Positions 1 to 64,000 of a stretch of DNA of 64,000 nt are shown here, one piece after another. Below the pieces are notes generated by a model, which worked only from the letters and a program-made list of their open reading frames with translations, had not been told where the DNA came from and made no database searches. Origin of the DNA: a virus. Taxonomy: Duplodnaviria > Caudoviricetes. Where the stretch lies: positions 1-64,000 of IMG/VR virus record IMGVR_UViG_3300032243_000867. One strand, written 5' to 3'. Numbering within the stretch: position 1 is the stretch's first letter; each line of letters begins with the position of its first letter. The position numbers and the translations under genes were made by a program.

Positions 1-294
1 CGTCGCCTCGCCGCGTGCCCACCGTCGTGCCGTCTCGATCGCTGCACGAGGGCGATCCTCGCCCGCGGGGACGTGACGGAGCGCCGTCTCGGCGCACGCG
101 CACGCCGCGAGCACCAGCGTCTGCCGGTCGAGCAAGCCGCGAACGTGCAGTTCGCCCAGCAGCCACATGAGCCAGTCAGGCCGCGGGCACGACGCCCACG
201 CAGCCGCAGCGTCGGGCTGCGTCGCGACCCACGCACGGGCCTCGGCGCAAGCGTCGAGCGCCTTGAGTTGGCGCAGCAGCGTTTCGGTGTTCAT
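1..294 (-). CDS. Imm5-like domain protein (truncated at window edge)
   Basis: Hand translation from ATG at 294: MNTETLLRQLKALDACAEARAWVATQPDAAAAWASCPRPDWLMWLL...LVLAACACAETALRHVPAGEDRPRAAIETARRWARGEA; AAGGAG RBS upstream; resembles the Imm5-like helical family. Confidence 0.6.
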   Translation of the reverse strand, partial: MNTETLLRQLKALDACAEARAWVATQPDAAAAWASCPRPDWLMWLLGELHVRGLLDRQTLVLAACACAETALRHVPAGEDRPRAAIETARRWARGEAT

Positions 295-316
295 CAGGTC
301 GATCTCCTTCTGCCCC

Positions 317-346
317 CTAACCGGACGGGAGGGGGGTCCATTAGCG
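317..346 (-). promoter_or_regulatory. 30-bp leader motif copy 1 (NNCTAA-NNGA-CCCCCC-N6-CCGGTTAG)
   Basis: cgctaatggacccccctcccgtccggttag on minus strand just upstream of the RBS of 1..294. Confidence 0.7.
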
Positions 347-403
347 CCCCGGCGCGGAATCGAACCGCGCTGACCCGCCCCCGGCGAACCGGGGGCGCGG
401 GGC
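342..403 (-). ncRNA. tRNA-like minihelix element 1
   Basis: Acceptor-like GCCCCGC/CCGGGGC (6 of 7 bp), central CCCCCGG-TTCG-CCGGGGG hairpin, T-arm CGCGG-TTCGATT-CCGCG, then G + CTA. Confidence 0.5.
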
Positions 404-412
404 GATGCCGCA

Positions 413-1084
413 TCACGCGGCGGGGATCACCGTCGTCCCCTTGGCACTCACCAGGGGGAGGCCCGCGAAGCAGCCGCGCACCGCCGCCCAGAGCGCGGTG
501 AGCTGGTCGGCGGGCACGGTCCACACCTTCGCGTCGGCGTCCCAGCGCCGCCCCGGCAGGGCGCGGACGGCGGCGATGAACCGCTCGTCGCGGGGGCTGG
601 TCACCGCGAGCACCTCGCGGCTGTACTCCTTCCCCTTGAAGGTCCAGCGGTCGGTGCGGGAGGCGATGCGAACCTCCCCGGCGACCGGGGCGGTCACCGC
701 GCCCAGCTTCACGCGGGCGCGCTTGGCGCAACGCGCGCCGAGCTTGTCGTACCCGAGGGCGTGGAGCGCGTCGGGGATCCAACGGGCGGTCTTGAAGTTC
801 GCCGCGAAGCGGTGAACGAGCACGTTCGCCACCCGGTGCGCCGTGGCGGCGCTCTCGTCGGTGATGAGAGACTCGGGAGCGCCGAGCTCGCTCCCGAAGT
901 TCGCGAGGATCGTGCGGGCGGCGGTCCAGTCGGGGGTGCAGGTCTGCACGTCCCGACCGTGCATCGCACGGCAGTCCGGCCCGACGCCCGCCTGGACGCT
1001 GTCGGCGTCCACGAGGGGCTTGCCGCAGCAAGCACAGTGGGTGGCGAGGAGCTTGGTGGCGGCGGCGTTCACGTAGTTGTTCAT
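413..1084 (-). CDS. Zn-binding DUF6011-like N-terminus plus HARP-like C-terminal domain protein
   Basis: Start MNNYVNAAA with GGGAG RBS; CACCGKPLVDADSVQAGVGPDC motif; C-terminal FIAAVRALPGRRWDADAKVWTVP. Confidence 0.65.
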   Translation of the reverse strand: MNNYVNAAATKLLATHCACCGKPLVDADSVQAGVGPDCRAMHGRDVQTCTPDWTAARTILANFGSELGAPESLITDESAATAHRVANVLVHRFAANFKTARWIPDALHALGYDKLGARCAKRARVKLGAVTAPVAGEVRIASRTDRWTFKGKEYSREVLAVTSPRDERFIAAVRALPGRRWDADAKVWTVPADQLTALWAAVRGCFAGLPLVSAKGTTVIPAA

Positions 1085-1142
1085 GTGATCTCCCTGGGGC
1101 CTTGTTGGCCACTCGGTTTCGGTTTCGTTCCCCCTACACTCC

Positions 1143-1172
1143 CTAACCGGAGCGCAGGGGGGTCCCTTAGCG
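1143..1172 (-). promoter_or_regulatory. 30-bp leader motif copy 2
   Basis: cgctaagggacccccctgcgctccggttag. Confidence 0.7.
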
Positions 1173-1220
1173 GGAATCGTAGGGGGCGTTCGCTTTCGCG
1201 CCGCCGTCCCCCCGCAACTC

Positions 1221-1250
1221 CTAACCGGAGGGGAGGGGGGTCGCTTAGTG
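1221..1250 (-). promoter_or_regulatory. 30-bp leader motif copy 3 (variant A)
   Basis: cactaagcgacccccctcccctccggttag. Confidence 0.7.
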
Positions 1251-1414
1251 GGAATCGTACGAATCCCGTAAGTACGCGAAACCATTAGGGAATCGGTCGG
1301 CACGGATTGTGCTACGCGCGGGCGCGGTCCTATTACTACGGGGGGCGGGGGATTGCCCTACGTTACCCTACGTTACGTTACGTTCAGAGAATTGAACGGG
1401 GCCGTTTCGATTTC
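1251..1414. repeat. Divergent control cassette core, copy 1 (direct repeat of 11891-12055)
   Basis: 48-nt block 1267-1314 is identical to 11907-11954 and 36-nt block 1357-1392 is identical to 11998-12033; contains TACGT tandem repeats. Confidence 0.85.
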
Positions 1415-1444
1415 CACTAATGGACCCCCCCGGCTTCCGGTTAG
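1415..1444 (+). promoter_or_regulatory. 30-bp leader motif copy 4 (variant B)
   Basis: cactaatggacccccccggcttccggttag. Confidence 0.7.
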
Positions 1445-1513
1445 GGGTTGCGGGGGGACGACGGGGCGAACGGTTCGCCCCGAACCCAACGGCTTTCAAA
1501 GGAGACGACGACC

Positions 1514-1867
1514 ATGACGACCATCCTCATCAACCTCACCCCCCACGCTATCTGCCTCCGCTCCGCCGACGGGGCCGACACGGTGATCCCGCCGAGCGGC
1601 ACCGTCGCGCGGGTGAGCTCCACCCCCGGCGCTCTGGAGGCCGTTGCGGGCATCCCCGTGCCCGTGGCCGGGGCCCAGACCTTCGGGGGCGTCGAAGGGC
1701 TCCCCGAGCCCACCCCGGGCACGATGTTCATCGTGTCCGCGCTCGTCCTCTCGGCCCTGCGCGGCTCGCGCCCGGACGTGGTGGGCCCCGGCACCGGCCC
1801 CAACGACGGGGCCGTGCGGAACGACAGGGGACACATCATCGCCGTCACCCGCCTCGTGCGGGGCTGA
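1514..1867 (+). CDS. Conserved phage hypothetical protein (INLTPH motif)
   Basis: AAGGAG RBS; MTTILINLTPHAI...PSGTVARV...FIVSALV. Confidence 0.7.
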   Translation: MTTILINLTPHAICLRSADGADTVIPPSGTVARVSSTPGALEAVAGIPVPVAGAQTFGGVEGLPEPTPGTMFIVSALVLSALRGSRPDVVGPGTGPNDGAVRNDRGHIIAVTRLVRG

Positions 1868-1903
1868 CGGGGCGACGACAACATCCCGTTCTGATCCGCC
1901 CCC

Positions 1904-1948
1904 CCTGCGAAGGTCACACGCTGGGTTCGATTCCCGGCGGCAGGGCCA
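1904..1948 (+). ncRNA. tRNA-like minihelix element 2
   Basis: CCTGC/GCAGG acceptor-like pairing (5 of 7), T-arm CTGGG-TTCGATT-CCCGG, then 7 nt + discriminator G + CCA. Confidence 0.55.
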
Positions 1949-1988
1949 ACCGACAACCGAGCGGCATCGCGCCGACAAGGAGACCACC

Positions 1989-2339
1989 ATGGAAATCGAG
2001 AAGTACGTCATCACCACCCTCACCACCCTCAACGGCTTCCGCCCCGAGCTCGCCGCCGCCCTGCGCGACGGCGCGACGGGCTACGAGGAGGGGGGCGAGA
2101 TCGAGCTCGCAGTCGATTTCGACTGCGATTACTCACCCGCCCGGGCGGGCGGGTGGGACGGGCCTGACGAGCCCGCCACCGTGGACTTCACGGTGCGGGC
2201 GGGCAACGTCCGCCTCACCGACCACGAGGTCGCGGCCCTGTGGCCCGACGACGCGGCCCTGAACCGCGACGTGCTCGCGGAGGTCGAAGGGGCCCTCGCG
2301 GACAGCGAGTGGGACTTCGACCCCTGCGACCTGTACTAA
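1989..2339 (+). CDS. Hypothetical protein (acidic)
   Basis: AAGGAG RBS, MEIEKYVITTL..., coding-like codon usage. Confidence 0.7.
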   Translation: MEIEKYVITTLTTLNGFRPELAAALRDGATGYEEGGEIELAVDFDCDYSPARAGGWDGPDEPATVDFTVRAGNVRLTDHEVAALWPDDAALNRDVLAEVEGALADSEWDFDPCDLY

Positions 2340-2364
2340 TGGACCCCCCCTCCCCCCCGGTTAG
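2334..2364 (+). promoter_or_regulatory. 30-bp leader motif copy 5 (31 nt)
   Basis: tactaatggaccccccctcccccccggttag; overlaps the TAA stop of 1989..2339. Confidence 0.65.
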
Positions 2365-2405
2365 GGGGGGCGGCGGTGCGAAGGGTTTGCCCCGCCCGCC
2401 AACCT

Positions 2406-2456
2406 AGCCACCGTCAATCGGGACACCTCGCGGTTCGACTCCGTGGGTGGCTACCA
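2406..2456 (+). ncRNA. tRNA-like minihelix element 3
   Basis: Perfect 7-bp acceptor AGCCACC/GGTGGCT, T-arm CGCGG-TTCGACT-CCGTG, discriminator A, CCA; only a 16-nt connector instead of D and anticodon arms. Confidence 0.65.
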
Positions 2457-2491
2457 AACCAACCGGGCCTGACGGCCCAGAGGAGAGTTCG

Positions 2492-2827
2492 ATGATGATT
2501 GATTTGGGTCTCACGACCCCGGGCGAGATCGCCCGCCTCCGCACCGACACCTTCGAGGTGGCCGCTGAGGACTACCTCGCGGTGGTTCACGTCGCCGCGT
2601 CCGCGGACGGCAACCCCGCCGGGGGTATGCCCTTCCGTACCGCCGTGACCGTCGCCGCCGAAGTGTGGCGCGACGGCATGGACGACGACGGTGACGGTGA
2701 GCCCGTCACCGACGCGGCGGGCATCGCCGCGCTGCTGGGCTGCTCGCCCGAAGGGCTCGCGGCCCATCTCGTCGAGATGGTCTGCGACCGTGCGCTCGCC
2801 GCGTACGAAGCCCGCTACGACTACTGA
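2492..2827 (+). CDS. Hypothetical protein
   Basis: AGGAG RBS; MMIDLGLTTPGEIARLR... Confidence 0.7.
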   Translation: MMIDLGLTTPGEIARLRTDTFEVAAEDYLAVVHVAASADGNPAGGMPFRTAVTVAAEVWRDGMDDDGDGEPVTDAAGIAALLGCSPEGLAAHLVEMVCDRALAAYEARYDY

Positions 2828-2841
2828 CCCCTACAGGAGAG

Positions 2842-3417
2842 ATGACCATGACCAAGTTCGCCGTTTCCAACGTCTGTTCAGCGTTCACCCCCTCCCCCGT
2901 CGGCACCAAGGTGACCGACGCGGGTGCCTTCACCGCAGCCCTCGCCCTCGCCGTCGAGGCGCACGACACGGCGGGGGACCGCACCCCCGGCCAGCACTTC
3001 GTGACCCTGCCGGGTGACGCCCTCGCGACCGTCTCGGCGGGCGTCGCCCGTCGCGCGGACGTGCCCGAGGACGGGTACGTTGTGCGCGTCCACCGGGGCC
3101 GCGCCGAGTGCTTCGCCGCGCGCCGCTGGCGCGCCCCTACCGCGGGCCTCGCCGCCGTCGTCTACACCCGCGCGGCCTACGCGGCGGACCCGCAGGTGAC
3201 CGCCGCCGAGGCGGCCTCCATCCCCGGTGACGCGACGCACGTCATCGTGGCGGTGCTGGCCTTCGCGGGGCCGCGCGCCCCCCTGTCCCCGCACCGCTTC
3301 GTCGCGAACCTCGCGGGCGGCAACAAAGACGCCGCGACGTACACGGCGGACGAGATGCGGGCGATGGCCCGCGAGATCATCGCCTACGACGACGAGTGGA
3401 TCGTCGTCGCGGGCTGA
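2842..3417 (+). CDS. Hypothetical protein, possibly DUF3228-like
   Basis: AGGAG RBS; VVYTRAAY...THVIVAVLA...PLSPHRFVANLAGGN; family assignment tentative. Confidence 0.65.
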   Translation: MTMTKFAVSNVCSAFTPSPVGTKVTDAGAFTAALALAVEAHDTAGDRTPGQHFVTLPGDALATVSAGVARRADVPEDGYVVRVHRGRAECFAARRWRAPTAGLAAVVYTRAAYAADPQVTAAEAASIPGDATHVIVAVLAFAGPRAPLSPHRFVANLAGGNKDAATYTADEMRAMAREIIAYDDEWIVVAG

Positions 3418-3429
3418 AAGGAGACCGCC

Positions 3430-3795
3430 ATGCGAACCAAGACCCTTGAGGAAAACATCAAGGCGGAGCTCACCGCTTCCGCCCCCGTGACCGTGCTGGA
3501 GTACCAGCCGGGGAACGGCACCCGGTACCTCCTGCACATCACCGACCTTCGGGCGCTTTCCGAAGCGCCCCCGCAGGTCACAGCGTACGCGGGTCACGGC
3601 GCGTACTACGTGGCCCTGTACACCCAAGGCCACGGGACGTGCATGACCATCGCGGACACGGGCGGGTACCTGTCCCCCGTCTACGTCGCCAGCAAGCTGG
3701 GGGTGGGCGAGGGCGATGCGCTCGTCCTCGCGGAGATCATCGCCCGGTACACGGGCCGCACGGCGCTGGACGCCAGCGTGGACGTGGCGTCGTGA
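3430..3795 (+). CDS. Hypothetical protein
   Basis: AAGGAG RBS; 121-aa ORF in operon. Confidence 0.7.
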   Translation: MRTKTLEENIKAELTASAPVTVLEYQPGNGTRYLLHITDLRALSEAPPQVTAYAGHGAYYVALYTQGHGTCMTIADTGGYLSPVYVASKLGVGEGDALVLAEIIARYTGRTALDASVDVAS

Positions 3796-4142
3796 ACCGC
3801 AAACTCGTTCGTAACGAGGGCGAGATCGTCGCCCTTGTGGTATCTGTCCTTGGGGAAGGGAACCCCAAGGCCCTCGAAGACATGCTGGGCATCGAGTTCG
3901 CCTACTCGGACGGTCGCTACCCCAGTGACCTCGAAGACGCCACCCCCTACGATGGGGACTGGTCGTGGGAGGACCAGCCCGTGGACTTCACCACCTACCG
4001 CCACGGCGAGGAGCCATACTTCCCGGCGACGTACCCCGCCTTGGCCCTGTACCTGTTCGACGATGACTTCGACCGGGGCGGGTCGGTGCGTACGCGGGTG
4101 CTGCTCTACGTCGAGCGCCACGAACTGGAGGGGGCGTCGTGA
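3792..4142 (+). CDS. Hypothetical protein
   Basis: GTGA overlap with previous stop; acidic/aromatic composition. Confidence 0.65.
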   Translation: MNRKLVRNEGEIVALVVSVLGEGNPKALEDMLGIEFAYSDGRYPSDLEDATPYDGDWSWEDQPVDFTTYRHGEEPYFPATYPALALYLFDDDFDRGGSVRTRVLLYVERHELEGAS

Positions 4143-4507
4143 GGGTCGCGATCAGCTACGAAACAGCCCTCGCGCGGCACCCCGCCGCCGTCGCGGAGGT
4201 GCTGGCAATACTCGCCAAGTCCCGGTCCAAGGACTCGGACTGCGACCCCACTCACTTCGCGTGGGCCTACTCGTGGGGCCTCTCCTTCCAGTGCGCCACG
4301 CTGGGCGAACTCCTCGCGGGGCGCAAACTCTCCGAGACCCGCTCGCTGGAAGAGCGCGTCGGGAGCATCTCCCTCTACGCCGACAAGGGCCGGAAGTACG
4401 CCTACTCCCACGGCACCTACGACTACGCCCGCGACGGGGCTGAAGCCCTTCCGCCCGAAGTGCGGGCCTATCACTGCGCGGAGCGCCCCGAACTCGAAGG
4501 TTCGTAG
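4139..4507 (+). CDS. Hypothetical protein
   Basis: GTGA overlap; 122 aa. Confidence 0.65.
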   Translation: MRVAISYETALARHPAAVAEVLAILAKSRSKDSDCDPTHFAWAYSWGLSFQCATLGELLAGRKLSETRSLEERVGSISLYADKGRKYAYSHGTYDYARDGAEALPPEVRAYHCAERPELEGS

Positions 4508-4608
4508 CGTAACCGGGCCTTCGGTCGGTATCCCGCTAGGGCGAAAAGTTACCCGACCGCTTCGGGGGGGGTCGGGCGACGGGGGTTTTCGCTACGAAGT
4601 TTCGATTC

Positions 4609-4648
4609 GCCGGGGCGACTCCCCTCGAAGGGAGTCGCCCCGGCCTTT
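4609..4648 (+). terminator. Intrinsic terminator
   Basis: Perfect 15-bp stem GCCGGGGCGACTCCC/GGGAGTCGCCCCGGC followed by CTTTT. Confidence 0.7.
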
Positions 4649-4699
4649 TCGCGTTCCGAAAGTTCTTCGGTCCGGGGGGCGTAACGGAAGGAGAGGACG

Positions 4700-4993
4700 A
4701 TGGATCGTGACCATGGCTTGAACGGGTGCGACTGCTGCGGATGCTCTCAAGGCTCCCACGAGGGCGAGGGCCTTGAGGCGTATGTGATCCGGGGGCGTTG
4801 CGAAACCTCCCGCCGCATCCGTGCAGGGGAGCGTCTCCCTTGCGCCGCGTGCGGGGAGGGAGACGTGGGGATGACCCCTTGCACCGCGTGCAAAACAAAC
4901 GCCGCTGACAGCGGCATGGTCCCTTACTCGGTGCTGGGGCTCACACCTCCCCGACCTCTCTTCAAGGAGTGGTGCGGGTTCCTCAACGACTGA
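4700..4993 (+). CDS. Cys-rich hypothetical protein
   Basis: AGGAGAGG RBS; CDCCGC, CAAC, CTAC motifs; GGGCGTAAC at 4677-4685. Confidence 0.6.
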   Translation: MDRDHGLNGCDCCGCSQGSHEGEGLEAYVIRGRCETSRRIRAGERLPCAACGEGDVGMTPCTACKTNAADSGMVPYSVLGLTPPRPLFKEWCGFLND

Positions 4994-5005
4994 AGGGTGT
5001 TGGTG

Positions 5006-5152
5006 ATGGAATGGGTAGTGGTCCGTGGGGGTTCCTACCGCTACCGCTACGGGGTGATGGTTCGGGCGGCGAAGGTCTGCAAAGAGCCTCCCGAGTCGCT
5101 CGACCGGGAGCCCGGGTTCCGCACCCGCCTACCTGTGAGGCAACCGAGATGA
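5006..5152 (+). CDS. VR-like micro-ORF 1 (FGE/CLec C-terminal segment only)
   Basis: Hand translation MEWVVVRGGSYRYRYGVMVRAAKVCKEPPESLDREPGFRTRLPVRQPR; stop overlaps next ATG. Confidence 0.65.
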   Translation: MEWVVVRGGSYRYRYGVMVRAAKVCKEPPESLDREPGFRTRLPVRQPR

Positions 5153-5319
5153 CCAAGAACGGCAACGAGTCACCGATCTTGGGCGTTCGCGGCGGCAACT
5201 GGGACAACGACCGTAGGTTCTATGTGCGGGTGTCGTTGGAGGAGATTCAGTTTGGCTCCCAGCTTCGGGGCACGGACACGGGTTTCCGCACCTCCCTCTC
5301 TGCGAGGCAACCGAGATGA
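5149..5319 (+). CDS. VR-like micro-ORF 2
   Basis: MTKNGNESPILGVRGGNWDNDRRFYVRVSLEEIQFGSQLRGTDTGFRTSLSARQPR; ATGA overlaps at both ends. Confidence 0.7.
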   Translation: MTKNGNESPILGVRGGNWDNDRRFYVRVSLEEIQFGSQLRGTDTGFRTSLSARQPR

Positions 5320-5471
5320 ACACCCCGTACTTCCGCATCCGAGGGGGATGTTGGATCGCCCGCGATCCGTGGTGGGTTCGCCCTGCGCTCGACACCCCAC
5401 AGAAAGCTGACGTGAACATCAACAGTCTCGGGTTCCGCACCTCCCTCCCTGCAAGGATGCACCGCGTATGA
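5316..5471 (+). CDS. VR-like micro-ORF 3
   Basis: MNTPYFRIRGGCWIARDPWWVRPALDTPQKADVNINSLGFRTSLPARMHRV; ATGA overlaps. Confidence 0.7.
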   Translation: MNTPYFRIRGGCWIARDPWWVRPALDTPQKADVNINSLGFRTSLPARMHRV

Positions 5472-5641
5472 GCGCCACCAAACTTCGAGAAGAATCCCAC
5501 CTTGTTCTTCGTGGGGGTTCTTGGAACCGCACGGGTACCCGCACCTTGCGTACCTATTTCAAAGGGGGGGAGCGACCCGCGCATTTCGACGACTGTCTGG
5601 GATTCCGCACGATGCTGCTGGGGCGTAAGGCACGGGCATGA
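5468..5641 (+). CDS. VR-like micro-ORF 4
   Basis: MSATKLREESHLVLRGGSWNRTGTRTLRTYFKGGERPAHFDDCLGFRTMLLGRKARA; stop overlaps the kinase ATG. Confidence 0.7.
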   Translation: MSATKLREESHLVLRGGSWNRTGTRTLRTYFKGGERPAHFDDCLGFRTMLLGRKARA

Positions 5642-6174
5642 AGCTCATCGTTTTGGAAGGCTGCGACGGCACGGGTACGAGCACCAACGCGAAGAAGTTG
5701 GGGGAGGCCCTCCAGCGCGAGGGCTACAAGACCCTCGTCTACCACCACCCGCCACATCGTCCGGGTGGGGGTGACTGGGAGCGGTCCCTGCACTACGCGA
5801 GGGAGCGGGCCGAGATGGCCACCCGCACGGCGGACGACACGGTGGTGGTGGCGGACCGCTGGGTGTACAGCACGGATGCGATTGCCAAGACCCTCGACGG
5901 CGAGGTTCGTGGGAGGCTGCTGGCCCTCACGGCACTGGAGAGGCAGTCTCTCCCGACCCCCACGCTCATCGTCCTGCTCGACGCCCCCGACGCGGTGCTG
6001 GACGAGAGGCTCACGGCCCGTGGCGAGTCTCTCCCTCCGCACCGTGGCGAGCTTCGTCGTGTGTACCGCGAGAGCATCGCCATGACGTGCGACGTGACGG
6101 TGAACACGGCGGGAGATAGCGGTCGGGTGTCTGACCGTCTGTTGTCCTTGGCCAAGGCTGCACTGGAGGACTGA
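5638..6174 (+). CDS. tmk: Thymidylate kinase-like (dNMP kinase)
   Basis: LIVLEGCDGTGTST P-loop, VVVADRWVYS, TLIVLLDAP. Confidence 0.8.
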   Translation: MKLIVLEGCDGTGTSTNAKKLGEALQREGYKTLVYHHPPHRPGGGDWERSLHYARERAEMATRTADDTVVVADRWVYSTDAIAKTLDGEVRGRLLALTALERQSLPTPTLIVLLDAPDAVLDERLTARGESLPPHRGELRRVYRESIAMTCDVTVNTAGDSGRVSDRLLSLAKAALED

Positions 6175-6175
6175 C

Positions 6176-6340
6176 ATGAGCAAGGGTCTACCGAGGGTCT
6201 GGAAGGCGACGGTCACGTACGAGGTGTACGTTCTCTCACACCGCGCCGACGAAGCAGCGGACTGCGCCAAGCTGAACCGGGACTGCTACGCGGACATCGA
6301 GCAATGGCTGGAGCGCATCAAGAAGGAGGGGGGCAAGTGA
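6176..6340 (+). CDS. Small hypothetical protein
   Basis: GGAGG RBS; MSKGLPRVWKATVTYEVYVLSHRADEAAD...; resembles the N-terminus of the next ORF. Confidence 0.55.
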   Translation: MSKGLPRVWKATVTYEVYVLSHRADEAADCAKLNRDCYADIEQWLERIKKEGGK

Positions 6341-6672
6341 GCGAACCCAAGCTGTACCGGGTAAGAATCGAAGCCGACGTGTACGTCGTCGCGGCCAGCG
6401 AGCGCGACGCCGAGGACTACGCCCTGCGGGAGAGTGACGTGGTGAACGACGCGATGGACAACGCCGACGCCACGGCTTCCGTCGTCACGGCGAAGAGTCT
6501 GAGCGGCGCGGAGGAGAACTGCCTCCCGTGGGTGGACGACGACTTGGAAGACGGCGAGGTTGACCGGGACCGCACGGTGAAGGCATGGGCGGAACTGAAC
6601 GACGCCTCCACGGCCCAAGCCAAGCGCGAGCGTGAGTTCAACGCCAAGCAACTGAACATCCCGGGGACGTGA
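6337..6672 (+). CDS. Hypothetical protein
   Basis: GTGA overlap with GGAGG RBS; VSEPKLYRVRIEADVYVVAAS... Confidence 0.65.
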   Translation: MSEPKLYRVRIEADVYVVAASERDAEDYALRESDVVNDAMDNADATASVVTAKSLSGAEENCLPWVDDDLEDGEVDRDRTVKAWAELNDASTAQAKREREFNAKQLNIPGT

Positions 6673-6887
6673 TGCGAACCTACCACATTCGCATGAGGGA
6701 CGACTACGGGTGGACCTTGGGGAAGGTATCCCCCGACGCGCCCAACAACAGCGCCGTTCTCACCGTCGAGCGGGACGGCACCCGCTGGGTCAGCCGGGTC
6801 AACGTGGACCGCCTGTCCATCGCAGACCTTTCCTCCCTCGCGGAGTTCTGCGCGCACGCGAAGCTCGACACCGGGCGCGGGACGTGA
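6672..6887 (+). CDS. Hypothetical protein
   Basis: Overlaps previous stop; 71 aa. Confidence 0.55.
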   Translation: MRTYHIRMRDDYGWTLGKVSPDAPNNSAVLTVERDGTRWVSRVNVDRLSIADLSSLAEFCAHAKLDTGRGT

Positions 6888-7052
6888 CCGTGGACGCGAC
6901 CCTACGGCAGACGAGCGGGTCATCCGCAACGGTTACCGTGGTTACCTTGCGGGGAGCATGGAGGCCATCGTAGACACCGCAGCCCCCTGCGAGGCGGTGG
7001 GGGCACGGTTGCTTGAGCTCTCCCCAGCGGCCCTTCGGGCGTAAGGTAGACC

Positions 7053-7712
7053 ATGAAGACATACACGTCGGGTGATCTCAAGGAAATCGTTCGACTCCAC
7101 GGACTGTGGCTTGGAGATCCCGCCACGGGTTCTCGGGCGACCTTGACCGGGGCGAACTTGTACAGGGCGTACTTGACCGGGGCGAACTTGACCGGGGCGA
7201 ACTTGACCGGGGCGAACTTGTACAGGGCGTACTTGACCGGGGCGAACTTGACCGGGGCGACCTTGGCCGGGGCGAACTTGACCGGGGCGACCTTGGCCGG
7301 GGCGAACTTGACCGGGGCGAACTTGACCGGGGCGTACTTGGCCGGGGCGACCTTGGCCGGGGCGTACTTGACCGGGGCGACCCTCCCCCCCTTCCAGATC
7401 GTTCCCGAGGTGGGCCAGTTCCGGGCCTTCAAGAAGGTTCAGGGGAACGTAGTACTGGAGCTTCTGATCCCCCGGTCGGCCCAACGGACTTCGACCCTCG
7501 TGGGTCGGAAGTGTCGGGCTTCCAAGGTCAAGGTTGTCGGTGTCGCTAGCGGGACCACCACGGAGACCGTTTTCCGGTCTCCCCACGATGAGGTTTTCAC
7601 CTACGAGGTGGGCAAGTGGGCAAGCGTTTCCGACTACGATGGGGACATCCGGGTGGAATGCACCAAGGGGATTCACTTCTTCCCGACCCTCAAGGAAGCT
7701 CAGGATTATTGA
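7053..7712 (+). CDS. Pentapeptide-repeat protein with DUF5758-like C-terminus
   Basis: About 17 A(N/T/Y)L-type pentapeptides; C-terminal KCRASKVKVV...YEVGK...ECTKGIHFF. Confidence 0.85.
   Translation: MKTYTSGDLKEIVRLHGLWLGDPATGSRATLTGANLYRAYLTGANLTGANLTGANLYRAYLTGANLTGATLAGANLTGATLAGANLTGANLTGAYLAGATLAGAYLTGATLPPFQIVPEVGQFRAFKKVQGNVVLELLIPRSAQRTSTLVGRKCRASKVKVVGVASGTTTETVFRSPHDEVFTYEVGKWASVSDYDGDIRVECTKGIHFFPTLKEAQDY
7134..7384 (+). repeat. 15-nt tandem repeat encoding the pentapeptides
   Basis: Units such as ACCGGGGCGAACTTG / GCCGGGGCGACCTTG / TACAGGGCGTACTTG. Confidence 0.9.
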
Positions 7713-7729
7713 TGACCACCGAGGACGCC

Positions 7730-7963
7730 ATGACCGTGGACGCGACCGTAGAAGACCTCCGAACGCTGATCGGGGACGTGCTGTTCCAACGGGGTTATGG
7801 TTCGGGGTCCTTCGACCCGTACACGCGGGATCACGAACCCGGTTGGCACTACGTCCAAGTGGACGCCCGTTCCTACGACGTTCGTAGGCTGACGGTCAAC
7901 GAGCGGGGTCGTACGGAAGCCGAAGCCTTGCGGGGTGTATTGGACGCCCTTGGAGTACCGTGA
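7730..7963 (+). CDS. Hypothetical protein
   Basis: GAGGA RBS; MTVDATVEDLRTLIGDVLFQRG...; alternative start 7712. Confidence 0.55.
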   Translation: MTVDATVEDLRTLIGDVLFQRGYGSGSFDPYTRDHEPGWHYVQVDARSYDVRRLTVNERGRTEAEALRGVLDALGVP

Positions 7964-8138
7964 ACCTAGATCAAGCCCGAGCTCTGACCGCACGGTTCCC
8001 CGCCTATTCCCCGCCCCCCGTAGCGGGCCCCCGGTAGCGGTGGTTTCTGCCGCTTCCCACCGCGCACCGTCCCCTGAAGCCGAGCGGCGACAGGGGGGTG
8101 GGCTGGGAGCCCGCCCCTACGGAGAACGGGGACAGCCA

Positions 8139-8636
8139 ATGAAGAAGAAGTCCAGCGAGCACGGTGCCGGGTCTGACGGCAACTACATGACGAAGCAGAA
8201 CCTGTGGCTCGCCCACCGCGTGAGCCAGATGCTCTACAACGGCATCCCCGACGGGGTTCTTCTCCCCGATTGGGCCGAGAGCAAGATCAACAGCGCCGCC
8301 CAGCACCTGAAGGAGGTCGCCGGGTGGGCGATGCACGAGTCTCACGGCGATAACCTTCACCCCGCCCCCGAGGCGAACCCCATTCACCTTGCGGGTGAGG
8401 GGGAGCTAAGGTCGAAGCTGGTCCGTCTGGCTCACGAGAACCCCGATCTCCGCCCCCACCTCCTCCCGCTGCTGACCAAGACGGCGGCGGGGGACAAGTG
8501 CGTGGTGTGCGGCAAGCCGGGGGAGGAGATCCGTTACAACGTCCGGGGGTCCGACGGGACGGAGCTCGCGGGGCGCGTGTTCATCAAGGGCTCGGTGCTT
8601 TGCGACAAGCACCAGGAGATGCTCGAAGGCACCTGA
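8139..8636 (+). CDS. Putative head-associated protein carrying the LRSKxxRLAH tag
   Basis: LPDWAESKINSAAQHL helical segment; internal LRSKLVRLAHENPDLRPHLLPLLTKTAA; C-terminal CVVC. Confidence 0.7.
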   Translation: MKKKSSEHGAGSDGNYMTKQNLWLAHRVSQMLYNGIPDGVLLPDWAESKINSAAQHLKEVAGWAMHESHGDNLHPAPEANPIHLAGEGELRSKLVRLAHENPDLRPHLLPLLTKTAAGDKCVVCGKPGEEIRYNVRGSDGTELAGRVFIKGSVLCDKHQEMLEGT

Positions 8637-8672
8637 CCGCCCGGGAGCGAAGAATAACACCAACGAGAAAAG

Positions 8673-8715
8673 CCGCCCCCCGTACCCCGGCGCGATGCCG
8701 GGGTACGGGGGGCGG
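8673..8715. terminator. Bidirectional terminator between convergent genes
   Basis: Perfect 19-bp stem CCGCCCCCCGTACCCCGGC/GCCGGGGTACGGGGGGCGG, A-run before and T-run after. Confidence 0.75.
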
Positions 8716-8720
8716 TTTCG

Positions 8721-9176
8721 TTACGCGGGGGAGACGCCGGGGAGGGACTTGAGAGACACCCGCGGGGTGTTCGGCACCAGGTCCGCCACGCTCGCGACGT
8801 GCGCTTGCACCGCGGGCGGGAAGCAAGCCAGGAAAGTCGGGTCCGCCTTCCGAAGCGAGAGCTTCACCTCGTAGATGGCGTTGAACAGGTCTCCCAACGC
8901 AGCCCTCTCGCCGTCCACCGTCGCGGCGGGGGTGAGCTTCAGCGACGGTCCGGGCACGACCACCTTGGCTTGGGTGAGCCCGTCACCGTCGAAGGTGACG
9001 GTGGATTTGCCAGAGGCGACCGCGAGGGCGCGCACCTCGCGCTTAAAGGGCTCCAGTGCCTCCTGGCACGCCTCGATGGCGTTCCAGAGCGCGGAGGCAG
9101 CGGCCACCTTCGAGGCGAGAGGGGCGGCGGGGTCGTTGATGAGGGCGGTGTGGGCGCTGATGTCGAGGGCTTTCAT
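8721..9176 (-). CDS. Hypothetical protein
   Basis: AAAGGA RBS; MKALDISAHTALIND...; ends at the terminator. Confidence 0.7.
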   Translation of the reverse strand: MKALDISAHTALINDPAAPLASKVAAASALWNAIEACQEALEPFKREVRALAVASGKSTVTFDGDGLTQAKVVVPGPSLKLTPAATVDGERAALGDLFNAIYEVKLSLRKADPTFLACFPPAVQAHVASVADLVPNTPRVSLKSLPGVSPA

Positions 9177-9238
9177 GATCGTGGTCCTTTCGTAGCGGCT
9201 GAGCCGCACCGGGTTGGATTCGGAATATTCGTACGGGT

Positions 9239-9308
9239 CGGTGACCGCCGCAGGACTCGAACCTGCGTCCCGACCGAGGCGCGATGACGGTAGCGCCGTC
9301 GGGCGGTT
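9239..9308 (-). ncRNA. tRNA-like minihelix element 4
   Basis: Acceptor-like AACCGCC/GGCGGTC (6 of 7), central GGCGC/GCGCC hairpin, perfect T-arm GCAGG-TTCGAGT-CCTGC, discriminator A, then CCG. Confidence 0.55.
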
Positions 9309-9394
9309 TCCATAGGCTCGCGGGGGAGGTTCCCGCAAGCACGGTCGTAAGGGGGAAGCGCCCGCCCCCCGGCAACGGGGGGCGGGCCGGTCCG

Positions 9395-10333
9395 TCACTT
9401 CGCGACCGTGCTGGAGGGAGGGGTTTCGTCGGCGTGGTACAGGCCGAAACCCGGCAGGTACCGAATCGAGTCCCCCGCCTTGATCGGGCGACCCGAGGCC
9501 GCGCAGATGCCGTCCACGCGGGCCTTCAGGGTCATGCCCGCGTCGGGCGCGGCCTTGGCCGCGGAGGGGGCGTTCGCCGCGCCCACCGCCGCGTCGAGCT
9601 TGGCGACCGACGCGGTCACCGGGGAGGGCGCGGCGGGCGTCTCGGTGGAGAGCTTGCTGGCCAGGAGCGTCAGCGTCGCCGCCTTGGCGTTCCGGCACCA
9701 CCCAGCGAGGGGGCACTTGCCGCACTCGCCGGACTTCGCCGCCCACGCGCCGAAGCACTCGGTGGAGGCCACCGCGAGGGCGCGGATGTCGTCGTCGTTC
9801 AGCCACGCGGGCACGTCCGCCGCGGGCGCGTTCGCCGCGGGCGCGTTCGCCACCTTCAGGCGGCGCTTCGCCGCCACCGGGGCGGGCGCTTCCGGGGCGG
9901 GCGCTTCCGGGGCGGGCGCTTCCGGGGCGGCGGCGGGCTCCTCAGCCCGAGCCATCGCGGGGGGCTCCGCCGCGGGGGTCGCGGCGGGCTCGTCGGGGGT
10001 GGGGGCCGTTCCCGCTTTGCGGGGCTTGGGAGCCCCGAGGTACTTGTCCCGGTCCTGCGGCGGGAGCGTCCCGCTCGCGAGGGCCTCGCGGCCCAGGTCC
10101 GTGATGGCCCACGTTCCGCGCGTGGGGTCGGACACGATCCCGCGTGCCTTGAGGTCCCACTTCCCGTTGCCCACCGCAGTGCGGTGGGCCTTGTCGGCGG
10201 GGTCGCCGCCGAGCTCCTTGAGGGCCGCGTCCACGGCGGCGTCCACGGCGAGCTCGCCGTTGGGGGCACCCGCCAGGGCGCGGAGCAGGGGGAACTGGGT
10301 GGTGGACTGGCTGATTTTGTTCGTCATCGTCAT
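9395..10333 (-). CDS. Mrr-N-like winged-helix protein with Ala/Pro linker and Cys clusters
   Basis: PLLRALA...LKARGIVSDPTRGTWAITDLGREAL resembles the Mrr N-terminal domain; EAPAP x3 linker; ECFG...ECGKCPLAGWC and C-terminal CAASG...H. Confidence 0.7.
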   Translation of the reverse strand: MTMTNKISQSTTQFPLLRALAGAPNGELAVDAAVDAALKELGGDPADKAHRTAVGNGKWDLKARGIVSDPTRGTWAITDLGREALASGTLPPQDRDKYLGAPKPRKAGTAPTPDEPAATPAAEPPAMARAEEPAAAPEAPAPEAPAPEAPAPVAAKRRLKVANAPAANAPAADVPAWLNDDDIRALAVASTECFGAWAAKSGECGKCPLAGWCRNAKAATLTLLASKLSTETPAAPSPVTASVAKLDAAVGAANAPSAAKAAPDAGMTLKARVDGICAASGRPIKAGDSIRYLPGFGLYHADETPPSSTVAK

Positions 10334-10349
10334 CGTCTCCTTCTGCCCC

Positions 10350-10379
10350 CTAACCGGAAGCCGGGGGGGTCCATTAGTG
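10350..10379 (-). promoter_or_regulatory. 30-bp leader motif copy 6
   Basis: cactaatggacccccccggcttccggttag, directly before the AAGGAG of 9395..10333. Confidence 0.7.
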
Positions 10380-10395
10380 CGAATCAACCGGGCAT

Positions 10396-10451
10396 CGGTC
10401 GATTCCTCAGCCCCTCCGGGGTTACGCCCGGAGGGGCTGAGGAATCGACCG
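10396..10451. repeat. Perfect 25-bp inverted repeat (hairpin)
   Basis: CGGTCGATTCCTCAGCCCCTCCGGG-GTTACG-CCCGGAGGGGCTGAGGAATCGACCG. Confidence 0.9.
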
Positions 10452-10484
10452 GAGCGTTGCACTCCGGTCGCAGCGGGGGGGCCG

Positions 10485-11684
10485 TCAGACGGCGGGGGCG
10501 GCGAGGGGGTCGGCGGACACGTGGGAGGTGTCGCCCTCCTCCACCGCCCCGCCCTTCAGGTGCGGATCGACCAGGCGCTTGAGGGCCTCGCGGGTGTCCT
10601 CATTGGGAGCGCCCGCGAGGATGTCCTGGAGGCCCGAGCGGATGACGCGGGAGGCGGCGATGCCCGTGTAAAAGGTTGCCTCGACGGCCACGGCATCCAT
10701 CCAGTTGGACACCGTGCGGTGTCCGAAGTCGAGGAACAGTTCCTCCTTCTCGACGGCGTCGCGGATCGCCGTGGTCGCCCGCATCACGGCGGGGATCAGG
10801 TCGGGGAAGCGCGCCGCGAGCGCCGGGTACTTCGCGCGGAGCAGGGGCTCCTCATCGCGAGGGTCCATGTTGCTGAACGTCACCTTGAAGGTGAAGCGAT
10901 CCAACACGGACGTGTCCACCGGGGTCGCGGTGTAGCGCCCGGAGGTGTCGCCGCCACCCGCGGTGTTCGCGGTGGCGACGATGAGCGTACCGGGGAGCAC
11001 CTTGTGCATCCCGTTCGCGGCGGGCACGCGCCCGCCGAGGCTGTCGAGGATGGCGCGCAGGGGCTCCATCTGAGCCCGCGTTGCGCGGTCGATGTCGCTG
11101 AGGACGATCAGGTACGGGATCACCCGCCCGTCGGCGGTCTTGTAGCCGTCCCGCAGCGCGCGGAGGAGGTCGCCCTCCTCCCAGTACGTGCCCTGCGGCC
11201 CGAGCGCGCGGGTCGCCAACCACCCCTGGATGTCGGCATCCGGGGTGATGTTGAACACTCGCGCGGGGAGGCGCATCCGGGCGCTCAAGGCGCTGAAGAC
11301 CGCGTCCTTGCCCGTTCCGGGCGGTCCCCAAACCCAGAGGGGCTTGCTGTTGCCCGCCGCGACGCGGGCGGCGACGCGGCGCACCGCGTCGGCCAGCTTC
11401 CCGAAGCCCGGAACCGCGTACGCGGCGGGCAGGGGCAGACAGGCGTCCGCCGGAACGTCGAGGTTGACGGGCATCGGGATGCCCGCGAAGCGCGCGGTCA
11501 CCCCGCCAGCGGGGTTGAAGGCCGCGCGCCGACGCCCCTTGACGTGCGCGTCGTGCGCGGCTTCGAGGGCGGGGGAGGCGGTCTCCCCGTCGTACTCACC
11601 CTCCCCGAGCCCGTGGGCTTCGAGGAGGTGGGGGACCAGATAGTGCGCCTCGAAGGCGCACAGGTTGCACTTGAGCTTCGTCAT
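10485..11684 (-). CDS. MoxR/CobS-like AAA+ ATPase with N-terminal C2H2 zinc finger
   Basis: CNLC...HLLEAH; Walker A GPPGTGKD; Walker B-like IVLSDIDRA; ATANT; VLDRF; alternative start 11690. Confidence 0.85.
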   Translation of the reverse strand: MTKLKCNLCAFEAHYLVPHLLEAHGLGEGEYDGETASPALEAAHDAHVKGRRRAAFNPAGGVTARFAGIPMPVNLDVPADACLPLPAAYAVPGFGKLADAVRRVAARVAAGNSKPLWVWGPPGTGKDAVFSALSARMRLPARVFNITPDADIQGWLATRALGPQGTYWEEGDLLRALRDGYKTADGRVIPYLIVLSDIDRATRAQMEPLRAILDSLGGRVPAANGMHKVLPGTLIVATANTAGGGDTSGRYTATPVDTSVLDRFTFKVTFSNMDPRDEEPLLRAKYPALAARFPDLIPAVMRATTAIRDAVEKEELFLDFGHRTVSNWMDAVAVEATFYTGIAASRVIRSGLQDILAGAPNEDTREALKRLVDPHLKGGAVEEGDTSHVSADPLAAPAV

Positions 11685-11772
11685 CGTCATCCTCCGAATC
11701 GAGCAGGGACCGTTACGCCCGCGCTGCGCCACCGTGGCGCTGCACCCGCGTCCATCCGTCCCCCTCCGTTGC

Positions 11773-11802
11773 CTAACCGGAGGGGAGGGGGGTCCCTTAG
11801 TA
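11773..11802 (-). promoter_or_regulatory. 30-bp leader motif copy 7
   Basis: tactaagggacccccctcccctccggttag. Confidence 0.7.
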
Positions 11803-11860
11803 GGAATCAACCGCCCATCGGTCGATTCCGTCCGCCTCCCCCGCCGTCCCCCCGCAACCC

Positions 11861-11890
11861 CTAACCGGAAGCCGGGGGGGTCCATTAGTG
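11861..11890 (-). promoter_or_regulatory. 30-bp leader motif copy 8 (variant B)
   Basis: cactaatggacccccccggcttccggttag. Confidence 0.7.
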
Positions 11891-12055
11891 GGAATCGAAC
11901 GAATCGCGTAAGTACGCGAAACCATTAGGGAATCGGTCGGCACGGATTGTGCTAATCGTACGCGCGCGATCCGGTAAAATGGGGGCGCGGGGATTGACCT
12001 ACGTTACCCTACGTTACGTTACGTTCAGAGAATCGAGGGGGGCCGTTTCGATTTT
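11891..12055. repeat. Divergent control cassette core, copy 2
   Basis: Direct repeat of 1251-1414 (identical 48-nt and 36-nt blocks). Confidence 0.85.
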
Positions 12056-12085
12056 CACTAAGCGACCCCCCTCCCCTCCGGTTAG
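12056..12085 (+). promoter_or_regulatory. 30-bp leader motif copy 9 (variant A)
   Basis: cactaagcgacccccctcccctccggttag. Confidence 0.7.
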
Positions 12086-12143
12086 GCGTCGGAAGGGGAA
12101 CGGGAACGGTCGAACGGAATCGACCGCATGGCGTAACGAATTT

Positions 12144-12173
12144 CACTAATGGACCCCCCGGCGTTCCGGTTAG
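12144..12173 (+). promoter_or_regulatory. 30-bp leader motif copy 10
   Basis: cactaatggaccccccggcgttccggttag, just before the AAGGAG of the vWA gene. Confidence 0.7.
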
Positions 12174-12186
12174 GGGTCGGAAGGAG

Positions 12187-14394
12187 ATGACGATGACGAA
12201 AATGACGGATGAGCTCGCGATGCCCGGTAGCCGCGTGCGGGAAACGCACGCCGCGACGGTCCTCTCGATTGTTGGCCGGGAGCGGATGCTCCCGGTCGTG
12301 ACGCGGGGCACGGGGTTCGCCATGCGCGGACCCTTCGGATGGCGGGCGGTTGCGCCCGCCCTGTGCCGGGGCGAGCGCGACCCGCGCATCCTCGCGGAAC
12401 ACACGCGCTACGGATCGAACACTCCCGCGTCGATCCAGATCGCGGAGTGCGGCGATGACGTGCCCCGCCGCACCTACTTGGCCCTCATCGGTGGCGCGAG
12501 CCACGAGGCGTTCCATCGCCTCTATTCCCAGCAGGGCGTCCTCACGCCCGCCGTGATCGGCGCGGCTATCGCGCCCGTGAGGGCCAACCCGACCGTTGAC
12601 TGGTCGCGGCGCGCGAAGTTGGTCCTCGACCTCCAGAACGTGGTCGAGGACATCTACATCGAGCGGCTCGGGTGCGAGGAGTTCCCCGGGGTCGCCACAA
12701 AAATGGCGGACCTCGCGGACTACATCGTCCGCATGGAGGCGGACTCCCGCGAGAAGGCGGGCAACCCTCCCGCGACGGTCGTTCAGACCGTGTTCGTCGC
12801 GTGGCGCGACCTGGGCCTGGGGTACAACACCCCGACCCTGCGCGACAACCTCGCGCGGCTCGCCCGCGAGTGCCCGGAAGGGCTCGCGATGCTGCGCCCT
12901 GGCGGCGCGCTGCACGGCGTGTTCACGCGAAGCGTTCCCGACGTGCGGACCCCCGCCGCGCGGGAGCGGGCGAAGCAGGCCCTGCTCGACGGGATCGCCC
13001 TGACCCTCGCCCTCGAAGCGGTCGCGCACCTTGAGGGTGCGGCGAACGCCGAGGAGCCCCAGCCGTCGCAGGGCGGCGAGGGGAAGGGCAAGCCCCAGCC
13101 CGGTAAGGGCGGCGAACCCGCGAAGGGCGAACCTTCCGAGGGCGAACCCGCGAAGGGCGAACCTTCCGAGGGCGAACCTTCCGAGGGCGAACCCGCGAAG
13201 GGCGAACCCGCGAAGGGTGAGGGGCCGGGCGACCAGCCCGGTGACCCTTCCGACGCGGACGGCACCACCCACGACGGCACCAACGGCGTTGACGAGGCCG
13301 AAGGCTCCGCGAACGGCGCGGGCGGCGGCGAGGGCACGTCCACGGCGACCGCCAAGGACTTCCTCGACCAGCACGCCAAGGACGGCACGGGCACGCTGGA
13401 CTCGAACAGCGCACTCGAAGCGGGCGTCAAGGCCGACATGGAGGAGGGAACCCCCGACCCCAAAGACTACACCTCGCCCATGCCGTACCGCCCGTACAGC
13501 ACGGCGGCGGATGAAGTCGTCGGCGTGCGAGCCCACGCGGGAAACGCGGGCTCGTTCGCGGTCATCGCCCGCGAGGCCCGCAAGGGCACGGCGTACCTGC
13601 GGACGCGCCTCGCGGTGCTGTTCCGCGCGCTGGAAAACTCGGGCACCGAGCACGGTGTCCGCAAAGGCTCCGCGCTCTCCCCCCGGATGCTCGTGGACTC
13701 GTACTGCGAGATGCGGGGCGGCGTGATGCCCACGCGGGCCTACATGGACCGCACCCCGGCGATTGATATGTCCATCGCGGCGGCGCTGGTGATTGACGAG
13801 TCGAGCTCGATGAGAGACAAGCTCCGCGAGACGTGCGCGATTGCGTACACGCTCCTGGACGCCCTCGACGGCATCGGCGCGAAGTCGATGGCAATGGGCT
13901 TCCGCACCAAGTCGTACGATGCCGCGTACGACAACCGGGACTACACGGGCGCGAACGGTTGCCACCGCACGCACGCCATGTACTACGACGTGTTCAAGTC
14001 GTGGGGCGAGACCTTCAAGGCTTCCGCGCCGCGCTTGCGCGAGATCAAAGCCTCGGGCGGCACGCCCATGGCGGACGGCATTGAGTTCGCCCTGCGGGAA
14101 CTCAGCGCCCGCCCCGAAGGGCACCGCATCCTGTTCGTACTCACCGACGGCGAGCCCGACGGGGAGCACGCACGGGTCATCCCCACCCAGCTCCAGCGCG
14201 CCGCGGAAGCCGGTGTGCTGGTGATCGGTGTCGGTCTCGGGTCCGGGTCGGAAGGCGTCAAGACCCGGTTCCCCGACCATGTGTACGCTCGCGACCTCGA
14301 CGCCCTCCCGGCGGCACTGGTCCGCAAGCTGGAGGAGCTCGTACGCTCCCGCCACGCGGGCGCGAAGCGTGGCCGCACGGTCAAGGCCGCGTGA
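12187..14394 (+). CDS. CobT-like vWA domain protein (partner of the AAA ATPase)
   Basis: N-terminal SHEAFH (HExxH); MIDAS LVIDESSSM, GGTPM, VLTDGEP; start may be 12193. Confidence 0.85.
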   Translation: MTMTKMTDELAMPGSRVRETHAATVLSIVGRERMLPVVTRGTGFAMRGPFGWRAVAPALCRGERDPRILAEHTRYGSNTPASIQIAECGDDVPRRTYLALIGGASHEAFHRLYSQQGVLTPAVIGAAIAPVRANPTVDWSRRAKLVLDLQNVVEDIYIERLGCEEFPGVATKMADLADYIVRMEADSREKAGNPPATVVQTVFVAWRDLGLGYNTPTLRDNLARLARECPEGLAMLRPGGALHGVFTRSVPDVRTPAARERAKQALLDGIALTLALEAVAHLEGAANAEEPQPSQGGEGKGKPQPGKGGEPAKGEPSEGEPAKGEPSEGEPSEGEPAKGEPAKGEGPGDQPGDPSDADGTTHDGTNGVDEAEGSANGAGGGEGTSTATAKDFLDQHAKDGTGTLDSNSALEAGVKADMEEGTPDPKDYTSPMPYRPYSTAADEVVGVRAHAGNAGSFAVIAREARKGTAYLRTRLAVLFRALENSGTEHGVRKGSALSPRMLVDSYCEMRGGVMPTRAYMDRTPAIDMSIAAALVIDESSSMRDKLRETCAIAYTLLDALDGIGAKSMAMGFRTKSYDAAYDNRDYTGANGCHRTHAMYYDVFKSWGETFKASAPRLREIKASGGTPMADGIEFALRELSARPEGHRILFVLTDGEPDGEHARVIPTQLQRAAEAGVLVIGVGLGSGSEGVKTRFPDHVYARDLDALPAALVRKLEELVRSRHAGAKRGRTVKAA
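13111..13215 (+). repeat. 7 x 15-nt tandem repeat (GEPAK/GEPSE linker)
   Basis: GGCGAACCCGCGAAG and GGCGAACCTTCCGAG units. Confidence 0.9.
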
Positions 14395-14401
14395 CCCCCT
14401 A

Positions 14402-14464
14402 GCCTGAACGGTTCGCCCCGGTGATCACCGGGGCGGCGAGGTTCGATTCCCCGCCCAGGCTCCA
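14402..14464 (+). ncRNA. tRNA-like minihelix element 5
   Basis: GCCTG/CAGGC acceptor-like pairing (5 of 7), perfect 10-bp central hairpin CGCCCCGGTG/CACCGGGGCG, T-arm CGAGG-TTCGATT-CCCCG, discriminator T, CCA. Confidence 0.55.
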
Positions 14465-14518
14465 ACGCACATCCCCTCAACCAAGGGCCACCATGGCCCC
14501 GCGAACTGAAAGGACACC

Positions 14519-14857
14519 ATGCACGCTCACATCAACATCGACGAACTCCGCGCCGTGTACGCAGACGCCCGCTTCCACGGGCGCGACGTGGAAGCGGCCA
14601 TCAACGCCGCTTGGCGGTACGCCCGCGCCCACTACCTCCCCCGTGCCCGTGCCCCGTACGGGGTCGAAGCCATCGGCCCGCTGAACACGGGGCGGCGGCG
14701 GAACTACCGCAGCCCGCTGGGCGAAGTGCTGGGGGTGGTGACCTCCCCCTACGGGCAGCACTGCGCCCTGTGGCGACGCACGGAGACTTCCTACCGCGAG
14801 CGAGCGGCGGTGGTGCGAACCCTCGCCGCTGCGCTGGGCGAGAAGGGGGTGGCGTGA
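14519..14857 (+). CDS. Hypothetical protein
   Basis: AAAGGA RBS; 112 aa. Confidence 0.65.
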   Translation: MHAHINIDELRAVYADARFHGRDVEAAINAAWRYARAHYLPRARAPYGVEAIGPLNTGRRRNYRSPLGEVLGVVTSPYGQHCALWRRTETSYRERAAVVRTLAAALGEKGVA

Positions 14858-15123
14858 TGAAGACCGCGGCCCCCGACGCCCTCCCCGGCAACGGGGTTCA
14901 CTACCTCGTCACGGTGACGTGGCGGGGACGGATGCACGTAGACCCCCTCCGGGTGTTCGCCCGCGAGGGGGACGCCCGCGCCCTCGTGGGCGGGACCGCC
15001 CCCAAGCCGTCCCCCGCCCGCCGCCCCGGCTGGCACCCCTGCGGCTACCCGGGGTGCTCCCCGCACTACTGCGACGAGTGCGATGGCAAGGGCCGTGGCC
15101 TTCGCAGCTACGGGGAGTGGTGA
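14857..15123 (+). CDS. Hypothetical protein with C-terminal Cys cluster
   Basis: TGATG overlap; HPCGYPGCSPHYCDECDG. Confidence 0.55.
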   Translation: MKTAAPDALPGNGVHYLVTVTWRGRMHVDPLRVFAREGDARALVGGTAPKPSPARRPGWHPCGYPGCSPHYCDECDGKGRGLRSYGEW

Positions 15124-15361
15124 TCGAAGGCCCCCCGCGGTCCCCCCCAAGGGGCCGGAACCTCCCGGCTCCGACCCCCGAAGAACTTGGGACGCCCCCG
15201 GCCCGGGGGCTCCCCGAAGCCCGATTCCCCGAAACCGTATAGTAAACTTCGGGGCGGGCACGGGGGGGTCGAAATAGCCGTATTGAAGCCGCACCGAAAA
15301 CGGGGGTCAAAAATGTGAATGGGGTTCGCAATCGCAGTTTCTATGCGGTAGCGCCCGGGGC

Positions 15362-15661
15362 ATGGGGGCAACGCGGACGGTCTCCACTTACGAGAGGGTA
15401 GCGGCGCGGGTGCCCACCTGTCAGAGCTACTACGAGCTTGCGGTGGCCCTTGGGATGGGGCGGGTGAGCACGGGGAGAACCCAGCCGCAGGTGAAGAACC
15501 TTTTGGTGAAACTGCGGAAGCACGGCCCCAAGCTGGACGTGTCGCACTTCAAGAAGTCCTCGCCGGGGTTCGTGTACCCTCCCGTGCCCCGTCCCTGCAC
15601 CCGCCCCGGGTTCGTCTGCCTCCTCCGTCCCGTGAGGTGTCGGAGCCCCTTTGCAACGTAG
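15362..15661 (+). CDS. Hypothetical protein (possible HTH)
   Basis: 99-aa ORF; SYYELAVALG segment; TTCTAT upstream. Confidence 0.45.
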   Translation: MGATRTVSTYERVAARVPTCQSYYELAVALGMGRVSTGRTQPQVKNLLVKLRKHGPKLDVSHFKKSSPGFVYPPVPRPCTRPGFVCLLRPVRCRSPFAT

Positions 15662-15773
15662 GTCATAGGTTTTCCCCGCGCGACCCCCCTTCGGTGAGAC
15701 AAGGGGTTCTTCTGCACGGACCCCCCCCTTCGGTGAGACAAGCCCCCCCTTCCGCGGGCGTAACGTAGGTCAT
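15655..15773 (+). promoter_or_regulatory. Nested direct-repeat pairs upstream of the S24/sigma operon
   Basis: AACGTAGGTCAT at 15655 and 15762; CCCCCCTTCGGTGAGACAAG at 15684 and 15723. Confidence 0.55.
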
Positions 15774-16086
15774 GTCCGTCCCAAACTACAAAATCGAAGC
15801 TCTCCAGCGAGGCGAGACAGTGGTGTCTCGCGAGCCGGGTAACTCCATGATCCCGCTCATTCAATCTCGTCAGCCCGTGCGTATCGCGCCGTGTCGGTGG
15901 GAGGACCTCGTCCCCGGTGACATCGCGTACTGCCGGGTACGCGGGAACGTCTACACGCACTTGGTGAAGGCCGTGAACCCTGACCGAGGGGTTCTCATCG
16001 GGAACAATCACGGGCACGACAACGGCTGGACGACCACCGTGTACGGGAAGGTGGTGGAGGTTCTGCCCGTGGGGTGGAAGGAGTGA
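15772..16086 (+). CDS. S24/S26-like peptidase domain protein (no HTH)
   Basis: GNSMIPLI, LVPGDIAYCRV, YTHLVKAV, IGNNHG. Confidence 0.75.
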   Translation: MSVPNYKIEALQRGETVVSREPGNSMIPLIQSRQPVRIAPCRWEDLVPGDIAYCRVRGNVYTHLVKAVNPDRGVLIGNNHGHDNGWTTTVYGKVVEVLPVGWKE

Positions 16087-16533
16087 CGGCGGCGGCGGTG
16101 GGGGGGGGGGGAATTCCTTCACGACTGCTCGGAGTGCGTCTCGTTGGGCGATGACCTGTACGTGTGCCCGAAGGCGGGATACTCGCACGCGACGGGTCCG
16201 TCGTTGGTTGCGCGGTACGGGGATGCTCCGTCGGCGTACCTATCCGTTCCGTGGTCCGTGTTACAGGAGGCGGGCGGCGACCCTCGCTTGGGGGAGGCTG
16301 CGAACCGTGCGATTGCGCGGGTGGTGGGGGACGGTTCCGTGCTTCGTGCCGTGTTCTCTCGGTACGTCGGTGAGCACGGGAGTAGGTTGGACGCCTTGGG
16401 GGTGGAGGCGACGACTGCCGTGCGGGTTGCGAACGGGGACGTTCCGTGGGGGCGGGTGCTAGAGGTCTTGCACCTTGCGGCGGTGATGGACGTTTCGGGC
16501 AACGTGACGGTATCCGTGCGGGGCGGGGCGTAA
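16083..16533 (+). pseudogene. Hypothetical gene interrupted by a G12 tract (frameshifted; ORF track start 16144)
   Basis: GTG at 16083 overlaps the previous stop; G12 at 16100-16111; a G11 tract would fuse it to EFLHDCSECVSLGDDLYVCPK... Confidence 0.55.
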
Positions 16534-16543
16534 CCTTCAGAAG

Positions 16544-17326
16544 ATGACCTACTACGCTTACCGTGACGTATCGAAGCTGGGCCCGTACCGGGTGGACCCG
16601 AGGGACCATTACGGGTTGGCGAGGGAACTCTCCCAGGAGTTTTCCTGCCGTCACCTAGAGCGTGCGGACATTGAGCAAGAGGCGATGGCGGCGTTGTGCG
16701 CGGCGGCGCGTACGTTCGATCCTACTTTCGGATTTCGGTTCAGCACATGGGCAGGGCGGTTGATTCGCAACCACCTATCGGGCGTTGTACATTTGTACCG
16801 CCGGGTGGGGAACCTAGGTAATAGCAAAAACCGCATATTGCCGAAGGCGTTGCGCGTCCATCTACGGGACGGGGGTTCGACGGAAGTGTCCGTGGTCCGT
16901 ACGTTCTTGCGGGAAGACCGCAATTGGGGGGTTGCTTCGGAATGGGACTGCTTCGCGGCGGCGTCCCTGTACCTGTACGGGGAGGAATCCCTTGACGATA
17001 CGTGGAATCACCGGGAGGGGGAGGACTCGCCCGGGGCGAAGATCCCGCGTCACGAGACGGTGGAAGACCCGGGGTTGTTGCAGGACATCGAGGACGGGGT
17101 GCGGGCGCGGGAGATCGAGCGGGCGGTGAGCGCCGTGGTGGGGCGGCTGCGCCCAAGGGAGAGGGAGATCACGGTTCTGAGGATTCTCCCCGACCTGATG
17201 GGTGCGGGGGAGGACGCCCCGACCCTTCAAGACGTAGCCGACAAGTGGGGGGTCACCCGTCAGCGGGCGCAGCAGATCGAATCCGACGCGATGGGGAAGC
17301 TCCGACGGATGTTATCCCGGGCGTAA
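16544..17326 (+). CDS. Sigma-70 family RNA polymerase sigma factor
   Basis: Region 2 DIEQEAMAALCAAARTFDPTFGFRFSTWA; region 4 LRPREREI...TLQDVADKWGVTRQRAQQIESDAMGKLR. Confidence 0.9.
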   Translation: MTYYAYRDVSKLGPYRVDPRDHYGLARELSQEFSCRHLERADIEQEAMAALCAAARTFDPTFGFRFSTWAGRLIRNHLSGVVHLYRRVGNLGNSKNRILPKALRVHLRDGGSTEVSVVRTFLREDRNWGVASEWDCFAAASLYLYGEESLDDTWNHREGEDSPGAKIPRHETVEDPGLLQDIEDGVRAREIERAVSAVVGRLRPREREITVLRILPDLMGAGEDAPTLQDVADKWGVTRQRAQQIESDAMGKLRRMLSRA

Positions 17327-17334
17327 CGATTCGC

Positions 17335-18084
17335 ATGGACATCCCGCGCCGTACCAAGGAGAGCTTGAAGCAGCTGGTCCGTGATTACATCGCGAACCAG
17401 GTGTTGTTTTCGTCGTCCGTTCCCGACAACCTCGTCCACATGGTGTTCCTGCCCTTGGCGATGGGCGGGTTGCGGTACCCCGTGGACGAGCCCGAGGTAT
17501 CCAAGGAGCCCGCGAAGCCCGTGCGGGGTTTCACCCGCCCGAAGCGCCCGGAGCCCGACGTGGGTGCGGCGCGCGAGGGTCTGAAGGCGGCGGTGGCGGA
17601 AGCCCGCGAGGCTCTCGCCCGTGCCGAGTTCCGTGCCCGCTGGGGCGAGGTGGAGGACAGTGAGGTAGAAGCTGCCCGTGAGGCTCTCACCCGTGCCGAG
17701 GATGCCCTGCGGGATGCCGAGGCTGCTGCGAACCGTGCTGCGGACGCTGCCCATGAGGCGGCACTCACCGAGCACCGTGCGGCACTGGCGGGTCACCGTG
17801 CGAAGCTGGCCGAGTGGCGCGGGCGGATGAAGGTGTGGCGGGAGGAGTGCGACGCCCTCCAGACCAAGGTGAAGGAGTGGGAGGCGGGGCGGGACGCCCA
17901 CTTCGACAAGCTGAAGTCCGACCTTGGTGTGGTCTACGGCTACTACAAGGACTCCATGGGGGGACGTGCGATCAACGGCTTCCCGATGCTGGCGTCGTGC
18001 GCCCTCCTCCACCGTGAGGATTGGGCGTTGGTGAGGGCGGCGATTGGCCGGGAGCTCGACCGACAGAAGGAGATCGAACTGTGA
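17335..18084 (+). CDS. Hypothetical coiled-coil protein
   Basis: MDIPRRTKESLKQLVRDYI...; GGGCGTAAC 7 nt upstream. Confidence 0.75.
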   Translation: MDIPRRTKESLKQLVRDYIANQVLFSSSVPDNLVHMVFLPLAMGGLRYPVDEPEVSKEPAKPVRGFTRPKRPEPDVGAAREGLKAAVAEAREALARAEFRARWGEVEDSEVEAAREALTRAEDALRDAEAAANRAADAAHEAALTEHRAALAGHRAKLAEWRGRMKVWREECDALQTKVKEWEAGRDAHFDKLKSDLGVVYGYYKDSMGGRAINGFPMLASCALLHREDWALVRAAIGRELDRQKEIEL

Positions 18085-18094
18085 GGGAAAATCC

Positions 18095-18250
18095 ATGAGG
18101 GGCATCGTCGGAAAAGTTCGGTATGGGGTGGCGCTGGGCGTGTTGGGGGTGTCTGCGACCCTGTGGGGGATTGCCACGGCGGCGGCGGTTCTGGGCGTGT
18201 TGACCGCGACGGCGATTTCGTCCGATGCCGTGTTCGACCAGATGGGCTGA
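18095..18250 (+). CDS. Small membrane protein
   Basis: Hydrophobic GVALGVLGVSATLWGIATAAAVLGVL. Confidence 0.55.
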   Translation: MRGIVGKVRYGVALGVLGVSATLWGIATAAAVLGVLTATAISSDAVFDQMG

Positions 18251-18262
18251 GGAGGGTGTGCG

Positions 18263-18715
18263 ATGGATGAACTGAAGAGCGTGTTGGAGGTGTGCCTCTC
18301 TCTGCAAGAGCGGTTGGAGGTGAGGGACGCTGCCCTCAAGTCGCAGAACGACAAGGTTCTGGCCCTGTGCGAGGAGATCGACGAGCTCCACGCACAGGTA
18401 GACCGTCAGCGGGCGATCCTCACGGGCGTCGCGAACGCCCTTCGCGGAGACCCCGGCCCGCTCGCATCGCACAGCCACCACGACCTCGCGGAGCGGGCTA
18501 CGGGGTTGGTTACGGGGGCGCGGGGGATGCGGGATGCCATTCGCGAGTGGTTCATTGCCGAGGAGGCCCTCCGCATGACCCCCACCCAAGACCAGAGCTC
18601 GGAGCGGGAGGCGGCGGAACGGAACACGCGAGCCCTTCATGCGCTTCAAGAGGTCGCCCGCCGTATCAACGAGGGCATGGAGCGCGAAATCGCAAAGGCT
18701 TTCGGGGTACTGTGA
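18263..18715 (+). CDS. Hypothetical coiled-coil protein
   Basis: GAGGAGG RBS; heptad pattern. Confidence 0.7.
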   Translation: MDELKSVLEVCLSLQERLEVRDAALKSQNDKVLALCEEIDELHAQVDRQRAILTGVANALRGDPGPLASHSHHDLAERATGLVTGARGMRDAIREWFIAEEALRMTPTQDQSSEREAAERNTRALHALQEVARRINEGMEREIAKAFGVL

Positions 18716-19167
18716 GGGCCCCGTGCCGGGATTGCCGTCCGGGTTTCGTGTGCGACCCGTGCGTCCGTAGGTTCCCCCGCGTGTACCTCCCACCGGGGGA
18801 GGAACGGGAGCGAGCCCTTCGTGAACTGGAGAGGGAGAAAACGGTGGATAACCTGATCGAACGTGTGCAGGGGGTGCTGTCCGACCTCGAACGCTTGCAA
18901 GAGGCCGAGGTGCTTCTGCGGCGCGTGGCGGTCCACCTCCCTTTCCGCAGGTATGAGCTTCTGGGCTACCCGGAACGGCAACACCCCGACGCTCTGTCGG
19001 GCGTGATCGACTCCTTTGAACGGGCGGTGGAGATGCACCGTCGTCTAGAGTCGCTGTACGCCTACAGCGGCGCTTACGAGTACCCCGACGAATACGAGCG
19101 GACGCCCGAGAGCGAACGGGTGTGGTCTGACGTGAAGCGGTACTTTCGGTTCGATGACAGCGAGTGA
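18712..19167 (+). CDS. Hypothetical protein with N-terminal CxxC-CxxC
   Basis: GTGA overlap; CRDC...CDPC. Confidence 0.6.
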   Translation: MRAPCRDCRPGFVCDPCVRRFPRVYLPPGEERERALRELEREKTVDNLIERVQGVLSDLERLQEAEVLLRRVAVHLPFRRYELLGYPERQHPDALSGVIDSFERAVEMHRRLESLYAYSGAYEYPDEYERTPESERVWSDVKRYFRFDDSE

Positions 19168-19393
19168 GTTGGACTTCGGCGCGGCGTGCCGGGAGATCAC
19201 GGACCTCGTGGCCCGCGATTACCCCGGCGCGTCGCCTTCGCAGTTCCGCGTGGTGCTGGAGTGGGAGGACGGGGCGTGGTGCGCCTTCGTTCGCACCCGG
19301 TCCTCCAACACCCGCATCTACCCCGTGGGGCACCCCACGGCACAGGGCGCGCTTGACCGGCTTCGGGACTACTACCGAAAACGCCTACGGTAG
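19154..19393 (+). CDS. Hypothetical protein
   Basis: 79 aa; overlaps previous gene end. Confidence 0.55.
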   Translation: MTASELDFGAACREITDLVARDYPGASPSQFRVVLEWEDGAWCAFVRTRSSNTRIYPVGHPTAQGALDRLRDYYRKRLR

Positions 19394-19416
19394 ATGCCCT
19401 ATGCCCCGTGCGGGGC

Positions 19417-19779
19417 ATGAGCGACCTACGTTCCAAAATCATTCGGCTGGCTCACCAGCAGCCGCATCTCCGTCCGCAGCTTCTCCCTCTCCTCAAGGCG
19501 GCGGGCAATCTGGGCGAAGAGCTCAACCCGTACCTTCTGGAGTTCGACAAAGTGCCCGCGTCCGAGGAGGACATGGAAGAGGCCCAAGAGAACCTCGACA
19601 ACGCGAGCAACGACCTCCAAGGGATCGTGGAGGACACGTCGCGAAATGTCGCGGCCTTGGTAAAGAAGGCCCTTCGGGAGAGCGGCAAGTTCAACAAGTT
19701 CTTCAGCGGGGGGAGCGCCGAACTGTTCCACGACGATCTCGTCGCTTCGGTGATCTCGGCGGTCCACAACGCCAAGTGA
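19417..19779 (+). CDS. Protein with N-terminal LRSKIIRLAH tag
   Basis: MSDLRSKIIRLAHQQPHLRPQLLPLLKAA + acidic helical domain. Confidence 0.75.
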   Translation: MSDLRSKIIRLAHQQPHLRPQLLPLLKAAGNLGEELNPYLLEFDKVPASEEDMEEAQENLDNASNDLQGIVEDTSRNVAALVKKALRESGKFNKFFSGGSAELFHDDLVASVISAVHNAK

Positions 19780-19813
19780 CGGGCGCTAGGGTATTTATGT
19801 TCGCGTGCGGGAA

Positions 19814-20089
19814 ATGAACCCGCTAGCGACCGCCCTTCTGAACCTACTGAGCTCCGTTCCCGACGCCGCCGTGGCGGTGGTCCACCCCGAGGACTACCGA
19901 GATCAACTGCGGCCTTCGTTCGTCGGGGCGTTCATCCCGGCAACCAACCAAGCCACGTTGACCGCCGGGTGCGTCGGGCACTTCCCCCGCGCGGGGGGGA
20001 AGGTCACCGCCCTGTACGTCCGTACGTCAGTCCCCCGTGGGGAGGTTCGTATCGGTACGGTAGCTTTGTTGAAGGAGCACCATAGGTAG
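19814..20089 (+). CDS. Hypothetical protein
   Basis: MNPLATALLNLL...; 91 aa. Confidence 0.55.
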   Translation: MNPLATALLNLLSSVPDAAVAVVHPEDYRDQLRPSFVGAFIPATNQATLTAGCVGHFPRAGGKVTALYVRTSVPRGEVRIGTVALLKEHHR

Positions 20090-20091
20090 GG

Positions 20092-20277
20092 ATGCCTGAG
20101 ATCAAATTTTCCAACGAGAAGGCCGAACGCTGGTTGGACCGCATCGAGAAGCGGTTGGGGTCCCTCGCACCCGAGGACCGTCTCCAGTACCAAGGACTTC
20201 GAGAGGCTATGACCGGGGGGCGCAAGCTCGACCCCCGGCAATCCAAGGCTCTACACGTCCTCGGAAAGAAGCTATGA
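20092..20277 (+). CDS. Hypothetical protein
   Basis: 61 aa; ATGA overlap with the SET gene. Confidence 0.55.
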   Translation: MPEIKFSNEKAERWLDRIEKRLGSLAPEDRLQYQGLREAMTGGRKLDPRQSKALHVLGKKL

Positions 20278-20771
20278 CTGACCCTATCTGTCCCGACTGC
20301 GGTCTGAAGCTCCCCGCTCCCTCGAACGATTGGCAGAAGAAGGGCGCTCTCGTATGTACCGATTGCCTCAAGGCGGCGGTTCCCGAGCCTTCGGGCGGGT
20401 GGCCCATCCTCGCCCGCTGGATCAGCCGTGAGAGGGGCCGTGGGGTGTTCGCACGCGAGGACATCGACCGTGGCGTTACGGTGGAACGATGCTGGGTCAT
20501 GCCGTTGAGCGGGGAGGAATCCCTGCAATCGCTCTCGATGCCCATTATCAACCGCTACCTGTTCCCGTGGGTGAACGGTCGGCGGTGCCTTCTTTCGGGC
20601 GAGGGGTTGCTCTACAACTTCGACCGCTTCGATTCCACGGGGCGCGAACCCAACACCCAGTGCGTGATTCGACCCGGCATCTCGGCTATTGAGTTCCGTA
20701 CCCTCCGCCCCGTGGTGTCGGGCGAGGAGCTCACCTGGGATTACTCCCGCGCCGTGACAAAACTCCGCTAG
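20274..20771 (+). CDS. SET-domain protein with N-terminal Zn finger
   Basis: GRGVFAREDI, GLLYNF...PN, FRTLRPVVSGEELTWDY; CPDC/CTDC at the N-terminus. Confidence 0.8.
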   Translation: MTDPICPDCGLKLPAPSNDWQKKGALVCTDCLKAAVPEPSGGWPILARWISRERGRGVFAREDIDRGVTVERCWVMPLSGEESLQSLSMPIINRYLFPWVNGRRCLLSGEGLLYNFDRFDSTGREPNTQCVIRPGISAIEFRTLRPVVSGEELTWDYSRAVTKLR

Positions 20772-20795
20772 CGGTTCTATCCCCGCGACGGGGGT

Positions 20796-21920
20796 ATGCC
20801 GTCCCTGCGTTCGCGGGTCATTCGTCTCGCCCACCAGCAACCCGGTCTCCGTCCGCACCTGTTGCCCCTGCTCAAGTCGGCGGCGCTCCCCCCGGCGCAG
20901 ACGTGGCTGGAGATGCAGCTTGGCAAGGTGTTCCACTCGGAGGCGGCGGGACACGAGTTCTGGTTCATTCCGCAAATGCCTACAAAGAGCGGCACCGCCA
21001 AGGGCTTGCTCGTGGCTTGGTCGATTGTGGATCAGCGCAAGCCCCCGAAGGCCAAGCAGTCGAGCCTTCCCGAAAGGGACCTGTCGGGTCCCCGCTGGAA
21101 GGTGGTCACGGCGAAGGACCTCCCCGACGATGTGGTTGACCGCTTCCGAGACGCGGGCGTCCGGGTGGCTTCCGTGCGGGAGGCGGGGGACGTGATCCCG
21201 TTTGCGGGTCGCGCTCCTCGCAACTCGCACACGGTGACCCTCGCGGGAGACAAGTACGTCCTGTCCACCCATTCGGGCGGGATGATGGGCGACCTCATGG
21301 AGCTCCCCGAGGAAGCCGAGGAAGGGGCGCGCATCATCCACGTTCGCCCCGAAGACCCGTGGAAGTTCCTCTGGGCCTACGACACGGACCATCAGGTTCT
21401 GGCCATGTGGCGGGTGTCGGACGGCAACGAGAAGGAGTACGGGTCTGCTAGGTCACTGACGGCGCTGTTGGTGAAGCTCGACAAGAAGGGCGAGCTCAAC
21501 CGTGTGTCGGGTGCCCAGTTCCGGGCCATCGAGACGGCGATGCGCGCCCAAGACGAAGCCCACACCCGTGCGTTGGAGCAGTGGGTCGAGGAGACCAAGA
21601 CCACCTCCCAGCGGGACGCGGACGCCCTCGTGCGGGAGTACTTCGACACGAAGGTCCGCCCCGCGATGGACCGTGCCGTCCGTGACGTTGAGCAGGGTGT
21701 GATCCCGCTGGGCTTCAAGGCCAACCCCGGTGGTTTTCCGGTCGATAGGCAGATGAAGTCCTACGTCACGGGGAAGCTGTACGAGAAGCTCCTCGACCTC
21801 GACGTGATCGACGCCTACGTCCGGTCGCAGGGCGGGGACCTCGACGCGATTGACAGCCAAGCAACCCAGTGGGCGCGGGACGACGTGTGGTTCGACTACC
21901 TCAAGTCCGTCCTGCGCTGA
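20796..21920 (+). CDS. Protein with N-terminal LRSRVIRLAH tag
   Basis: MPSLRSRVIRLAHQQPGLRPHLLPLLKSAA; 374 aa. Confidence 0.75.
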   Translation: MPSLRSRVIRLAHQQPGLRPHLLPLLKSAALPPAQTWLEMQLGKVFHSEAAGHEFWFIPQMPTKSGTAKGLLVAWSIVDQRKPPKAKQSSLPERDLSGPRWKVVTAKDLPDDVVDRFRDAGVRVASVREAGDVIPFAGRAPRNSHTVTLAGDKYVLSTHSGGMMGDLMELPEEAEEGARIIHVRPEDPWKFLWAYDTDHQVLAMWRVSDGNEKEYGSARSLTALLVKLDKKGELNRVSGAQFRAIETAMRAQDEAHTRALEQWVEETKTTSQRDADALVREYFDTKVRPAMDRAVRDVEQGVIPLGFKANPGGFPVDRQMKSYVTGKLYEKLLDLDVIDAYVRSQGGDLDAIDSQATQWARDDVWFDYLKSVLR

Positions 21921-21935
21921 TAAGAAAACCAACAC

Positions 21936-22217
21936 ATGAGCACTCTTCGTTCCAAGGTCATCCGGCTCGCGCACCAGCGTCCAGAGTTCCGCCCCCACCT
22001 TCTCCCTCTCCTGAAGGAAGCGGCTATGCCCCCTGCGGACCGAAAGAAGAAGGTTGCCGAGATCTTCAAGAGGTTCAAAGGGATCGGTGATGGGATGGTC
22101 CGTGGCGGGAAACACACGATTCGGATCGCCGTCGAGGGTCACAACACCGTAGTGCTGGAAGACGCCACCGACGAGGAGATCGACCGCATTTACGCGAAGT
22201 ACATCCGCAAGCTCTGA
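21936..22217 (+). CDS. Small protein with N-terminal LRSKVIRLAH tag
   Basis: MSTLRSKVIRLAHQRPEFRPHLLPLLKEAA. Confidence 0.75.
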   Translation: MSTLRSKVIRLAHQRPEFRPHLLPLLKEAAMPPADRKKKVAEIFKRFKGIGDGMVRGGKHTIRIAVEGHNTVVLEDATDEEIDRIYAKYIRKL

Positions 22218-22232
22218 AGGAACCTCTCACCC

Positions 22233-23330
22233 ATGAATCTCCTGCTGCAACTTCTCGCAATCCTCCGAGCTCTTCAGTGGTCGCACCAGACCGCCCACTG
22301 GAAAGTGAGAGGGGAAAATTCGTATCAGGACCACCTCTTGTTCCAGAAGCTCTACCTGGCCATTGCCGAGGAGATCGACACGCTGGCCGAGAAGATCGTC
22401 GGGGTGTACGGCCCCGGCGCGCTCACGAACCTGTCGGTGCTCTCGGACACCCACCAGTTCATCGCGAACCACGCGGCGACCGGGGCGGGTGACAGTTCGT
22501 ACCACTGCGCCCTTCAGATGGAGGAGCATCTTCAGCGCGCCCTTCGCGCCGCGTACGACGGGCTCAAGGCCAGCGGTGAGATGTCCCTGGGCCTCGACGA
22601 CTTCCTGATGGCGACGGCGAACGCCCACGAGACGGCGCTGTACCTGCTCCGTCAACGGCTGCGTTCCCGCATCGCGAGCCGTACGGCGGCGGTTTCGTAC
22701 TCAAAGCAGAAGATCAACCTTGCCCTTTCCGGCGGAAAATCCGAGGAAGTCCTCGCGGACGTGTACGGGCCGTGGGCGATCCACAAGAGCCTGGGCGGTT
22801 CCGGGTGGACGATCACTTTCGCTCCGCTGGGTCTAGCCATTGCCCGTCCGAAGACGCAGATGGACTCGCGGGCGCTGCTCGAAGCCATCCTCGAAAAAGC
22901 CCCCACGCTAGCCGACGCCCGCACCGAAGCGGATGTGAAGGCCCACTACGGGGACATCAAAGACATCCTCCGCAACCCGCCGAAGGCTTCCGGCACGGCG
23001 AAGCGGGCACCTTCCGTGAGCCTCGCAGAGAAGCGCGAGCAGGTGATCGGATGGTTGATGGCCGCGGGGATGCGTCCGAAGGGTAGCCGTTACGGCAAGG
23101 CTGGTGACTTCTTCTACCCGCCCGTTGGGTATGGGGAGACGCCGACGCTGGCAATCTCGGTCGGTGCCCGCGACCTGCTGTTGAACTCGTACCTGATGTC
23201 GGGGCGAGACGAACGCTGGGTGATGGAAGATTCCGAGCTTCTGTCCAAGGTGGACGAAGACCTCGTGAAGCGTTGGGTGGGATTGACGAAGGCCGCGCCC
23301 ACCCGTTCGGAAGTTCGCAAGAGCTTCTAG
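22233..23330 (+). CDS. Ferritin/Dps-like domain fused to an unknown C-terminal domain
   Basis: HQTAHWKVRG...HLLFQKLY...EIDTLAEKI Dps-like motif; linker RIASRTAA. Confidence 0.75.
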   Translation: MNLLLQLLAILRALQWSHQTAHWKVRGENSYQDHLLFQKLYLAIAEEIDTLAEKIVGVYGPGALTNLSVLSDTHQFIANHAATGAGDSSYHCALQMEEHLQRALRAAYDGLKASGEMSLGLDDFLMATANAHETALYLLRQRLRSRIASRTAAVSYSKQKINLALSGGKSEEVLADVYGPWAIHKSLGGSGWTITFAPLGLAIARPKTQMDSRALLEAILEKAPTLADARTEADVKAHYGDIKDILRNPPKASGTAKRAPSVSLAEKREQVIGWLMAAGMRPKGSRYGKAGDFFYPPVGYGETPTLAISVGARDLLLNSYLMSGRDERWVMEDSELLSKVDEDLVKRWVGLTKAAPTRSEVRKSF

Positions 23331-24013
23331 CCCTTCGCGGCCTTTCGCTTCTCTTCGATCCTGCCTGTGTTTCTCAAGTATCCCCGGTCGTTTCGCTCTC
23401 GGTATTCCAACCGAAAGGGTGCGACGCCGGGGGGCAGACCGTACTGGGCGAGGGCGTACTTGTGTACGTCTACCCAGAACTCCCACCCGTCGCGGTTTCG
23501 CGGGTCGCACTCTAGCACGGCGCGACGGACCCGGTTCATCTCCCGGCCATAGCGTACGGGGTCGCGGTAGTAGTCCCGAGGGGCGGGGGGTTCGGTTTTT
23601 CCCCAGCCTTTCGTCGCGGACTCCATCACGCGGGCCATCGCGAGGACGGCGGTTTCGACGTAGGGGTCATTGGGCGATAGCGGGTCGCTTCCGTACTTGC
23701 GCGAGAACGCCTTGACGTAAGCAGACGCGCGGAACAGCTCATCCGGGAGGGTGGACGCCCAGACGAGGCACTGCCTACCTCTCTCGGACAGGAAGCCCTC
23801 CGTGTCTAGGTGTTTCTCCATGATGTGGGAGAACAACCTTCCCCGGTACACACGGTCGCCTCGGTAGATACCGGGGAAGGGGTTGTTCGACAGGTAGTTC
23901 ACCCCGTGGAAGAGCCAGAAATCGTGCCCGATTCCCCGGTCGTTCGCGGCGAAAGCCTCGAACGTCCGCATTGACCTTTGGAACGGGCCTCGTTTGTGTA
24001 CTCCTTTAGGCAC
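23327..24013 (-). CDS. Hypothetical protein
   Basis: 228 aa; convergent with the Dps-like gene. Confidence 0.6.
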   Translation of the reverse strand: MPKGVHKRGPFQRSMRTFEAFAANDRGIGHDFWLFHGVNYLSNNPFPGIYRGDRVYRGRLFSHIMEKHLDTEGFLSERGRQCLVWASTLPDELFRASAYVKAFSRKYGSDPLSPNDPYVETAVLAMARVMESATKGWGKTEPPAPRDYYRDPVRYGREMNRVRRAVLECDPRNRDGWEFWVDVHKYALAQYGLPPGVAPFRLEYRERNDRGYLRNTGRIEEKRKAAKG

Positions 24014-24031
24014 AGGGGACTATACGGGTCC

Positions 24032-24511
24032 TCAGTCCACGCGCCGACCTCCACGGCGGCGACCCCAGGCGTACTCCGTCGAAGTCGGGGCGAGAGGTGC
24101 CCCAGCGATGCGGGCTTCCCGGTTGTAGATACTGAGCATTCGGCGCACCGTGCCCGCTTCTTGGATCGAGTACAGATCTGGGCGGCACCCGTTGCCGTGG
24201 TGGTAGTGCCCGAGAAGCATGGGCACCTGTCGGCACATGGCGCGAGATCGCCGCAGGATGCGTAGGGAAGCCTGGGCGTCGTCGAGCATCGTGCGGTGGC
24301 TGCTGCGGTTGACGGACGAGATACCGAAGGGGATGCCCCTTCGTCCGAAGCCCGTCTCGTATAGGGACACCGTGAGCAACAGGGCTTGTTCCTGCGGGTC
24401 AGAGGTGGCCGAGATGACCGTACGGGCAACCGTCTCTAGCCGTTCGTGCGGCTCCCTCCGGGCGAAGGACAGCATCACTTGAAGCCAAAGAGACACAAGA
24501 ATCTCAGTCAT
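24032..24511 (-). CDS. Putative lysozyme-like/transglycosylase protein with N-terminal hydrophobic segment
   Basis: LLTVSLYETGF (candidate catalytic Glu)...LRILRRS...LGHYHHG; N-terminal ILVSLWLQVMLSFA. Confidence 0.5.
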   Translation of the reverse strand: MTEILVSLWLQVMLSFARREPHERLETVARTVISATSDPQEQALLLTVSLYETGFGRRGIPFGISSVNRSSHRTMLDDAQASLRILRRSRAMCRQVPMLLGHYHHGNGCRPDLYSIQEAGTVRRMLSIYNREARIAGAPLAPTSTEYAWGRRRGGRRVD

Positions 24512-24569
24512 GAAGGTACGTCTTTCTCGCGCCTCCCGCGAACCCCCCCGCGGCGGTAAAATCCGCACG

Positions 24570-26144
24570 ATGAAGGTGATCGAAGGCAAGCGCGCGTTGT
24601 TGACCCTCACGCGCGGAATGTCGGAACTAGCAGAGCTGGTGTCGGTCACCTATGGCCCTCACGGGGCCAAGGTCGCAGTAGGCAAGCAAGGAAGGGTGCG
24701 AATGACGACCGATGGGTCGTCGTTGGCGCGCGAGGTTCAGTTTCAAGGTCGCGAGAGGCTGGGGGTTTCTCTAGTTCGTGCTGCTACCTCCGTGGTAGAC
24801 GGGGCGGCGGGTGATGGTACAAGCACAACGATTCTTCTGGCGAACGCGCTCGTACAAGCCGCACTGGATCATTACTCTCCCCGGACGTGGAACCCGAGGG
24901 TCCTCGTCCGGGAGGTAAGAGAATACCTACCCCTCATCAAAAGGCTACTTACCGGCATCGCCCGCGAGCCCGACGAGGGGGTACTCCGTCGCGTGGCCCA
25001 CATGGCATCGCACGGGGAAGACACGGTGGTGGAAGCCGTGGTGCCCGCGGTTCTGCGCGTGGGTGAGACGGGCACGGTGCTGATTCAACCGGGCGAGGGT
25101 GTGGGGATCGAACCCGACTACCGGGACGGGTTGGTTCTCGAAGCGGGCTGGGCCTCGCACTCCATGGGCAAAGGGGACGGTGTGGACCGGGCGTTCGAGG
25201 GACCGTTGGTAGCCGTGGTGAACCGTCCGTTGTACTCGTTCGAGGACGTGCGAAGTGTGCTGGAGGAAGCCTCCCAGTGGCCGGGGCGCGGGCTAGTGCT
25301 GTTCTGCCCGAAACTCACGGGGGACGCCCTCACCACCTTGGTGATGAACGACGCGCAGGGGGTTCTACCTTGCATCGCCGTGACGTACACCAACCCGTCT
25401 CTGTACGAGGTTCACGACTGGATGGATGACGTTGCCGCCGTCACCAACGCGGTGAATATCTCCTCCGACCGAGGGGACGATCACCGAGCGTTCAAGACCG
25501 AATGGTTGGGCAGCGCCCGAAGGATCACCGTAGGAAAGCACCGCACGGAGATTCTTTCGTACCCCGACGCGGGCGACCGCATAGGGGTGAGGGTGGAAGA
25601 GCTCATTCGCCGCGCGAACAACACCTCGTCGGACTTCGACCGGGACCGCTACCGAGCGCGGGCGGCGGCGATGGACGGCGGGTTGTGTATCTTGAAGGTC
25701 GGCGGGTACACGAATGCGGAAGCCGTGGAGCGCCGGTCCCGTGTCGAGGACGCCCTCCATGCCGTTCGGGAAACCCTCACCACGGGAGTGGTGCCGGGTG
25801 CGGGAAGGGCGCTGCACTTCGCGGCGACACGGGCAGAACTTCAAGAAGCACTGGGCGGGCGGGTGCTCTCCCGTGCGCTGAAGGAACCTTTGCGGGTGTT
25901 GTGCGCCCGTGCGGGGGTGTCCCTCGACGCGCTTCCCGAGCTTCCCGGTGATGACCCTTGGACCGGGTGGTGCCCGGTGAGGGGGGGGATCAAAGACTTC
26001 GGGGAAGCCCCCGCGGTAATCGACCCGTTGGGCGTGGTGTTGGGTTCGCTTCAGGCAGCGGTGTCCGTGGCGTGCGAAGTGCTGCTGACCGAGGTTGTCC
26101 TAACTTCTAGGTTATCGAACGGAGCGGGTAAATGCGTGGGCTAA
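24570..26144 (+). CDS. groEL: Phage-encoded GroEL-like chaperonin
   Basis: VTYGPHG, TTDGSSLARE, AGDGTSTT, GWASH, LKVGG...ERRSRVEDAL, GVVPGAG, VIDP. Confidence 0.9.
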   Translation: MKVIEGKRALLTLTRGMSELAELVSVTYGPHGAKVAVGKQGRVRMTTDGSSLAREVQFQGRERLGVSLVRAATSVVDGAAGDGTSTTILLANALVQAALDHYSPRTWNPRVLVREVREYLPLIKRLLTGIAREPDEGVLRRVAHMASHGEDTVVEAVVPAVLRVGETGTVLIQPGEGVGIEPDYRDGLVLEAGWASHSMGKGDGVDRAFEGPLVAVVNRPLYSFEDVRSVLEEASQWPGRGLVLFCPKLTGDALTTLVMNDAQGVLPCIAVTYTNPSLYEVHDWMDDVAAVTNAVNISSDRGDDHRAFKTEWLGSARRITVGKHRTEILSYPDAGDRIGVRVEELIRRANNTSSDFDRDRYRARAAAMDGGLCILKVGGYTNAEAVERRSRVEDALHAVRETLTTGVVPGAGRALHFAATRAELQEALGGRVLSRALKEPLRVLCARAGVSLDALPELPGDDPWTGWCPVRGGIKDFGEAPAVIDPLGVVLGSLQAAVSVACEVLLTEVVLTSRLSNGAGKCVG

Positions 26145-27115
26145 CACTGCGTCTGACCAACCTCTCAGCGTCGCCCTTGGCGCTGGCGGACCTTCCCGAC
26201 CAAACGATCTTGGGGCCGGGGGTGACGCGGGAGCTCCTTTACACCAGCGAGGTGCAGGTATCGCTGGAGTACGGTTCGATCAATGGGTACCTCCTAGCGG
26301 GGAGGATCTCGGCCCAGTTCGTCTCGGGCACCGTTCTCAACCAAGCGCCCGTTGGCCGTACCTACATCGGGGCGACGCCTTCGACGGAAGGGGGGCGAGG
26401 GCTCGTACCCCCCGCCGCCATCGCTGACCGAGAAGGCTACCTCAAAGCCGACGGGACGTGGACGAAGATCACCCCCGCCGCCATCGGGGCAATTCCGCAG
26501 TCCCTTCTCACGGCGCAAGGTGACACCCTGTTCCGGGGGGTGACGACGACGGAGCGGTTGCCCCTCGGCACGCCGGGGCAGGTGTACCGGGCGGGGGTGG
26601 TGAACCCGGAATGGTTGGACGCCGCGAAGGCGGGGTTGCTGTCCGCCCGCCCGCTTCCCGGCCCCACGCTGGCGGGGGTTCTGTACTGGGCGACGGACCA
26701 GCCCATAGGAAGTCAGCTTTCCGTCTGCTACTTCAACGGCGGCGGATACGGGTGGCTGAACCTCGGGACGGGCGGCGGCGGTGGGGGTGGGAACACCAAC
26801 ACCGTAGCGGTCGAGTTCGACACCACCACGACCTCCCCGTTGGTCGTTGGGACGGTCACGGCGGGGCAGTACCTCGACCGGGCGGTGATCGTGACGGGAA
26901 CGGCTTGGGATGGAAGCGCGCCTACCGTGGAATTCGGCACGGCAACTTCGCCTTCTCTTCTATTGACCACCCTAGATGTAGACCTCACTTCGCCGGGTCA
27001 GTACGAGTCGGGTGAGGTTCGCAAGTTCCTCGTGGGCGACGACCTTGTCCTCACGATCACACCGTCCGGGTCAACCGTCGGTACGGGGACCCTGCTTTTC
27101 ACCCTCGTGAGCTAA
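26132..27115 (+). CDS. Virion fibre/appendage-like protein (paralog of 29958..31064)
   Basis: Thr/Gly-rich; N-terminal ~210 aa closely similar to 29958 protein. Confidence 0.65.
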   Translation: MRGLTLRLTNLSASPLALADLPDQTILGPGVTRELLYTSEVQVSLEYGSINGYLLAGRISAQFVSGTVLNQAPVGRTYIGATPSTEGGRGLVPPAAIADREGYLKADGTWTKITPAAIGAIPQSLLTAQGDTLFRGVTTTERLPLGTPGQVYRAGVVNPEWLDAAKAGLLSARPLPGPTLAGVLYWATDQPIGSQLSVCYFNGGGYGWLNLGTGGGGGGGNTNTVAVEFDTTTTSPLVVGTVTAGQYLDRAVIVTGTAWDGSAPTVEFGTATSPSLLLTTLDVDLTSPGQYESGEVRKFLVGDDLVLTITPSGSTVGTGTLLFTLVS

Positions 27116-27139
27116 AGTCCAACACAGGAGACACGGATC

Positions 27140-28030
27140 ATGGCTAGCAACTACAGCAAGCTCGCCGGAAACATCGGCGCGGATTTCCAGATCGACAAGA
27201 CGGGCGTAGGCGCTCTCCCGGGTAGCTCGGGCCCCGGCCCCCAACTCGGTCACATCAGCGGCGACCTCGTCGTCGCCACGGATCTGACCACGCTTCCGGG
27301 CAGTCTCAGCCAGATCATCGCGCAGCACGTTTCGTCGGCGTCGCAGAACAGCAACACCCTCACGACGTTCCAGATGTACCAGACGAGGTTCGTCCTCGCT
27401 GGCAGCTTCAGCGGCGGGTCCGTTCCCAACAACACCGCCGCGATGCGGTTCCTCGTCTGCCACACGGCGGGCGGGTCTTGGGCTGTGGGGGACATCGCCT
27501 TCGACAACGGTCTGAACGACAGCACCTCCGTCATCCGCATTCCGGTTGCGAACGGCTACATCGTCTCGATCCACGGGTCGAACATCACGGGAGGCTCGCT
27601 CCCGACCCTCACGGCGAACTCGGCGTACATCTGGGACGGTTCGACCTTCCAGAAGTTCATCTCGGGTTACACGGGCATCTCCAAGGTCATCCGCATTCCC
27701 TTCGCTACCGCCGACTTTGCCGGTGGCACCCTGTCGTCCACGGCCACCATCCCTGCCAACGCCACCATCCTTCGTTCGCGCGTTCGCGTCTACAACGGGG
27801 GCACTTTCAGCGGGGGTACCGTCACGGTGGGTTACACGGGTCAAGCGTCGCGGCTCATGGGCACCACGGACAGCGACCTCACCACGGCGGGCAACTTCAT
27901 TGTCGAAGGCACCACGGGCAACGAGGACTGGTCGGGTACTGCCGCTGCGGTTCTGGTGACCCTCGCGGGTTCCCCGGATCCCGGCGGCGCTGGCGAAGTC
28001 ATTGTCGAGTACGTTGTCGCTGATGTCTGA
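27140..28030 (+). CDS. Putative virion structural protein
   Basis: AGGAG RBS; Thr/Ser/Gly-rich; shares GDxxFDNGLND...AYIWDGST module with 28097. Confidence 0.6.
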   Translation: MASNYSKLAGNIGADFQIDKTGVGALPGSSGPGPQLGHISGDLVVATDLTTLPGSLSQIIAQHVSSASQNSNTLTTFQMYQTRFVLAGSFSGGSVPNNTAAMRFLVCHTAGGSWAVGDIAFDNGLNDSTSVIRIPVANGYIVSIHGSNITGGSLPTLTANSAYIWDGSTFQKFISGYTGISKVIRIPFATADFAGGTLSSTATIPANATILRSRVRVYNGGTFSGGTVTVGYTGQASRLMGTTDSDLTTAGNFIVEGTTGNEDWSGTAAAVLVTLAGSPDPGGAGEVIVEYVVADV

Positions 28031-28056
28031 TCCTCGCTGCCCCTAACGGCCCTATC

Positions 28057-28087
28057 GCGCCCCCGTGTGTAACCCACACGGGGGCGC
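28057..28087. repeat. 13-bp hairpin in leader of 28097 gene
   Basis: GCGCCCCCGTGTG-TAACC-CACACGGGGGCGC. Confidence 0.7.
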
Positions 28088-28096
28088 GGTGCATTT

Positions 28097-28897
28097 ATGA
28101 GCGGAACTTACGAGAAGCAGGACGGAACCACCTCGGATGACTTCCACATCGGTGGTCCGCAGGGTCCGCAAATCGACAACGCCTCGGGCGTGGTCGAGGT
28201 CAAGAACTCCTCGGGGTCGGAGTACGCACAGGTAGAAGTGTCCCCGCCCAAGGACGCGGACGCCAATGCCGCCGTGACGGCGGCGATGTTCAACACCCGG
28301 CTGCGGGTGGTGGGAACCTTCGACGCCAGCACCACGCACAACAACAGCGCGACGCTGGGCTACAAGCTGTGCGTGGTCCAAGGAGGTAGCTTCGTCTACG
28401 GGGACCTCGGGTTCGACAACGGACTGAACGACGGGACGCCGTTGGTCCGGGTGCCCATCGCCACGGGCATGGTGATTTCCACCACCACGGCGGTCAGCAC
28501 GCACTTCACCCTGCTGGAACACTCGACGTACATCTGGGACGGGTCCACCTACCAACTGGCCGTGCCCGTGGGGACCACCTCGGGCACCGTCGCGGCGGGC
28601 GACGACTCCCGCTTCATCGTGTACAGCACCGCCTCGGTCAGCACGACCCCGTACACGGCGAGCGCATGGCAACAGCTTGAGGTGAACACGGGGACGGGCG
28701 GTATCACCGTGAACCTCCCGGCCCCGGCCAGCGCCGTGAACACGGAGGTCATCGTCTCAAAAGTGTCCTCGGACGACAACGTGGTGACCGTCGCAACGCC
28801 TAGCGGGACGATCAACGGGGCGGCGACGCTCACGATCAGCTTCCAGTGGAGCTCGGCAACGCTGCACTCCACGGGTACGAATTGGAGAATCGTATGA
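28097..28897 (+). CDS. Putative tail-fibre-like structural protein
   Basis: C-terminal ITVNLPAPAS...VIVSKV...GTINGAATLTI...WRIV fibre-type module. Confidence 0.6.
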   Translation: MSGTYEKQDGTTSDDFHIGGPQGPQIDNASGVVEVKNSSGSEYAQVEVSPPKDADANAAVTAAMFNTRLRVVGTFDASTTHNNSATLGYKLCVVQGGSFVYGDLGFDNGLNDGTPLVRVPIATGMVISTTTAVSTHFTLLEHSTYIWDGSTYQLAVPVGTTSGTVAAGDDSRFIVYSTASVSTTPYTASAWQQLEVNTGTGGITVNLPAPASAVNTEVIVSKVSSDDNVVTVATPSGTINGAATLTISFQWSSATLHSTGTNWRIV

Positions 28898-29922
28898 GCT
28901 ACTTCGAGAAGGTCATTCAAGGAACGGCGGGAGCCGACACGGACCCTTGGGGCACGAACCTGCGGGACCCCCGTGCGACGGGCTTCGGCCAGCGGGTGAA
29001 CCAAGTGGGCGAGGCGCAGGTGCAGCAGCCCATCGTCCTCGTGAACGGCCCGTTCCTCGGGAACGCCCTCGACCCCCAGTTCTGGACCTCGACCACCACG
29101 GGTTCCGGGTCGGTGTCGGTTTCCCAATCGGTGGCGACCCTTGCCACGGGCACGACCACCCTTTCCACGGCCCAAATCCAGACCACGCTCATCGGACGCG
29201 CCGCGCCGACGCACCCCAACGCCCTTCGCACCAACATCTACACGCCCGACTCGGGCACGGCGAACAACGTCCGCCGCGTCGGCGTGGACAACGGCACGGA
29301 CGGCCTCGGCTTCGTCATCAACGGTGCGGGCTCGGGCAACCTCGGCATCTACACCCGTAAGGCGGGCGGGGCCATCTCCGACACCTACACCCTCAACGGC
29401 AACGCGGGGGCGTCCATCAACTGGGCGGCGGGGAAGCACACGCTGGAGATCGAGTACCTCACCAGCGCCCAATACTTCTTCTTGGACAAGGTGCTGATCC
29501 ACACGATCACCCCGTCCACCACCCCCACCACGGCGAACCTCAACCTCCCGATTCGCTTCACGAACGGGAACTTCGACGGGTCCACCACGAACGTCACGAT
29601 GGACGTGTGGACCGCCGCGATTCGCAAGCTCGGGAACAGCACCGCTCGTCCCACCTACAAGCACATCGCGGGTGCGGCCACCACCGTCCTCAAGATCAGC
29701 CCCGGCACCCTCTACTCCATCGTTGCTGGCAAGACGGCGGGCACCGTGTCCATCTACGACAACGGCGCGGGCACGACGGCGAACCCCATCACCATCATGG
29801 ACCTGTCCGGGACCAGCCCCGCAGCGGTGTTGAACTTCGGATCGCTCGGCGTGGACTTCTTGAACGGGCTCACCGTTGTCACGTCCTCGGGCAGCGTGGA
29901 CATCACGATCATCTACGAGTGA
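28894..29922 (+). CDS. Putative virion structural protein (beta-sandwich)
   Basis: ATGA overlap; Thr-rich beta-strand pattern. Confidence 0.6.
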   Translation: MSYFEKVIQGTAGADTDPWGTNLRDPRATGFGQRVNQVGEAQVQQPIVLVNGPFLGNALDPQFWTSTTTGSGSVSVSQSVATLATGTTTLSTAQIQTTLIGRAAPTHPNALRTNIYTPDSGTANNVRRVGVDNGTDGLGFVINGAGSGNLGIYTRKAGGAISDTYTLNGNAGASINWAAGKHTLEIEYLTSAQYFFLDKVLIHTITPSTTPTTANLNLPIRFTNGNFDGSTTNVTMDVWTAAIRKLGNSTARPTYKHIAGAATTVLKISPGTLYSIVAGKTAGTVSIYDNGAGTTANPITIMDLSGTSPAAVLNFGSLGVDFLNGLTVVTSSGSVDITIIYE

Positions 29923-29957
29923 ACCCCGTAGCCCCCCTATAAGATCTCACCAAGTAG

Positions 29958-31064
29958 ATGCGCGGGCTAACCCTTCGACTCACGAACGCGACGAACGCCT
30001 CGGTGGCAATCTCCGACTTGCCGGGGGTGGCTCCGCTTTCGCCGGGAGAGTCCCGAGAGCTCTTGTACGTCAACGACGTGCAGAACTCGCTGGAGTACGG
30101 GTCGATCAACACCCTGCTCATCGCGGGCAAACTCACGGCCCAGTTCGTCTCGGGCACGGTTCTGAACCAAGCGCCCGTGGGTCGCTCCTTCACGGGTGCG
30201 AGCCCTACGACGGCAGGGGAGCGGGGCCTCGTACCTACCGCCCCCGTCGCGAGCCGGGGGAACTACCTCAAGGGCGACGGAACGTGGAGCCCGGTGACGC
30301 CCCTCACCGTTGGGGCGATCCCGCAGTCTGTTCTCACCACACAGGGGGACACCCTGTACCGTGGGGTGACCACGACGGAAAAACTCCCCCTCGGTACGCC
30401 GGGGCAGTCCTACCGGGCCGGGTTGGTCAACCCGGAGTGGCGCGACCCGACGCTATCGGGCCTGCTCACGGCTCGCCCGTCTCCCAGTGCCTACTACCAA
30501 GGGGTGTTCTTCTGGGCGACGGACACGTCGGAAGTCACCCTCTGTTACTACGACGGAAGCGCCTACGTCTGGGGCAGCACAGGGGGTTCCCCGTTGTCCA
30601 ATGCGGTGCCGCAACCCTTGGGGTCGGCCACCGCTGGGGCGGGCGTCGCGGCTTCTCGGGACGACCACGTCCATGCGATGCCCGCGTTCCCGCCCGCGAT
30701 GATCCCGCTGGGCGGGTACGCGACGGTGGACGGGACGCTGGGCACGGTGGCCATCGGCGGTTCCCCCTACGCCATCATCGACACGGACTACGACCGCACG
30801 GGGCTCACGGCGACGTGGGAGTTCGTGCTGGGCGCGAGCGTCACGGCCCCCGACGTGGGCACGGTGGTTCTCTGGGACGTGGGCGCGGCGGCAGCGGCGG
30901 GAACGATCTCAGTCACGTCGGCAACGCCCGTCACGTCGCACTCCACCGCCCTCACGGCCCCGGTTATCCCCACCACCTACGAGCTCCGTGCGTCGGTCAC
31001 GGGTGGTGGGGTGGGCAACTACGTCGTCATCAACTCGGCGGCGATCCGCATCACTTGGGCATGA
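29958..31064 (+). CDS. Virion fibre/appendage-like protein (paralog of 26132..27115)
   Basis: MRGLTLRLTN start shared; ASRDDHVHAMP fibre-like motif. Confidence 0.65.
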   Translation: MRGLTLRLTNATNASVAISDLPGVAPLSPGESRELLYVNDVQNSLEYGSINTLLIAGKLTAQFVSGTVLNQAPVGRSFTGASPTTAGERGLVPTAPVASRGNYLKGDGTWSPVTPLTVGAIPQSVLTTQGDTLYRGVTTTEKLPLGTPGQSYRAGLVNPEWRDPTLSGLLTARPSPSAYYQGVFFWATDTSEVTLCYYDGSAYVWGSTGGSPLSNAVPQPLGSATAGAGVAASRDDHVHAMPAFPPAMIPLGGYATVDGTLGTVAIGGSPYAIIDTDYDRTGLTATWEFVLGASVTAPDVGTVVLWDVGAAAAAGTISVTSATPVTSHSTALTAPVIPTTYELRASVTGGGVGNYVVINSAAIRITWA

Positions 31065-31074
31065 GGAACGGACG

Positions 31075-32010
31075 ATGACTTTCGCTGGCAACTGCAACTA
31101 CTCGACGCCCGCTGACGGTGCCGCGGCGAGGGTCACCCTTCTCGCCCAACTCGTCTCGGCAGGGTGGACCATCACCAACCAGAGTGACGGAGGCACGTTG
31201 GGCAACGCCTTCAACGGATCTCTGTCGTCTTGGTTCGCGGTGCAGAACCCCAACGGACAGGGCTGGTGCGTACAGGCGGACTCGGGCGGCGACGTGACCA
31301 AGTGGCGCGTGAAATACGCCAACGCCCCGTTCATCGGGATCGTCTCCCCCTCGGCCACACAGGTGCCGGGATGCCTGTCGGGCGTAGAGGTGGTGCTCAT
31401 CGGCGGCGGGACGGACGCGGCCCCGACGTTCAACCAGCTTCTCGCCGCGGACGGGACGTACCGCTGGCTGGTGGCGTGCGACGATGCGGCCCCCTACGGC
31501 TGGCACGCGATGGCCTTCTTGAGCGGCGGGTTCGGAAGTCGAACCCTGATGATGTTCGACCCCCTGCTGGCCAACAGCTACGCCCCGGCAGACGCGAACC
31601 CCTACGTCGTCGCGGCCCGTTACGGCAACGGGATTCTCGGGGATACTCAATCGTTCACGGCCCCTTCGGGAAACTTCAGTTCCAACACGGGGGTTCCGGC
31701 GAAGCTGCAAGGCCCGACTTGGGTGAACCTCGGGTACCTCGGAGCGAACCTACCCGGCTATGGGTACCAACTGGGAAACGGCGGGGAGGTCGGGCCGAAT
31801 GTCTACACGGGGTTTGAGCAGCGGGTGCTCATCGGGTACGCCCGAATCAGTGGGCAAGGGTTCTCGGGATACTCGTCTCTCATCACCGCCGGGACGTGCG
31901 TGACATCTCCCGCAAGAACCACGGGGGATGTCCTTCAAGTCGGCACCGACTACTTCGTGCGCCTCGACTACCTCTACCTCCCGTGGGACTCGACAGCCGT
32001 GGTGATCTGA
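31075..32010 (+). CDS. Putative virion structural protein
   Basis: GAGGA RBS; Gly/aromatic-rich; in the structural cluster. Confidence 0.6.
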   Translation: MTFAGNCNYSTPADGAAARVTLLAQLVSAGWTITNQSDGGTLGNAFNGSLSSWFAVQNPNGQGWCVQADSGGDVTKWRVKYANAPFIGIVSPSATQVPGCLSGVEVVLIGGGTDAAPTFNQLLAADGTYRWLVACDDAAPYGWHAMAFLSGGFGSRTLMMFDPLLANSYAPADANPYVVAARYGNGILGDTQSFTAPSGNFSSNTGVPAKLQGPTWVNLGYLGANLPGYGYQLGNGGEVGPNVYTGFEQRVLIGYARISGQGFSGYSSLITAGTCVTSPARTTGDVLQVGTDYFVRLDYLYLPWDSTAVVI

Positions 32011-32011
32011 C

Positions 32012-32236
32012 ATGGCCGCGTACACAGGGACGGAAAGCATCCCGGCGATTCCTCCGGGCATCGCGACCGCCACGGGCCTTGTGACCGCCGTCCAAGGCAC
32101 GCCGTCCATTCCCTCGGGCGGCGGCGGGATCGTGACCACCTACTACTACCGCACGGCTCTCGGTGTGCGGGGCAACACCACGAGCCTAGGGTCGATCCCC
32201 GCGGGGTCGGTGATCGAGCGCATCGTCACGTCGTAG
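32012..32236 (+). CDS. Small putative structural protein
   Basis: 74 aa Thr/Gly-rich. Confidence 0.55.
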   Translation: MAAYTGTESIPAIPPGIATATGLVTAVQGTPSIPSGGGGIVTTYYYRTALGVRGNTTSLGSIPAGSVIERIVTS

Positions 32237-32282
32237 ACGGTCCGCGCCCCCCGTTCCCTAGCCTATACGGCACGGCTTTGTG

Positions 32283-34664
32283 ATGCCCGCCAAGATCGCT
32301 AAAATCGCCAAAGCCAACGTAGCCCTGCTTCGGCAAGAGACGCAGTTCTCCTGCTGTGCCGCCTCTATCGCATCCGCCTTGAAGGCCCACGGGAAGGACA
32401 TGACCGAGGCCGGGGTCAACAAGGTGCTCGGTGCCAGCCCGATGGGCGGGGCGACGTGGGAGGCGATGCTGGCGACGGTGCAGTATTTCGGCCTTCGGGG
32501 AACCCTCGTTGTCCCGTCCACCCTCGCCCAACTGAAGGCGTGGACCGACGCGGGCATCCCGGTCGTCATCGCTTGGAATCCCGAGGGTCGCCCGTGGTCG
32601 CACGCCTCGTGCGTGTTTCATGTGGACGACGAGCAGAACGTCCACGTCATGGACCCCAACATCCCCGACCCCAGCGAGACGGTGAGAATCGTCCCCAAGT
32701 CCGAGTTCTACCGGAAGTGGGCTGAGGCGGTGGGGGACAACCTCATCGTTCGCCGCCCCGCGATGGCGATTGAGCGCGAGGTCACGGCAGACGGTCGTCA
32801 GGTCATGGCCAGCGGCAAAGAGGCGATTTTCTTTCAAGGCGTCACCCGAGAGATGGACCGCCTACGCCGCGAGAAGCTGGCACCCCCTTCTCGCAGCCCT
32901 TCTCACCCGGCCCCCCCTAGCTGGAGGAAGTTGAAGGAGGAGGAAGAAGCCCCCAAGGTGAAGTCTTGGGTGGGCCGTCTGTTCGACAAAACCGGGGAAT
33001 CCGAGGAGGGCATCATGGCAGGCAAAAAGGAGCGCCGGTCGCTCAAGGACAAGAGCATGGCTCGGTTCCTTGAGCGCGGACCCGTGCGCCCCGCGGATAA
33101 GTCCGACGCCGCCAAGGCGATGTCCAAGGCCCAGTGGGAGCTCCGCAAAGAAGAGGGCCGCGCGGGCCTCCCGGGTGCGGGCCTCGGCGCGGGCTACCAC
33201 AAGGACAAGTCTCAGTACAACCGCGGGAATGGCAAAGGTATCGAGCGCGAGGCGGAAAGCCTCACCCAGCCCCTCATGACCCGCCGAGACTACGGCGCGG
33301 TCACGGCCAGCGACTACGCTAGCATCCTCAAGTACGCCGTGGACCTCCCCGCCGACGTGGAGCGGTACGTCGAAGAGGGCACCGATGCGGGGATGCCTGA
33401 AGACAAGGCGTGGGCCGTCGCATGGTCGCGGTACTGCAAGTACAAGAACCCCGAAAGCGAGCACTGTCAGATGAACAAGTCAGAGTATTTCCCCGGTCGC
33501 AAGGCCAAGTTCGAGCGCGGCGTGTCCATGACCGTGGACGAGGTGGCCGAAGTCGTCGGCCCCGAGTTCAAGGAGATGAACGAAGACCCGCCCGAGTCCG
33601 TGAAGAAAGTGATGGAGGGGATGCAGGGAAAGACGGCCCGCCGTTCGCCCCTCCTCGCGATGGAGCAGTTCGCGGATATGCTCCGGGACGGCAAGTTCGA
33701 GGAGGGAGTTCCCGCCGACCCCACCGAGAACATGAGCCCCGAGGACGCCGCCGAGTGGGAGCGTCAGACCGAGGAGCACAAGCACGAGTTCAAGGGGGCG
33801 TCTCTCGAAGCGGTGCTCCACCGCGACGACGACGGCACCGTGCCCTTCGACCTGTTCTTCAACCGCACCGCCGCCCCGAAGCTGGTGTGGAAGGTGAACC
33901 GAGTGCTGGGAGCCCAGTATGCCGAGACCCCTGTCGGTACCTACTGGATTCACCCAGAGGGGAGGAACTACGAGATCCGGCTCGACAACACCCCAGTGGG
34001 CTTCTCGGGGCAAGACCAGTACGCGGAAGACCCCTCGGCAGATGCCAAGAAGATGGTAGAGGCCCACTACGCCAAGGCTCTGCGGGGCAAGACTGCCGCT
34101 GTAACGGCGGGCGGCAAATGGGGCTTCACCAAGGGCACCGAGAGTGCGTGTACGGCGGGGGTGAACAAGCTCTCGAAGTCGGCGTCTCGCATCGCCAAGG
34201 CTCTGTACGCGAAGGACGAAGGCTCGGTGGGCTTCCTCCAGAAGCACTCGGCGAAGGCGGGCAGCAAGACGGCTTCGATGCTTCTCAAGGCGATGGAAGA
34301 CATCGGCCCGATGGCGGCTCTCGCCAAGAACGGCAAAACCGCTGGCAAGTCGGGCAACGGCCTGTACGGCTTCAGCGAGAAGACCGCCAAGCTGGGCCTC
34401 GACGCTTGCAGCGCCCTTCACCACGAGGCGGGCGTGATCGCCGCTGACCTGTTCGCCCGCAAGGGTGCCGACCCCGTGAAGGTGGCGGGCTACCTCACGG
34501 CGAACGCCAAGAAGGGCAAGTGCGCGTTCAGCGACTTGCTCGCAGAAGTCGCCCCGGACGTGGCCGTGGAAGTCACGGGCTCGGTCAAGAAGAAGGCCAC
34601 GGACTTCCTCGCGGCGGACGAGAACGCCGACGACGAAGTGGCCGACATCATCAGCAAGTGCTGA
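32283..34664 (+). CDS. C39-like cysteine peptidase domain protein with long C-terminal region
   Basis: RQETQFSCCAASIA, WSHASCV, VMDPN; multiple K/R-T-A sites in the C-terminal part. Confidence 0.8.
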   Translation: MPAKIAKIAKANVALLRQETQFSCCAASIASALKAHGKDMTEAGVNKVLGASPMGGATWEAMLATVQYFGLRGTLVVPSTLAQLKAWTDAGIPVVIAWNPEGRPWSHASCVFHVDDEQNVHVMDPNIPDPSETVRIVPKSEFYRKWAEAVGDNLIVRRPAMAIEREVTADGRQVMASGKEAIFFQGVTREMDRLRREKLAPPSRSPSHPAPPSWRKLKEEEEAPKVKSWVGRLFDKTGESEEGIMAGKKERRSLKDKSMARFLERGPVRPADKSDAAKAMSKAQWELRKEEGRAGLPGAGLGAGYHKDKSQYNRGNGKGIEREAESLTQPLMTRRDYGAVTASDYASILKYAVDLPADVERYVEEGTDAGMPEDKAWAVAWSRYCKYKNPESEHCQMNKSEYFPGRKAKFERGVSMTVDEVAEVVGPEFKEMNEDPPESVKKVMEGMQGKTARRSPLLAMEQFADMLRDGKFEEGVPADPTENMSPEDAAEWERQTEEHKHEFKGASLEAVLHRDDDGTVPFDLFFNRTAAPKLVWKVNRVLGAQYAETPVGTYWIHPEGRNYEIRLDNTPVGFSGQDQYAEDPSADAKKMVEAHYAKALRGKTAAVTAGGKWGFTKGTESACTAGVNKLSKSASRIAKALYAKDEGSVGFLQKHSAKAGSKTASMLLKAMEDIGPMAALAKNGKTAGKSGNGLYGFSEKTAKLGLDACSALHHEAGVIAADLFARKGADPVKVAGYLTANAKKGKCAFSDLLAEVAPDVAVEVTGSVKKKATDFLAADENADDEVADIISKC

Positions 34665-34676
34665 AGGGGTCGCACC

Positions 34677-36083
34677 GTGGACCTGATCGCCCGCGTTGAG
34701 ACCCCCGAGTCCCGCGCGTTTGCACGGGACGAAGCCGCACGGGCGAAGCACGCCCAGGGTGCCGTGCGGGCGTTTCGGGCGCTGGCGGTGGCTTCCGCCC
34801 CGATGGCGGAAGAGGCGAAAGCTGCGTTCCCCGGTAGGGATCAGCAGTCCCTCGACCGACGGTTGCGGGCGTTCACCAAACTGGCGAAGGAAAACGACGC
34901 CGTCCAGAAGTACCTCGACCAGTGGATCGGCACGGAGGACGTAGACCCGTCCGCGTACTCCTGGCGGTCGAAGATCACCTACGCCCTGCGGGACTACCTA
35001 CTGGGCGGGCTGAAACTCTCTGATACCGTGGCGGTGGTCGAGAAGTACGCGCTGGTGAGCTTTCAGGCCATCACCATGCACGCGGTACAGGCCCCCATCC
35101 GTGAAGCCCTGCCCGCGGAGGTGATGGCGTACCTCCCGAAGACGGTGGTGGTGAAGGTGGACCCGAAGGGGAAGATCACCGAGGTCACCGACCGTTTCAA
35201 GAACGAGTACTTCACGTTGGCCCTGAAGGCCAAGCAGATGCGGAAGATCCTCGCGGGCTACAACCGCATCGCCCGTGAGGTGAAGAAGGATCTCAAGAGC
35301 CCGGACGAGACGACCCGCCTATCGGCCATCGTCACGTCGATCATCATGGAAACGGGCATTCGTCCCGGCAAAATCGGCAACGGCAAGGTGGTGTTGAAGG
35401 GCGGGTCGGAGGAGTTCGTCGAAACCTTCGGCGCGGCGACGCTGGGACCTTCGCACGTCAAGTTCGTGCGGGACAACTTCGCGGAACTGGAGTTCGCGGG
35501 CAAGAAGGGCGGCATCAACACGGCCCGGTTGTCCGACGCCGACATTGTGAAGGTGCTGAAGGACTATGTCGCCAAGGCGCTGAAGTCGGGCTCCCCCTAC
35601 ATCTTCGTGACGAAGGGCGGCACCCCTTACGACTACAACGACCTCGACAGGTACTTCCGGCAGAAGATGGAAGGCATCAACCCCACGGACTTCCGAAAGC
35701 TCCGAGCAACCGAGGAAGTGCTGAACGCCATCGTTGAGGAGCAAGAGGGCCTGTACGGGCGCATTCGCAAGCTCAAGTCTCTCAAGAAGGATGCCCTCAA
35801 GCAAGCCATCGTGTCCGAGGTGGTAGCCACCCTTCAGCGGGCCATCGAGCGGTCCCAATCCGCCCTATCGCACGAGAGCGATACGACCACGGTGGAGAGC
35901 TACATCCACCCCGGCGTTCTGTTTCGGTTCCTGTCTACGGGGCGGCTCGAAAAGAATCTGGACGACCTGCTGGCGACGGGCAAGACGGAACTGAAGTTCG
36001 ACCCCGAAGCGTTCCTCTCCCAAGCGATGGGTAAGAAGGCTTCGGCCTCTCGCGTCGCCGCGCAGTACCTCAGTTCGCGGTAA
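34677..36083 (+). CDS. DNA topoisomerase IB
   Basis: ETGIRPG, ATLGPSHV, LEFAGKKG, TDFRKLRAT, LSHE...ESYIHP catalytic pentad pattern. Confidence 0.85.
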   Translation: MDLIARVETPESRAFARDEAARAKHAQGAVRAFRALAVASAPMAEEAKAAFPGRDQQSLDRRLRAFTKLAKENDAVQKYLDQWIGTEDVDPSAYSWRSKITYALRDYLLGGLKLSDTVAVVEKYALVSFQAITMHAVQAPIREALPAEVMAYLPKTVVVKVDPKGKITEVTDRFKNEYFTLALKAKQMRKILAGYNRIAREVKKDLKSPDETTRLSAIVTSIIMETGIRPGKIGNGKVVLKGGSEEFVETFGAATLGPSHVKFVRDNFAELEFAGKKGGINTARLSDADIVKVLKDYVAKALKSGSPYIFVTKGGTPYDYNDLDRYFRQKMEGINPTDFRKLRATEEVLNAIVEEQEGLYGRIRKLKSLKKDALKQAIVSEVVATLQRAIERSQSALSHESDTTTVESYIHPGVLFRFLSTGRLEKNLDDLLATGKTELKFDPEAFLSQAMGKKASASRVAAQYLSSR

Positions 36084-36393
36084 ACCTGTGAAAATCCCAA
36101 TCCGGGCGGGTGCCCGTGACGGATACCTCGACTCCCATCTCGTAACCCGCGTCGTAAGCGCAGTTGTCGCCCTCTCTCAAAGAGGGGTCGCGGCCCATTC
36201 CTTCACGGCCCATAACGTAGCCCGCGGCGAACGAACCCCGGTCACCGAAGGGTGCCGGAACTTCGCCCCAGCGTAGGCGGTTGACCTCCATCGTGAGGAG
36301 GGTGTCTTGCTTTTTACCGCCGAGGAAGTTGGGGTCGTTCCTAGCGGCTAGATGGAACAGAACGGCGTACGGGTTCACAGTCTTTTCCCCCAT
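36070..36393 (-). CDS. Hypothetical protein
   Basis: 107 aa; downstream of the MTase in the same orientation. Confidence 0.5.
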   Translation of the reverse strand: MGEKTVNPYAVLFHLAARNDPNFLGGKKQDTLLTMEVNRLRWGEVPAPFGDRGSFAAGYVMGREGMGRDPSLREGDNCAYDAGYEMGVEVSVTGTRPDWDFHRFTAN

Positions 36394-36941
36394 GTCGTGG
36401 CGTCGAGCCTGTCAGGGTTGGGGTTGTAGGGGTGTTGTTCAGAATTCGCTATTCCCGCAAGCTCTTCATGGTGCAGCGTGCGGTCCGGGCGGGGGTCGTT
36501 ACCGTAGTGAATCATTACGTTCCATCGGCAGGGTAGGCACTTCACGGTGCCCCTCAACACGAGGTGGGAGAACAGGTCGGGCGTCCCGCAAGCGGTCCCG
36601 TCCGTGTTCTTGCCGACGTAGAGGACGTGGGGGATGGAGCGGAGAATCCCCGTCAATCCCATCAGCGTGTAGTTCTGGGGCCAGCACAGGACGGCCACCT
36701 CTACGCCCTCCGGGCACTTCCAATGCGCGAAGTAGCTCTGATGTACCTCGACCTTGGGGTGCTCCACGGGACACGGTCCCTTGTCCACGGCGTGGACGAG
36801 CGTAGCCCCCATGTCGGCCATCGTGCGGGAGAGCTCGCCGCTACCGCATCCTAAGTCCGCGACCGCGCGCCCTTCGACCACAGTGCGGAGGTAGGCCAAC
36901 TGTTCCTCTGACAGCGTGTAGTAGGTGCCCGTCCTGCTCAT
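36375..36941 (-). CDS. Class I SAM-dependent methyltransferase
   Basis: VADLGCGSG motif I; HAVDK. Confidence 0.75.
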   Translation of the reverse strand: MSRTGTYYTLSEEQLAYLRTVVEGRAVADLGCGSGELSRTMADMGATLVHAVDKGPCPVEHPKVEVHQSYFAHWKCPEGVEVAVLCWPQNYTLMGLTGILRSIPHVLYVGKNTDGTACGTPDLFSHLVLRGTVKCLPCRWNVMIHYGNDPRPDRTLHHEELAGIANSEQHPYNPNPDRLDATTWGKRL

Positions 36942-37111
36942 CGGGGTTCCTTTCCCCGCAGCGCGCACCGAAACCCCAGGTTGAGGATCCGGTACGCAGG
37001 CACGCTCGTGTGGCGAGACGCCGCGCTCACCCACGACGGTACGTTGAGGCCCCAACTGCCGCCGCGGATGACGAGGTAACGGGTGTCGGTGGGCTTTGTG
37101 GGGGGTTTCAC
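36938..37111 (-). CDS. VR-like micro-ORF 5
   Basis: Hand translation VKPPTKPTDTRYLVIRGGSWGLNVPSWVSAASRHTSVPAYRILNLGFRCALRGKEPR; GTGA/ATGA overlaps at both ends. Confidence 0.75.
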   Translation of the reverse strand: MKPPTKPTDTRYLVIRGGSWGLNVPSWVSAASRHTSVPAYRILNLGFRCALRGKEPR

Positions 37112-37251
37112 GGCTCACCCCGGAACAGGATGTAGAAGAGGAGGCACAGCGCGGCCACGGTGAACGGGGATACCTGTAGATCGAACCGCTCTGAGAGCGT
37201 GAGGTCTTCCCAGCTTGGGATGCGGCAGTCGTCGTCGGGTTCGCGGGGCAT
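37108..37251 (-). CDS. Small membrane protein
   Basis: MPREPDDDCRIPSWEDL...FTVAALCLLFYILFRGEP; GGGCGTAAA 8 nt upstream. Confidence 0.55.
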   Translation of the reverse strand: MPREPDDDCRIPSWEDLTLSERFDLQVSPFTVAALCLLFYILFRGEP

Positions 37252-37387
37252 ATCCCGCTTTTACGCCCGTTCAATCCGTTAGCTAGGCTACGCACAAGCC
37301 CGCGACGTGAACGCGGCCCTCAACCTACGAGGTTGGGGAATGAGACGGACCCGTAAGTATCGGAGTTCACGCCCGTAGGGTACGAGC

Positions 37388-39817
37388 ATGACCAAAGTTC
37401 CCGACCATCAAATGCGCGCGGCGATGAACACCGTCGCGGCGTCGAACCCTTCCGTCAACTGGGCGTCCCTCGCCGTGGGAATCGCGCGGGTGAAGGAGGT
37501 TCAGTACGAGGAGATGAAGGTCACCTTGGTGGTCCTCACGGGGGAGTCTCAGGTGGCCGAGTACACCGGGGTGGACATCACCCTTCCCGGTGGGGGCAAA
37601 CGTCATTTTTTTGGTGCTATTCCCGAGCGCGGGGACATCTGTTACGTCACATGGGGGGCGCGAGAAAGCGCCGGAACGGCCAGTGCGAAGGCCCCGGTGA
37701 TTCTAGGGTGGGTCCCAGCCGCTCAGTGGATGGGGCACGAGTGGATTCCGTTTCAGGCGATGGAACGGGGGGAGAACATGGACACCCCCAGCGACCGTGC
37801 GGTGACCTCGGGCACGTTCGAGCGGGTGCGCTTCAAGATGCGCCACCTCGCCCCCGGCAACGTGTTCGCAAGTTCCTCCCAGGGCAGTGACTTGGTGATG
37901 GACGAAGGGGTGTCGATCTCGAACCGCCGCGGAAACGAGATTCGTCTCCGCGACAGCGATCAAGCACTGGTCACACGGTCGCTTCAGCAGTATCACGCGA
38001 TGGCGGGGGCTCGAATCTACTCCGGGATGGTCCACCGCGAGTCCCGGCTACTACCCAGCACGCTATTCAGCGACGGGGTGTACTGGGATAACAGCCCTCA
38101 GACGGTCGGAGACAACGCCCCGCGTAGCGCCCTCGGTTCTTCCCCCTTCCCCGAGAGGTACTTGACGCCGGGGGAGATTTTCGAGCGAAACGTCGGGGCG
38201 TCGTCTTCGGGCTTCGCTCTAGCTAACGGGACTTTCCCCGCACGCCTGGACCCCTTCGTATTCCTCCAGTGGGGGGGATTGATCGACGCGAACGGGTACC
38301 GAATCGACAACTCCTTTCCCAGCGGGGGTGGAGGGGTATCCAACACCACCTACGGCGGGAAACCTCTGTATCGGATCGGACTGCGCCCGAACGGAGGGGT
38401 GGACAATGCCGTCGCGCGGACGGATCAGCAGAACACGACCCCGGTTGATTCCCTGACCGAGTACCGAGTTGAGGTAACGCACACCAGCAACGGGCTTCTT
38501 CCGGTCACGGAACAGACGGACGGTTTCGACGCGGAGAGACTCCCGGCCTCCGTACCCACGGCGGGTTCCCCCACGGGTCAGGGCCGTCTACCGTTCATCG
38601 AATGGGTCCTCGGGTCTGTCGTCGGCAACGATCCGTTCTCCCTCCAGGGTCGCCCTCTCTACGGGTTGCCTCTGAAGGCGCAGATACAAGACCCGTCGGG
38701 AAATGTGTCTCCCGCGATGATCTCCGCCCTTACGTCTCCTCTTGGTGACCACGCGGCGACTTTGTTCCGCCTCGTATCCCCAGTTCCAGGCCCGAACGGA
38801 TCGACCCAGAGCAGTTTCACCAGCTTCACGAAGGACGGAAGGTTCCGCGCGTACCTAGCTGGCGGGCCTGTCAGCGCGGAAGTAGCCACGGAACGGGACC
38901 TATCCCTCACCGTGGGCGGGGTTCTCAACCTCAAGCTAGCGGGCGGAATCAACATCAACGGCGCGACGGGTCCGGGGAACGTCGGTCTGAACCTCGGAAG
39001 CGCCACGGGTGCAGTGGTGATCTCGGGCGGGGGAGCCCTCAACGCGAACGTCGCAGCCCAGGCCACAGCCCCGAACTCCCTCGGGAACGTCACCCCTTCG
39101 GTGGTGGTGGACGGCGCTCAGGGCGTCCAAGTGCAGTCCGACGCGCAGGTGAACATCAGCGCCTCGCAGTCGGTGAACATCGCCAACACGGGCAACATCA
39201 ACTTTAGAGCCCAGAACCAAATCAGCATCCGTTCCGGCGGAAACGTCAGCCTGTCCGCGCAAACGCACAGCGTCGTCATCACCGGCAACGAAACCGTCAA
39301 CTACAGCGGCCCCGAAGGCGCGAACCCCGCGAACGGCCCCACCCGCTCTGTGCGCCTCGCTAGCACGCCGGGAACGGGGAACCTCGGCGGCACCGTGGAC
39401 CGCTACCGGATGGTGTACGGCGACCGCGAGGAAGTGTTCGAGACAAGGGGCAACCACAGCACCAGCATCATCGGGCAGGGGAACCTCACCTACGAGACCA
39501 ACCTCGGTAGGTTCCGGGCGCGGGCGGGCACCAACCAAATAGACGTTGACAGCACCAGCGGCATCACGGCCACGGTCGCGGTCGGGAACGTATCCGTCAC
39601 CGCCAGCGTCGGGGGCGTTTCTATCACCGGGCAGACGGATGCCACCCTCCGGGCCATCACGGGGACGGCCACGGTAGCGGGCGCGACGGGCGTGCGGCTC
39701 GTCAGTCCCGGCCCCGCCAATGGAGGAATCTTGGCTGGGAGCGACCTCGACCCGCTCACGGGTATCCCCTACGCGACGTTCATCGCGCCCCGTAACCAGA
39801 CCCTCGCCCCGGCCTAG
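37388..39817 (+). CDS. Baseplate hub/spike (gp5/gpV-like) protein
   Basis: N-terminal OB-fold-like segment (IARVKEVQYEEMKVTL...GAIPERGDICYV); C-terminal Val/Ser/Asn beta-helix-like repeats. Confidence 0.7.
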   Translation: MTKVPDHQMRAAMNTVAASNPSVNWASLAVGIARVKEVQYEEMKVTLVVLTGESQVAEYTGVDITLPGGGKRHFFGAIPERGDICYVTWGARESAGTASAKAPVILGWVPAAQWMGHEWIPFQAMERGENMDTPSDRAVTSGTFERVRFKMRHLAPGNVFASSSQGSDLVMDEGVSISNRRGNEIRLRDSDQALVTRSLQQYHAMAGARIYSGMVHRESRLLPSTLFSDGVYWDNSPQTVGDNAPRSALGSSPFPERYLTPGEIFERNVGASSSGFALANGTFPARLDPFVFLQWGGLIDANGYRIDNSFPSGGGGVSNTTYGGKPLYRIGLRPNGGVDNAVARTDQQNTTPVDSLTEYRVEVTHTSNGLLPVTEQTDGFDAERLPASVPTAGSPTGQGRLPFIEWVLGSVVGNDPFSLQGRPLYGLPLKAQIQDPSGNVSPAMISALTSPLGDHAATLFRLVSPVPGPNGSTQSSFTSFTKDGRFRAYLAGGPVSAEVATERDLSLTVGGVLNLKLAGGININGATGPGNVGLNLGSATGAVVISGGGALNANVAAQATAPNSLGNVTPSVVVDGAQGVQVQSDAQVNISASQSVNIANTGNINFRAQNQISIRSGGNVSLSAQTHSVVITGNETVNYSGPEGANPANGPTRSVRLASTPGTGNLGGTVDRYRMVYGDREEVFETRGNHSTSIIGQGNLTYETNLGRFRARAGTNQIDVDSTSGITATVAVGNVSVTASVGGVSITGQTDATLRAITGTATVAGATGVRLVSPGPANGGILAGSDLDPLTGIPYATFIAPRNQTLAPA

Positions 39818-39852
39818 CCCGCCTATAGGGTTGCACCTGTAGAGGTGCCCGT

Positions 39853-40650
39853 ATGTCCATCGTGCTGAACGGCGAGAAGATCGCCACCCCCGGCCTTGAA
39901 ACCTTCTCGTGGCTCGACGACCACAACGTCCCCAAGACCACGGACGTGAACCCGCGCACGCAGTGGCTTCGGGCCATCGTGATGCACACGGTATCGGGCA
40001 AGGTCGGGGGCTTGAAGCCCGGTCTGTCCGCGCCGTCGTCGCGCGCGGAGTCCTACGCCAAGTACCAAGCGAACACCAGCCGCGACGTGTCGTGGGACTA
40101 CACCATCGACACGGACGGAACCATCATCGCTAGCAACGACCCGCTCAAGTTCTACACCTGGCAAGCCACGTCGGTGAACCCCTTCACCCTCGGGATCGAA
40201 CTCGTGCAGGAGGACAACGGCGACCTGTACGAAGGCCAAATGGACGTGGCCGTGCGGTTCCTCGACCTACTCACCCGCGAGCTCGCGGACCGGGGTCACC
40301 CGATCCAGCGACAGGTGCCGATGACGATGGACGGGAAGCCCGTGAAGGGGATCGTGAAGCGCATCGAGGACTCGTCCCAAGCCAAGAACTTCTCTGGTGT
40401 GGTGGGCCATCGCAATCAGACCACGAACCGTGGACCCGGCGATCCCGGCGATCATATCTTCAACGCGCTGTTGAAGGCGGGGTACAAGGGATTCAACCTC
40501 GACGCGAACGACGACGTAAGGTTCTGGAAGGACATTCAGACCCGTCTGAACCTGTCCCCGGCGGACGGCATTCCCGGTCGCGGCACGCAGCAAGCCCTCA
40601 TCGCGGCGGGCTACAAACACGGGCTGATGGTCACCCGCCCCGGTGACTGA
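39853..40650 (+). CDS. N-acetylmuramoyl-L-alanine amidase (endolysin) with C-terminal PG-binding motif
   Basis: IVMHT, SWDYTIDTDGTI, TLGIEL, VVGHRN; ADGIPGRGTQQAL. Confidence 0.8.
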   Translation: MSIVLNGEKIATPGLETFSWLDDHNVPKTTDVNPRTQWLRAIVMHTVSGKVGGLKPGLSAPSSRAESYAKYQANTSRDVSWDYTIDTDGTIIASNDPLKFYTWQATSVNPFTLGIELVQEDNGDLYEGQMDVAVRFLDLLTRELADRGHPIQRQVPMTMDGKPVKGIVKRIEDSSQAKNFSGVVGHRNQTTNRGPGDPGDHIFNALLKAGYKGFNLDANDDVRFWKDIQTRLNLSPADGIPGRGTQQALIAAGYKHGLMVTRPGD

Positions 40651-40656
40651 TCCCGG

Positions 40657-41235
40657 TCAGTCGTCTTCGCGGCTGTAATCGGTCGGCGTCCCTCGGGCGG
40701 CGAGCGCACGGTAGAACACCTCGCGGCAGTCGAGGGCGTCTTGGAGGGCCGTGTGGGCACCCTCCCGCGACAGGCCCAGATGATCTCGAAGGCTGTCCAG
40801 CGAGAGCTTGAGGTTCCCGTCCAGCCCCCACGCCATGTACGCCACCGTGGTGGTGTCGATGGTGCGGTGTGAAATCCGGGCGTCCACCCCCGCGCGCTTC
40901 AGTTCCGCCGCGATGAACCCCGTGTCGAACTTCGGGTTGTGACCGATGATCGTTCCACCCTTCAGGTGCTCGACCAGTTCCCCGGCGATGGCGCTGAAGG
41001 GTGGGGCGTTCGCCCACGCTTCGGGCGTGTACCCGTTGACCTTCAACGCGACGGGTTCAGCCGTCTCGATGTGCTGCGGGGCGACCTTCCGTGACCACAT
41101 GAGAGTGATCTTCCCCGGCCCCGTGTACGGGTACTCGACCTCTTCGCGCACGATGGCGACCTCGATCACCTCGTTGACGGTGGGGTCGAGCCCGGTGGTC
41201 TCGGTGTCGAGGTAGATGCGAACGATGGTTTCCAT
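40657..41235 (-). CDS. DEDDh 3'-5' exonuclease (DnaQ-like)
   Basis: LDTETTGL, GHNPKFD, HTALQD. Confidence 0.9.
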   Translation of the reverse strand: METIVRIYLDTETTGLDPTVNEVIEVAIVREEVEYPYTGPGKITLMWSRKVAPQHIETAEPVALKVNGYTPEAWANAPPFSAIAGELVEHLKGGTIIGHNPKFDTGFIAAELKRAGVDARISHRTIDTTTVAYMAWGLDGNLKLSLDSLRDHLGLSREGAHTALQDALDCREVFYRALAARGTPTDYSREDD

Positions 41236-41276
41236 AGGGTAGGTTTCCTATCGGCCCGCAAGGGTGAGGAGTCTAC

Positions 41277-41633
41277 ATGACCGCCAGCGCCCGTAGGGTT
41301 GTTGCACGCTACCTATCCGCCGCCCCCCTTCGCCTAGACCCAGCGGTGACGAGAACGGTGGACCTAGCCTTGGTGAAGGCGGGGATGGACGGGAACAGCC
41401 CGTTCCGAAGCACCTCCCTCGCGGTCAACCGCATCGGAGAGGTTCTGTCGTCTCACTCCCTGGGTCTCTCGGGGCTGAACGCGGCATCGGTGCGGGGAAG
41501 CGAAGGAGAGGCTTCCGCGAGGTTGGTGTCCCGGAACGCCGAGGGGATGGCGATGCTGACCACCTCGAAGCTGACCCTTCAGTGGGTCACGGCGGACGAC
41601 GGAACCGTGAAGGTCGTTGCCTACCTGACCTAG
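41277..41633 (+). CDS. Hypothetical protein with N-terminal RRVVARYL motif
   Basis: GAGGAG RBS; MTASARRVVARYLSAA. Confidence 0.7.
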   Translation: MTASARRVVARYLSAAPLRLDPAVTRTVDLALVKAGMDGNSPFRSTSLAVNRIGEVLSSHSLGLSGLNAASVRGSEGEASARLVSRNAEGMAMLTTSKLTLQWVTADDGTVKVVAYLT

Positions 41634-41742
41634 ACGACCTCGACGACCCGGAAAGTTTTGAAGATGTCCGGGCCGTGCGGGTGGACCGGAAGGTAGTCGT
41701 CTACCGTCCCGCCGCGGAGCTTTACCAAGTTTTTGGCGTGCG

Positions 41743-41928
41743 TCAGCGGAGTATCGTTCGCGGTTCCCTTCCCCGAAGGGCGCACCGAAACCCGGCATCG
41801 TCGAGACGGCACGCAGGCACGTCCGCGCCGCGAGACGCGGCGCGCACCCTCGACGGTACGTTGCTGTACCAACAGCCGCCGCGTTGGACGCGAAGGCGGG
41901 TGTCAGTGGGCTTGGTGGTGGGGTTCAT
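41743..41928 (-). CDS. VR-like micro-ORF 6
   Basis: MNPTTKPTDTRLRVQRGGCWYSNVPSRVRAASRGADVPACRLDDAGFRCALRGREPRTILR. Confidence 0.75.
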   Translation of the reverse strand: MNPTTKPTDTRLRVQRGGCWYSNVPSRVRAASRGADVPACRLDDAGFRCALRGREPRTILR

Positions 41929-42083
41929 ACTCGGGGGCTCCTTCCCGGCAGGTGGGTTCGGAACCCGTGGTCGCGGAAAAAAATTGTGGGCTTGTACTCT
42001 TGAAACGACGCGGCGGGTAGGAAGGCCGCGAGGTGGTACCAAGACCCGCCACGAATCACGCGAAGCCGGTTGTCGATCCTCAC
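41925..42083 (-). CDS. VR-like micro-ORF 7
   Basis: GAGGTG RBS; VRIDNRLRVIRGGSWYHLAAFLPAASFQEYKPTIFFRDHGFRTHLPGRSPRV; ATGA overlap. Confidence 0.7.
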   Translation of the reverse strand: MRIDNRLRVIRGGSWYHLAAFLPAASFQEYKPTIFFRDHGFRTHLPGRSPRV

Positions 42084-42253
42084 AGCGTCACCTCGTAGGG
42101 GTGGACCAGGACGTAATCGTAGTCGTCGATTCGACCGCGCGAGTCCACGCGGAGGGTTTGGACGTAGGCGTTCGCCCCCTCCTCCGTGGCGAACACGCCA
42201 CGGATGAAACGGTCCCCGTGGACCCAACCCGCCGTTACGATCCAGACGGTCAT
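42080..42253 (-). CDS. Small hypothetical protein
   Basis: MTVWIVTAGWVHGDRFIRGVFATEEGANAY...; GGGCGTAAC 7 nt upstream. Confidence 0.6.
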   Translation of the reverse strand: MTVWIVTAGWVHGDRFIRGVFATEEGANAYVQTLRVDSRGRIDDYDYVLVHPYEVTL

Positions 42254-42261
42254 GCGGGATG

Positions 42262-43110
42262 TTACGCCCGCAGGTCGCGCAGAACGGCGGTGAGTTTAGC
42301 CGCGATGCCGCCGGGGAGATCCGCCACCGCGCCGCCGTTCAGGACGTGTTCGACGGCGGACGCGAGGTGGGGTTGCCCGATACGGGTGAGGTGCCTACGC
42401 ACCATGTCCACCCGCGATTTGCGGGCGAGAGCGTCTTCGGGAGAAGGGGCCGCAGGATCGTGAAGGTCCGGGGTGGAGAGGGTGTCTTCACGGTCCCGCA
42501 CTACTTCCCGTGCGGTGTCGGCGGACTGAACCACCCGCCACGCCTTCCCAGCTTGCACCTCACGGGCGGTCTTCGCCCCACGGGTCATACGGGTGGAAGC
42601 GTCTACGCCCCAGCGGCGAAGCTCAGTGCTGGCGCTCTGGTAGGCCCAGACGCGCAACACCGACAACTTCACTTCTTTGCCGTCGCGGAGAAACGGGGCG
42701 AGAGTGTCCCGCTCAACGAAGCGGGCAAGAACCGTCTGGACATGATCCTCGACGACGGAGAGCTCCCGCGACAAGGGCATCTTCGACGCCAGATGCGCCA
42801 CCAGAGCGGGATATACCTTCGCGTAGTTGTCCCGCACCCAGCGTGCGGTCAAGCTAACCTTCGTTTCCGTGCGGGGGAGGGGTTCCTCGCCTCGAACTAC
42901 GGCGAGGGTAGTGCGGCACGCCCCGGGCTTCTGAGCGACGGTACCTTCCGCGAAGTCCCCACGCGCGACCGCGAGGGCGGCGAGAGCCAACGGGCTGCGG
43001 CAACCCCCGAAAGCTCGCACGGCGCGATCAGCTACTTCCACCTCGCGGGCGGCGACGATTACAGCAGATCCCCCAACAGCGAACGGCGAAACGGTGGTGT
43101 ACAAGGACAT
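42262..43110 (-). CDS. Hypothetical protein, possibly a divergent sigma-like factor
   Basis: Helical; VEDHVQTVLARF...VLRVWAYQSASTELRR loosely resembles ECF region 2; tentative. Confidence 0.55.
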   Translation of the reverse strand: MSLYTTVSPFAVGGSAVIVAAREVEVADRAVRAFGGCRSPLALAALAVARGDFAEGTVAQKPGACRTTLAVVRGEEPLPRTETKVSLTARWVRDNYAKVYPALVAHLASKMPLSRELSVVEDHVQTVLARFVERDTLAPFLRDGKEVKLSVLRVWAYQSASTELRRWGVDASTRMTRGAKTAREVQAGKAWRVVQSADTAREVVRDREDTLSTPDLHDPAAPSPEDALARKSRVDMVRRHLTRIGQPHLASAVEHVLNGGAVADLPGGIAAKLTAVLRDLRA

Positions 43111-43256
43111 TAGAGTCTCCGTTGGTTAGTCCCGGGGGTCAAGACCCTTGGGGTTACAGGGGGGAGATCTTAACGTAGGGTGGTCCGGGGGTCTACTAAA
43201 TTCGTACGACCGCTCGGGCGGCCAACGCCGTTAGGCGTTCTATTACGCGCGAAGGG

Positions 43257-44924
43257 TTGACCTCCCCTGCCTACGGGGGCGGAACCCCCGAAGTGAAGGA
43301 ACTCTCTGCCATGGATCGTATCGCCGCTCGGAACATCGTTCGCAGGGTGCTGTTCGCCATGATCGCGAAGCATCAGGCGAATCAAGCCCCCCTCCCCAAG
43401 AAGGCGTCTCTCCCGACGGGGAACGTGCTGACGGGGTTGGATATGCTGGCACGCGCCCAGTTCCTGGAGGGTCTGGCGGGTAAGCCTTTCGGTTCAATCT
43501 CCTCCAAGGCGGGGGGCGGGAGGCCGGTGGCCAAGAAGGTCATCGGGAAGTTGCTTCTCCTTCTCGATCCGACTCTCAACCCTGCGGACCTCGAACCGAA
43601 GCACGAGAAAGAAGTCGAAAAAATTCCGGCGGGTCCCGGAATGACGGGCAGCAAGCTGAACGAATGGGTCAGCGACGCCGGGGCTTCCGGCCTCTACCGT
43701 TCCGCATGGCTCGGGGCGAACCGCGCACTGGCCCGTACTCGCGGGCCGACGGGCTCGGGTCTTGAGGCGACGGATGTCCTCACGGCGAATATGCTTCGCT
43801 TCATCGACCCTTCTTCGGGGGAGCCCGCGATGGACGAGGCTGCTCTCGAAGAGTTCGCCCAATCCGCGAGCATGGGGGAGAAGCAAGAGGTTCTTGAGAA
43901 CCAAGAGAAGGCCCTTCGGGACGGCGTTCTGGAAGAAGCCGCCAACATGGGCAACTTCTTCTGGATGGCCGGAAAGAAGATGCAAGCGGCCAAGGCGAAG
44001 ATCCTCTCCGAGGATATCGGCATCGACCGTCTCGGTGGAATCGTCGCCCGGTACGCCTTCAACGACGCGAGCAAGCTCGTGGAGAAGCTGGAGACGGAAT
44101 CCCGCGCACTGGCCCGCGCGCTGAAGTTGGATATGCTCCCCGGCGCTAACGAGGAGCGGGCCGACTTCGACCTGGGAGAGCTCACCCCCACGGGTTGGGG
44201 TTACGTCATCCAGGCCGTCCTCGGGGACCCGAACAGCCACTTCTCGCAGGAAGTGTTCGACTGGATGCTGGACGACGTGAAGTTCCACCCTTCCCTCAAC
44301 GACAAAGAGAAGCAGGTGATGACCGCGTACGTCCAGGCCGTGATCGACGGGCGGCTGTCGGGCTTCATGAGCGCCGAGGGGGCGAGCGCGGGTCGTGGCG
44401 CTGACCGGGGCTTCATCGAGGACTACAACCGCCGGAACCCCGACGCCACCCTCACCCCCAACTACTTCGGCGTCGTCAAAAACAAGTATTTTGGAAAGGA
44501 CGGGGCGGAAGTTGCGAAGCGTCTTCACGACGAAGCCCCCGAGTGGAAGCTGGACGCAGAGGACCAGTTGTTCCTGATGAACGCGCAGAAGGGTCGCGGG
44601 AAGTTCGCCGCTCAGAAGGTCGCCGCCGAGGAGCGCGCCCTGCGCTCCAAAATCATCCGTCTGGCGCACCAGAACCCGGCGATGCGCCCGCACCTTCTCC
44701 CGCTGCTGGTTCGCACGGCGGCGGGGGAAGAAGGAACGCTGGCGGGGCGGACGTGGGGCGGTCCGGGCGCGGGCCGTGACTGGGACTGGAACAAGCCCGA
44801 GTATGCTTCGCACGAGGATTCCCCCCCCGCGGGTTCCAACGGCAGCACCGAGCGCGCGGAGTACAACAAGTGGTACCGCGAGAACGTCTGCCCTTCCAAG
44901 CACGGCACGGGTTGCGGTCTGTAA
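43257..44924 (+). CDS. Large protein with LRSKIIRLAH tag near the C-terminus
   Basis: 555 aa; ALRSKIIRLAHQNPAMRPHLLPLLVRTAA at 44640-44723. Confidence 0.75.
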   Translation: MTSPAYGGGTPEVKELSAMDRIAARNIVRRVLFAMIAKHQANQAPLPKKASLPTGNVLTGLDMLARAQFLEGLAGKPFGSISSKAGGGRPVAKKVIGKLLLLLDPTLNPADLEPKHEKEVEKIPAGPGMTGSKLNEWVSDAGASGLYRSAWLGANRALARTRGPTGSGLEATDVLTANMLRFIDPSSGEPAMDEAALEEFAQSASMGEKQEVLENQEKALRDGVLEEAANMGNFFWMAGKKMQAAKAKILSEDIGIDRLGGIVARYAFNDASKLVEKLETESRALARALKLDMLPGANEERADFDLGELTPTGWGYVIQAVLGDPNSHFSQEVFDWMLDDVKFHPSLNDKEKQVMTAYVQAVIDGRLSGFMSAEGASAGRGADRGFIEDYNRRNPDATLTPNYFGVVKNKYFGKDGAEVAKRLHDEAPEWKLDAEDQLFLMNAQKGRGKFAAQKVAAEERALRSKIIRLAHQNPAMRPHLLPLLVRTAAGEEGTLAGRTWGGPGAGRDWDWNKPEYASHEDSPPAGSNGSTERAEYNKWYRENVCPSKHGTGCGL

Positions 44925-44928
44925 ACCG

Positions 44929-45162
44929 CTACCCCGGCCTACGCCCGCCGCACACGAAGTAGTGCCAATCGGTGTAAAGGTAGATCGGCAGGAACTCCTC
45001 GCCGCACCCCGCACACACCGACCGCTTCACTTCCATCCGGTCCCGTCCCCGCTCCCACGTCACGGTCCCCACGGTGATCTTCGTTCCCCCGCACCGGGGG
45101 CACGGCTTCACCTTGGCCACGTCGGGCACGAACACGGTGGAGGTGGTTTTGGGATCGGACAT
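44929..45162 (-). CDS. Zn-ribbon protein
   Basis: CPRC...CAGC. Confidence 0.55.
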   Translation of the reverse strand: MSDPKTTSTVFVPDVAKVKPCPRCGGTKITVGTVTWERGRDRMEVKRSVCAGCGEEFLPIYLYTDWHYFVCGGRRPG

Positions 45163-45196
45163 CGTGAGCGCACCTTACGCGGGCGTAACGGTGGGC

Positions 45197-46468
45197 ATGG
45201 GTCACTTCAGCCAGACTTGCATGATCTCCCGCCTCCCCATCACCGGGGGCACGCCGATTCGCGTCTGCCTCCTTTCCGGCCCTCCCTACAAGGACGGCAG
45301 GGGGTTCCGATTCGGGGACGAGTGGTCGTTCCGGTCCATCCCGTTTCGGGCCGTATACAACGACTACGGTTCCATCGAGGACGTGCCCCCCGAGGACCGG
45401 GTGCTCGTGGACCTCGCTCTCGCCCAGTTCGACCGCGATGCCGTGGAGCTCCCCTTGGGGGAGAACCAGTACCACGACCCGCCCGTTACGAAGGGGATGC
45501 CAGCGGAAAGGTGGTGGGAGGCGCTGACGGAGGGACGCCTTCGCGTCCGTTCGTCGGATACCTACGAGAAGGTGAAGGTCCCGGCGGGCGTGCCGACATG
45601 GCGGCGGGTGTTGAAGGCCCTCCTCCGTGCGGAAGCAAAGGGGGAGCTCCCGCCGGGGGGAACGGCGACGCGCCTCGCCTACGGGGTGGTCAAGGTCGTA
45701 TTCAACGGCCAGTGGGAGAAGAAGACCGAGTGGTGCGAGAAGCTCCGTCCGATTCTGGAGCGGAAGTACCGGGTCGAGGTGCGGCACCGCTACGGACTTG
45801 AGTGGCACCGGGAGCACATGGAGAAGAGCCCCGATCCGAGCCCGTACACGGACGTCGAGTACATCCTCGCACCGAAGGAGGGACCCTTCCCCCCGACGAA
45901 CCCCCACCGGGAACGGCGTGAGCAGCGGTTCTTGAAGTCCCTCGAAGGACCCGTGCGGCACGATCCCCACGCCCCCATTCCCGTCGCTTGGGCGTTCGTC
46001 CGCGAGGACGTGTGGCAAGCGACGCTCTCCCTCGGGGGCCGGGAGCTGGACTGGTTCCCCACCCCTTCCGTGAAGCAGACGAAGGCCCGGTTGAAGGCGG
46101 GGATCGAAAAGGCGATCAAGAGCCCCGTGGGTCAGATCATCGGCGTCGGGTACCTCCTCGAAAACGACCTCCACGATCTCAAGACCACGCCGCCCTTCGT
46201 CCAAGGGATCGCGGACGAGGTCGCGGAGCTCGCGAAGCAGACGCGGGACGGGAAGGTGACGGCGAAAACCTACGGGCACGCCCTCACGAAGCTGTCCGAG
46301 TTCATCGTCGTGCGCTACGTGATGCTCGGTGCGTGCATCCCCCCGGTCCCGACCTACGGGGGGCCGCAGGACGGCGCGTGGGATACGCAAGCGGCGCTTC
46401 ACGCCGCGTTGGCCCCCGTGGTGGCGGGGGCCGTGAAAAAACAATCTTGGGAGGAGGACGAGCCGTAG
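45197..46468 (+). CDS. Hypothetical protein
   Basis: MGHFSQTCMISRLPI...; GGGCGTAAC 7 nt upstream; divergent from the Zn-ribbon gene. Confidence 0.75.
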   Translation: MGHFSQTCMISRLPITGGTPIRVCLLSGPPYKDGRGFRFGDEWSFRSIPFRAVYNDYGSIEDVPPEDRVLVDLALAQFDRDAVELPLGENQYHDPPVTKGMPAERWWEALTEGRLRVRSSDTYEKVKVPAGVPTWRRVLKALLRAEAKGELPPGGTATRLAYGVVKVVFNGQWEKKTEWCEKLRPILERKYRVEVRHRYGLEWHREHMEKSPDPSPYTDVEYILAPKEGPFPPTNPHRERREQRFLKSLEGPVRHDPHAPIPVAWAFVREDVWQATLSLGGRELDWFPTPSVKQTKARLKAGIEKAIKSPVGQIIGVGYLLENDLHDLKTTPPFVQGIADEVAELAKQTRDGKVTAKTYGHALTKLSEFIVVRYVMLGACIPPVPTYGGPQDGAWDTQAALHAALAPVVAGAVKKQSWEEDEP

Positions 46469-46476
46469 GGTGCCTC

Positions 46477-47262
46477 ATGACCTACGTTCTCCCCTGCACC
46501 GCTGACGCCCTTCTCGACCGAATCCCCGACGGCACCGTTCACCTGCTCCTCACGGACCCCCCGTACTACGGCATCGTAGAAAACGCATGGGACCGACAGT
46601 GGTCGAACGACCGTGAGTTTGCAGATTGGCTGTCGGGCATCCTCCTCCGCGCCCTCCCGAAACTCACCCCCACGGGCTCCCTCGTGTTCTTCGGCGGGCT
46701 GGGTCGGCACGGGAGCCACCCGCTGTTCCGGGTGGTGACGGCCCTCGAAGACGGGGGCTACACGTTCCGAAACTGGCTGACGTGGCGGAAGCGCCGCGCC
46801 TACGGCAAATCTCACGATTACCTGTACGTCCGCGAGGAGATCCTCTGGTTCTCCAAGTCGCCGGAACGTACGGGGGTGACGTTCAACAAGCCGTACACCG
46901 AAGAGCGAAGGGGCTACGAGGGGTTCAACTTGAAGTACCCCGCCCTGTCCGAGTTCAAGCGCGTGGGGAACGTGTGGACGGACATCGACCCGGTGATCGA
47001 CGATTGCCCGGAGCTCATGCGCCCCGAGCGGTCGTGCCAGAAGCCCCAACGGCTCATGGACCGCTTGGTGGCGGCGCACAGCAACGAGGGTGACTTGGTG
47101 GTGGACCCGTTCTCCGGGTGGGGCAGCACGGGGGTGAGCGCCGTCGCCCTCGGTCGGCGCTTTATCGGCTGCGAGGCCATCGAGGCAGACGCCCGGGCGG
47201 CGGACGAGAGAGTTCGTAACGCCGCGCCTATTGCCGCGCCTATCTTCGAGGTACTACGGTGA
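46477..47262 (+). CDS. N6-adenine/N4-cytosine DNA methyltransferase (beta class)
   Basis: LLLTDPPY, QKPQRLMDRLV, VVDPFSGWGSTG. Confidence 0.9.
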   Translation: MTYVLPCTADALLDRIPDGTVHLLLTDPPYYGIVENAWDRQWSNDREFADWLSGILLRALPKLTPTGSLVFFGGLGRHGSHPLFRVVTALEDGGYTFRNWLTWRKRRAYGKSHDYLYVREEILWFSKSPERTGVTFNKPYTEERRGYEGFNLKYPALSEFKRVGNVWTDIDPVIDDCPELMRPERSCQKPQRLMDRLVAAHSNEGDLVVDPFSGWGSTGVSAVALGRRFIGCEAIEADARAADERVRNAAPIAAPIFEVLR

Positions 47263-47930
47263 AGGTACTAGGAATTTCCACCACGACACACGCCTACGGG
47301 GAGTCCGCCAGCGGCGTGATGCTGGAAGCGGTGTTGCGGGTAGCGGCGGCGCGCGGCCACACGGCGACGGTCATCGACGCGGCCAAGCTCCATGTGGTCC
47401 AGAACCTGTCCTGCTACGCGGGCGGGGGTCGCAATTGTGCCCACCCCGACGCGGGTCCGTACCGCTGCTGGGCGCACAAGAACTCCGCGGACGACTCGGA
47501 CAAGTACGGGGGCGTGGACGAGATGCCCGTGTTGTACGACGGAATCGCAGACGCCGACGTGGTGGTGTGGGCGACGAGCGTCCGGTGGATGTCTCACTCA
47601 TCCCTCCTCCAGCGCGTAATCGAGCGCATGAACACGTTGGAGAACCGCGCATCCGTGTACGGCGAGCCCAACCCTCTCACCGGGAAGCTGGCGGGGGTGC
47701 TGGTGGCGGGCCAGCACTACGAGGGGCAGAAGGTCGCGATCTGTCTTCAAGAGGTGTTCATCCGCCTTGGGTTCACCGTCCCGCTCGACGCCCAGATGGT
47801 GTGGCAACGCACCCTCGACCTCACCGTCGAACAGGGCGACGGGTCGAACCGCCCGCACGTCGCCGCGCACTTGGTGTCCCCCACGGGCCGGGGGCAGATC
47901 ACCCGGTACCTCCAAGCTCTCGGGCTGTGA
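47259..47930 (+). CDS. Flavodoxin-like / NAD(P)H-dependent FMN reductase family protein
   Basis: KVLGISTT, SCYAG...C...C, ADADVVVWATSVRW, GKLAGVLVAG. Confidence 0.8.
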   Translation: MKVLGISTTTHAYGESASGVMLEAVLRVAAARGHTATVIDAAKLHVVQNLSCYAGGGRNCAHPDAGPYRCWAHKNSADDSDKYGGVDEMPVLYDGIADADVVVWATSVRWMSHSSLLQRVIERMNTLENRASVYGEPNPLTGKLAGVLVAGQHYEGQKVAICLQEVFIRLGFTVPLDAQMVWQRTLDLTVEQGDGSNRPHVAAHLVSPTGRGQITRYLQALGL

Positions 47931-47934
47931 CACC

Positions 47935-48570
47935 GTGAGGATCGCACACGTTTCTGACATTCACGGTCACTACAGCACCCTCGACCGGCTGGGGGGGGAC
48001 GCGCCCGACCTTTGGGTAATCACGGGTGACTTCTTCCCCAACAAGACCCGTGGCCACGTCCCGACCGAAACCCGCTGGCAGACCAACTGGTTCGGCTACA
48101 AGTCGTTCAGCATCCGGCGGCGGTTGCTGGGCGCTCCCGTGCTCTTGGTACCCGGCAACCACGACTACGCCAACCTCGCGGGGCTCCTGCGCCGCGACGG
48201 GGTGGACGCCCGTGAGGTCGCCCCCGAGGGCTGCACCTTCGGGGGGTTGAGGTTCGCGGGCTTCGGGCACATCCCGATCATCGCGGGCGAGTGGAACCGA
48301 GAGAGCACCACGCAGGAGCTCTACGACCTCACGCACCGCACCCTCGACTGCGACCCGGACGTGCTGCTCACCCACGCCCCGCCCGACGGCATCCTCAACG
48401 GGCGCTACCCCGGCATCGGGCCGCTCACCACCGCCCTCACCTACCGCCCGCATCGGGTGACCCATCACTTCTTCGGGCACAGCCACGAAGACGGCGGCAA
48501 GAGCGTCGAGCACATGGGCATCACCTTCGTGAACAGCGCCACGACCCTTCAGCGGGTCGATCTACCGTAA
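47935..48570 (+). CDS. Metallophosphoesterase (calcineurin-like)
   Basis: SDIH, ITGD, PGNHD, LTHAPP, FGHSHE. Confidence 0.9.
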   Translation: MRIAHVSDIHGHYSTLDRLGGDAPDLWVITGDFFPNKTRGHVPTETRWQTNWFGYKSFSIRRRLLGAPVLLVPGNHDYANLAGLLRRDGVDAREVAPEGCTFGGLRFAGFGHIPIIAGEWNRESTTQELYDLTHRTLDCDPDVLLTHAPPDGILNGRYPGIGPLTTALTYRPHRVTHHFFGHSHEDGGKSVEHMGITFVNSATTLQRVDLP

Positions 48571-48709
48571 CACCCCCGCCGTCGAACGGGGGGGCCGCTT
48601 CTGGCCCCTCTACGGGGCCGGGTAGAGGTAACGTACCCCCCGGAGGGCGCGCGGCCCTAGAATCGCCTCGTAGCGGTTTTCCGAAACGTCTTATCGTTCT
48701 CGGTAGGGC

Positions 48710-49096
48710 ATGAACCTCGAAGACTCGCCGCTTCCCCCTCCCCCCGCGATCCCCCGGGCGAGCTTTCACTGGGTGCCGCGCCCTACGGGTGCGAACGGGT
48801 TGGAGGAGTGGTGCCAGTGGTTGAACTTCCTCGACGGGATACTCACCGCCCACGCCCTCACCGGGGGGCGGTCTACCGAGCTCAACTTCTTGATGCGGAA
48901 GGCTTGGGATGCGTCACCGTTGATCTACGGGACGCTGAAGTTCTGGTTGTTCTGGTTCGGGCTGAAGTGCCTGGAGCGCGTCGCGGTCCTCAGCAAAGGA
49001 TCCCAGAACGTCCGGGAAACGATCTTGAAGGGGATCTTCATGGTGTTTCTCACGGTGTTCCTCTGGCACCTGTTCGTGCTCTCTCTTTTAAACTAG
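48710..49096 (+). CDS. Membrane protein, DUF5658-like
   Basis: LNFLDGILT...ELNFLM...KFW; hydrophobic helices. Confidence 0.65.
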   Translation: MNLEDSPLPPPPAIPRASFHWVPRPTGANGLEEWCQWLNFLDGILTAHALTGGRSTELNFLMRKAWDASPLIYGTLKFWLFWFGLKCLERVAVLSKGSQNVRETILKGIFMVFLTVFLWHLFVLSLLN

Positions 49097-49599
49097 ACTT
49101 CCCCCCCGTCTCGTAGTACCCGTCACCCGGATCGTCGCCCGTCTTCTCCTCTGTAGGTGGGGATCGGGACGTGGAAAACCCTCCCGGTCTGGACCTCGCG
49201 AACGCTTCTCCCGTGGAACGGAGCGGCCTCTCGAACAATAGCCCGGGGAAATACGGACCCCCTACCCCAACAGGGGGGTTCGACGGATTCCAGACCGAAA
49301 GGTCGCAGAAGTGGGGGCTAATCACCCCTCGAAGGTGGACGCTGCCGACGACATCCTCGGATACGAAGTCCTCCCGTAGACGCCGACGAGGTAGACCCGC
49401 AAGCCCCTGAGAAGGCTGGAACAGGTCTGACAGTCCCCCCTCCCGGCGAGTAAGGGTTTCAACTTCATCCCGAAGGATTCTCAAAGGTTCCACAGCTAGG
49501 TGCCTACGCAAGAGGCCCCGGAGAGAGGTACGAAAGACTCGCTCTCCACTTCCTTCAAGCCTCCCGGTTCCCGTTGGTCTTCCCCTACAAGGGGAGAGA

Positions 49600-49850
49600 G
49601 GGAACGAACCCTAGACCCGTAAGGGAAGGGTAGTAAAAGGGATAGAGGGTGAAGGTAGTTAGATCCAACAATAATAGAAACACTTCTCGAACCCGTACTT
49701 CTCGAACTCCTACTCCTACTACTTCTCGAACTCCTACTCCTACTTCTCCTACTACTCTCTGTACTCGTACTAGTAGAACTACTCGTAGTAGAACCGATAC
49801 GAACTCGAAGACTGATCGCGAAGGATTGAAGCCTTGTAGCTGAGAATCTG
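49600..49850. repeat. A/T-richer, strand-skewed repeat region; candidate replication origin
   Basis: 24-bp tandem ACTTCTCGAACTCCTACTCCTACT at 49697 and 49721, third ACTTCTCGAAC at 49682, purine-rich flank on the left. Confidence 0.55.
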
Positions 49851-49885
49851 ATCCCTATGAAGGGATCGGAAGGGCGAAGCCTTGC

Positions 49886-50257
49886 TTGGGAACCGTGAAA
49901 CGGTTTCCTTTCTTATCGGCGGGGAAGAGAGTGAGTGCTCTCTTACAAGCTCTGATTCCTTTTCAGCCTCTGGTAGATCAGTGCTGGGGACTCTTGAAGC
50001 GGACTTCCTACCTAGCCTTCCCCTCGACCTCTCGGTCGAATCCCTCTGAGTGGGTACGGGTAGGACGGGGCGAGGGATCTTATCCGGGAGACTTCTGGCA
50101 GGGGGTAGCGGTTCCGACTCTCTCGGAACTGATCGGGGTGTCGCCGTCCTACTCGGGGGGTTGGGCGAACCCGATGGCGAGGGCTCTCGTAGAGTCCTAC
50201 CTACGGAAGAACCTCAAGACCTCCCCTTGGGAGGTCTGGATCGACTTCGCCCGTTGA
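49886..50257 (+). CDS. Hypothetical protein (uncertain)
   Basis: 123-aa ORF with atypical codon usage ahead of holB-like gene. Confidence 0.35.
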   Translation: MGTVKRFPFLSAGKRVSALLQALIPFQPLVDQCWGLLKRTSYLAFPSTSRSNPSEWVRVGRGEGSYPGDFWQGVAVPTLSELIGVSPSYSGGWANPMARALVESYLRKNLKTSPWEVWIDFAR

Positions 50258-50287
50258 CCTTTCTCTGGGGGCGTAACGTCTCCGCCG

Positions 50288-50944
50288 ATGAAACCCCCTT
50301 CCTACGAAATCACCTCCTGTATCTTGTTTCACGGACCGGGAGCGGAAGCGGAGGGCTACGCCTCCGCGAAGGCTTACGGCAGGCTCCTCCCCTTCACGGG
50401 CTCGGAGTTGAAGAAGGAGGGGGCTCGGGAGCTCGTATCGCTTCTCTCTCACCGTCCCGTAGGCGGGGGTCGGGCGGCTGTCTTCGTCGGACCCGTAGAT
50501 GAGGTGAACCCCGCTACCAGCGACGTACTCCTCAAGACCATCGAGGAGTTCGACCCGGATGGCACCCGTCCGTTTCTCTGGGCGTGGGACCTCGGGGGCG
50601 TCTCCCTCACCTTGCGTTCCCGGTGCATCTTGAAGTTCTGCGCGGGCACGGACCTTCGCGGCGAAGCTCACGAGTCCACCGCCCGGGCGCTTCTCTCCGC
50701 CTATGAGGGCGGGGACTGGGTGACGGTGACCGAAGAGGCGAAGGGGTACGAGGACCTCGCATCTCTGATGCGATCCGTTGCGGACCTTCTCCCCCCGAAG
50801 CTTCGGGTGATGAACCCGGAGCCCCGGTACGCGAACCTTTGGGAGTGTTTGCGGGACCTGTTCGACGGGACGACGCTGACCCCGGCGCGGGTTGTCTCGG
50901 CGTTTCTTCTCGCTGAACACCGAACCGTAGTTGGGGAGCGATGA
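50288..50944 (+). CDS. holB: DNA polymerase III delta-prime-like clamp loader subunit
   Basis: Degenerate ILFHGPG, VDEVNPATSDVLLKTIEE, TLRSRC. Confidence 0.7.
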   Translation: MKPPSYEITSCILFHGPGAEAEGYASAKAYGRLLPFTGSELKKEGARELVSLLSHRPVGGGRAAVFVGPVDEVNPATSDVLLKTIEEFDPDGTRPFLWAWDLGGVSLTLRSRCILKFCAGTDLRGEAHESTARALLSAYEGGDWVTVTEEAKGYEDLASLMRSVADLLPPKLRVMNPEPRYANLWECLRDLFDGTTLTPARVVSAFLLAEHRTVVGER

Positions 50945-51903
50945 AGCTCCCGCCCGCGCTTTTGGTCGCCGGGTCGGACGCCCATCGACGGAGGGTGTTC
51001 CTCCGGGACTTCCTCTCCAAGTGCTCCGCCAACGGGTACGTGATCCAGCCCATGGACGGGGCAGACCGGGGGGCTTTGCAGAACCTCCTCAGCACGGTGG
51101 GGGTTCTGTTTCCGAACCCGACGGTGGCGTTGATTTCCCGCCCGGAGAAGGTCCACCCCCAGGACGTGGGGGATCACTTTCGCGATCCCGACCCCCTTCT
51201 CACCCTCCTTCTCGTGTCCGAGGAAGACAAGCCCGCAGGGGGGGTGCTAGACGGGTTCCCCCCGGCTCACACCAAGACTTTCTCCCTCCCCCCGTTCTAC
51301 AAGCTGGACGAGTACGCGGCGGACTTCGCGCGGGAGTGCGCGAAGTCCCGAGGCGTAGACCTTCCCGACGCGCTCGCGCGGGCGATGGTGAAGCGGGTGG
51401 GTAACGATCTGGGGGTGATCTCGTACGAAGCCGAGAAAGCCTCTCGGCTTGCCCTAGCCCTGGGGGTGAAGGTACTGGAGCCCGTACATCTCAAGGGAAC
51501 TCTCGCGCCGTTGACCGAGCTCGACGGGAGCACTGTGGTAGAGGCTCTTGGGACCCGCAACGCGAGAACCCTCGCGGACGATCTCGCCCGGTACAAGAAC
51601 TCCAAGAAGGGCGACCCTACCATCGAGCTTTGCGGGAGGACCCTCACCCCCGCGGTGTTTCGTTGGCTCCAAGCGGCTACGCTGCACGCGCGCGGGTGGT
51701 CGATCACCGCCGCTGCCGGTAGGGTCGGAGCATCGCCGTGGTACTGGGAGAACAAAATACTTCCGGCGGCGAGGGCGTGGGGAGTAGATGGTTGCCGGGG
51801 TATTCTCTCCGTGGTCGCCCGTTCTCAGAGCGCCGTGTTTGAGGGGTATGTACGCCCATGGGTAATCCTAGAGTCGGGATTGCTTCGCCTCGTTCAACGG
51901 TGA
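50941..51903 (+). CDS. holA: DNA polymerase III delta-like clamp loader subunit
   Basis: ATGA-coupled to the holB-like gene; VGNDLGVISYEAEKA segment typical of delta. Confidence 0.6.
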   Translation: MKLPPALLVAGSDAHRRRVFLRDFLSKCSANGYVIQPMDGADRGALQNLLSTVGVLFPNPTVALISRPEKVHPQDVGDHFRDPDPLLTLLLVSEEDKPAGGVLDGFPPAHTKTFSLPPFYKLDEYAADFARECAKSRGVDLPDALARAMVKRVGNDLGVISYEAEKASRLALALGVKVLEPVHLKGTLAPLTELDGSTVVEALGTRNARTLADDLARYKNSKKGDPTIELCGRTLTPAVFRWLQAATLHARGWSITAAAGRVGASPWYWENKILPAARAWGVDGCRGILSVVARSQSAVFEGYVRPWVILESGLLRLVQR

Positions 51904-52014
51904 CGGCCCCCCCCGTTTGCTTTTCGATAGCCCCCGCCCCTTACCCCCGGACGGGGGCTAACGTCCGGGAACCCCCGAAACCCTAGCGCCTTGATGACGA
52001 GTGAGGAGTCAACC

Positions 52015-54999
52015 ATGCTCGACGGGAACCATTTCCCCAATTTGCTCAGTGAGTTCGTGTACACGCGCACCTACGCGCGATGGCTGGAGGACGCCAAGCG
52101 CCGCGAAACGTGGCCCGAGACCGTCCACCGTTACGTCAGCTACATTTTCAAGGACAAGCCCGCGCCCCACGGGTTGCGCGAGAGCACTGAGAAGCTCATC
52201 CTCAACTTCGACGTGCTCGGTTCGATGCGGGCGCTGTGGTGCGCGGGTCCCGCGATGGACCGCGATAACGTGTGCGGCTACAACTGCTCGTTCTTGCCCG
52301 TGGACAACCTCCGGGCGTTCAGCGAGGCTTTGGCGATTCTCATGGCAGGGACGGGCGTGGGGTTCAGCGTCGAGCGCACGTTCACCGACAACCTCCCGGT
52401 GATCGCGCACCCCACGGGCGACGCCATCGACTACATCATCCAAGACTCGACCGAAGGCTGGGCGGACGCCGTGTACTTCGGGATGGTGCAATACCACCTC
52501 GGGCACCGTGTGAACTGGAACTACTCCCTCATCCGCGCGAAGGGCGAAAGGCTCCACACCAAGGGCGGTCGGGCTAGCGGGCCGGAACCCCTCAAGCGCG
52601 TGCTGGACTTCGCCGGGGAGACCATCGCCGGGGCGGCGGGCCGGAAGCTCAAGCCCATCGAAGCGCATGACATCATGTGCATGATCGCGGAGATCGTGAT
52701 GGTGGGTGGGTTCCGTCGGGCGAGCCTCATCTCGTTCAGCGACGTAGAAGACACAGAGATGCGCGACGCCAAGGACTGGTCGAAGGGCACGTTCCCTTCC
52801 ATCCGTTACATGGCGAACAACAGCGCCGTGTACACGGACCGCCCCACGGAGGAGGTGTTCTGGCGCGAGTGGAACTCCCTCGCCAAGTCGGGCTCGGGCG
52901 AGCGGGGTTTCTACATCGTCAGCCCCAGCAACGTCGCCAAGCGCGGCGGAGAGTTTCGCAGTAACCCCTGCGTCACCGGGGACACCCGCGTGATGACCGA
53001 CCGTGGCATGGTCCAAATCCGCGACCTCGTCGGCAAGCCCACCAAGCTCCTGCTCGACCAGCGGTTTGGCACGGGCGGCTTCGGACACACCACGGAGGCT
53101 GGGGCGTTCAAGACGGGCACCAAGGAGGTGTACCGCCTCACCACGGAGGAGGGGTACACCCTGCGCCTCACGGCTGACCACCGGGTGATGACTTCTCGCG
53201 GGTGGGTCGAGGCCCGTCACCTCACCCCCGCCGACCGCATTCACGTCACCAACAATGGCGGCGGTTTCGGCACCAAGGGGGACGAGAATCTCGGGATGCT
53301 GGCCGGATGGCTCGCCGGGGACGGCTGCGTCCTCGACAACGGGGTCCCCCGCTTCTACTTCTACGGCGAGAAGCGTGAGCTCACGGCTCGCATGGCCGTG
53401 GCAGCGCAAGCCGTCACCGGAGGACCGCTCCCGGTGGCTCACACCTACGCCCCGGCTGATCGGGACACCTTCCAGAGCGCGGACCTTCGCGAGTACCTCG
53501 GGGGGATGACCAAGGGGCGCGTGCCAGAGTTCGTCTGGCAGGGCTCCAAAGACTGCCAGCGGAGCTACCTCTCGGCGCTGTTCAGCGCCGATGGTTCCGT
53601 GCAGGGCACTCGTGAGACGGGTGCCTCGGTGCGTCTATCGTCCGTGGAGGCCGACCTTCTCCGTGACGTGCAGATGCTCCTGCTGAACTTCGGCGTGGCG
53701 TCGAAGCTCTACCTTGACCGTCGCGAGGCGGGGACCCGTCTACTGCCCGATGGCAATGGTGGTCTGTCCCCGTACCCCTGCCAAGCCGACCATGAGCTCA
53801 TGGTGAGCAAGGCTAGCCTCGTCGTGTTCCACCGCAACGTGGGTTTCATGCTGGCGTCCAAGGACGCCAAGCTGAAGTCCGTCGTGGACGGTTTCGTTCG
53901 CGGCCCCTACGCTGAGAAGTTTGTCGCTCGGGTGGCTTCGGTCGAGTCCTGCGGCACCGAAGACGTGTACGACCTCACGGAGCCGACGACTCACTCGTTC
54001 GTCGCGAACGGGATGGTGGTCCACAACTGCGGCGAGATTTTGCTCCGCTTCAAGCGCGCGACCGACCCGTGGACGGGCGCGGGCGGCGGTGGGCAGTTCT
54101 GCAACCTCACGGCGGCGGTGATGCGCCCGCACGACACCCTTGAAACGATGGCCGAGAAGGTTCACGCGGCGACGTGGCTGGGGGTGATTCAGTCCTCTTA
54201 CACGCACTTCCCCTACCTTCGCCCCGCGTGGAAGGAGCTTTGCGACGAGGACCGCCTCGTGGGCGTGGACATCACGGGCCAGTGCGACAACCCGGCGCTC
54301 TCGGGCGACGAGGAAGCGATGACGTACCTGAACGCCCTCGCACGTTCGACGGCGATCATCGCGGCGGCAACCCTCAAGGTTAACCGCCCTGCGGCGATCA
54401 CCTGCGGCAAGCCCAGCGGGAACTCGTCGCAGTTCGTGGACTGCGCCAGCGGGTTTCACACCCGGTACGCGAAGTATTACCACCGTCACGTTCGCATCTC
54501 GTCCAAGGACCCGCTGTACCACCTCGTCCGCGACCAAGGCGTGCCGCTGTTCAAGGAGAACGGGCAAGAACACCTCGACGACGACAAGGTGGACGTGTGG
54601 GTGGCACGGTTCCCGGTGAAGTCTCCCGACGGGGCGAAGCTCCGCGACCACGAGCGCGCCCTCCAGCAGTTGGAGCGGTACCGACAGATCATGCGGACGT
54701 GGTGCGGGACGAAGGGCCACAACCAGAGCGCAACCGTCTACGTCCGCGACGAAGAATGGCAGGAGGTGGGCGAGTGGCTCTGGAAGCACTTCGACGAGGT
54801 GACCGGGCTGTCGTTCCTGAACTACGACGGCGGGGCGTACCGTCTCGCCCCCTACGTCGAGATCACCGAAGAGGAGTATCTCAAGTCCTCGGCGGAGATG
54901 CCGCGCGTGCGGTTCGACCTCCTCCACCGTTACGAGACGGGCGACATGGGCGACGGTGCCCGTGAAGCCGCGTGCGTGGGTGGGGCGTGCGAGGTTTGA
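52015..54999 (+). CDS. nrdJ: Class II (B12-dependent) ribonucleotide reductase with intein
   Basis: VYTRTYARW, YNCSF, GGRASGP, NP|CGEI after splicing, TCGKPSGNSS, C-terminal CVGGACEV; GAGGAG RBS. Confidence 0.9.
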   Translation: MLDGNHFPNLLSEFVYTRTYARWLEDAKRRETWPETVHRYVSYIFKDKPAPHGLRESTEKLILNFDVLGSMRALWCAGPAMDRDNVCGYNCSFLPVDNLRAFSEALAILMAGTGVGFSVERTFTDNLPVIAHPTGDAIDYIIQDSTEGWADAVYFGMVQYHLGHRVNWNYSLIRAKGERLHTKGGRASGPEPLKRVLDFAGETIAGAAGRKLKPIEAHDIMCMIAEIVMVGGFRRASLISFSDVEDTEMRDAKDWSKGTFPSIRYMANNSAVYTDRPTEEVFWREWNSLAKSGSGERGFYIVSPSNVAKRGGEFRSNPCVTGDTRVMTDRGMVQIRDLVGKPTKLLLDQRFGTGGFGHTTEAGAFKTGTKEVYRLTTEEGYTLRLTADHRVMTSRGWVEARHLTPADRIHVTNNGGGFGTKGDENLGMLAGWLAGDGCVLDNGVPRFYFYGEKRELTARMAVAAQAVTGGPLPVAHTYAPADRDTFQSADLREYLGGMTKGRVPEFVWQGSKDCQRSYLSALFSADGSVQGTRETGASVRLSSVEADLLRDVQMLLLNFGVASKLYLDRREAGTRLLPDGNGGLSPYPCQADHELMVSKASLVVFHRNVGFMLASKDAKLKSVVDGFVRGPYAEKFVARVASVESCGTEDVYDLTEPTTHSFVANGMVVHNCGEILLRFKRATDPWTGAGGGGQFCNLTAAVMRPHDTLETMAEKVHAATWLGVIQSSYTHFPYLRPAWKELCDEDRLVGVDITGQCDNPALSGDEEAMTYLNALARSTAIIAAATLKVNRPAAITCGKPSGNSSQFVDCASGFHTRYAKYYHRHVRISSKDPLYHLVRDQGVPLFKENGQEHLDDDKVDVWVARFPVKSPDGAKLRDHERALQQLERYRQIMRTWCGTKGHNQSATVYVRDEEWQEVGEWLWKHFDEVTGLSFLNYDGGAYRLAPYVEITEEEYLKSSAEMPRVRFDLLHRYETGDMGDGAREAACVGGACEV
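52969..54027 (+). mobile_element. Intein (353 aa) with LAGLIDADG homing endonuclease
   Basis: Starts CVTGDTRV, ends FVANGMVVHN|C; LAGWLAGDG and LSALFSADGSV blocks. Confidence 0.9.
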
Positions 55000-55038
55000 C
55001 CCCGTGAAAGGGTGCCGGGGGCGTAACGTATCGACGTT

Positions 55039-57369
55039 ATGCCCCCCATCCCCAAGTCTCCCTCTGCCTACTACTCAGGGCGGGTTCACTCGGTCAACTT
55101 CTCGGACGAGTCCAAGGCGTTCTACGTTCTGCGCGTCGCGCTGGACGCGGAGAACTTGACCGGCAACCTCCCCTCCAACATCGTTACCGCGCGCGGGGAA
55201 ATCCCCGGCGTGAAGATCGCCGTGGGGACTTGGTTCGGTTTCGAGGCCGCGTGGGACGATCACCCCAAGTACGGGCGGCAACTGAAGATCACCCGCGCCC
55301 CCGTCCTCAAGAACGGGTGGGATGACGACACCTGTGAGAAGATCCTCACCTCCCACGGTATCGGTTCCGCCATCGCCGTAAAGCTCCGCGAGGCTTTCAA
55401 GGGAGATATGCCCGCCGCTCTGGCAGACCCGGAGCGATTGAAGGCCGTTCCGGGTATCACCTCGTTCGTTGCGGAGCACATCGCTCACAAGTGGAAGGTC
55501 GCCCGCAGCCAATTCCTCACCCTGGATTTCCTCGGGGACCTCGGGTTGCCGCAAGGGAAGATCCGTCAGGTGTGGTCCACCTTCGGGGATCGTGCTCAGG
55601 ATGTACTGGCGACGGACCCGTGGTCCCTTCTGGAGATCGACGGAATCGCTTTCTCGGACTGCGACCTTGTCGCCCAGCGCCTCGGTCTGGACTGCTCCCC
55701 GTCGAACCTCAACCGCGTGAAAGGGGCGGTTCTTCACGCCTCGAAGTTCTCGAAGCGCCTCGGCCACCTGTACCTCTCTTCGGGTGAGCTCCTCGGTTCC
55801 GTCCGACCCCTCGATCCTCTGATGACCGACCGGGACATCGCCACGGGCTTGAAGGCCCTGATGGACGAGAAGCGGGTGGCGGTGGACCGGGTGACGGCAC
55901 CGGGCATCACGGCTATCTACGACCCGTGGTCCTACGAGACGGAGAACGGCTCGGCGGCGCTCCTTCGGGAACGGCTCACGACGGCGGCGATTCCGACCGA
56001 CCGCGCTGCTCGGTACGCGAAGTCTATTCTGGGCGAGGAAGTTCCGGGCACCCTGCGCGAAGCCGGGGAGAAGTACCTATCGCGGGTGGGGTCCAACCTG
56101 GGCATCGCCCTCTCCACCAAGCAGACAGAAGCCGTGCTGAACGCGCTCACCGAGAGCGTGTCTATCATCACGGGTCTTCCGGGCTCGGGCAAGACGACCT
56201 CTCTCCGCATGGCCCTGACCCTTTTGCACGAGGCGGGCGTGCAACCTTTGGTGGTGGCCCCCACGGGAATCGCGGCGAAACGGGTCGCTTCCGTCACTGG
56301 GGTCACCGCCAGTACGATCCACCGCGCCTTCAAGGCCAAGGGGATCGAGAGCGAGGGGGGGCGAGAATCTACCTACGCGGGCGTCGTCGGTGAACGGGGG
56401 GACGGGTCGCTCTCGGACGGTTCGGATGAGGAGTGGGGCTACGGGCCGGGAAAGCCTCACCCTGCTGAAGTAGTAGTGATCGACGAGTCCAGCATGGTAG
56501 ACCAAGCCGTGCTGTACCGGGTGCTGTCGTGTACCCGCCCGGACTGCCGAATCGTGTTCGTCGGAGACGCCGCTCAGTTACCGTCCGTGGGGGCGGGCAA
56601 CGTCCTGCGCGACCTCATCGAATCGGGCCGTTTCCCTACCGTGTCCTTGACGGAGATTTTTCGTCAAGCCGACACCAGCCCCATCGTTACGGCTGCACAC
56701 GACATTTTTCACGGTCGAGTGCCCGAGGCCCCGGTGAAGTCCGACTTCTCCCTGCTTTCGCTAGCGGACGATGAAGAGGTACTGAAAACGATCCTGTCCG
56801 TGTCGGAGAAGCTGTACGGGCAGCGGGCGAATTTTCAGGTGCTCTCCCCCCGGCACGCGGGCACGCTGGGCGTTACCAACCTCAACACCCGGTTGCGTGC
56901 GATCCTCAACCCGGCGCAGCCCGGTCTGAACGAGGTCACTCTCGGAGGGGAGACGCTTCGGGAAGGGGACCGTGTGATCGTCTGCAAGAACGACTACAAG
57001 CTGGGGGTGTTCAACGGCGACGTGGCCAAGGTGAACTTCATCGACAAGAACGCCAAAGAGATCGAAATCAAGATCCACGGCCCGCCCGTCGTGCTTGTGC
57101 GTATCCCCCGAGCTTCAGCCGGAACCCTTCTCCGTCTCGCCTACGCCGTGACGGTCCACCGCTGCCAAGGACTGGAGTACGACGCGGTGGTGATGCCGAT
57201 TGTAGACGGGTTCGCTCACCAGCTACAGCGCAACCTGTTCTACACGGCCATCACCCGCGCCAAGAAGAAGGTCCTGCTGGTAGGAACCCACCGCGCTATG
57301 GAACGGGCGGTGAGCAACAATCGAGAGGACGCGCGGAACACTCTGTTCGCAGCGCGCCTGAGGGCGTAA
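55039..57369 (+). CDS. recD2: RecD2-like SF1B helicase
   Basis: ITGLPGSGKTT, VIDESSM, VGDAAQLPSVGAG, FRQA, AYAVTVHRCQGLE, YTAITRAK. Confidence 0.9.
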   Translation: MPPIPKSPSAYYSGRVHSVNFSDESKAFYVLRVALDAENLTGNLPSNIVTARGEIPGVKIAVGTWFGFEAAWDDHPKYGRQLKITRAPVLKNGWDDDTCEKILTSHGIGSAIAVKLREAFKGDMPAALADPERLKAVPGITSFVAEHIAHKWKVARSQFLTLDFLGDLGLPQGKIRQVWSTFGDRAQDVLATDPWSLLEIDGIAFSDCDLVAQRLGLDCSPSNLNRVKGAVLHASKFSKRLGHLYLSSGELLGSVRPLDPLMTDRDIATGLKALMDEKRVAVDRVTAPGITAIYDPWSYETENGSAALLRERLTTAAIPTDRAARYAKSILGEEVPGTLREAGEKYLSRVGSNLGIALSTKQTEAVLNALTESVSIITGLPGSGKTTSLRMALTLLHEAGVQPLVVAPTGIAAKRVASVTGVTASTIHRAFKAKGIESEGGRESTYAGVVGERGDGSLSDGSDEEWGYGPGKPHPAEVVVIDESSMVDQAVLYRVLSCTRPDCRIVFVGDAAQLPSVGAGNVLRDLIESGRFPTVSLTEIFRQADTSPIVTAAHDIFHGRVPEAPVKSDFSLLSLADDEEVLKTILSVSEKLYGQRANFQVLSPRHAGTLGVTNLNTRLRAILNPAQPGLNEVTLGGETLREGDRVIVCKNDYKLGVFNGDVAKVNFIDKNAKEIEIKIHGPPVVLVRIPRASAGTLLRLAYAVTVHRCQGLEYDAVVMPIVDGFAHQLQRNLFYTAITRAKKKVLLVGTHRAMERAVSNNREDARNTLFAARLRA

Positions 57370-57395
57370 AGGTTCGGGAAGGGACACACACGGAC

Positions 57396-57797
57396 ATGAG
57401 CAACGACGAACTTCGGGCGCTGGTTCAACGGGTCAAGGCGGGTCTGAAGATCACCAAGGTGGTCGCGACCCGTTCGGTAAAGGGCCGGGGCGGAGACACC
57501 TTCGTAGGTTTCTCCGCCGCGTGGAACAGCGTTCAGGAGGACGGCGGGCAGGGAGTCATTACCGCTGGGGAGGACTCCGACGAGGGGAACAACCTCAACG
57601 GTATGACCATGCAAGAGGCCCTCGTCGCCAGCATCCTTATTGCCCGCGAAGCCGACACCGCCGCCTACCGCAACGCGGCGGCGGGGGGAAACATCTCCCA
57701 GTCTCAAGCGGACGGGGCCATCACGGCAATCAAGTCGAACTACAGCAAGCTTCTGGTGAGCGCCCTCGGAGCGGGGAACAATGGTTCTGACAAGTGA
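57396..57797 (+). CDS. Hypothetical protein
   Basis: 133 aa in the replication operon. Confidence 0.7.
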   Translation: MSNDELRALVQRVKAGLKITKVVATRSVKGRGGDTFVGFSAAWNSVQEDGGQGVITAGEDSDEGNNLNGMTMQEALVASILIAREADTAAYRNAAAGGNISQSQADGAITAIKSNYSKLLVSALGAGNNGSDK

Positions 57798-58494
57798 CCC
57801 GATGCTCGACCCCTCGCACATTGAGGGGTTGTACAACTCGCTCGGAGCGATGCAGGTTGATCTGGACGCAGACCCTCTGGAGCTCGGCCCGAAGCGTCTG
57901 AACGGGAAGATCGCTGAGTGCCGGGGGATGCTCTCCCGGTGCGAGAAGATTTTTCTCGACGTGTCGCAGTCCCTTCACCGCTACAAGCGCCTTCACCGGG
58001 CGGCGAGCGCGGACTTCAAGCTCCGTATGCGGGATATGTTCACCAACGACCCGGAAGTTCGTATGGGTCGCAATGTGACGGACCGTGAAGCTATCGCGGC
58101 GAACAAGATGCGCCCGGAAGCTGAAGAAATCGACCGTTTGACGGCGAACGTCGAAGACCTCGAAGCGGTTCTTACCGTGGTGCGAACGAAGCGCGCGGAC
58201 CTGAAGGATATTCAGGGACGCCTCAAGGATCAGCTCAAGGTGTGCCAAGAGGAAATCTCCCTCGGCGGGCGCTGGGGGAAGTCTCTGATCGCCACCGGGC
58301 GTATCCTCGACCCGGCGGGCGATAGCGTGACCGACCTCATCGAGAACGTGTTGGTCCGCCCCCCGGCGAAGGCACTTGTTGGTGATGAGGACATTCCCTT
58401 GGAGCCCGTTCCTGACGAGGTTCCCTCTGTCCGTCACCCGGATGAGGGTATCTTCACCGACGAAGGGATCGACGAAATTCTCTCTTCGCTCTGA
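57781..58494 (+). CDS. Hypothetical coiled-coil protein with acidic tail
   Basis: Heptad pattern; start may be 57802. Confidence 0.7.
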   Translation: MVLTSDPMLDPSHIEGLYNSLGAMQVDLDADPLELGPKRLNGKIAECRGMLSRCEKIFLDVSQSLHRYKRLHRAASADFKLRMRDMFTNDPEVRMGRNVTDREAIAANKMRPEAEEIDRLTANVEDLEAVLTVVRTKRADLKDIQGRLKDQLKVCQEEISLGGRWGKSLIATGRILDPAGDSVTDLIENVLVRPPAKALVGDEDIPLEPVPDEVPSVRHPDEGIFTDEGIDEILSSL

Positions 58495-58587
58495 AAAATT
58501 TCCCGCCTCCCGTTGGGGGCGGGCGTAATAACCCCCGCGAACACTGTCCCAATCAATCGACCCGTTCGCAACAAAGGAAAGACCAAG

Positions 58588-59307
58588 ATGAGCAACGGAT
58601 ACCTGGAATTCGGTTTCGGTCAGGATGACGGCAACATCGGCGCGAAGGGCAAGCGTTTCAAGGCCAAGGAGGGCGAGACGTACCGCGTCTCGTTCGTCTG
58701 GTGGCCGGGGATCGAGGAGGGCAAGCCCAACCTCGACGCGCAAACCCCTCGCTTCCTCGGCTGCAAGCGCCTGTACCTCGCGGGCGTCGGGTACTTCACG
58801 GACAAGGGTCCCGAGTACGTCAAGATCGCGGGCGGCGGTCCCGCGAAGATGTACGCCGCCACGATCATCTGCAAGTGGCCCACGGACTCGCGTGGCAACC
58901 TCGACAAGTCCCGCTTCGCGGCGGGGGAGTTCGAGATCAACTCGTGGGTGATGTCGGTGGACAAGTACCGCTCCATCGAGGCGCGTCACAAGGAGTTCCC
59001 CCTCGGTCAGCACGACGTGACCCTGTCCTGCACCGACACCCAGTACCAGAAGATCGACATCAGCCCGTGCCGCGAGTCCCTGTTCCGCAAGATCCTGGAG
59101 AAGGACCAGGAACGCGCCCGTTCGATCATCGAAGCCATCCAGGCGGCGGCGAAGGAGGTCCCCCGCGACCTCGCGCAAGACCTCACCCTCGACCAGATCC
59201 GTGAGAAGCTCGGCAAGGGCGGCGGTCCGTCCCCGGTATCGAACAGCGGCCCCGTTTCCAACAACAGCTCCGACTTCGACGGGATGCTCGACGACATCCT
59301 CAAGTGA
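58588..59307 (+). CDS. Putative single-stranded DNA-binding protein (gp32-like)
   Basis: AAGGA RBS; aromatic beta-strands; acidic tail SDFDGMLDDILK; replication context. Confidence 0.55.
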   Translation: MSNGYLEFGFGQDDGNIGAKGKRFKAKEGETYRVSFVWWPGIEEGKPNLDAQTPRFLGCKRLYLAGVGYFTDKGPEYVKIAGGGPAKMYAATIICKWPTDSRGNLDKSRFAAGEFEINSWVMSVDKYRSIEARHKEFPLGQHDVTLSCTDTQYQKIDISPCRESLFRKILEKDQERARSIIEAIQAAAKEVPRDLAQDLTLDQIREKLGKGGGPSPVSNSGPVSNNSSDFDGMLDDILK

Positions 59308-59450
59308 GGGTATCGTAAATCACGGCGCGGACAGGCACCTCGGGGTGATTCCCCCCTCACCACCGACCCAAGCCGCCCGCGCCTACTAGAGGGGCACACC
59401 GGGATCTCCCCCCACCCGGTGTGCCCCTCGCCTATTTCGGAGACCCCTCC

Positions 59451-60113
59451 ATGAAGGTCATCGGACTCGACCCCTCACTTTCTAATTTCGGATGGGCACT
59501 TCACGACACCACGGCCACGGGCGCGGCCCGGTGCATCGCGCGCGGTAGGCATTCCACCCCCGCCGACATGACCTTCGTGGACCGCTACACGTTCATGCGG
59601 GATTCGTTGCGGGAGCTCATTCAGAGGCACCAACCCGACAAGGTGGGGATCGAGAGCCCGTTCTTCGGGGGGACGTTCAGCGAGGGGATGTACGCGCTGT
59701 TCGTCTACTCCAACGAGGCTCTCAAGCTGGAGCGCCGCGACGTGGTGTACTTCTCGCCGTTGCAGGTGAAGGCGCACGCGCGGGAGTCTCTCGGTCGCCC
59801 CGACAAGTGGAAGATGCAGAAGCCCGACATGGTCGCGGCGATGAAGCACGACCTCGGCGGTGGCGGCAAGAACGTCAACCACAACGAGGCCGACGCCTAC
59901 TTGGTGGGGAGGCTAGCGGGGCGGTTCTGGCGCTACCTCGACGGCGAGCTCACGGACGCGGACCTCACCCCGGAGGAGCGTAAGCTCTTCGCAGAGGTTC
60001 ACACCTACCAGCGGGGCAAGAAGGCTGGGAAAACAGAGAGAAAGGGATTGGTCTACCGTGAAGAAGACAGGTTCTTCCGCTGGTCGCAGGATGGTTCAAG
60101 TGAGGCCCCCTGA
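59451..60113 (+). CDS. ruvC: RuvC-like Holliday junction resolvase
   Basis: VIGLDPS, VGIESPF, HNEADA. Confidence 0.8.
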   Translation: MKVIGLDPSLSNFGWALHDTTATGAARCIARGRHSTPADMTFVDRYTFMRDSLRELIQRHQPDKVGIESPFFGGTFSEGMYALFVYSNEALKLERRDVVYFSPLQVKAHARESLGRPDKWKMQKPDMVAAMKHDLGGGGKNVNHNEADAYLVGRLAGRFWRYLDGELTDADLTPEERKLFAEVHTYQRGKKAGKTERKGLVYREEDRFFRWSQDGSSEAP

Positions 60114-60393
60114 CCTTCAGATCCTCCTGCACTCCACGATGCGGTACTCCCTCGGGCGCATGACCTATATGCCCGCGATGGTGCAGGACCTCATCAAGCA
60201 GCACCGTGAGGTGTTCACCAACGAGATGCTCGGGCAACTCGCGGACGAGATTCAGAGCGAGCACGACGCTCGCGGCGGGAAACTCGGCATGGACTTCGAT
60301 ACCAAGGGCTGGTTGGATTTCCGTGATTGGCTACGCGCTACCGCCGCAGCGGGCGTAATACCCTCGCCTCTATCTCTCAACTCCAAGGAGTAA
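60100..60393 (+). CDS. Conserved phage hypothetical protein (RYSLGRMTY motif)
   Basis: MRYSLGRMTYMP...WLDFRDWL; start 60091 or 60100. Confidence 0.6.
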   Translation: MRPPDLQILLHSTMRYSLGRMTYMPAMVQDLIKQHREVFTNEMLGQLADEIQSEHDARGGKLGMDFDTKGWLDFRDWLRATAAAGVIPSPLSLNSKE

Positions 60394-60398
60394 GCCGA

Positions 60399-61622
60399 AT
60401 GGCCCCAAAGAAAACCGCCGCCCCCGCCCCCAAGGTGTCCGCCCTCACCCGCGCCCGTACGGCGATCACCACCGTCCTGAAAGAAGACCACGTCGTCCCC
60501 CTGTCCGAAGACCTCCTCAAGCAGTCCACCCCGCACATCCCCACGGGCTCGATCATCGTGGACTACGCCATCGGCGGGAAGGTCAACAAGTACGGGATCG
60601 CCCCGTGCCCCGGCATCCCCCGTGGGCGCATCACTCAGCTCTACGGGCAGAACAGCGCCGGGAAGACCACCCTCGCCCTGACCATTGCCGCCAGCGTGTG
60701 CGCGGCGGGGGGGACGGTCGCGTACATCGACTGGGAACACGAGGTCGAGCCCCGCTACGCCAGCACCCTTGGCGTGCCCATCGGCGACGAATCTCGCTTC
60801 ATCCTCATGCAGCCCAACACGCTGGAGGAAGGGATGAAGGCGATGGCCGTGTTCATCTCCGAAGGCGTGGACCTCGTGGTTCTCGACTCGGTGGGGGCGG
60901 GCAAGCCCGAGGTTCAGGTGAACCGGGACGTGAGCGAAATCGGTGACCAGACCCGTGTGGGCATCATCGCCCAGAAGTGGTCTGAGTTCCTTCCTACAGT
61001 GAAGTCGATGATCTCGAAGTCGGGCACGACCATCCTCGCCATCTCGCAGCTTCGCAAGACCATCTCGGCCATGACGGGCGGGCCGGATAGCGCCCCGCAG
61101 GGCGGCGAGGCGTGGAAGTTCTACACCAGCGTCCGTATGTCGCTGCGCGTGATGCAGAAGGAGAAGGCCCGCCAGTTCGACGCCCTCACGGGCAAGCTGG
61201 AGGAGAAGGTGGTGGGAACCATCGTCGTCCTCAAGCTCGACAAGTGCAAGGTCAGCGACTCGGTGAACAACGAGTTCAAGTTCTACCTCAAGTCGGGCTA
61301 CGGCATCGACAACACCCGCTCGGTTCTCGACCTCGCCATCGCGTACAAGATCGTGAACAAGTCCGGGGCGTGGCTCCTGTGGGGCAACAGTCCCAAGGGC
61401 GAAATCAAGGTGCAGGGCACCGACGCAATGCTCAAGGCGCTGAACGAGGACCCGAAACTTCTCACCGCCCTCTTCTCACAGGTCACCCCGAAGCTCATGC
61501 AGACTCCCGCCACGCCCGCGGAGACGGAAACAGAAGAGGCTTCATCGGATGATCTGGATGAGATTCTTTCCGCCGTTCCCGGCGTAAAGTCGGCGGTCGC
61601 AGCCGTCGAAGACGAAGGCTGA
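60399..61622 (+). CDS. recA: RecA/UvsX recombinase
   Basis: GQNSAGKTT, YIDWEH, VVLDSV, ISQLR, GGEAWKFYTSVR; AAGGAG RBS. Confidence 0.9.
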   Translation: MAPKKTAAPAPKVSALTRARTAITTVLKEDHVVPLSEDLLKQSTPHIPTGSIIVDYAIGGKVNKYGIAPCPGIPRGRITQLYGQNSAGKTTLALTIAASVCAAGGTVAYIDWEHEVEPRYASTLGVPIGDESRFILMQPNTLEEGMKAMAVFISEGVDLVVLDSVGAGKPEVQVNRDVSEIGDQTRVGIIAQKWSEFLPTVKSMISKSGTTILAISQLRKTISAMTGGPDSAPQGGEAWKFYTSVRMSLRVMQKEKARQFDALTGKLEEKVVGTIVVLKLDKCKVSDSVNNEFKFYLKSGYGIDNTRSVLDLAIAYKIVNKSGAWLLWGNSPKGEIKVQGTDAMLKALNEDPKLLTALFSQVTPKLMQTPATPAETETEEASSDDLDEILSAVPGVKSAVAAVEDEG

Positions 61623-61635
61623 CCGGGAGCCCCGA

Positions 61636-62832
61636 ATGACGGTCAAGATTCGAGTCCGAGATTACCAGTCCATCGAGGATGCGGAGATCGAAGTCTCGGG
61701 TCTGACCGTCATCACGGGTGCGAACAACACCGGAAAGTCCGCCATGCTCCGGGCCGTCTACGGGGCGTTCACCAACGCGCGCGGCACCAAGTACGTCCGC
61801 CACGGGAAAGATCAGTGCGCCGTCACCGTCACGTTCGGTGACGGGCGCACGGTCACATGGGAGAAGGGCGAGAAGGTCAACCGCTACACCGTGGACGGGA
61901 AGGTTCTCGACAAGGTGGGCGCGGGCGTCCCCGTCGAGGTGGAAGCCCTCGGGGTGGTCCAGATCACGGCAGCGGGCCGGGAGCTCTGGCCGCAGTTCGC
62001 CCAGCAGTTCACCGGGCAGGTGTTCCTTCTCGACCAGCCGGGGTCGGTGCTCGCGGAGTCTATCGCGGATGTGTCCCGCGTTGGGGTGCTGAACGAGGCC
62101 CTGCGGAACACCCAGTCCGACAAACGATCCCTCTCCTCGGAACTCAAGGTGCGACTCGGTGACGTGTCCAGGTACGAGGCGCAAGAAGCCTTTTTCACGG
62201 GTCTGGACGCCGTGGAAGCCCTCGCCCAAGAGGCTGAAGACCTGAAGTCTTCTTGCGACGACCTGTCATCGGAGCGTAGCGACCTCGGACTTCTTCGGGA
62301 CGCCCTGTCCTCCTACGAGTCTCTCGTTTTGGGGCTTCTACCAGTTCGGAACCTCGCCCTTCCGGGCGACGGTTCGGAAGTACGCGAGGGGCTAACCGAG
62401 CTAGCATCACTGAGGGAGCTCTCTGAAGAGCTCTCGGGGGCCGTCGCCGCTCGCGAGGCCCTTTCCCCCGTATCCTCTCTCATCATCCCCAGCGAGGCCG
62501 ATACGGCGCGGGCAGCGAAGGTTCTAGAAGCCCTCTCGCTGGTCCGGGGGATGCGGGATCAGAGGACCCCGTTGCTGGGGATTCTCGGGGACTCGGAGGG
62601 GATCAGGGCTTCCGCATCGTCTTCTTTTCCCGAAGCCGTGGACCTTCTGGAACAAGCGAAACAGGCGGAAGCCTATCGTCAGATTCAGAAGGAGTTGTCC
62701 TCCCGCGACACCGCCCTCGCGGACCTCCGTCGGGAACTCGGGGAAACCTCCGGGGCTCTGGACCTAGCCTCCCACGAAGTTCAGGAGATCATCGGGGACG
62801 CGGGTAGCTGCCCTATATGCGGTCACCCCTAG
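61636..62832 (+). CDS. sbcC: SbcC/Rad50-like ATPase, N-terminal half only (ends at zinc hook)
   Basis: IRVRDYQSI, ITGANNTGKSA, coiled coil, terminal CPICGHP. Confidence 0.75.
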   Translation: MTVKIRVRDYQSIEDAEIEVSGLTVITGANNTGKSAMLRAVYGAFTNARGTKYVRHGKDQCAVTVTFGDGRTVTWEKGEKVNRYTVDGKVLDKVGAGVPVEVEALGVVQITAAGRELWPQFAQQFTGQVFLLDQPGSVLAESIADVSRVGVLNEALRNTQSDKRSLSSELKVRLGDVSRYEAQEAFFTGLDAVEALAQEAEDLKSSCDDLSSERSDLGLLRDALSSYESLVLGLLPVRNLALPGDGSEVREGLTELASLRELSEELSGAVAAREALSPVSSLIIPSEADTARAAKVLEALSLVRGMRDQRTPLLGILGDSEGIRASASSSFPEAVDLLEQAKQAEAYRQIQKELSSRDTALADLRRELGETSGALDLASHEVQEIIGDAGSCPICGHP

Positions 62833-62843
62833 AGGTGCCCGCT

Positions 62844-63110
62844 ATGCGAAGGCTGTTTCCGCTGTTCGTGTTCTTGACCCTCGTCTCGTCGTGCAAGTGC
62901 CGACAGACGGGCGTCGTCTACCCCACCAACGCTTGCACCAACGGCTCTACCACCTGCATCGGTGGCCACCCCTACGCCTGTGGGGGAGGGGTGTGGCGTC
63001 CGGTGGGAGACGTGCGCTGCACGCAAGTGTGCTGCCCCAGCGCCGAGACGGGCGTTCATGCGTGCCTTCCGCAAGACCGCTGCGCCGCCACCTCGTCGGG
63101 AGGTAACTGA
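62844..63110 (+). CDS. Cys-rich putative lipoprotein
   Basis: MRRLFPLFVFLTLVSSC signal peptide/lipobox; numerous Cys. Confidence 0.65.
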   Translation: MRRLFPLFVFLTLVSSCKCRQTGVVYPTNACTNGSTTCIGGHPYACGGGVWRPVGDVRCTQVCCPSAETGVHACLPQDRCAATSSGGN

Positions 63111-63112
63111 TC

Positions 63113-63715
63113 ATGAGCGACCTAGCTACCGCCGCACAGGCCCTTCAGGCTCACCTCGCCGCCCAGTTCGGTCTCACTGTCCACGACAAGGAAACATCGA
63201 CGCTGATGAAGGCCATCGCGTTCGGGATGGACGTGGGATCGGCGTTCTCGTCCGGGCTTCCCAAGGGGGGTGACTTCATGACCCGGTTCGCGACGACCGC
63301 GGGGAAGGACGTGTTCCTCCCTCAGTCCATCCGGGACAACCCCCTGTCGGTGCTGGAAGTGGTCACGCACGAAGCCCAGCACGTCGTGCAGTTCGACGCC
63401 ACGAATGTCGAGTTCGCGTGGTTCTACCTGACGGATGCGTCGGCGCGTGCGCAGTTCGAGGCCGACGCCTACGCCAGCGGGATCGCCGTGCGGTGCTGGC
63501 TCACGGGCGAGAAGCCCGAGGGCAACATCTCGTGGGTGCTGGAGTCGCTGGTGAAGGGCTACCACCTTCGCCCGGAGGACAAGACCTACGCGGAGGCCGC
63601 GCTGAAGTCCCACGTCGCCAGCCTCAACTCGGGTATCTACATGACCCGTTCGGCCCGCACGGCCATCGAGTTCCTCTCGCAGAACTTCCCCGACCTCAAG
63701 GGTGCCATTCGATGA
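63113..63715 (+). CDS. Zincin-like (HExxH) protein
   Basis: VVTHEAQH...FEADAY. Confidence 0.65.
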   Translation: MSDLATAAQALQAHLAAQFGLTVHDKETSTLMKAIAFGMDVGSAFSSGLPKGGDFMTRFATTAGKDVFLPQSIRDNPLSVLEVVTHEAQHVVQFDATNVEFAWFYLTDASARAQFEADAYASGIAVRCWLTGEKPEGNISWVLESLVKGYHLRPEDKTYAEAALKSHVASLNSGIYMTRSARTAIEFLSQNFPDLKGAIR

Positions 63716-64000
63716 CTACCACTATCCGCAAGCTCGGTCGCAAGCGTCCCGTTGCCCACGCCCCCGTCCTCCGTCTGTCCCGGTACATGGCGGCTCTGCC
63801 CGCCCCCCCGGCGTCGGTGGACTACGCCCACGCCGCTGCCACGGCGCTCTCCAAGATGTACCTCAACGATCAACTGGGCGACTGCGTGATCGCGGGCATG
63901 GCCCACTTGGTCGGTCTGTTCACGGGCAACGCGGGACAGACCCCGGTGACCTTCACGGACGCCCAGATCACGGCGCTCTATTCGGCCATCGGCGGCTACG
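63712..64000 (+). CDS. Papain-like cysteine peptidase family protein (truncated at window edge)
   Basis: Hand translation MTTTIRKLGRKRP...MYLNDQLGDCVIAGMAH...; ATGA overlap. Confidence 0.55.
   Translation, partial: MTTTIRKLGRKRPVAHAPVLRLSRYMAALPAPPASVDYAHAAATALSKMYLNDQLGDCVIAGMAHLVGLFTGNAGQTPVTFTDAQITALYSAIGGY

Follow-up and report, generated by a model that had tools for sequence, protein, structure and literature searches.

What are the short tRNA-like sequences between the early genes of this phage: RNA structures kept by selection, or leftovers of tRNA genes and attachment sites? The DNA analysed here (the window) covers positions 1 to 64,000 of a 266-kb virus record of a freshwater giant phage (megaphage) from lake metagenomes, with 64% GC and a completeness of ~59%. 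An earlier note on the window had described five such elements, E1 to E5. All five were borne out by the sequence, and a sixth copy (E0) was found just outside the window, giving six elements in ~15 kb. As the note had expected, ARAGORN called no tRNA in the 64-kb window; its one call in the whole record was a true tRNA-Leu. No tRNA-type Rfam match was obtained in the window either, even at E ≤ 10. A comparison with 13 related metagenomic contigs yielded 30 further elements.

Common Anatomy of the Elements

The elements share a core consisting of a GGTTCGAnTCC T-loop, a 12-nt 3′ strand across the stacked acceptor and T stems, one nucleotide of any kind, and then CCA, CCG or CTA. The part of a tRNA that is retained is a T arm with canonical loop on an acceptor helix, with 12 nt from loop to discriminator followed by CC(A/G/C), and this is the portion of a tRNA read by tRNA-end enzymes. 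C74-C75 was present in 28 of 35 elements, A76 in only 16 of 35. The rest of the body varied: it was deleted in E2 and E3, replaced by one hairpin in E0, E1 and E5, and replaced by two non-tRNA arms in E4. The description of all copies as lacking D and anticodon arms therefore holds for E2 and E3, is incomplete for E1 and E5 with their inner GC hairpin, and fails for the cloverleaf-like E4. An anticodon loop was absent from all elements, including E4.

In the record and the 13 relatives, 35/35 elements were intergenic and in the sense direction of the flanking genes, as the earlier note had it for the window, and G·U pairs were tolerated on the sense strand only. All elements ended 36–63 nt before the next start codon, in agreement with the proposed ~35–65 nt. 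They were scattered, one per gene junction and not in an array, and clustered in the earliest-looking region of the genome.

The note had also asked whether such structures might arise by chance. Sites combining the T-loop motif, a 5/5 T stem and a 12/12 acceptor and T stack occurred five times in the 266-kb record (four elements and the true tRNA-Leu), while 0.15 were expected from first-order Markov simulations (maximum 2 in 60). Chance is thus exceeded for full stacks, but not for a 5-bp acceptor alone, since a stack of at least 11/12 was found in most random T arms. Support for the elements comes from sequence comparison with relatives.

Individual Elements and Their Gene Junctions

E1 (342..403, minus strand) reads GCCCCG, a hairpin, GCGCGG-TTCGATT-CCGCGC and CGGGGC-G-CTA on the sense strand. 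Its minimum-energy fold is a three-way structure with a 6-bp acceptor (GCCCCG/CGGGGC), an inner 9-bp hairpin with a UUCG loop, the linker GGUCA, a 6-bp T stem with the loop UUCGAUU, and the tail G-CUA. The element starts 10 nt past the DUF6011 stop codon. It is immediately preceded on its 5′ side by a hairpin, GCCGC-GUGAU-GCGGC (406..420, minus strand), which contains this stop codon, occurs also in the relatives L043 and L045, and might shield the upstream message at its 3′ end. The 3′ end of E1 abuts a 29-bp motif, CTAATGGACCCCCC-N6-CCGGTTAGG (316..344, minus strand), which is probably a promoter; its 11 copies in the record all lie inside the same ~15-kb region, and the order of element and then motif is repeated in relatives. 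No intrinsic terminator was found between E0, E1 or several orthologues and the promoter-like motif that each of them abuts, and no U-tract follows the elements on their 3′ side. Strain variants of E1 differed only in the hairpin loop and linker. Its orthologue is L045:10603 and its paralogue is E0 (genome positions 265568-265630, minus strand), which also has one inner GC hairpin and whose acceptor pairs at only 4/6 positions.

Both minihelices lie on the plus strand. E2 (1904..1948) has the sense strand CCTGC ... CGCTGGG-TTCGATT-CCCGGCG-GCAGG-G-CCA, which folds into a 5–6-bp acceptor (CCUGC/GCAGG), a 9–10-nt linker, a 7-bp T stem with the loop UUCGAUU, and the tail G-CCA. Its orthologue, L043:6942 (minus strand), showed three compensatory T-stem pairs and occupies a different gene junction. 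E2 was missing from one closely related lake strain variant, and at least this copy is therefore dispensable. E3 (2406..2456; AGCCACC-16 nt-CGCGG-TTCGACT-CCGTG-GGTGGCT-A-CCA) combines a perfect 7-bp acceptor (AGCCACC/GGUGGCU) and a 16-nt linker with a 5-bp T stem, the loop UUCGACU and the tail A-CCA. It lies in the leader of the gene starting at 2492, 41 nt downstream of a copy of the promoter-like motif (2336..2365, plus strand). E3 was 95.7% identical to L048:17033-17101 over 69 nt, while the flanking genes reached 68–74%, and the sole difference in the stems changed G·U to G-C. Its linker was unchanged even in a phage with just 55% identity in the vWA protein.

The earlier note had placed E4 at 9239-9308, which covers only the 3′ two-thirds of the element. 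The true 5′ strand, GACCGU, lies at 9346, and E4 (9239..9346, minus strand) is a cloverleaf-like four-way junction of ~108 nt, according to individual folds and RNAalifold. Two long arms separate this 5′ strand from the T arm GCAGG-TTCGAGT-CCTGC, which is followed by GGCGGTC-A-CCG. The structure comprises a 6-bp acceptor (GACCGU/GCGGUC), arm 1 with the loop AACCUCC, the conserved linker CUAUGGAAA, a long irregular arm 2, a 6-bp T stem with the loop UUCGAGU, and the tail A-CCG. In the E4 family (12 sequences, 26 consensus pairs), double-sided compensation was observed at 19/26 pairs, among them 4/6 acceptor pairs and 4/6 T-stem pairs. The core of the linker CUGGA(A/C)AC was invariant in all 12 sequences and the loop motifs were largely kept; the conserved CCUCC loop of arm 1 resembles an anti-Shine-Dalgarno sequence.

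E5 (14402..14464, plus strand) starts 8 nt past the stop codon of the vWA gene. Its sense strand, GCCTG ... GGCGAGG-TTCGATT-CCCCGCC-CAGGC-T-CCA, folds into a three-way element with a 5-bp acceptor (GCCUG/CAGGC), the conserved linker AACGGUU, an inner 8-bp hairpin, a 6–7-bp T stem with one A·C mismatch and the loop UUCGAUU, and the tail U-CCA. In six orthologues pairing was retained in 97.6% of cells, compared to 41–54% with the partner strand slid, and the linker was kept as AAYGGUU. The acceptor changed from U-A to C-G, and the T-stem A·C mismatch was replaced by G-C or A-U. Covariation in the E5 family alone was not significant against shuffles (70/500). Synteny with L040 ends right after E5, and gene neighbourhoods are shuffled among the relatives. 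E5 is followed, ahead of the next gene's ribosome-binding site, by the hairpin GGGCCA-CCA-UGGCCC (14485..14499, plus strand), at which the downstream message might start. This motif was found in 12 copies in the record and relatives, and 8 of the 12 lie 26–48 nt downstream of tRNA-like elements of various types; the folding energy of these downstream hairpins was not significant, being no stabler than that of shuffled sequence.

Element types also changed at kept junctions. The junction after the vWA gene carried an E5-type element in six loci and an E4-type cloverleaf in five others, and the junction before a ~150-aa gene an E4-type element in eight loci and a different cloverleaf in three. 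After DUF6011, four different element types were found.

Discussion

The earlier note had proposed that the structure of the elements is under selection and had expected compensatory changes in related phages. These were seen in the orthologues of E2, E4 and E5, and the consistent sense and intergenic placement and the conservation of E3 beyond its neighbouring genes point the same way. Covariation, E3 conservation and type switching at kept junctions together indicate, on comparative grounds, that the elements are selected RNA structures and not tRNA relics or att sites.

We give about an even chance to the elements being functional, transcribed tRNA mimics between early genes, most likely serving as RNA-processing punctuation marks. 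Host RNase P would cut at the 5′ end of the acceptor, and the 3′ side would be cut, or trimmed as far as the CC(A) end; completion of this end could then fall to the host enzyme or to a CCA-adding-type enzyme of the phage, among whose encoded proteins is one with a PolyA_pol/CCA-adding-type head domain. A small tRNA-like RNA would be released as a by-product. Bacterial RNase P RNA pairs with C74-C75. RNase P is proven to cut a hairpin made of acceptor stem and T stem-loop, cleavage is accurate given acceptor stem, T stem, T loop and 3′ CCA motif, and the 3′ CCA/RCCA motif affects cleavage (PMC11143913). Cutting by RNase P and a 3′ enzyme is our best reading from the anatomy, the type-switching junctions and the analogy with plant-mitochondrial t-elements; because the junction is kept while the element type changes, a generic signal fits better than a specific trans-acting RNA. 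Several observations count against it. E3, E4 and E5 conserve linker and loop sequences (GUCAAUCGGGACACCU, CUGGAAAC, AAYGGUU, CCUCCC) that a bare cutting signal would not need, the tails of E0 and E1 are CUA and lack CC, and several elements lie directly upstream of a promoter-like motif, where cutting would merely trim a 3′ tail. The absence of E2 from one lake strain, the 4/6 pairing of the E0 acceptor, the non-significant covariation of the E5 family taken by itself and the unexceptional stability of the downstream hairpins also weigh on this side. No RNA run covering the region was among those listed, and the single run labelled as RNA is probably DNA.

That conservation beyond the helices (the 16-nt linker of E3, CUGGA(A/C)AC of the E4 family and AAYGGUU of E5) would suit another explanation, unlikely but credible, in which the released small RNAs are the point: stable early mimics of the tRNA top half that bind or soak up tRNA-recognising proteins. 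Their targets might be host toxins attacking the acceptor or CCA end, modification enzymes or the phage CCA-adding-type enzyme, and they might be charged with an amino acid; as the elements have no anticodon loop, anticodon nucleases cannot be the target. [quoted passage not shown] However, if a specific trans-acting RNA were at work, the swapping of non-homologous types at the same junction would be difficult to explain. A76 is frequently missing from the encoded sequence, and neither a partner protein nor, in a search of the record, a Ro60/TROVE gene was found. It is also doubtful, and in our estimate quite improbable, that the fold stays uncut on the message as a stabiliser of its 3′ or 5′ end, a polymerase stop signal at promoter-like motifs or a translation element for the next gene. 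The start of E1 and E5 8–10 nt past a stop codon, the abutment on promoter-like motifs with no intrinsic terminator between, the distance of 36–63 nt to every start codon and the anti-Shine-Dalgarno-like loop would fit such a role, but a generic stabilising hairpin needs neither the exact T-loop consensus nor the 12-nt stack nor the CC tail, no U-tract follows the elements, and GC hairpins already adjoin several of them.

Two further explanations deny the RNA a function. Distant relatives (40–46% vWA identity) carry 44–46 tRNAs and a tmRNA, together with about a dozen extra T-loop sites not called by ARAGORN; the record has only one called tRNA, and the presence of E2 varies between strains. 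From this, the elements could be decaying, functionless remnants of a former phage tRNA array. We regard this as very unlikely: sequence covariation and conservation largely refute it, as compensatory changes persist across 52–92% protein identity, E3 is more conserved than the surrounding coding sequence, and the elements stand one per junction, all in sense. The record being only ~59% complete, a tRNA array may moreover lie off the contig. Hardly any credence is left for features at the DNA level, whether relic attP/attB half-sites or hot spots for recombination that were copies of host tRNA genes, even though integration of mobile elements commonly leaves tRNA-gene fragments of T arm and acceptor (PMC9897764), and the synteny break after E5 and the shuffled neighbourhoods could be taken in its favour. 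Every element has its own complementary, covarying 5′ strand, on which ground attP half-sites, already argued against in the earlier note, are rejected. The non-tRNA body between the acceptor strands is conserved, G·U is tolerated on one strand only, orientation follows transcription in all 35 cases, and no integrase was found adjoining any element.

In animal mitochondria, multi-gene transcripts are resolved by excising intergenic tRNA-shaped units (tRNA punctuation). Those marks are working tRNAs, while the phage elements cannot decode, because they lack an anticodon loop. Plant-mitochondrial t-elements come closer: they are non-canonical tRNA-like folds in transcripts beside protein genes, found, like the phage elements, by a screen for the T-arm motif GGTTCRANYCC, and are proposed, and partly shown, to direct the RNase P and RNase Z cuts that make mRNA 5′ and 3′ ends; once excised, a t-element accumulates, and C residues that the DNA does not encode can be added to it (Forner et al., 2007; PMC1920247). 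The phage elements and the t-elements share no sequence homology. The t-elements are organellar, few per genome and end-mapped, whereas the phage elements number six per ~15 kb, are known from sequence alone, fall into several conserved structural families (minihelix, three-way, four-way) and mostly encode their CC(A) tail. RNase P substrates known from phages, phi80 M3 RNA and P1/P7 C4 antisense RNA, are single regulatory RNAs, and multi-gene operon mRNAs are substrates as well (PMC11143913); here the putative substrates form a repeated, multi-family intergenic set. The overall layout of E4 is similar to that of YrlA, a non-coding RNA whose tRNA-like module comprises a T arm, a D-like arm and an acceptor-like stem; RNAs like YrlA also occur in phages (Chen et al., 2014; PMC4201824). 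YrlA is, however, encoded beside Ro60/Rsr and has a Ro-binding stem, while the phage record has no TROVE gene and gave no Rfam Y-RNA match, even at E ≤ 10; in E4, unlike YrlA, the acceptor is built from the two ends of the molecule, 5′ and 3′, in the manner of a tRNA. Integration fragments likewise consist of a T arm and 3′ acceptor strand without the rest of the cloverleaf, but lack a 5′ strand to pair with, repeat the end of a host tRNA and border an integrated element (van der Gulik et al., 2023; PMC9897764), in contrast to the phage elements with their covarying 5′ strands and transcription-bound direction.

Judged from the compared sequences, the conservation of the elements with compensatory changes spans a clade of freshwater giant phages. 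As processing punctuation, they would split read-through or multi-gene early transcripts, such that the upstream message would end near its stop codon and the downstream message would begin ~35–60 nt ahead of its start codon.

Results

Detection of the elements and chance expectation

The earlier note had listed five tRNA-like elements between early genes, and a sequence check found all of them in place: E1 at 342-403(-), E2 at 1904-1948(+), E3 at 2406-2456(+), E4 at 9239-9308(-), a span redrawn below, and E5 at 14402-14464(+). A structural scan of the whole record, a single contig of 265,895 bp with 64% GC whose first 64 kb form the window, returned these five and a sixth copy, E0, at genome position 265568-265630(-). 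E0 is a paralogue of E1 and lies ~670 bp past the window's left edge only if the record is assumed to be circular or permuted. The one other full match was a true tRNA-Leu. The GTTCGANTC motif occurred 8 times in the window, every time within the first 15 kb; its occurrences at 7089 and 13399 were rejected as elements because they lie inside genes, and that at 11892 because it belongs to the upstream half of a promoter-like motif.

Chance expectation was estimated by first-order Markov simulations of the record (60 runs for the 12/12 stack). The loose T-loop motif showed no excess (24 observed, 23.8 simulated). When a 5/5 T stem was added, 6 sites were observed against 0.9 simulated, and with a 12/12 acceptor plus T stack 5 were observed against 0.15 (maximum of 2 in 60 runs). 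Most random T arms in the simulation reached a stack of at least 11/12, and short acceptors alone are therefore not convincing. As the earlier note had expected, ARAGORN made no canonical call in the window (0 tRNA genes, 0 tmRNA), and it found 0 tmRNA in the record. Rfam returned no match at gathering thresholds, and with the limit at E ≤ 10 still none to a tRNA, tmRNA or Y RNA. At 8031-8106(+) there was a sub-threshold match to CyVA-1 RNA (33.4 bits, gathering score 41.4; E = 3e-4), inside a region 79% conserved in the related metagenomic contig L040.

Anatomy of the elements

All six elements share GG-UUCGA(U/C/G)U-CC and measure 45-108 nt. A 3' strand of 12 nt forms first 5-7 bp with the 5' strand of the T stem and then another 5-7 bp with a 5' strand further away; next come a discriminator and CCA (E2, E3, E5), CCG (E4) or CUA (E0, E1). 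The acceptor plus T stack is paired at 12/12 positions in E1, E2 and E3 and at 11/12 in E0, E4 and E5. Among 35 elements from the record and its relatives, C74-C75 is kept in 28 and A76 in 16. The stems hold 31 G.U against 5 A.C pairs, a count that is biased by stem choice and hence was not used as evidence.

The description of the elements as having no D or anticodon arm held for E2 and E3, which are true minihelices with linkers of 9-16 nt. It did not hold for E0, E1 and E5, three-way junctions with one inner GC hairpin, CGCCCC(C)GG-loop-CCGG(G)GGCG (loops of 4-6 nt in E1 and E5), nor for E4, whose folds contain two arms. Minimum-energy folds of E1, E2 and E5 reproduced the assigned structures. 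E4 had been closed within 9239-9308, a pairing not kept in its orthologues; that closure was dropped and replaced by a 5' strand at 9346. Folded alone and in consensus with the added upstream sequence, E4 (9239-9346) forms a four-way junction of ~108 nt, composed of the acceptor GACCGU/GCGGUC, arm 1 with the loop AACCUCC, the 9-nt linker CUAUGGAAA, a long arm 2 and the T arm.

Conservation and covariation in relatives

The closer relatives were metagenomic contigs with vWA identities of 52-92%. The 13 contigs compared carried 29 further T-arm elements with perfect T stems, and an E5 orthologue in L042 (T stem 4/5) is the 30th. ARAGORN detected zero tRNAs in the 12 contigs on which it was run (L039-L042, L044-L051). 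By the contigs' own gene calls, the elements were intergenic and in the same direction as the flanking genes in 6/6 cases in the record and 29/29 in the relatives.

Compensatory changes, which the earlier note had predicted for related phages under selection on structure, were indeed found. In an alignment of 12 E4-family sequences (11 contigs and the window), RNAalifold assigned 26 pairs, 19 of which show double-sided compensation, including 4/6 pairs in the acceptor and 4/6 in the T stem; a thirteenth E4-type copy, with a T-loop variant, is present in L051. The E4 type is by itself a new RNA family, one that covaries strongly. In the E2 orthologue of L043, three T-stem pairs are compensatory, and that element stands after the orthologous 116-aa gene, before which it stands in the record. 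Across the E5 orthologues (n = 6), pairing holds in 97.6% of cells and falls to 41-54% once the partner strand is slid; a U-A acceptor pair becomes C-G or U.G, and an A.C mismatch in the T stem becomes G-C or A-U. Taken alone, the E5 family has too few changes for its covariation to beat shuffles. E3 and its counterpart in L048 are 95.7% identical over 69 nt, with flanking genes at 68-74%, and the single stem change is G.U to G-C. Little was gained from a pooled alignment of non-orthologous minihelices, in which the acceptor strands misalign.

Three more distant IMG/VR contigs (vWA identity 40-46%) carry arrays of 44-46 tRNAs (G001 101000-118500, G002 188500-201000 and G003 1-12000), G002 also with a tmRNA. 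No such element was present near the vWA gene of the distant relatives (G001 and G002, within 10 kb). G001 and G002 contain 6-12 further GGTTCGAnTCC T arms outside the ARAGORN calls; because some of these are only 50-70 nt apart, mimic elements may also occur inside the tRNA arrays of distant relatives. Searches elsewhere were negative: there were zero DNA matches in public phage and plasmid collections, no IMG/VR relatives of the small genes adjoining E2, E3 and E5, and zero matches to the exact E3 pattern across IMG/VR.

Gene junctions and strain variation

The junction after the vWA gene holds an E5-type element at 6 loci and an E4-type cloverleaf at 5 others, and at 1 locus none was detected. 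Before the ~150-aa gene, 8 loci carry the E4 type, and at 3 loci this junction, held by E4 in the window phage, carries a second cloverleaf-like family (L046:6607-6711(-), L049:7025-7129(-) and L050:5376-5480(-)). Its members are ~85 nt long and combine an 8-bp acceptor (GGGUUGUG/CACAACCC) with a D-like arm and a middle arm that branches. The junction after DUF6011 carries an element at 4 loci, each time of another type, and none at 2. Read across these contigs, the same gene junctions retain an element while the element type switches.

Near-identical and ~96%-identical DNA is present in many lake and freshwater metagenomes. Among the variants listed, changes in E1 were confined to the hairpin loop and linker, and in one variant the stretch from the vWA stop codon to E5 contained an additional GC hairpin. 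In one closely related lake strain (run X10), 1875-1981, the entire spacer with E2 in it, is replaced by the 14 nt GGGGCGCTGGGAAC; the presence of E2 therefore varies between strains.

Neighbouring motifs and hairpins

Within 10 nt downstream of many elements lies the upstream half of a 29-45-bp motif, ACGATTTCCACTAAnnGACCCCCC-N6-8-CCGGTTAGG. In the form CTAAnnGACCCCCC-N6-8-CCGGTTAGG it has 11 copies in the record, all in the elements' ~15-kb region and facing the next gene: on the minus strand of the window at 316-344, 1142-1170, 1220-1248, 10349-10377, 11772-11800 and 11860-11888, on its plus strand at 1417-1445, 2336-2365, 12058-12086 and 12146-12174, and outside it at genome 265529-265557(-). 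In relatives the 5' half is an ATTA or CACTAA variant and CCGGTTAGG is invariant. Because the 5' half varies without compensation, we read the motif as a putative promoter or protein-binding site and disfavour an RNA hairpin; it looks like a phage-specific promoter, perhaps read by a phage sigma factor.

The hairpin GGGCCA-N3-UGGCCC, with GAACUGAAAGGA and a start codon after it, stands 26-48 nt downstream of an element in 8 of its 12 occurrences, and is placed in this way behind elements of four different types. The hairpins separating elements from start codons were not more stable than shuffled sequence. The divergent control region of opposed genes is duplicated (CCTACGTTACCCTACGTTACGTTACGTTCAGAGAAT and flanks) at 1100-1450 and 11840-12190. 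In L042, a 92% relative, the vWA gene is partnered with DUF6011 rather than with the AAA gene, which suggests recombination between the two control cassettes. A near-perfect hairpin of ~30 bp at 10390-10457, separating the AAA gene from the next gene, is a probable two-way terminator and drew several spurious microRNA matches from Rfam. A second GC hairpin was seen at 9355-9390.

Genes of the record

CheckV estimated the record to be ~59% complete and detected no end repeats. Its genes include those for vWA/CobT-like and AAA_5 proteins, an intein-bearing class II ribonucleotide reductase, RecD2, a type IB topoisomerase and a DUF6011 protein; downstream of E1, at 1-294(-), is a gene whose product has an Imm5-like immunity-protein domain (E = 7e-6). 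The sole ARAGORN tRNA is a tRNA-Leu(UAG) at 75.9 kb and, since the record is incomplete, the phage cannot be said to be without a tRNA array. A 705-aa protein at genome 196069-198186(+) (L052:570-2687) has an N-terminal extension of ~320 aa and, at residues 328-479, a PolyA_pol (CCA-adding/poly(A) polymerase) head; it also matches the RNA-binding domain weakly, and head and match together place it in the CCA-adding enzyme family. RNase Z-type (PF12706), RNase P RNA (RF00010) and Ro60 (PF05731) were not found in the ~59% of the genome that the record represents.

Discussion

Several known kinds of RNA were compared with the elements. They are not canonical tRNA genes, having no D arm and 7-nt anticodon loop (the arm loops of E4 are not anticodon loops either, and ARAGORN called none). 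The zero ARAGORN tmRNA calls in window and record, and lengths of 45-108 nt, speak against a tmRNA tRNA-like domain; YrlA and other bacterial Y RNAs were rejected, as PF05731 is not in the ~59% complete record and Rfam gave zero matches. What the elements do have is the tRNA T arm, GGTTCRANYCC stacked on the acceptor with 12 nt from loop to discriminator, and the coaxial acceptor/T helix plus T loop that defines the minimal RNase P substrate fold (PMC11143913). By the RCCA criterion for RNase P, E2, E3, E4 and E5 carry a CC tail, and E0 and E1 carry CUA. Their placement, with a non-canonical tRNA-like fold next to a protein gene and in its sense orientation, resembles that of t-elements, with no homology implied. 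In plant mitochondria, t-elements, which were also detected through this T-arm motif, mark mRNA ends that RNase P and RNase Z generate (PMC1920247). As putative tRNA-like processing signals the elements would be of a known kind; we found no description of such elements in phages in the literature.

From the comparisons made here we regard the elements as selected RNA structures, predicted to be transcribed, which rules out chance and leaves simple decay of a tRNA array as a very unlikely origin. Combined with the covarying 5' strands, selection also rules out fragments of att sites of the kind in PMC9897764: the 5' strands expected to be lost from a relic are present and covary, just as the earlier note had argued against attP half-sites, and the neighbouring genes have no integrase domain. 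The features kept across all types appear to be those that tRNA-end enzymes read, namely the T loop, the 12-nt coaxial stack and C74-C75 over A76, while the tRNA body varies freely, being deleted or replaced among types. We favour, with about even confidence, mRNA punctuation, in which host RNase P plus 3' processing would cut multi-gene early messages at the elements; we infer all of its functional steps. This preference is based on the kept features being the enzyme-read ones, on the phage CCA-adding-type enzyme and on precedents: RNase P cuts acceptor/T-stem-loop hairpins accurately, and its other substrates include the phage RNAs M3 and C4 as well as operon mRNAs (PMC11143913), t-elements mark mRNA ends as described, and the YrlA of M. 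smegmatis has a bacterial tRNA-like module that RNase P cleaves and that acquires CCA in vivo (PMC4201824). Ranked second, and compatible with punctuation, is a function of the released mimics themselves, supported by the linker and loop sequences conserved in E3, E4 and E5. A wider picture strikes us as improbable: that a clade of freshwater giant phages uses interchangeable anticodon-less tRNA mimics of minihelix, three-way and four-way form as the standard end and start of early messages, and that the excised mimics, finished by the phage CCA-adding-type enzyme, double as decoys, so that defence toxins acting on the CCA end by modification or cleavage would spare the acceptor ends of host tRNAs.

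The set of elements is a natural series, from cloverleaf through three-way junction to minihelix, which would tell the parts of a tRNA that end-processing enzymes need for recognition from those they do not. If tRNA-processing enzymes cut here, phages would share the tRNA-punctuation logic of mitochondria, by way of stripped-down mimics unable to decode. Punctuation of this sort, if true, would add to phage gene expression a layer that is unannotated and entirely invisible to standard tRNA and RNA-family tools.

Follow-up and report, generated by a model that had tools for sequence, protein, structure and literature searches.

The two divergent control cassettes of this freshwater phage, which lie 10.64 kb apart in a record of 265,895 bp (~266 kb), are probably paralogous divergent promoter regions that have been reshuffled by short-tract recombination among promoter copies. 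Both are contained in the window, i.e. the whole stretch of 64,000 nucleotides that was analysed (positions 1 to 64,000 of the record). A sequence-only reading of this stretch had suggested an invertible switch and, as a fallback, a mobile promoter cassette. The former is not supported, as the inverted arms are outward-facing promoter-like cassettes which each stand before a gene; the latter is borne out by the finding that the arms belong to a gene-facing family of 11 copies. With the false lead of a flip switch removed, the region appears as a fairly ordinary mosaic of phage regulatory DNA, in which inverted repeats around a short intergenic segment would be a by-product of outward promoter copies and no evidence of phase variation.

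We propose that copies of this family (class I), facing outward either singly or in tandem, would initiate transcription of the four units in a 12.5-kb gene block; the term "early" for this block is a label assumed from the sequence-only reading. A segment of ~330 bp, comprising the outer-left and inner-left promoters, the core and the inner-right promoter, would have been duplicated directly before unrelated genes. Later, a patch of 26-48 nt of the inner promoters would have been exchanged by short-tract homologous recombination or gene conversion, either twice in a non-reciprocal manner or by one reciprocal double crossover between family members, and this would lead to the mirror-image pattern of the two motif variants A and B.

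Layout of the cassettes and the class-I family

The sequence-only reading had described two cores of ~165 bp in direct orientation, and both are present as described (Table 1), including the identical blocks of 48 nt (1267-1314 = 11907-11954) and 36 nt (1357-1392 = 11998-12033) and the tract of TACGT pentamers (1357-1385 / 11998-12026). Each core does indeed stand between inverted motifs with swapped A/B variants, the length of the motif being 29 nt. The direct repeat extends beyond the core: ~1128-1460 aligns with 11757-12100 (~330 bp), which takes in the outer minus-strand motif (1142- / 11772-). The inverted arms, which arise because two cassettes of the same family face away from each other, are 84% complementary over 63 nt in cassette 1 (1195-1257/1408-1470) and 75% complementary over 53 nt in cassette 2 (11847-11899/12047-12099). 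A further inverted repeat of 61 nt and 97% (1406-1466 / 11839-11899) bounds the intervening 10.4-kb block. The neighbour genes of cassettes 1 and 2 are unrelated to each other.

Table 1. Class-I motifs, cores, genes and terminator in and around the two cassettes
Feature	Position	Strand	Remarks
Class-I member outside the cassettes	316..344	-	followed by SD and ATG 294 (Imm5-like gene running over the record ends)
DUF6011 protein gene	413..1084	-	leftward from cassette 1
Outer-left motif, cassette 1, CTAAGGG subtype	1142..1170	-	57 nt upstream of ATG 1084 (DUF6011 gene)
Inner-left motif L1, cassette 1, variant B	1220..1248	-	in tandem, 78 nt upstream of 1142-
Core copy 1, non-coding	1249..1416	.	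48-nt block, variable centre 1315-1356, 36-nt block 1357-1392 with (TTACG)n
Inner-right motif R1, cassette 1, variant A	1417..1445	+	followed by 68-nt leader with hairpin, SD AAGGAGA, ATG 1514
117-aa gene, no assigned function	1514..1867	+	rightward from cassette 1
Class-I member, 7-nt spacer	2336..2365	+	overlaps stop codon of preceding gene; 127-nt leader, ATG 2493
Bidirectional terminator hairpin	8673..8715	.	meeting point of rightward (2.4-8.6 kb) and leftward (8.7-11.7 kb) units
Class-I member, A spacer, no core nearby	10349..10377	-	followed by SD and ATG of Mrr_N-like gene
CobS/MoxR-like AAA_5 ATPase gene	10485..11687	-	leftward from cassette 2
Outer-left motif, cassette 2, CTAAGGG subtype, B spacer	11772..11800	-	upstream of CobS-like gene
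Inner-left motif L2, cassette 2, variant A	11860..11888	-	97% complementary to 1406-1466 over 61 nt
Core copy 2	11889..12057	.	orientation as core copy 1
Inner-right motif R2, cassette 2, variant B	12058..12086	+	decayed SD after motif
Outer-right motif, cassette 2	12146..12174	+	followed by SD GGAAGGAGA, ATG 12187 (CobT/vWA gene)
CobT_C/vWA protein gene	12187..14394	+	rightward from cassette 2

The inverted repeats, taken for 30-mers in the sequence-only reading, are not restricted to the cassettes; class I has 11 copies, of which they make up four. The exact pattern, GATTCCcaCTAA..GACCCCCC-N6-CCGGTTAGG with a Shine-Dalgarno (SD) block, has 11 copies in the 265,895-bp record, all of them between 265.5 kb and 12.2 kb, i.e. 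in a region of 12.5 kb that spans the record ends, which join in frame. In detail, a copy consists of ~10 nt resembling GATTCC, CTAA-nn-GACCCCCC, a free 6-nt spacer, CCGGTTAGG and, 5-8 nt further on, an SD-like purine block. The profile of the 11 copies gives 36-50 bits on its own sites and <=6 bits elsewhere in the record, and the pattern was matched 10 times in the window versus not once in 100 shuffles. Each of the 11 copies is directed towards a start codon or the next copy in tandem, tandem copies being spaced 78-88 nt. SD and ATG follow 12-21 nt downstream of copies 316-, 10349-, 12146+ and 265529-, and longer leaders precede them at copies 1142-, 1417+ and 2336+. At 21 block positions every copy has the same base, four flanking Gs are present in 10/11, and the 6-nt spacer occurs in six different forms; invariant blocks together with a variable spacer suggest that the blocks are under selection and that recent copying is not the whole explanation. 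Strong hairpins immediately precede 10349- (25 bp, 10396-10451; z = -9.2), 316- (z = -2.6) and 11772- (z = -2.5), and the inner arms are without any. The class-I pattern had no match in viral contigs or in prokaryote genomes, and in metagenome contigs it matched a single contig of 1.6 kb.

Their position suggests that the class-I copies are putative promoters, and class I is the probable first-expressed promoter/leader cassette of this uncultured 266-kb phage. A polymerase or sigma factor would recognise it. The first 14.5 kb contained no match to the sigma-70 consensus, and no -35/-10 could be named in the class-I motif, which has no TTGACA/TATAAT-like hexamers. One gene of the sigma-70 family is present in the record (16544-17326), and no RNA_pol or Rpb2 match was found in its 266 kb. 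The sigma-54 and RpoH-type consensus sequences, with which the motif was compared by eye, did not fit, as the would-be -12 element falls within the variable spacer.

The core segment

Core copy 1 contains 10 TACG/CGTA words, and in TACG/CGTA density the cores rank second and fourth genome-wide. This extreme density, together with the two perfectly conserved blocks, points to an array: the core is probably an operator or extra-promoter array, and its regulator or extra-promoter sites would most likely be shared by, and act on, both inner promoters. It is asymmetric and carries CGTAA-type boxes on both strands. Six-frame translation gave no ORF common to both copies, and there were no tRNA, tmRNA or Rfam matches in them. 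When either strand of the two cores was folded, z was between -2.2 and +0.8, and the copies have no structure in common beyond one hairpin with a partly conserved 3' half. The words of the core are unique to the two sites: they had no match in viral contigs, megablast against GenBank phages found none either, and no copy of the core was present in any other collection searched. The idea of a replication origin at the cores found no support, the cumulative GC skew having no turning point there.

A different cassette before the same genes in a related phage

CobS homologues at 84-92% identity exist (P0007, P0008, P0011, P0015). As judged by CobS, the relatives in IMG/VR comprise one at 65% (L012) and several at 41% or less, and none was found among prokaryote genomes. 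In L012 the orthologues of the CobT, CobS, Mrr_N-like, DUF6011 and 117-aa genes share a different repeated cassette at the same place, so that the same five genes are preceded by a wholly different cassette in this related phage. A third fragment, the metagenome contig L009, has both types: it matches the window at 94% identity as far as 2845, with copy 2336+ kept, and then contains other genes with cassettes of the L012 type. The CobS/CobT pair of L012 is likewise divergent, its inverted arms being 151 nt apart, and the 117-aa gene is located elsewhere in the opposite orientation. Most divergent cassette pairs of L012 stand back-to-back, with only 5-10 nt between them. For neither L009 nor L012 did a breakpoint relative to the present phage map exactly onto a class-I copy.

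Three of the 41% relatives (L013, L015, L017) were scanned and no repeated cassette family was found in them. The phage sigma factor was not found in the records of three relatives, which is uninformative, because the contig of L012 starts inside CobT. The tblastx synteny run was too noisy at the GC content of the record, except for one clear colinear match across the record ends. Taken with its relatives, the phage may represent a useful case of how large phages without an RNA polymerase of their own swap transcription signals and shuffle gene modules.

Proposed exchange between the arms and alternative explanations

Copy 1220- is identical to 12058+ at 29/29 positions (variant B: GC, TCCCCT) and copy 1417+ to 11860- at 29/29 (variant A: TG, CGGCTT). 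The two variants differ in six bases inside the motif, and the swap takes in these and possibly the first base after it. This arrangement had been described as exactly what inversion of the core would produce. A single inversion does not yield it cleanly, however, because the core-side flanks follow the direct alignment (28/30 nt for L1-L2, 26/30 for R1-R2) and only the 29-nt motif follows the swapped one. On the far side, only the left arms are informative, by a single base, and this agrees with the direct alignment. The A/B pattern is obtained with a short conversion patch or with two crossovers in succession; two successive inversions of the core would leave the reciprocal look of the swap as well, so that past flipping is conceivable. 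The sequence-only reading had named, as the case against a switch, a single orientation together with variants that simply assort among promoters, and the second half of this is seen: both spacers are found in other members of the family, A at 10349- and B at 11772-, neither of which adjoins a core.

According to the switch explanation, the 165-bp core or the 10.4-kb block would flip via the inverted arms and thereby change which divergent operon couples to a directional core element. The inverted arms of 51-63 nt around each core and the mirror-imaged variants are in line with this, as are the asymmetry of the core, by which its orientation could matter, and the different orientation of the 117-aa gene block in L012; the 61-nt inverted repeat would be a plausible substrate for inverting the 10.4-kb block. 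We nevertheless consider a switch most improbable. Its arms are ordinary members of a family which always faces a gene start and of which they make up only 4/11 copies, and are thus not dedicated recombination sites. In addition, the core points the same way in both copies, the swapped patch ends on its core side at sequence in agreement with the direct alignment, both variants are also present elsewhere, and a flipped core would leave the promoters connected to their genes, because the promoters sit in the arms. Finally, the earlier remark that no invertase was seen can be extended to the whole 266-kb record, which is without a serine or tyrosine recombinase: PF00239 (Resolvase) and PF00589 (Phage_integrase) had no match in its 265,895 bp, and in the controls of this search matches were obtained in 12/14 and 14/14 genomes. 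A recombinase could in principle come from the host or, as CheckV rates the record as 59% complete, lie on missing DNA, although the ends of the record join in frame. There is likewise only a very slim chance that ongoing recombination of the arms without an invertase keeps the core or the 10.4-kb block in both orientations within the phage population. If this were true, a directional control element would be re-paired with different operons of the block, and repeated flips would have left the A/B pattern behind. Known invertible switches include fimS of E. coli with FimB/E, hin of Salmonella, the G segment of phage Mu with Gin and the Bacteroides invertons. The cassettes resemble them in having a short intergenic segment bounded by inverted repeats of tens of bases; they differ in that the phage record has no invertase gene, that a single orientation is known, that the repeats are gene-facing promoter-like copies of a dispersed family and that no sigma-70-type promoter was found inside the core segment.

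The two remaining explanations concern the motif and the core themselves. It is unlikely, in our estimate, that the 29-nt motif acts in the transcribed leader (in processing, stability or translation) and that the real promoters are inside the cores, where the face-to-face CGTAA-type boxes would be the candidates. In agreement with such a role, the distance from motif to SD block is fixed, one copy extends over the stop codon of the preceding gene in a co-directional run, and copy 12146+ has a GGCGTAA box (12130) 9 nt before it, from which the transcript would begin with the motif. The cores also hold 4 of the 20 CGTAACGT octamers of the record, 13 of the other 16 being GGCGTAA boxes; yet all of these 13 CGTAACGT-type class-II boxes carry the GGG that the core boxes lack. 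Moreover, the class-I copies have neither a consensus RNA fold nor a covarying pair, the spacing of the tandem copies is typical of promoters, and copies 316-, 10349- and 265529- come after strong terminator-like hairpins, so that a new start would be needed there. It is highly improbable that the core with its ~10-nt GAATCG-type ends is a separate element (a MITE-like insertion, a small RNA gene or a replication origin) which was inserted on two occasions, with one and the same orientation, into back-to-back promoter pairs that were already there; in that case the arms would never have been duplicated and nothing would have been swapped. The core ends TGGGAATCG / CGATTTCCA, which are inverted repeats of each other, the confinement of the core words to two sites and the close spacing of the cassette pairs in L012 would all be expected of such an element. 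However, direct homology extends past the core through the left-arm leader and the outer-left motif, and this motif is in both cassettes of the CTAAGGG subtype, whose only two copies thus hold the same position. The lack of an Rfam or tRNA match, of a significant fold, of a GC-skew turning point and of any further core copy in the collections searched also argues against it.

For paralogous promoter regions reshuffled by short-tract recombination, as preferred here, the closest parallel is the promoter-early stem-loop (PeSL) of T4-type phages, a conserved cassette found before many non-essential early genes, and homologous exchange between PeSL copies has been proposed as a source of mosaicism (Arbiol et al. 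2010, PMC2839356; Comeau et al. 2014, PMC4122927). Like PeSLs, class-I cassettes are short, highly conserved and repeated before many genes of a large phage, several of them (10349-, 316-, 11772-) have a stem-loop directly upstream, related phages differ by replacement and relocation of modules beside the cassettes, and exchange between copies is proposed as the source of mosaicism. Unlike PeSLs, the class-I motif is GC-rich without resemblance to sigma-70 promoters, carries an SD block and is confined to one 12.5-kb region, and the repeat includes two copies of a 165-bp inter-promoter core. Promoter/terminator activity and mini-circles shown by experiment belong to the PeSL type; in class I, promoter activity is putative.

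Tandem or divergent clusters of early promoters are also known from lytic phages, such as A1-A3 of T7 and the early promoters of T5, in which near-identical promoters are stacked before the first-expressed genes and read without a phage-encoded polymerase. Here, too, near-identical putative promoters stand in tandem and no phage polymerase was found; the differences are that the motif is unlike the sigma-70 consensus and that a second copy of the entire divergent region lies at a distance of 10.6 kb.

The duplicated control regions

The two cores were described in the sequence-only reading as a pair of direct repeats with identical 48-nt and 36-nt blocks, a TACGT tandem and inverted flanking motifs, and all of these are present in the window. 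The 36-nt block holds the pentamer tract CCTACG-TTACC-CTACG-TTACG-TTACG-TT, and both cores are flanked by inverted copies of CTAA[TG]nGACCCCCC-N6-CCGGTTAGG. The duplication of a core of about 165 bp stands, but the direct homology exceeds it and includes the outer-left motif; the two outer-left copies are the only members of the CTAAGGG subtype. The two divergent regions around the cores, cassette 1 and cassette 2, define four transcription units. Since the genes flanking them are unrelated, only control DNA has been duplicated.

The record is 265,895 bp long and the window is its first 64 kb. When its last and first bases are joined, a single uninterrupted minus-strand ORF is obtained (Imm5-like, ~160 aa; window 1-294 plus record 265560-265895), and colinearity with a relative also spans this junction. 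The ends of the record thus abut, which places the region of interest between 265.5 kb and 12.2 kb across position 1, and the record, given as 'linear, 59% complete', may be a closed circle or contiguous at least at that junction.

Features of the window and record (class-I copies are named by start and strand)
Feature	Position (strand)	Remark
Cores 1 and 2	1249-1416; 11889-12057	10,640 bp apart
Identical 48-nt block	1267-1314; 11907-11954	
Identical 36-nt block	1357-1392; 11998-12033	
Full direct homology	1128-1460; 11757-12100	
Class I, ATG 12-21 nt 3' of motif	316-, 10349-, 12146+, 265529-	
Class I, leader 57 nt	1142-	
Class I, leader 68 nt	1417+	inner arm R1
Class I, leader 127 nt	2336+	
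Class I, upstream in tandem pairs	1220-, 11860-, 12058+	spacing 78-88 nt; inner arms L1, L2, R2
Class I, further copy	11772-	
Unit, leftward from cassette 1		DUF6011 gene and Imm5-like gene
Unit, rightward from cassette 1		117-aa gene and 2.4-8.6-kb block; ends at bidirectional terminator 8673-8715
Unit, leftward from cassette 2		CobS-like and Mrr_N-like genes
Unit, rightward from cassette 2		CobT/vWA gene and beyond
Sigma-70-family factor	16544-17326	
GGCGTAA boxes, examples	4678, 5622, 7038, 15757, 16527, 17320 (+); 10428, 11719 (-)	
tRNA-like T-arm words	345-414 (-); 2400-2470 (+); record 265560-265620 (-)	adjoin class-I copies
25-bp hairpin	10396-10451	perfect; z = -9.2
61-nt inverted repeat	1406-1466; 11839-11899	97% complementary
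MTMT(K/N) genes	9395-10330; 10485-11687; 12187-14394	neighbours
15-nt tandem repeat arrays	7090-7419; 13111-13245	in coding frames
CyVA-1 sRNA match	8031-8106 (+)	33.4 bits, E = 0.0003

A closed family of gene-facing motifs

Eleven copies of the flanking motif are present in the whole record (class I). Their profile gives 36-50 bits at their own sites versus at most 6 bits elsewhere in the 266 kb, a gap that marks class I as a closed family rather than a loose consensus, and as the motif pattern has 10 matches in the window against 0 in 100 shuffles, a chance origin is excluded. All copies have a gene start ahead of them and a Shine-Dalgarno (SD) block (GAAGGAGA-like) 5-8 nt 3' of the motif. 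Apart from a G-to-A change beside CTAA in 265529-, no copy departs from the CTAA, GACCCCCC and CCGGTTAGG blocks, while six different versions of the 6-nt spacer occur, which indicates that selection acts on the blocks and that they do not simply reflect recent copying. No consensus RNA fold or covarying pair was found in ten of the copies, which argues for a protein-binding signal at the DNA level.

No match to a single-subunit or multisubunit RNA polymerase was found in the record, and the phage must accordingly be transcribed by the core enzyme of its host; a sigma-70-family factor is encoded by the phage. The class-I motif does not match the sigma-70 consensus. We conclude from its position that it is a predicted promoter-plus-SD cassette, whose timing is assumed to be early from the gene content.

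Three neighbouring genes all begin with MTMT(K/N), and the copies 10349- and 12146+, which belong to two of them, have a promoter-SD-ATGACGATGACGAA stretch in common (56 nt, 84% at the DNA level). The tRNA-like T-arm words (GGTTCGATTCC, GGTTCGACTCC) are accompanied by an acceptor-like stem and ...GGTGGCTACCA; no tRNA was called by ARAGORN at these sites. The hairpin lies between the CobS-like gene and 10349- and carries a GGCGTAA box in its loop.

The second signal class and the core

The GGCGTAA box (class II) occurs 57 times in the record and is separate from class I. In 36 of the 57 cases, a frame of at least 40 codons has its start codon 5-12 nt after the box (mode 8; random positions, 13%), and a box is found upstream of the phage sigma gene itself. 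Judged by this placement, it resembles the -10 box of a second promoter class, one that would yield leaderless transcripts.

Both copies of the core are non-coding, and no Rfam match, tRNA match or significant fold was found in them. The centre between the two perfect blocks is only about half identical, with indels. Against a divergence of roughly 20% in the outer parts of the repeat, the 48- and 36-nt identical runs imply selection, or else recent conversion. In TACG/CGTA density the cores rank 2nd and 4th among the windows of the record (10 and 8 words versus a mean of 1.3). Of the 20 CGTAACGT octamers in the record, 4 lie on the minus strand of the pentamer tract, and 13 of the remaining 16 are GGCGTAA boxes. 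On the plus strand the 48-nt block begins with CGTAAGTAC, which is seen again in class-II boxes at least near 71.2 kb, 71.6 kb and 254.2 kb. The core may hold weak, face-to-face second-class boxes, or operator sites, which is only a lead because the core boxes lack the conserved GGG.

Probable exchange of arm variants and proposed mobility of cassettes

The swap of flanking variants is real: the left arm of copy 1 and the right arm of copy 2 are identical (29/29; variant B: GC, TCCCCT), and so are the right arm of copy 1 and the left arm of copy 2 (29/29; variant A: TG, CGGCTT). It had been taken as exactly what inversion of the core would produce, and the core as a possible invertible switch. 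The four inner arms were compared in three segments. In the core-side 30 nt, L1-L2 agree at 28/30 and R1-R2 at 26/30 positions, the crossed pairs at no more than 12-14/30; within the 29-nt motif it is the crossed pairs that are identical, the others agreeing at 23/29; in the first 20 nt past the motif three arms are nearly alike and the single informative site puts L2 with L1. What was exchanged is thus a patch inside the arms, 26-48 nt long in L2 and 16-32 nt in R2; on its core side it borders on direct-alignment sequence, and on its far side a single base of this kind bounds it, for the left arms alone. Such a pattern is not what one inversion with crossover in the repeats leaves behind; it would arise from two short gene-conversion events or, alternatively, from one reciprocal double crossover between copies in inverted orientation. 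Two copies that adjoin no core, 10349- and 11772-, also have these spacers, A and B respectively, so that the variants are shared within the family at large, in line with the assortment among promoters that the sequence-only reading had expected if its switch were wrong. No Resolvase or Phage_integrase domain is present in the record. With the patch so bounded, the variants family-wide and no recombinase domain, the invertible switch is unsupported, while the mobile promoter cassette, offered as its alternative, is supported.

CobS-like homologues at 84-92% identity exist; in L012 (IMGVR_UViG_3300023174_000096), the nearest relative compared, CobS is 65% identical. The class-I motif is absent from L012, where a cassette GATTCTTGGTTAC-N13-CTCCGTGGTG-N5-ATG has 16 copies in 12.6 kb (L012:1-12598) and precedes orthologues of CobT, CobS, the Mrr_N-like gene, DUF6011 and the 117-aa gene. 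As both cassettes precede the same five orthologues, they are positional equivalents. The CobS/CobT pair is divergent in L012 too, with 151 nt between inverted arms, a spacer unrelated to the core of this phage. The 117-aa gene has the orientation of CobS in L012 and lies downstream of DUF6011, whereas here the two genes point away from each other with cassette 1 between them, suggesting that a module moved and turned at a cassette. The metagenome contig L009 is 94% identical to window 1982-2845, copy 2336+ included, and past that stretch carries other genes preceded by L012-type cassettes (L009:940-1530), so that both cassette types occur on it. In T4-type phages, PeSL promoter/stem-loop repeats recombine and thereby shuffle modules (PMC2839356, PMC4122927), and the cassette-linked module pattern of L012, L009 and this phage resembles that of the PeSL cassettes. 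Phage regulatory architecture of this kind is known, and the cassettes are a variant of it.

Some further features were observed in the window. The 61-nt inverted repeat brackets the whole 10.4-kb block, and the likeness of its halves far exceeds that of other pairs of the family (70-86%). The match to CyVA-1 sRNA is below the Rfam gathering score of 41.4 and falls within the 7935-8636 frame. The first of the two tandem arrays lies in the frame of a five-residue repeat protein (7053-7712), and the second corresponds to a linker of the EGEPAKG type within the CobT/vWA protein.

Follow-up and report, generated by a model that had tools for sequence, protein, structure and literature searches.

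DGR-type lectin-fold proteins are the main known route by which phages and bacteria attain massive variation of a binding surface, and to our knowledge every description of them has been of a single polypeptide. Binding is also varied by the invertible segments of Mu Gin and P1 Cin and by shufflons, where a constant N-terminal part is combined with pre-encoded alternative C-termini; the parts are joined in DNA by site-specific inversion, and one is expressed at a time. In the DGR C-type-lectin/FGE variable proteins of the Treponema TvpA type, an RGGSW...GFR segment constitutes the variable, ligand-facing C-terminus (PMC5758913). DGR targets may be multiple and tandem (up to eight in tandem), and targets down to 44 aa are listed, the smallest of which are called whole Ig or lectin folds (PMC5758913). 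Scaffold-less VR genes are not described in that paper, and the limited set of full-text literature that we searched contained no description of such genes or of a split architecture. Members of the FGE/EgtB/SUMF1 family (PF03781; structures 4x8b, 2aii and 1y4j) are single-chain enzymes.

The window analysed here covers the opening 64 kb of a 265,895-bp IMG/VR virus contig (G000) from a freshwater phage with 64% GC, and it carries the same RGGSW...GFR segment at positions 5006-5641 (cluster A). As among DGR targets, the genome holds paralogous cassettes (the GFRC class) with an AAC-to-NNC codon signature. Unlike DGR targets, however, the domain is split over two genes, the variable segment stands alone 25 times with its own starts, searches for RT, Avd and TR found none, and cluster A is without a mutagenesis signature. 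In contrast to Mu Gin and P1 Cin, the system has no invertase or inverted repeats, and joining would take place at the protein level. One domain would be made from separately translated pieces, as in split phage genes such as split inteins, but here there are no intein motifs, the alternative second pieces are many and covalent joining is not expected. Whereas the FGE/EgtB/SUMF1 enzymes are single chains, the last ~60 residues form a separate polypeptide in this phage, with no catalytic role implied.

Four chained mini-ORFs and a family of 25 cassettes

Cluster A lies within a nucleotide-metabolism operon, and its features and immediate neighbours are as follows.

4612..4650, plus strand: GC-rich inverted repeat followed by CCTTTTCG, terminator-like as read from the sequence
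4700..4993, plus strand: Cys-rich 97-aa ORF, a ~308-nt insertion into the ancestral A1 start, outside the system
5006..5152, plus strand: mini-ORF A1, 48 aa, GFRT class, family HMM E 3.6e-21
5137..5152 and again 5304-5319, plus strand: junction motif GAGGCAACCGAGATGA, in which an SD-like GAGG and a spacer precede the next ATG, itself overlapped by the TGA stop
5149..5319, plus strand: mini-ORF A2, 56 aa, ATG over the A1 stop (ATGA), HMM E 6e-18
5316..5471, plus strand: mini-ORF A3, 51 aa, ATGA overlap with A2, HMM E 8e-22
5468..5641, plus strand: mini-ORF A4, 57 aa, ATGA overlaps at both ends
5638..6174, plus strand: thymidylate-kinase-like gene (tmk), ATGA overlap with A4, Pfam Thymidylate_kin 1.2e-8, phrog_761 3.3e-15

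The ORF listing and a reading of the sequence bore out the initial annotation, which had described four ORFs chained by ATGA overlaps and running into tmk. The overlaps lie at 5149, 5316, 5468 and 5638, each with GAGG or AAGG 8-12 nt upstream, and A1 has AAGGG 8-9 nt 5' of its ATG; cluster A therefore shows the stop/start overlaps with SD-like motifs within ~15 nt upstream that characterize a translationally coupled operon. The motifs attributed to each ORF, (V/I/L)RGG(S/N/C)(W/Y) and GFRT, were present in all four. The 16 nt said to be common to the first two ORFs, GAGGCAACCGAGATGA, occurred as exactly two copies against a chance expectation of 0.04, and the 3' anchor reported for the first three, searched as GGNTTYCGCAC(C/G), was found in all four cassettes (5114, 5281, 5430 and 5600; 0.33 expected). 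Against a family-built profile searched in six-frame translation, A1-A4 scored E-values of 6e-18 to 8e-22, which agrees with the proposal that each ORF represents only the C-terminal segment of the FGE-sulfatase/C-type-lectin fold (PF03781 ~195-254, with RGGxW and GFR anchors). With the Pfam FGE-sulfatase profile (PF03781), A4 was the sole match among the four (E 0.0028, profile 210-253 of 255) and fell under the cut-off (17.8 bits vs 23.3), unlike the GFRC paralogues, which exceed it. The 25-26 residues between the motifs had been called highly variable; this holds between paralogues but not between orthologues, in which they are nearly fixed. PHROGs contained no family for the mini-ORFs, blastn of the cluster A region against the phage collection gave no match, and neither did Rfam over 4000-7000.

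Among the neighbours, the Cys-rich ORF had no Pfam or PHROG match and is missing from the related contig L005, in which homology begins at 5002. In runs X2 and X15, 4713/4715 is joined to 5022, a deletion of 4714-5021 that places the ATG at 4700 in frame with A1. In other populations, the ATG at 4700 (MDRD...) reads directly into the A1 cassette. A role of the Cys-rich ORF as a "mini-scaffold" was ruled out because the insertion is missing from relatives. The inverted repeat at 4612..4650, which was not among the matches of a simple consensus scan for terminators, probably lies at the beginning of the transcription unit containing cluster A, judging from its sequence. The tmk-like product has 178 aa and is 97% identical in L005; in three lake metagenomes its gene has lost 1 nt and gained 1 nt at positions 8 nt apart (5895 and 5903), a compensated frameshift that recodes ~3 residues. 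Positions 7053-7712 encode a 219-aa pentapeptide-repeat protein with A(N/T)L(T/Y)GA repeats, whose C-terminal domain matches phage families of unknown function.

A six-frame profile search of the whole contig recovered 25 mini-ORF cassettes at 8 loci, which answers the question of copy number raised by the initial annotation and corrects the view of cluster A as a unique array. Within the window, the loci are 5006-5641 (four cassettes), 36938-37111 (one) and 41743-42083 (two); the others, in genome coordinates, are 70882-71571 (four), 252239-252457 (one), 254030-255014 (three), 261339-262120 (four) and 262880-263933 (six). The cassettes of the window outside cluster A are as follows.

36938..37111, minus strand: mini-ORF B, 57 aa, GFRC, ATGA-coupled to a SAM-methyltransferase-like gene (Pfam methyltransferase matches)
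41743..41928, minus strand: mini-ORF C2, 61 aa, GFRC, ATGA overlap with C1
41925..42083, minus strand: mini-ORF C1, 52 aa, GFRT, GTGA overlap with the upstream DUF7336 gene

Each of the 25 cassettes is an intact ORF of 48-72 aa; in 23, the start and the preceding stop overlap as (A/G)TGA. They fall into two classes, GFRC (beginning MNPPTKP..RLRV) and the more diverse GFRT, which includes cluster A. A conserved tail, ...RGREPR(T/V)stop, is encoded by GGAAGGGA followed by a spacer and the next start; its cluster A equivalent is GAGGCAACCGAGATGA, and the analogous junction in the other arrays reads GGAAGGGAACCCCGA(G/A)(T/C)(A/G)TGA. On the minus strand of 36375-37111, a single GFRC cassette is first in its operon and joined by ATGA to the SAM-methyltransferase-like gene; from this coupling of a lone cassette to a methyltransferase gene it follows that the cassette tail also provides the ribosome-binding region for unrelated genes.

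The same layout was found in L003, L004 and L012-L014, which belong to the same phage clade (87-94% nucleotide identity), and in L005-L007, IMG/VR contigs from another sample. Five related loci yielded further cassettes, all 33 of them intact with overlapping starts; across genome and relatives, 58 of 58 are intact, and 56 combine an (A/G)TGA overlap at the start with an SD-like motif, as expected of stand-alone VR-segment genes and not of pieces broken from a single long one. Cassette number differs among close relatives (four vs seven at the D locus; L012 unlike L013). L005 is 97% identical to G000 from 5002 onward and keeps the four cluster A ORFs, with one amino-acid difference in A2 and four in A3; A1 has another N-terminus in L005 and in runs X2/X15, but its ORF is intact. 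Cluster A is also present on contigs from four lake/freshwater metagenomes, in which A2 has an in-frame GAG insertion (+3 nt; two lake metagenomes), the A1 start has a 6-nt deletion, A1 is swapped for another cassette in at least one contig, and a 137-nt deletion (two metagenomes) fuses A3 and A4 with the frame exactly preserved, between codon 13 of the former and codon 9 of the latter. The frame-disrupting mutations in homologues that would have spoken against functional genes were seen neither in L005 nor in these four metagenomes. Selection on cluster A appears weak or undecided, with an omega of ~0.49 based on only 12 non-synonymous and 8 synonymous changes, compared with 0.17 for tmk. In a search of sequencing runs, the cluster A sequence was found in DNA runs only and in no RNA run. 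Among related proteins, P0163 (347 aa) joins a cassette to the N-terminal end of a scaffold homologue, and P0084 (L014:6271-6552) has one fused to the downstream gene.

L003 and L004 connect G000 position ~303 to ~265626, and the two contig ends resemble the two ends of one alanine-repeat gene; because the ends adjoin in relatives and the break falls in this gene, the contig is probably near full circle despite its CheckV value of 59%. The end regions 1-420 and 265476-265895 carry copies of a ~100-nt element (303-399 vs 265516-265626, 78% identical).

The truncated FGE scaffold and predicted docking of the mini-proteins

The initial annotation had called for a search for a full-length scaffold lacking its C-terminus. 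A Pfam search of the whole contig found one FGE-sulfatase N-terminal part (profile 12-198; 263921-264412, minus strand), in a gene that ends exactly where mini-ORFs begin.

263930-264799 of G000, minus strand: scaffold ORF, 289 aa, N-terminal beta-rich domain followed by FGE profile 12-193

The scaffold ends ...GNVWEWTSTVHK, directly before the missing segment, and its stop overlaps the ATG of H1, the first cassette of the six-copy array. Alone it covers FGE profile positions 12-193; read through into H1, it covers 12-253 of 255 without a break (E 2e-37), so that scaffold plus H1 spans the whole Pfam profile. Across the contig junction, the scaffold lies ~6 kb from cluster A, on the opposite strand. 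Its best ~45 homologues (43-94% identity) have 242-354 aa, mostly 268-277, and consist of the scaffold part only. All 40 aligned homologues, down to 42% identity, end at the same residue. Such a shared end marks the split as ancient and conserved and excludes a pseudogene or a sequencing error as its origin. Among three relatives, the scaffolds diverge by 13% and H1 hardly at all. When H1 (G000 263757-263933; L001:13757-13933, minus strand) was compared with L003:3058-3234 and L004:5811-5987, its dS was 0.004-0.046 vs 0.25-0.28 for the adjacent scaffold, and this low value suggests nucleotide-level constraint or recent exchange.

AlphaFold gave the scaffold alone a pLDDT of 88.7 and an FGE/EgtB-like fold, and its best Foldseek matches in PDB were EgtB and FGE (4x8b, 2aii and 1y4j; E 1e-6 to 1e-5). 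The N-terminal domain received no identification from Foldseek against PDB and BFVD. A4 alone (AF2, family alignment) was predicted with a pLDDT of 46.9 and no secondary structure. For scaffold residues 118-289 modelled with A4, ipSAE values were 0.93, 0.93 and 0.95 compared with 0.01 for the best control, although this score may reflect model memory of the single-chain FGE fold and does not discriminate which family member is bound. Of the 78 solved complexes in the calibration, 51 attained this ipSAE mark, as did 2 of 108 mismatched pairs. The model contains ~200 contacts, made by peptide residues 10-52 and the last scaffold strand (276-288), with a peptide pLDDT of 79-81. These predictions support docking of A4 on the scaffold in a manner that would complete the fold, and the suggestion of scaffold completion in trans accordingly passed its structure-model test with controls (ipSAE 0.93 vs 0.01) at the level of a prediction.

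Adenine-mutagenesis signature and cassettes in other lineages

An adenine-mutagenesis signature is described for AAC-rich templates (PMC5758913), and the GFRC class shows it. Among 42 GFRC cassettes, nine hypervariable codon columns were NNC in 29-39 of ~40 copies, other variable columns changed at position 1 only (ACG) or at position 2 only (GNG), and framework codons were nearly constant; orthologous GFRC cassettes differed at exactly the sites of the hypervariable columns. The GFRC class thus carries a clear DGR adenine-mutagenesis codon signature. In the GFRT class, cluster A included, third-position C amounted to 47% in variable columns vs 43% genome-wide, with no NNC bias, and these columns contain K, E, M and Q. 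Differences between cluster A orthologues were not adenine-specific (T>C, G>T, C>A and others). Variation only at template adenines, which defines a DGR variable region, was found in the GFRC paralogues alone, and cluster A lacks it.

No RVT_1 was detected in G000 (266 kb, rated 59% complete) or in two related contigs (G001 and G002), tblastn with BPP-1 Brt and Avd gave no match, and a YxDD scan gave no RT motif. Four inferred all-AAC template patterns had 0 matches in viral and metagenome contig collections, a result of little weight since the patterns were guessed, and the 25 family members of G000, all of them ORF cassettes, included no adenine-rich copy at the variable sites. The link of cluster A to a DGR, raised in the initial annotation along with a search for RT, Avd and template repeat, is not borne out by these results. 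Genome contigs compared with a GFRC cassette yielded only full-length Myxococcales proteins of 40-45% identity and no host with matching VRs.

A phmmer search with A4 against 1.84 billion representatives returned one close relative, P0241 (57 aa, 91% identical), and weaker matches that include scaffold-less proteins of 2-4 tandem cassettes. Two of the weaker matches were followed to their contigs. In L017 (60% GC), a four-cassette ORF comes after a truncated scaffold of 210 aa, and L018, a phage-like 86-kb contig with 47% GC, has 13 cassettes in four ORFs beside a 153-aa scaffold ending GNVYEWTSTPHESQRS; the same split (scaffold ...EWT plus ~10 aa, with cassette arrays) recurs in these two unrelated lineages of 47% and 60% GC. 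Framework codons are the same in all 13 copies of L018 and the variable codons are NNC/NNT, as in a textbook DGR signature; no RT and no 14th copy or template was found within 31.7 kb. The multi-cassette array at L018:4468-6965 is also present in L019 and L020. In the ESM Atlas, 82 of the 100 clusters nearest A4 are FGE-only proteins of 50-72 aa, and the closest cellular FGE domains with GFRCALRG belong to Myxococcales MAGs.

Explanations for the split architecture and its implications

We favour, with moderate confidence, the explanation that cluster A encodes translated, trans-complementing variable-segment peptides of a split lectin-fold protein. The architecture is conserved and its ORFs are intact; translation, a mixed population and a biological target we infer. 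Each mini-protein would be the C-terminal, ligand-facing segment of the FGE/C-type-lectin fold (roughly PF03781 195-254), and each mini-ORF would start at its own ATG over the previous stop by termination-reinitiation coupling, with the SD-like AAGG/GAGG in the tail of the preceding ORF serving the next start. Presumably unfolded alone, a mini-protein would fold onto the 289-aa scaffold, adding the missing strands and a variable binding surface, and 25 alternative segments with one scaffold would give a mixed population of two-chain lectin-like binders. Cluster A would then supply four fixed, non-hypermutated specificities, while the GFRC paralogues would be additionally diversified, now or formerly, by DGR-type adenine mutagenesis. 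We hold only tentatively the fuller proposal that an invariant scaffold pairs non-covalently with any of ~25 peptides, some fixed and some hypermutated by a DGR-like enzyme not encoded by the phage. Several observations weigh against trans-complementation: cluster A and the scaffold are on opposite strands and may be expressed without coordination, other copies lie ahead of a methyltransferase gene, 25 peptides facing one scaffold imply strong competition, cluster A is under weak constraint (omega ~0.49 vs 0.17 for tmk, from few changes), and the fusion of several cassettes in one ORF in some relatives fits docking of one peptide on one scaffold less neatly.

The cassettes could instead matter as DNA, as targets or stores of DGR variable regions, with cluster A consisting of old VR copies that the template no longer addresses. 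The NNC columns of the GFRC class (29-39 of ~40 copies), the differences between orthologues at those very sites and the 13 cassettes of an unrelated lineage with identical framework codons and NNC/NNT variable codons all fit such a role, but the cluster A class has neither NNC bias nor adenine-specific orthologue differences, no RT, Brt, Avd or all-AAC template was found in the contig, two related contigs or the collections, and a pure DNA role leaves 58 of 58 intact ORFs with overlapping starts unaccounted for; we regard it as unlikely. A DGR reading of the GFRC class alone is compatible with the split-scaffold explanation and does not exclude it. To a similar degree we consider it unlikely that the mini-proteins work without the scaffold, for instance by interfering with host FGE/CLec proteins (kinases, STAND-type sensors) or as small binders or inhibitors. 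The scattering of copies in unrelated operons (before tmk, before a methyltransferase gene), the 82 of 100 nearest ESM Atlas clusters that are 50-72-aa FGE-only proteins and the nearest cellular GFRCALRG FGE domains in Myxococcales MAGs would agree with scaffold-free action; yet A4 is predicted to be unfolded alone, the exactly complementary truncation of the scaffold and its coupling to H1 are conserved, and an intact host domain has its own C-terminal segment in cis.

Silent donor cassettes that recombine into the expression site next to the scaffold by gene conversion or by deletion, in the manner of vls/pilS-like antigenic variation, would account for a variable core between conserved 5' and 3' anchors and for copy numbers that vary among close relatives (four vs seven at the D locus; L012 vs L013), and the 137-nt deletion fusing A3 to A4 shows that inter-cassette recombination occurs. 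A vls/pilS-type system, however, has cassettes without starts and a changing expression site, whereas here 56 of 58 cassettes have overlapping starts, all are equipped with a start codon and an SD-like motif, the expression-site cassette H1 is nearly identical in three relatives despite scaffolds that differ by 13%, and cluster A lies in another operon on the other strand. Because the cassettes have their own start codons and H1 is conserved rather than swapped among relatives, the donor-cassette role suggested in the initial annotation is disfavoured and seems quite improbable. Least credible, and in our judgement very improbable, is that the mini-ORFs are decayed fragments or chance ORFs, or that the real gene is a 151-aa antisense ORF at 5129-5584. 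This antisense frame is open in both G000 and L005, with a pN/pS of 0.70 that is no worse than the 0.64 of the plus frames, but the plus frames give four independent family matches while the antisense ORF has no Pfam match, the 137-nt deletion of two metagenomes would frameshift the antisense ORF and keeps the plus-strand ORFs in frame, and 58 of 58 cassettes are intact. The decay, chance-ORF and antisense readings alike are largely refuted.

If the split-scaffold explanation is true, supply of the segment in trans would generate diversity by gene number and protein-level mixing, without a reverse transcriptase, and the short "FGE fragment" ORFs so frequent in metagenomes would count as functional genes and not debris. 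The GFRC arrays, with their adenine-mutagenesis signature but no RT or template in reach, raise the question of trans-acting or host-borne DGRs. Protein engineers would gain a naturally split lectin scaffold that accepts interchangeable binding inserts of 50 residues.
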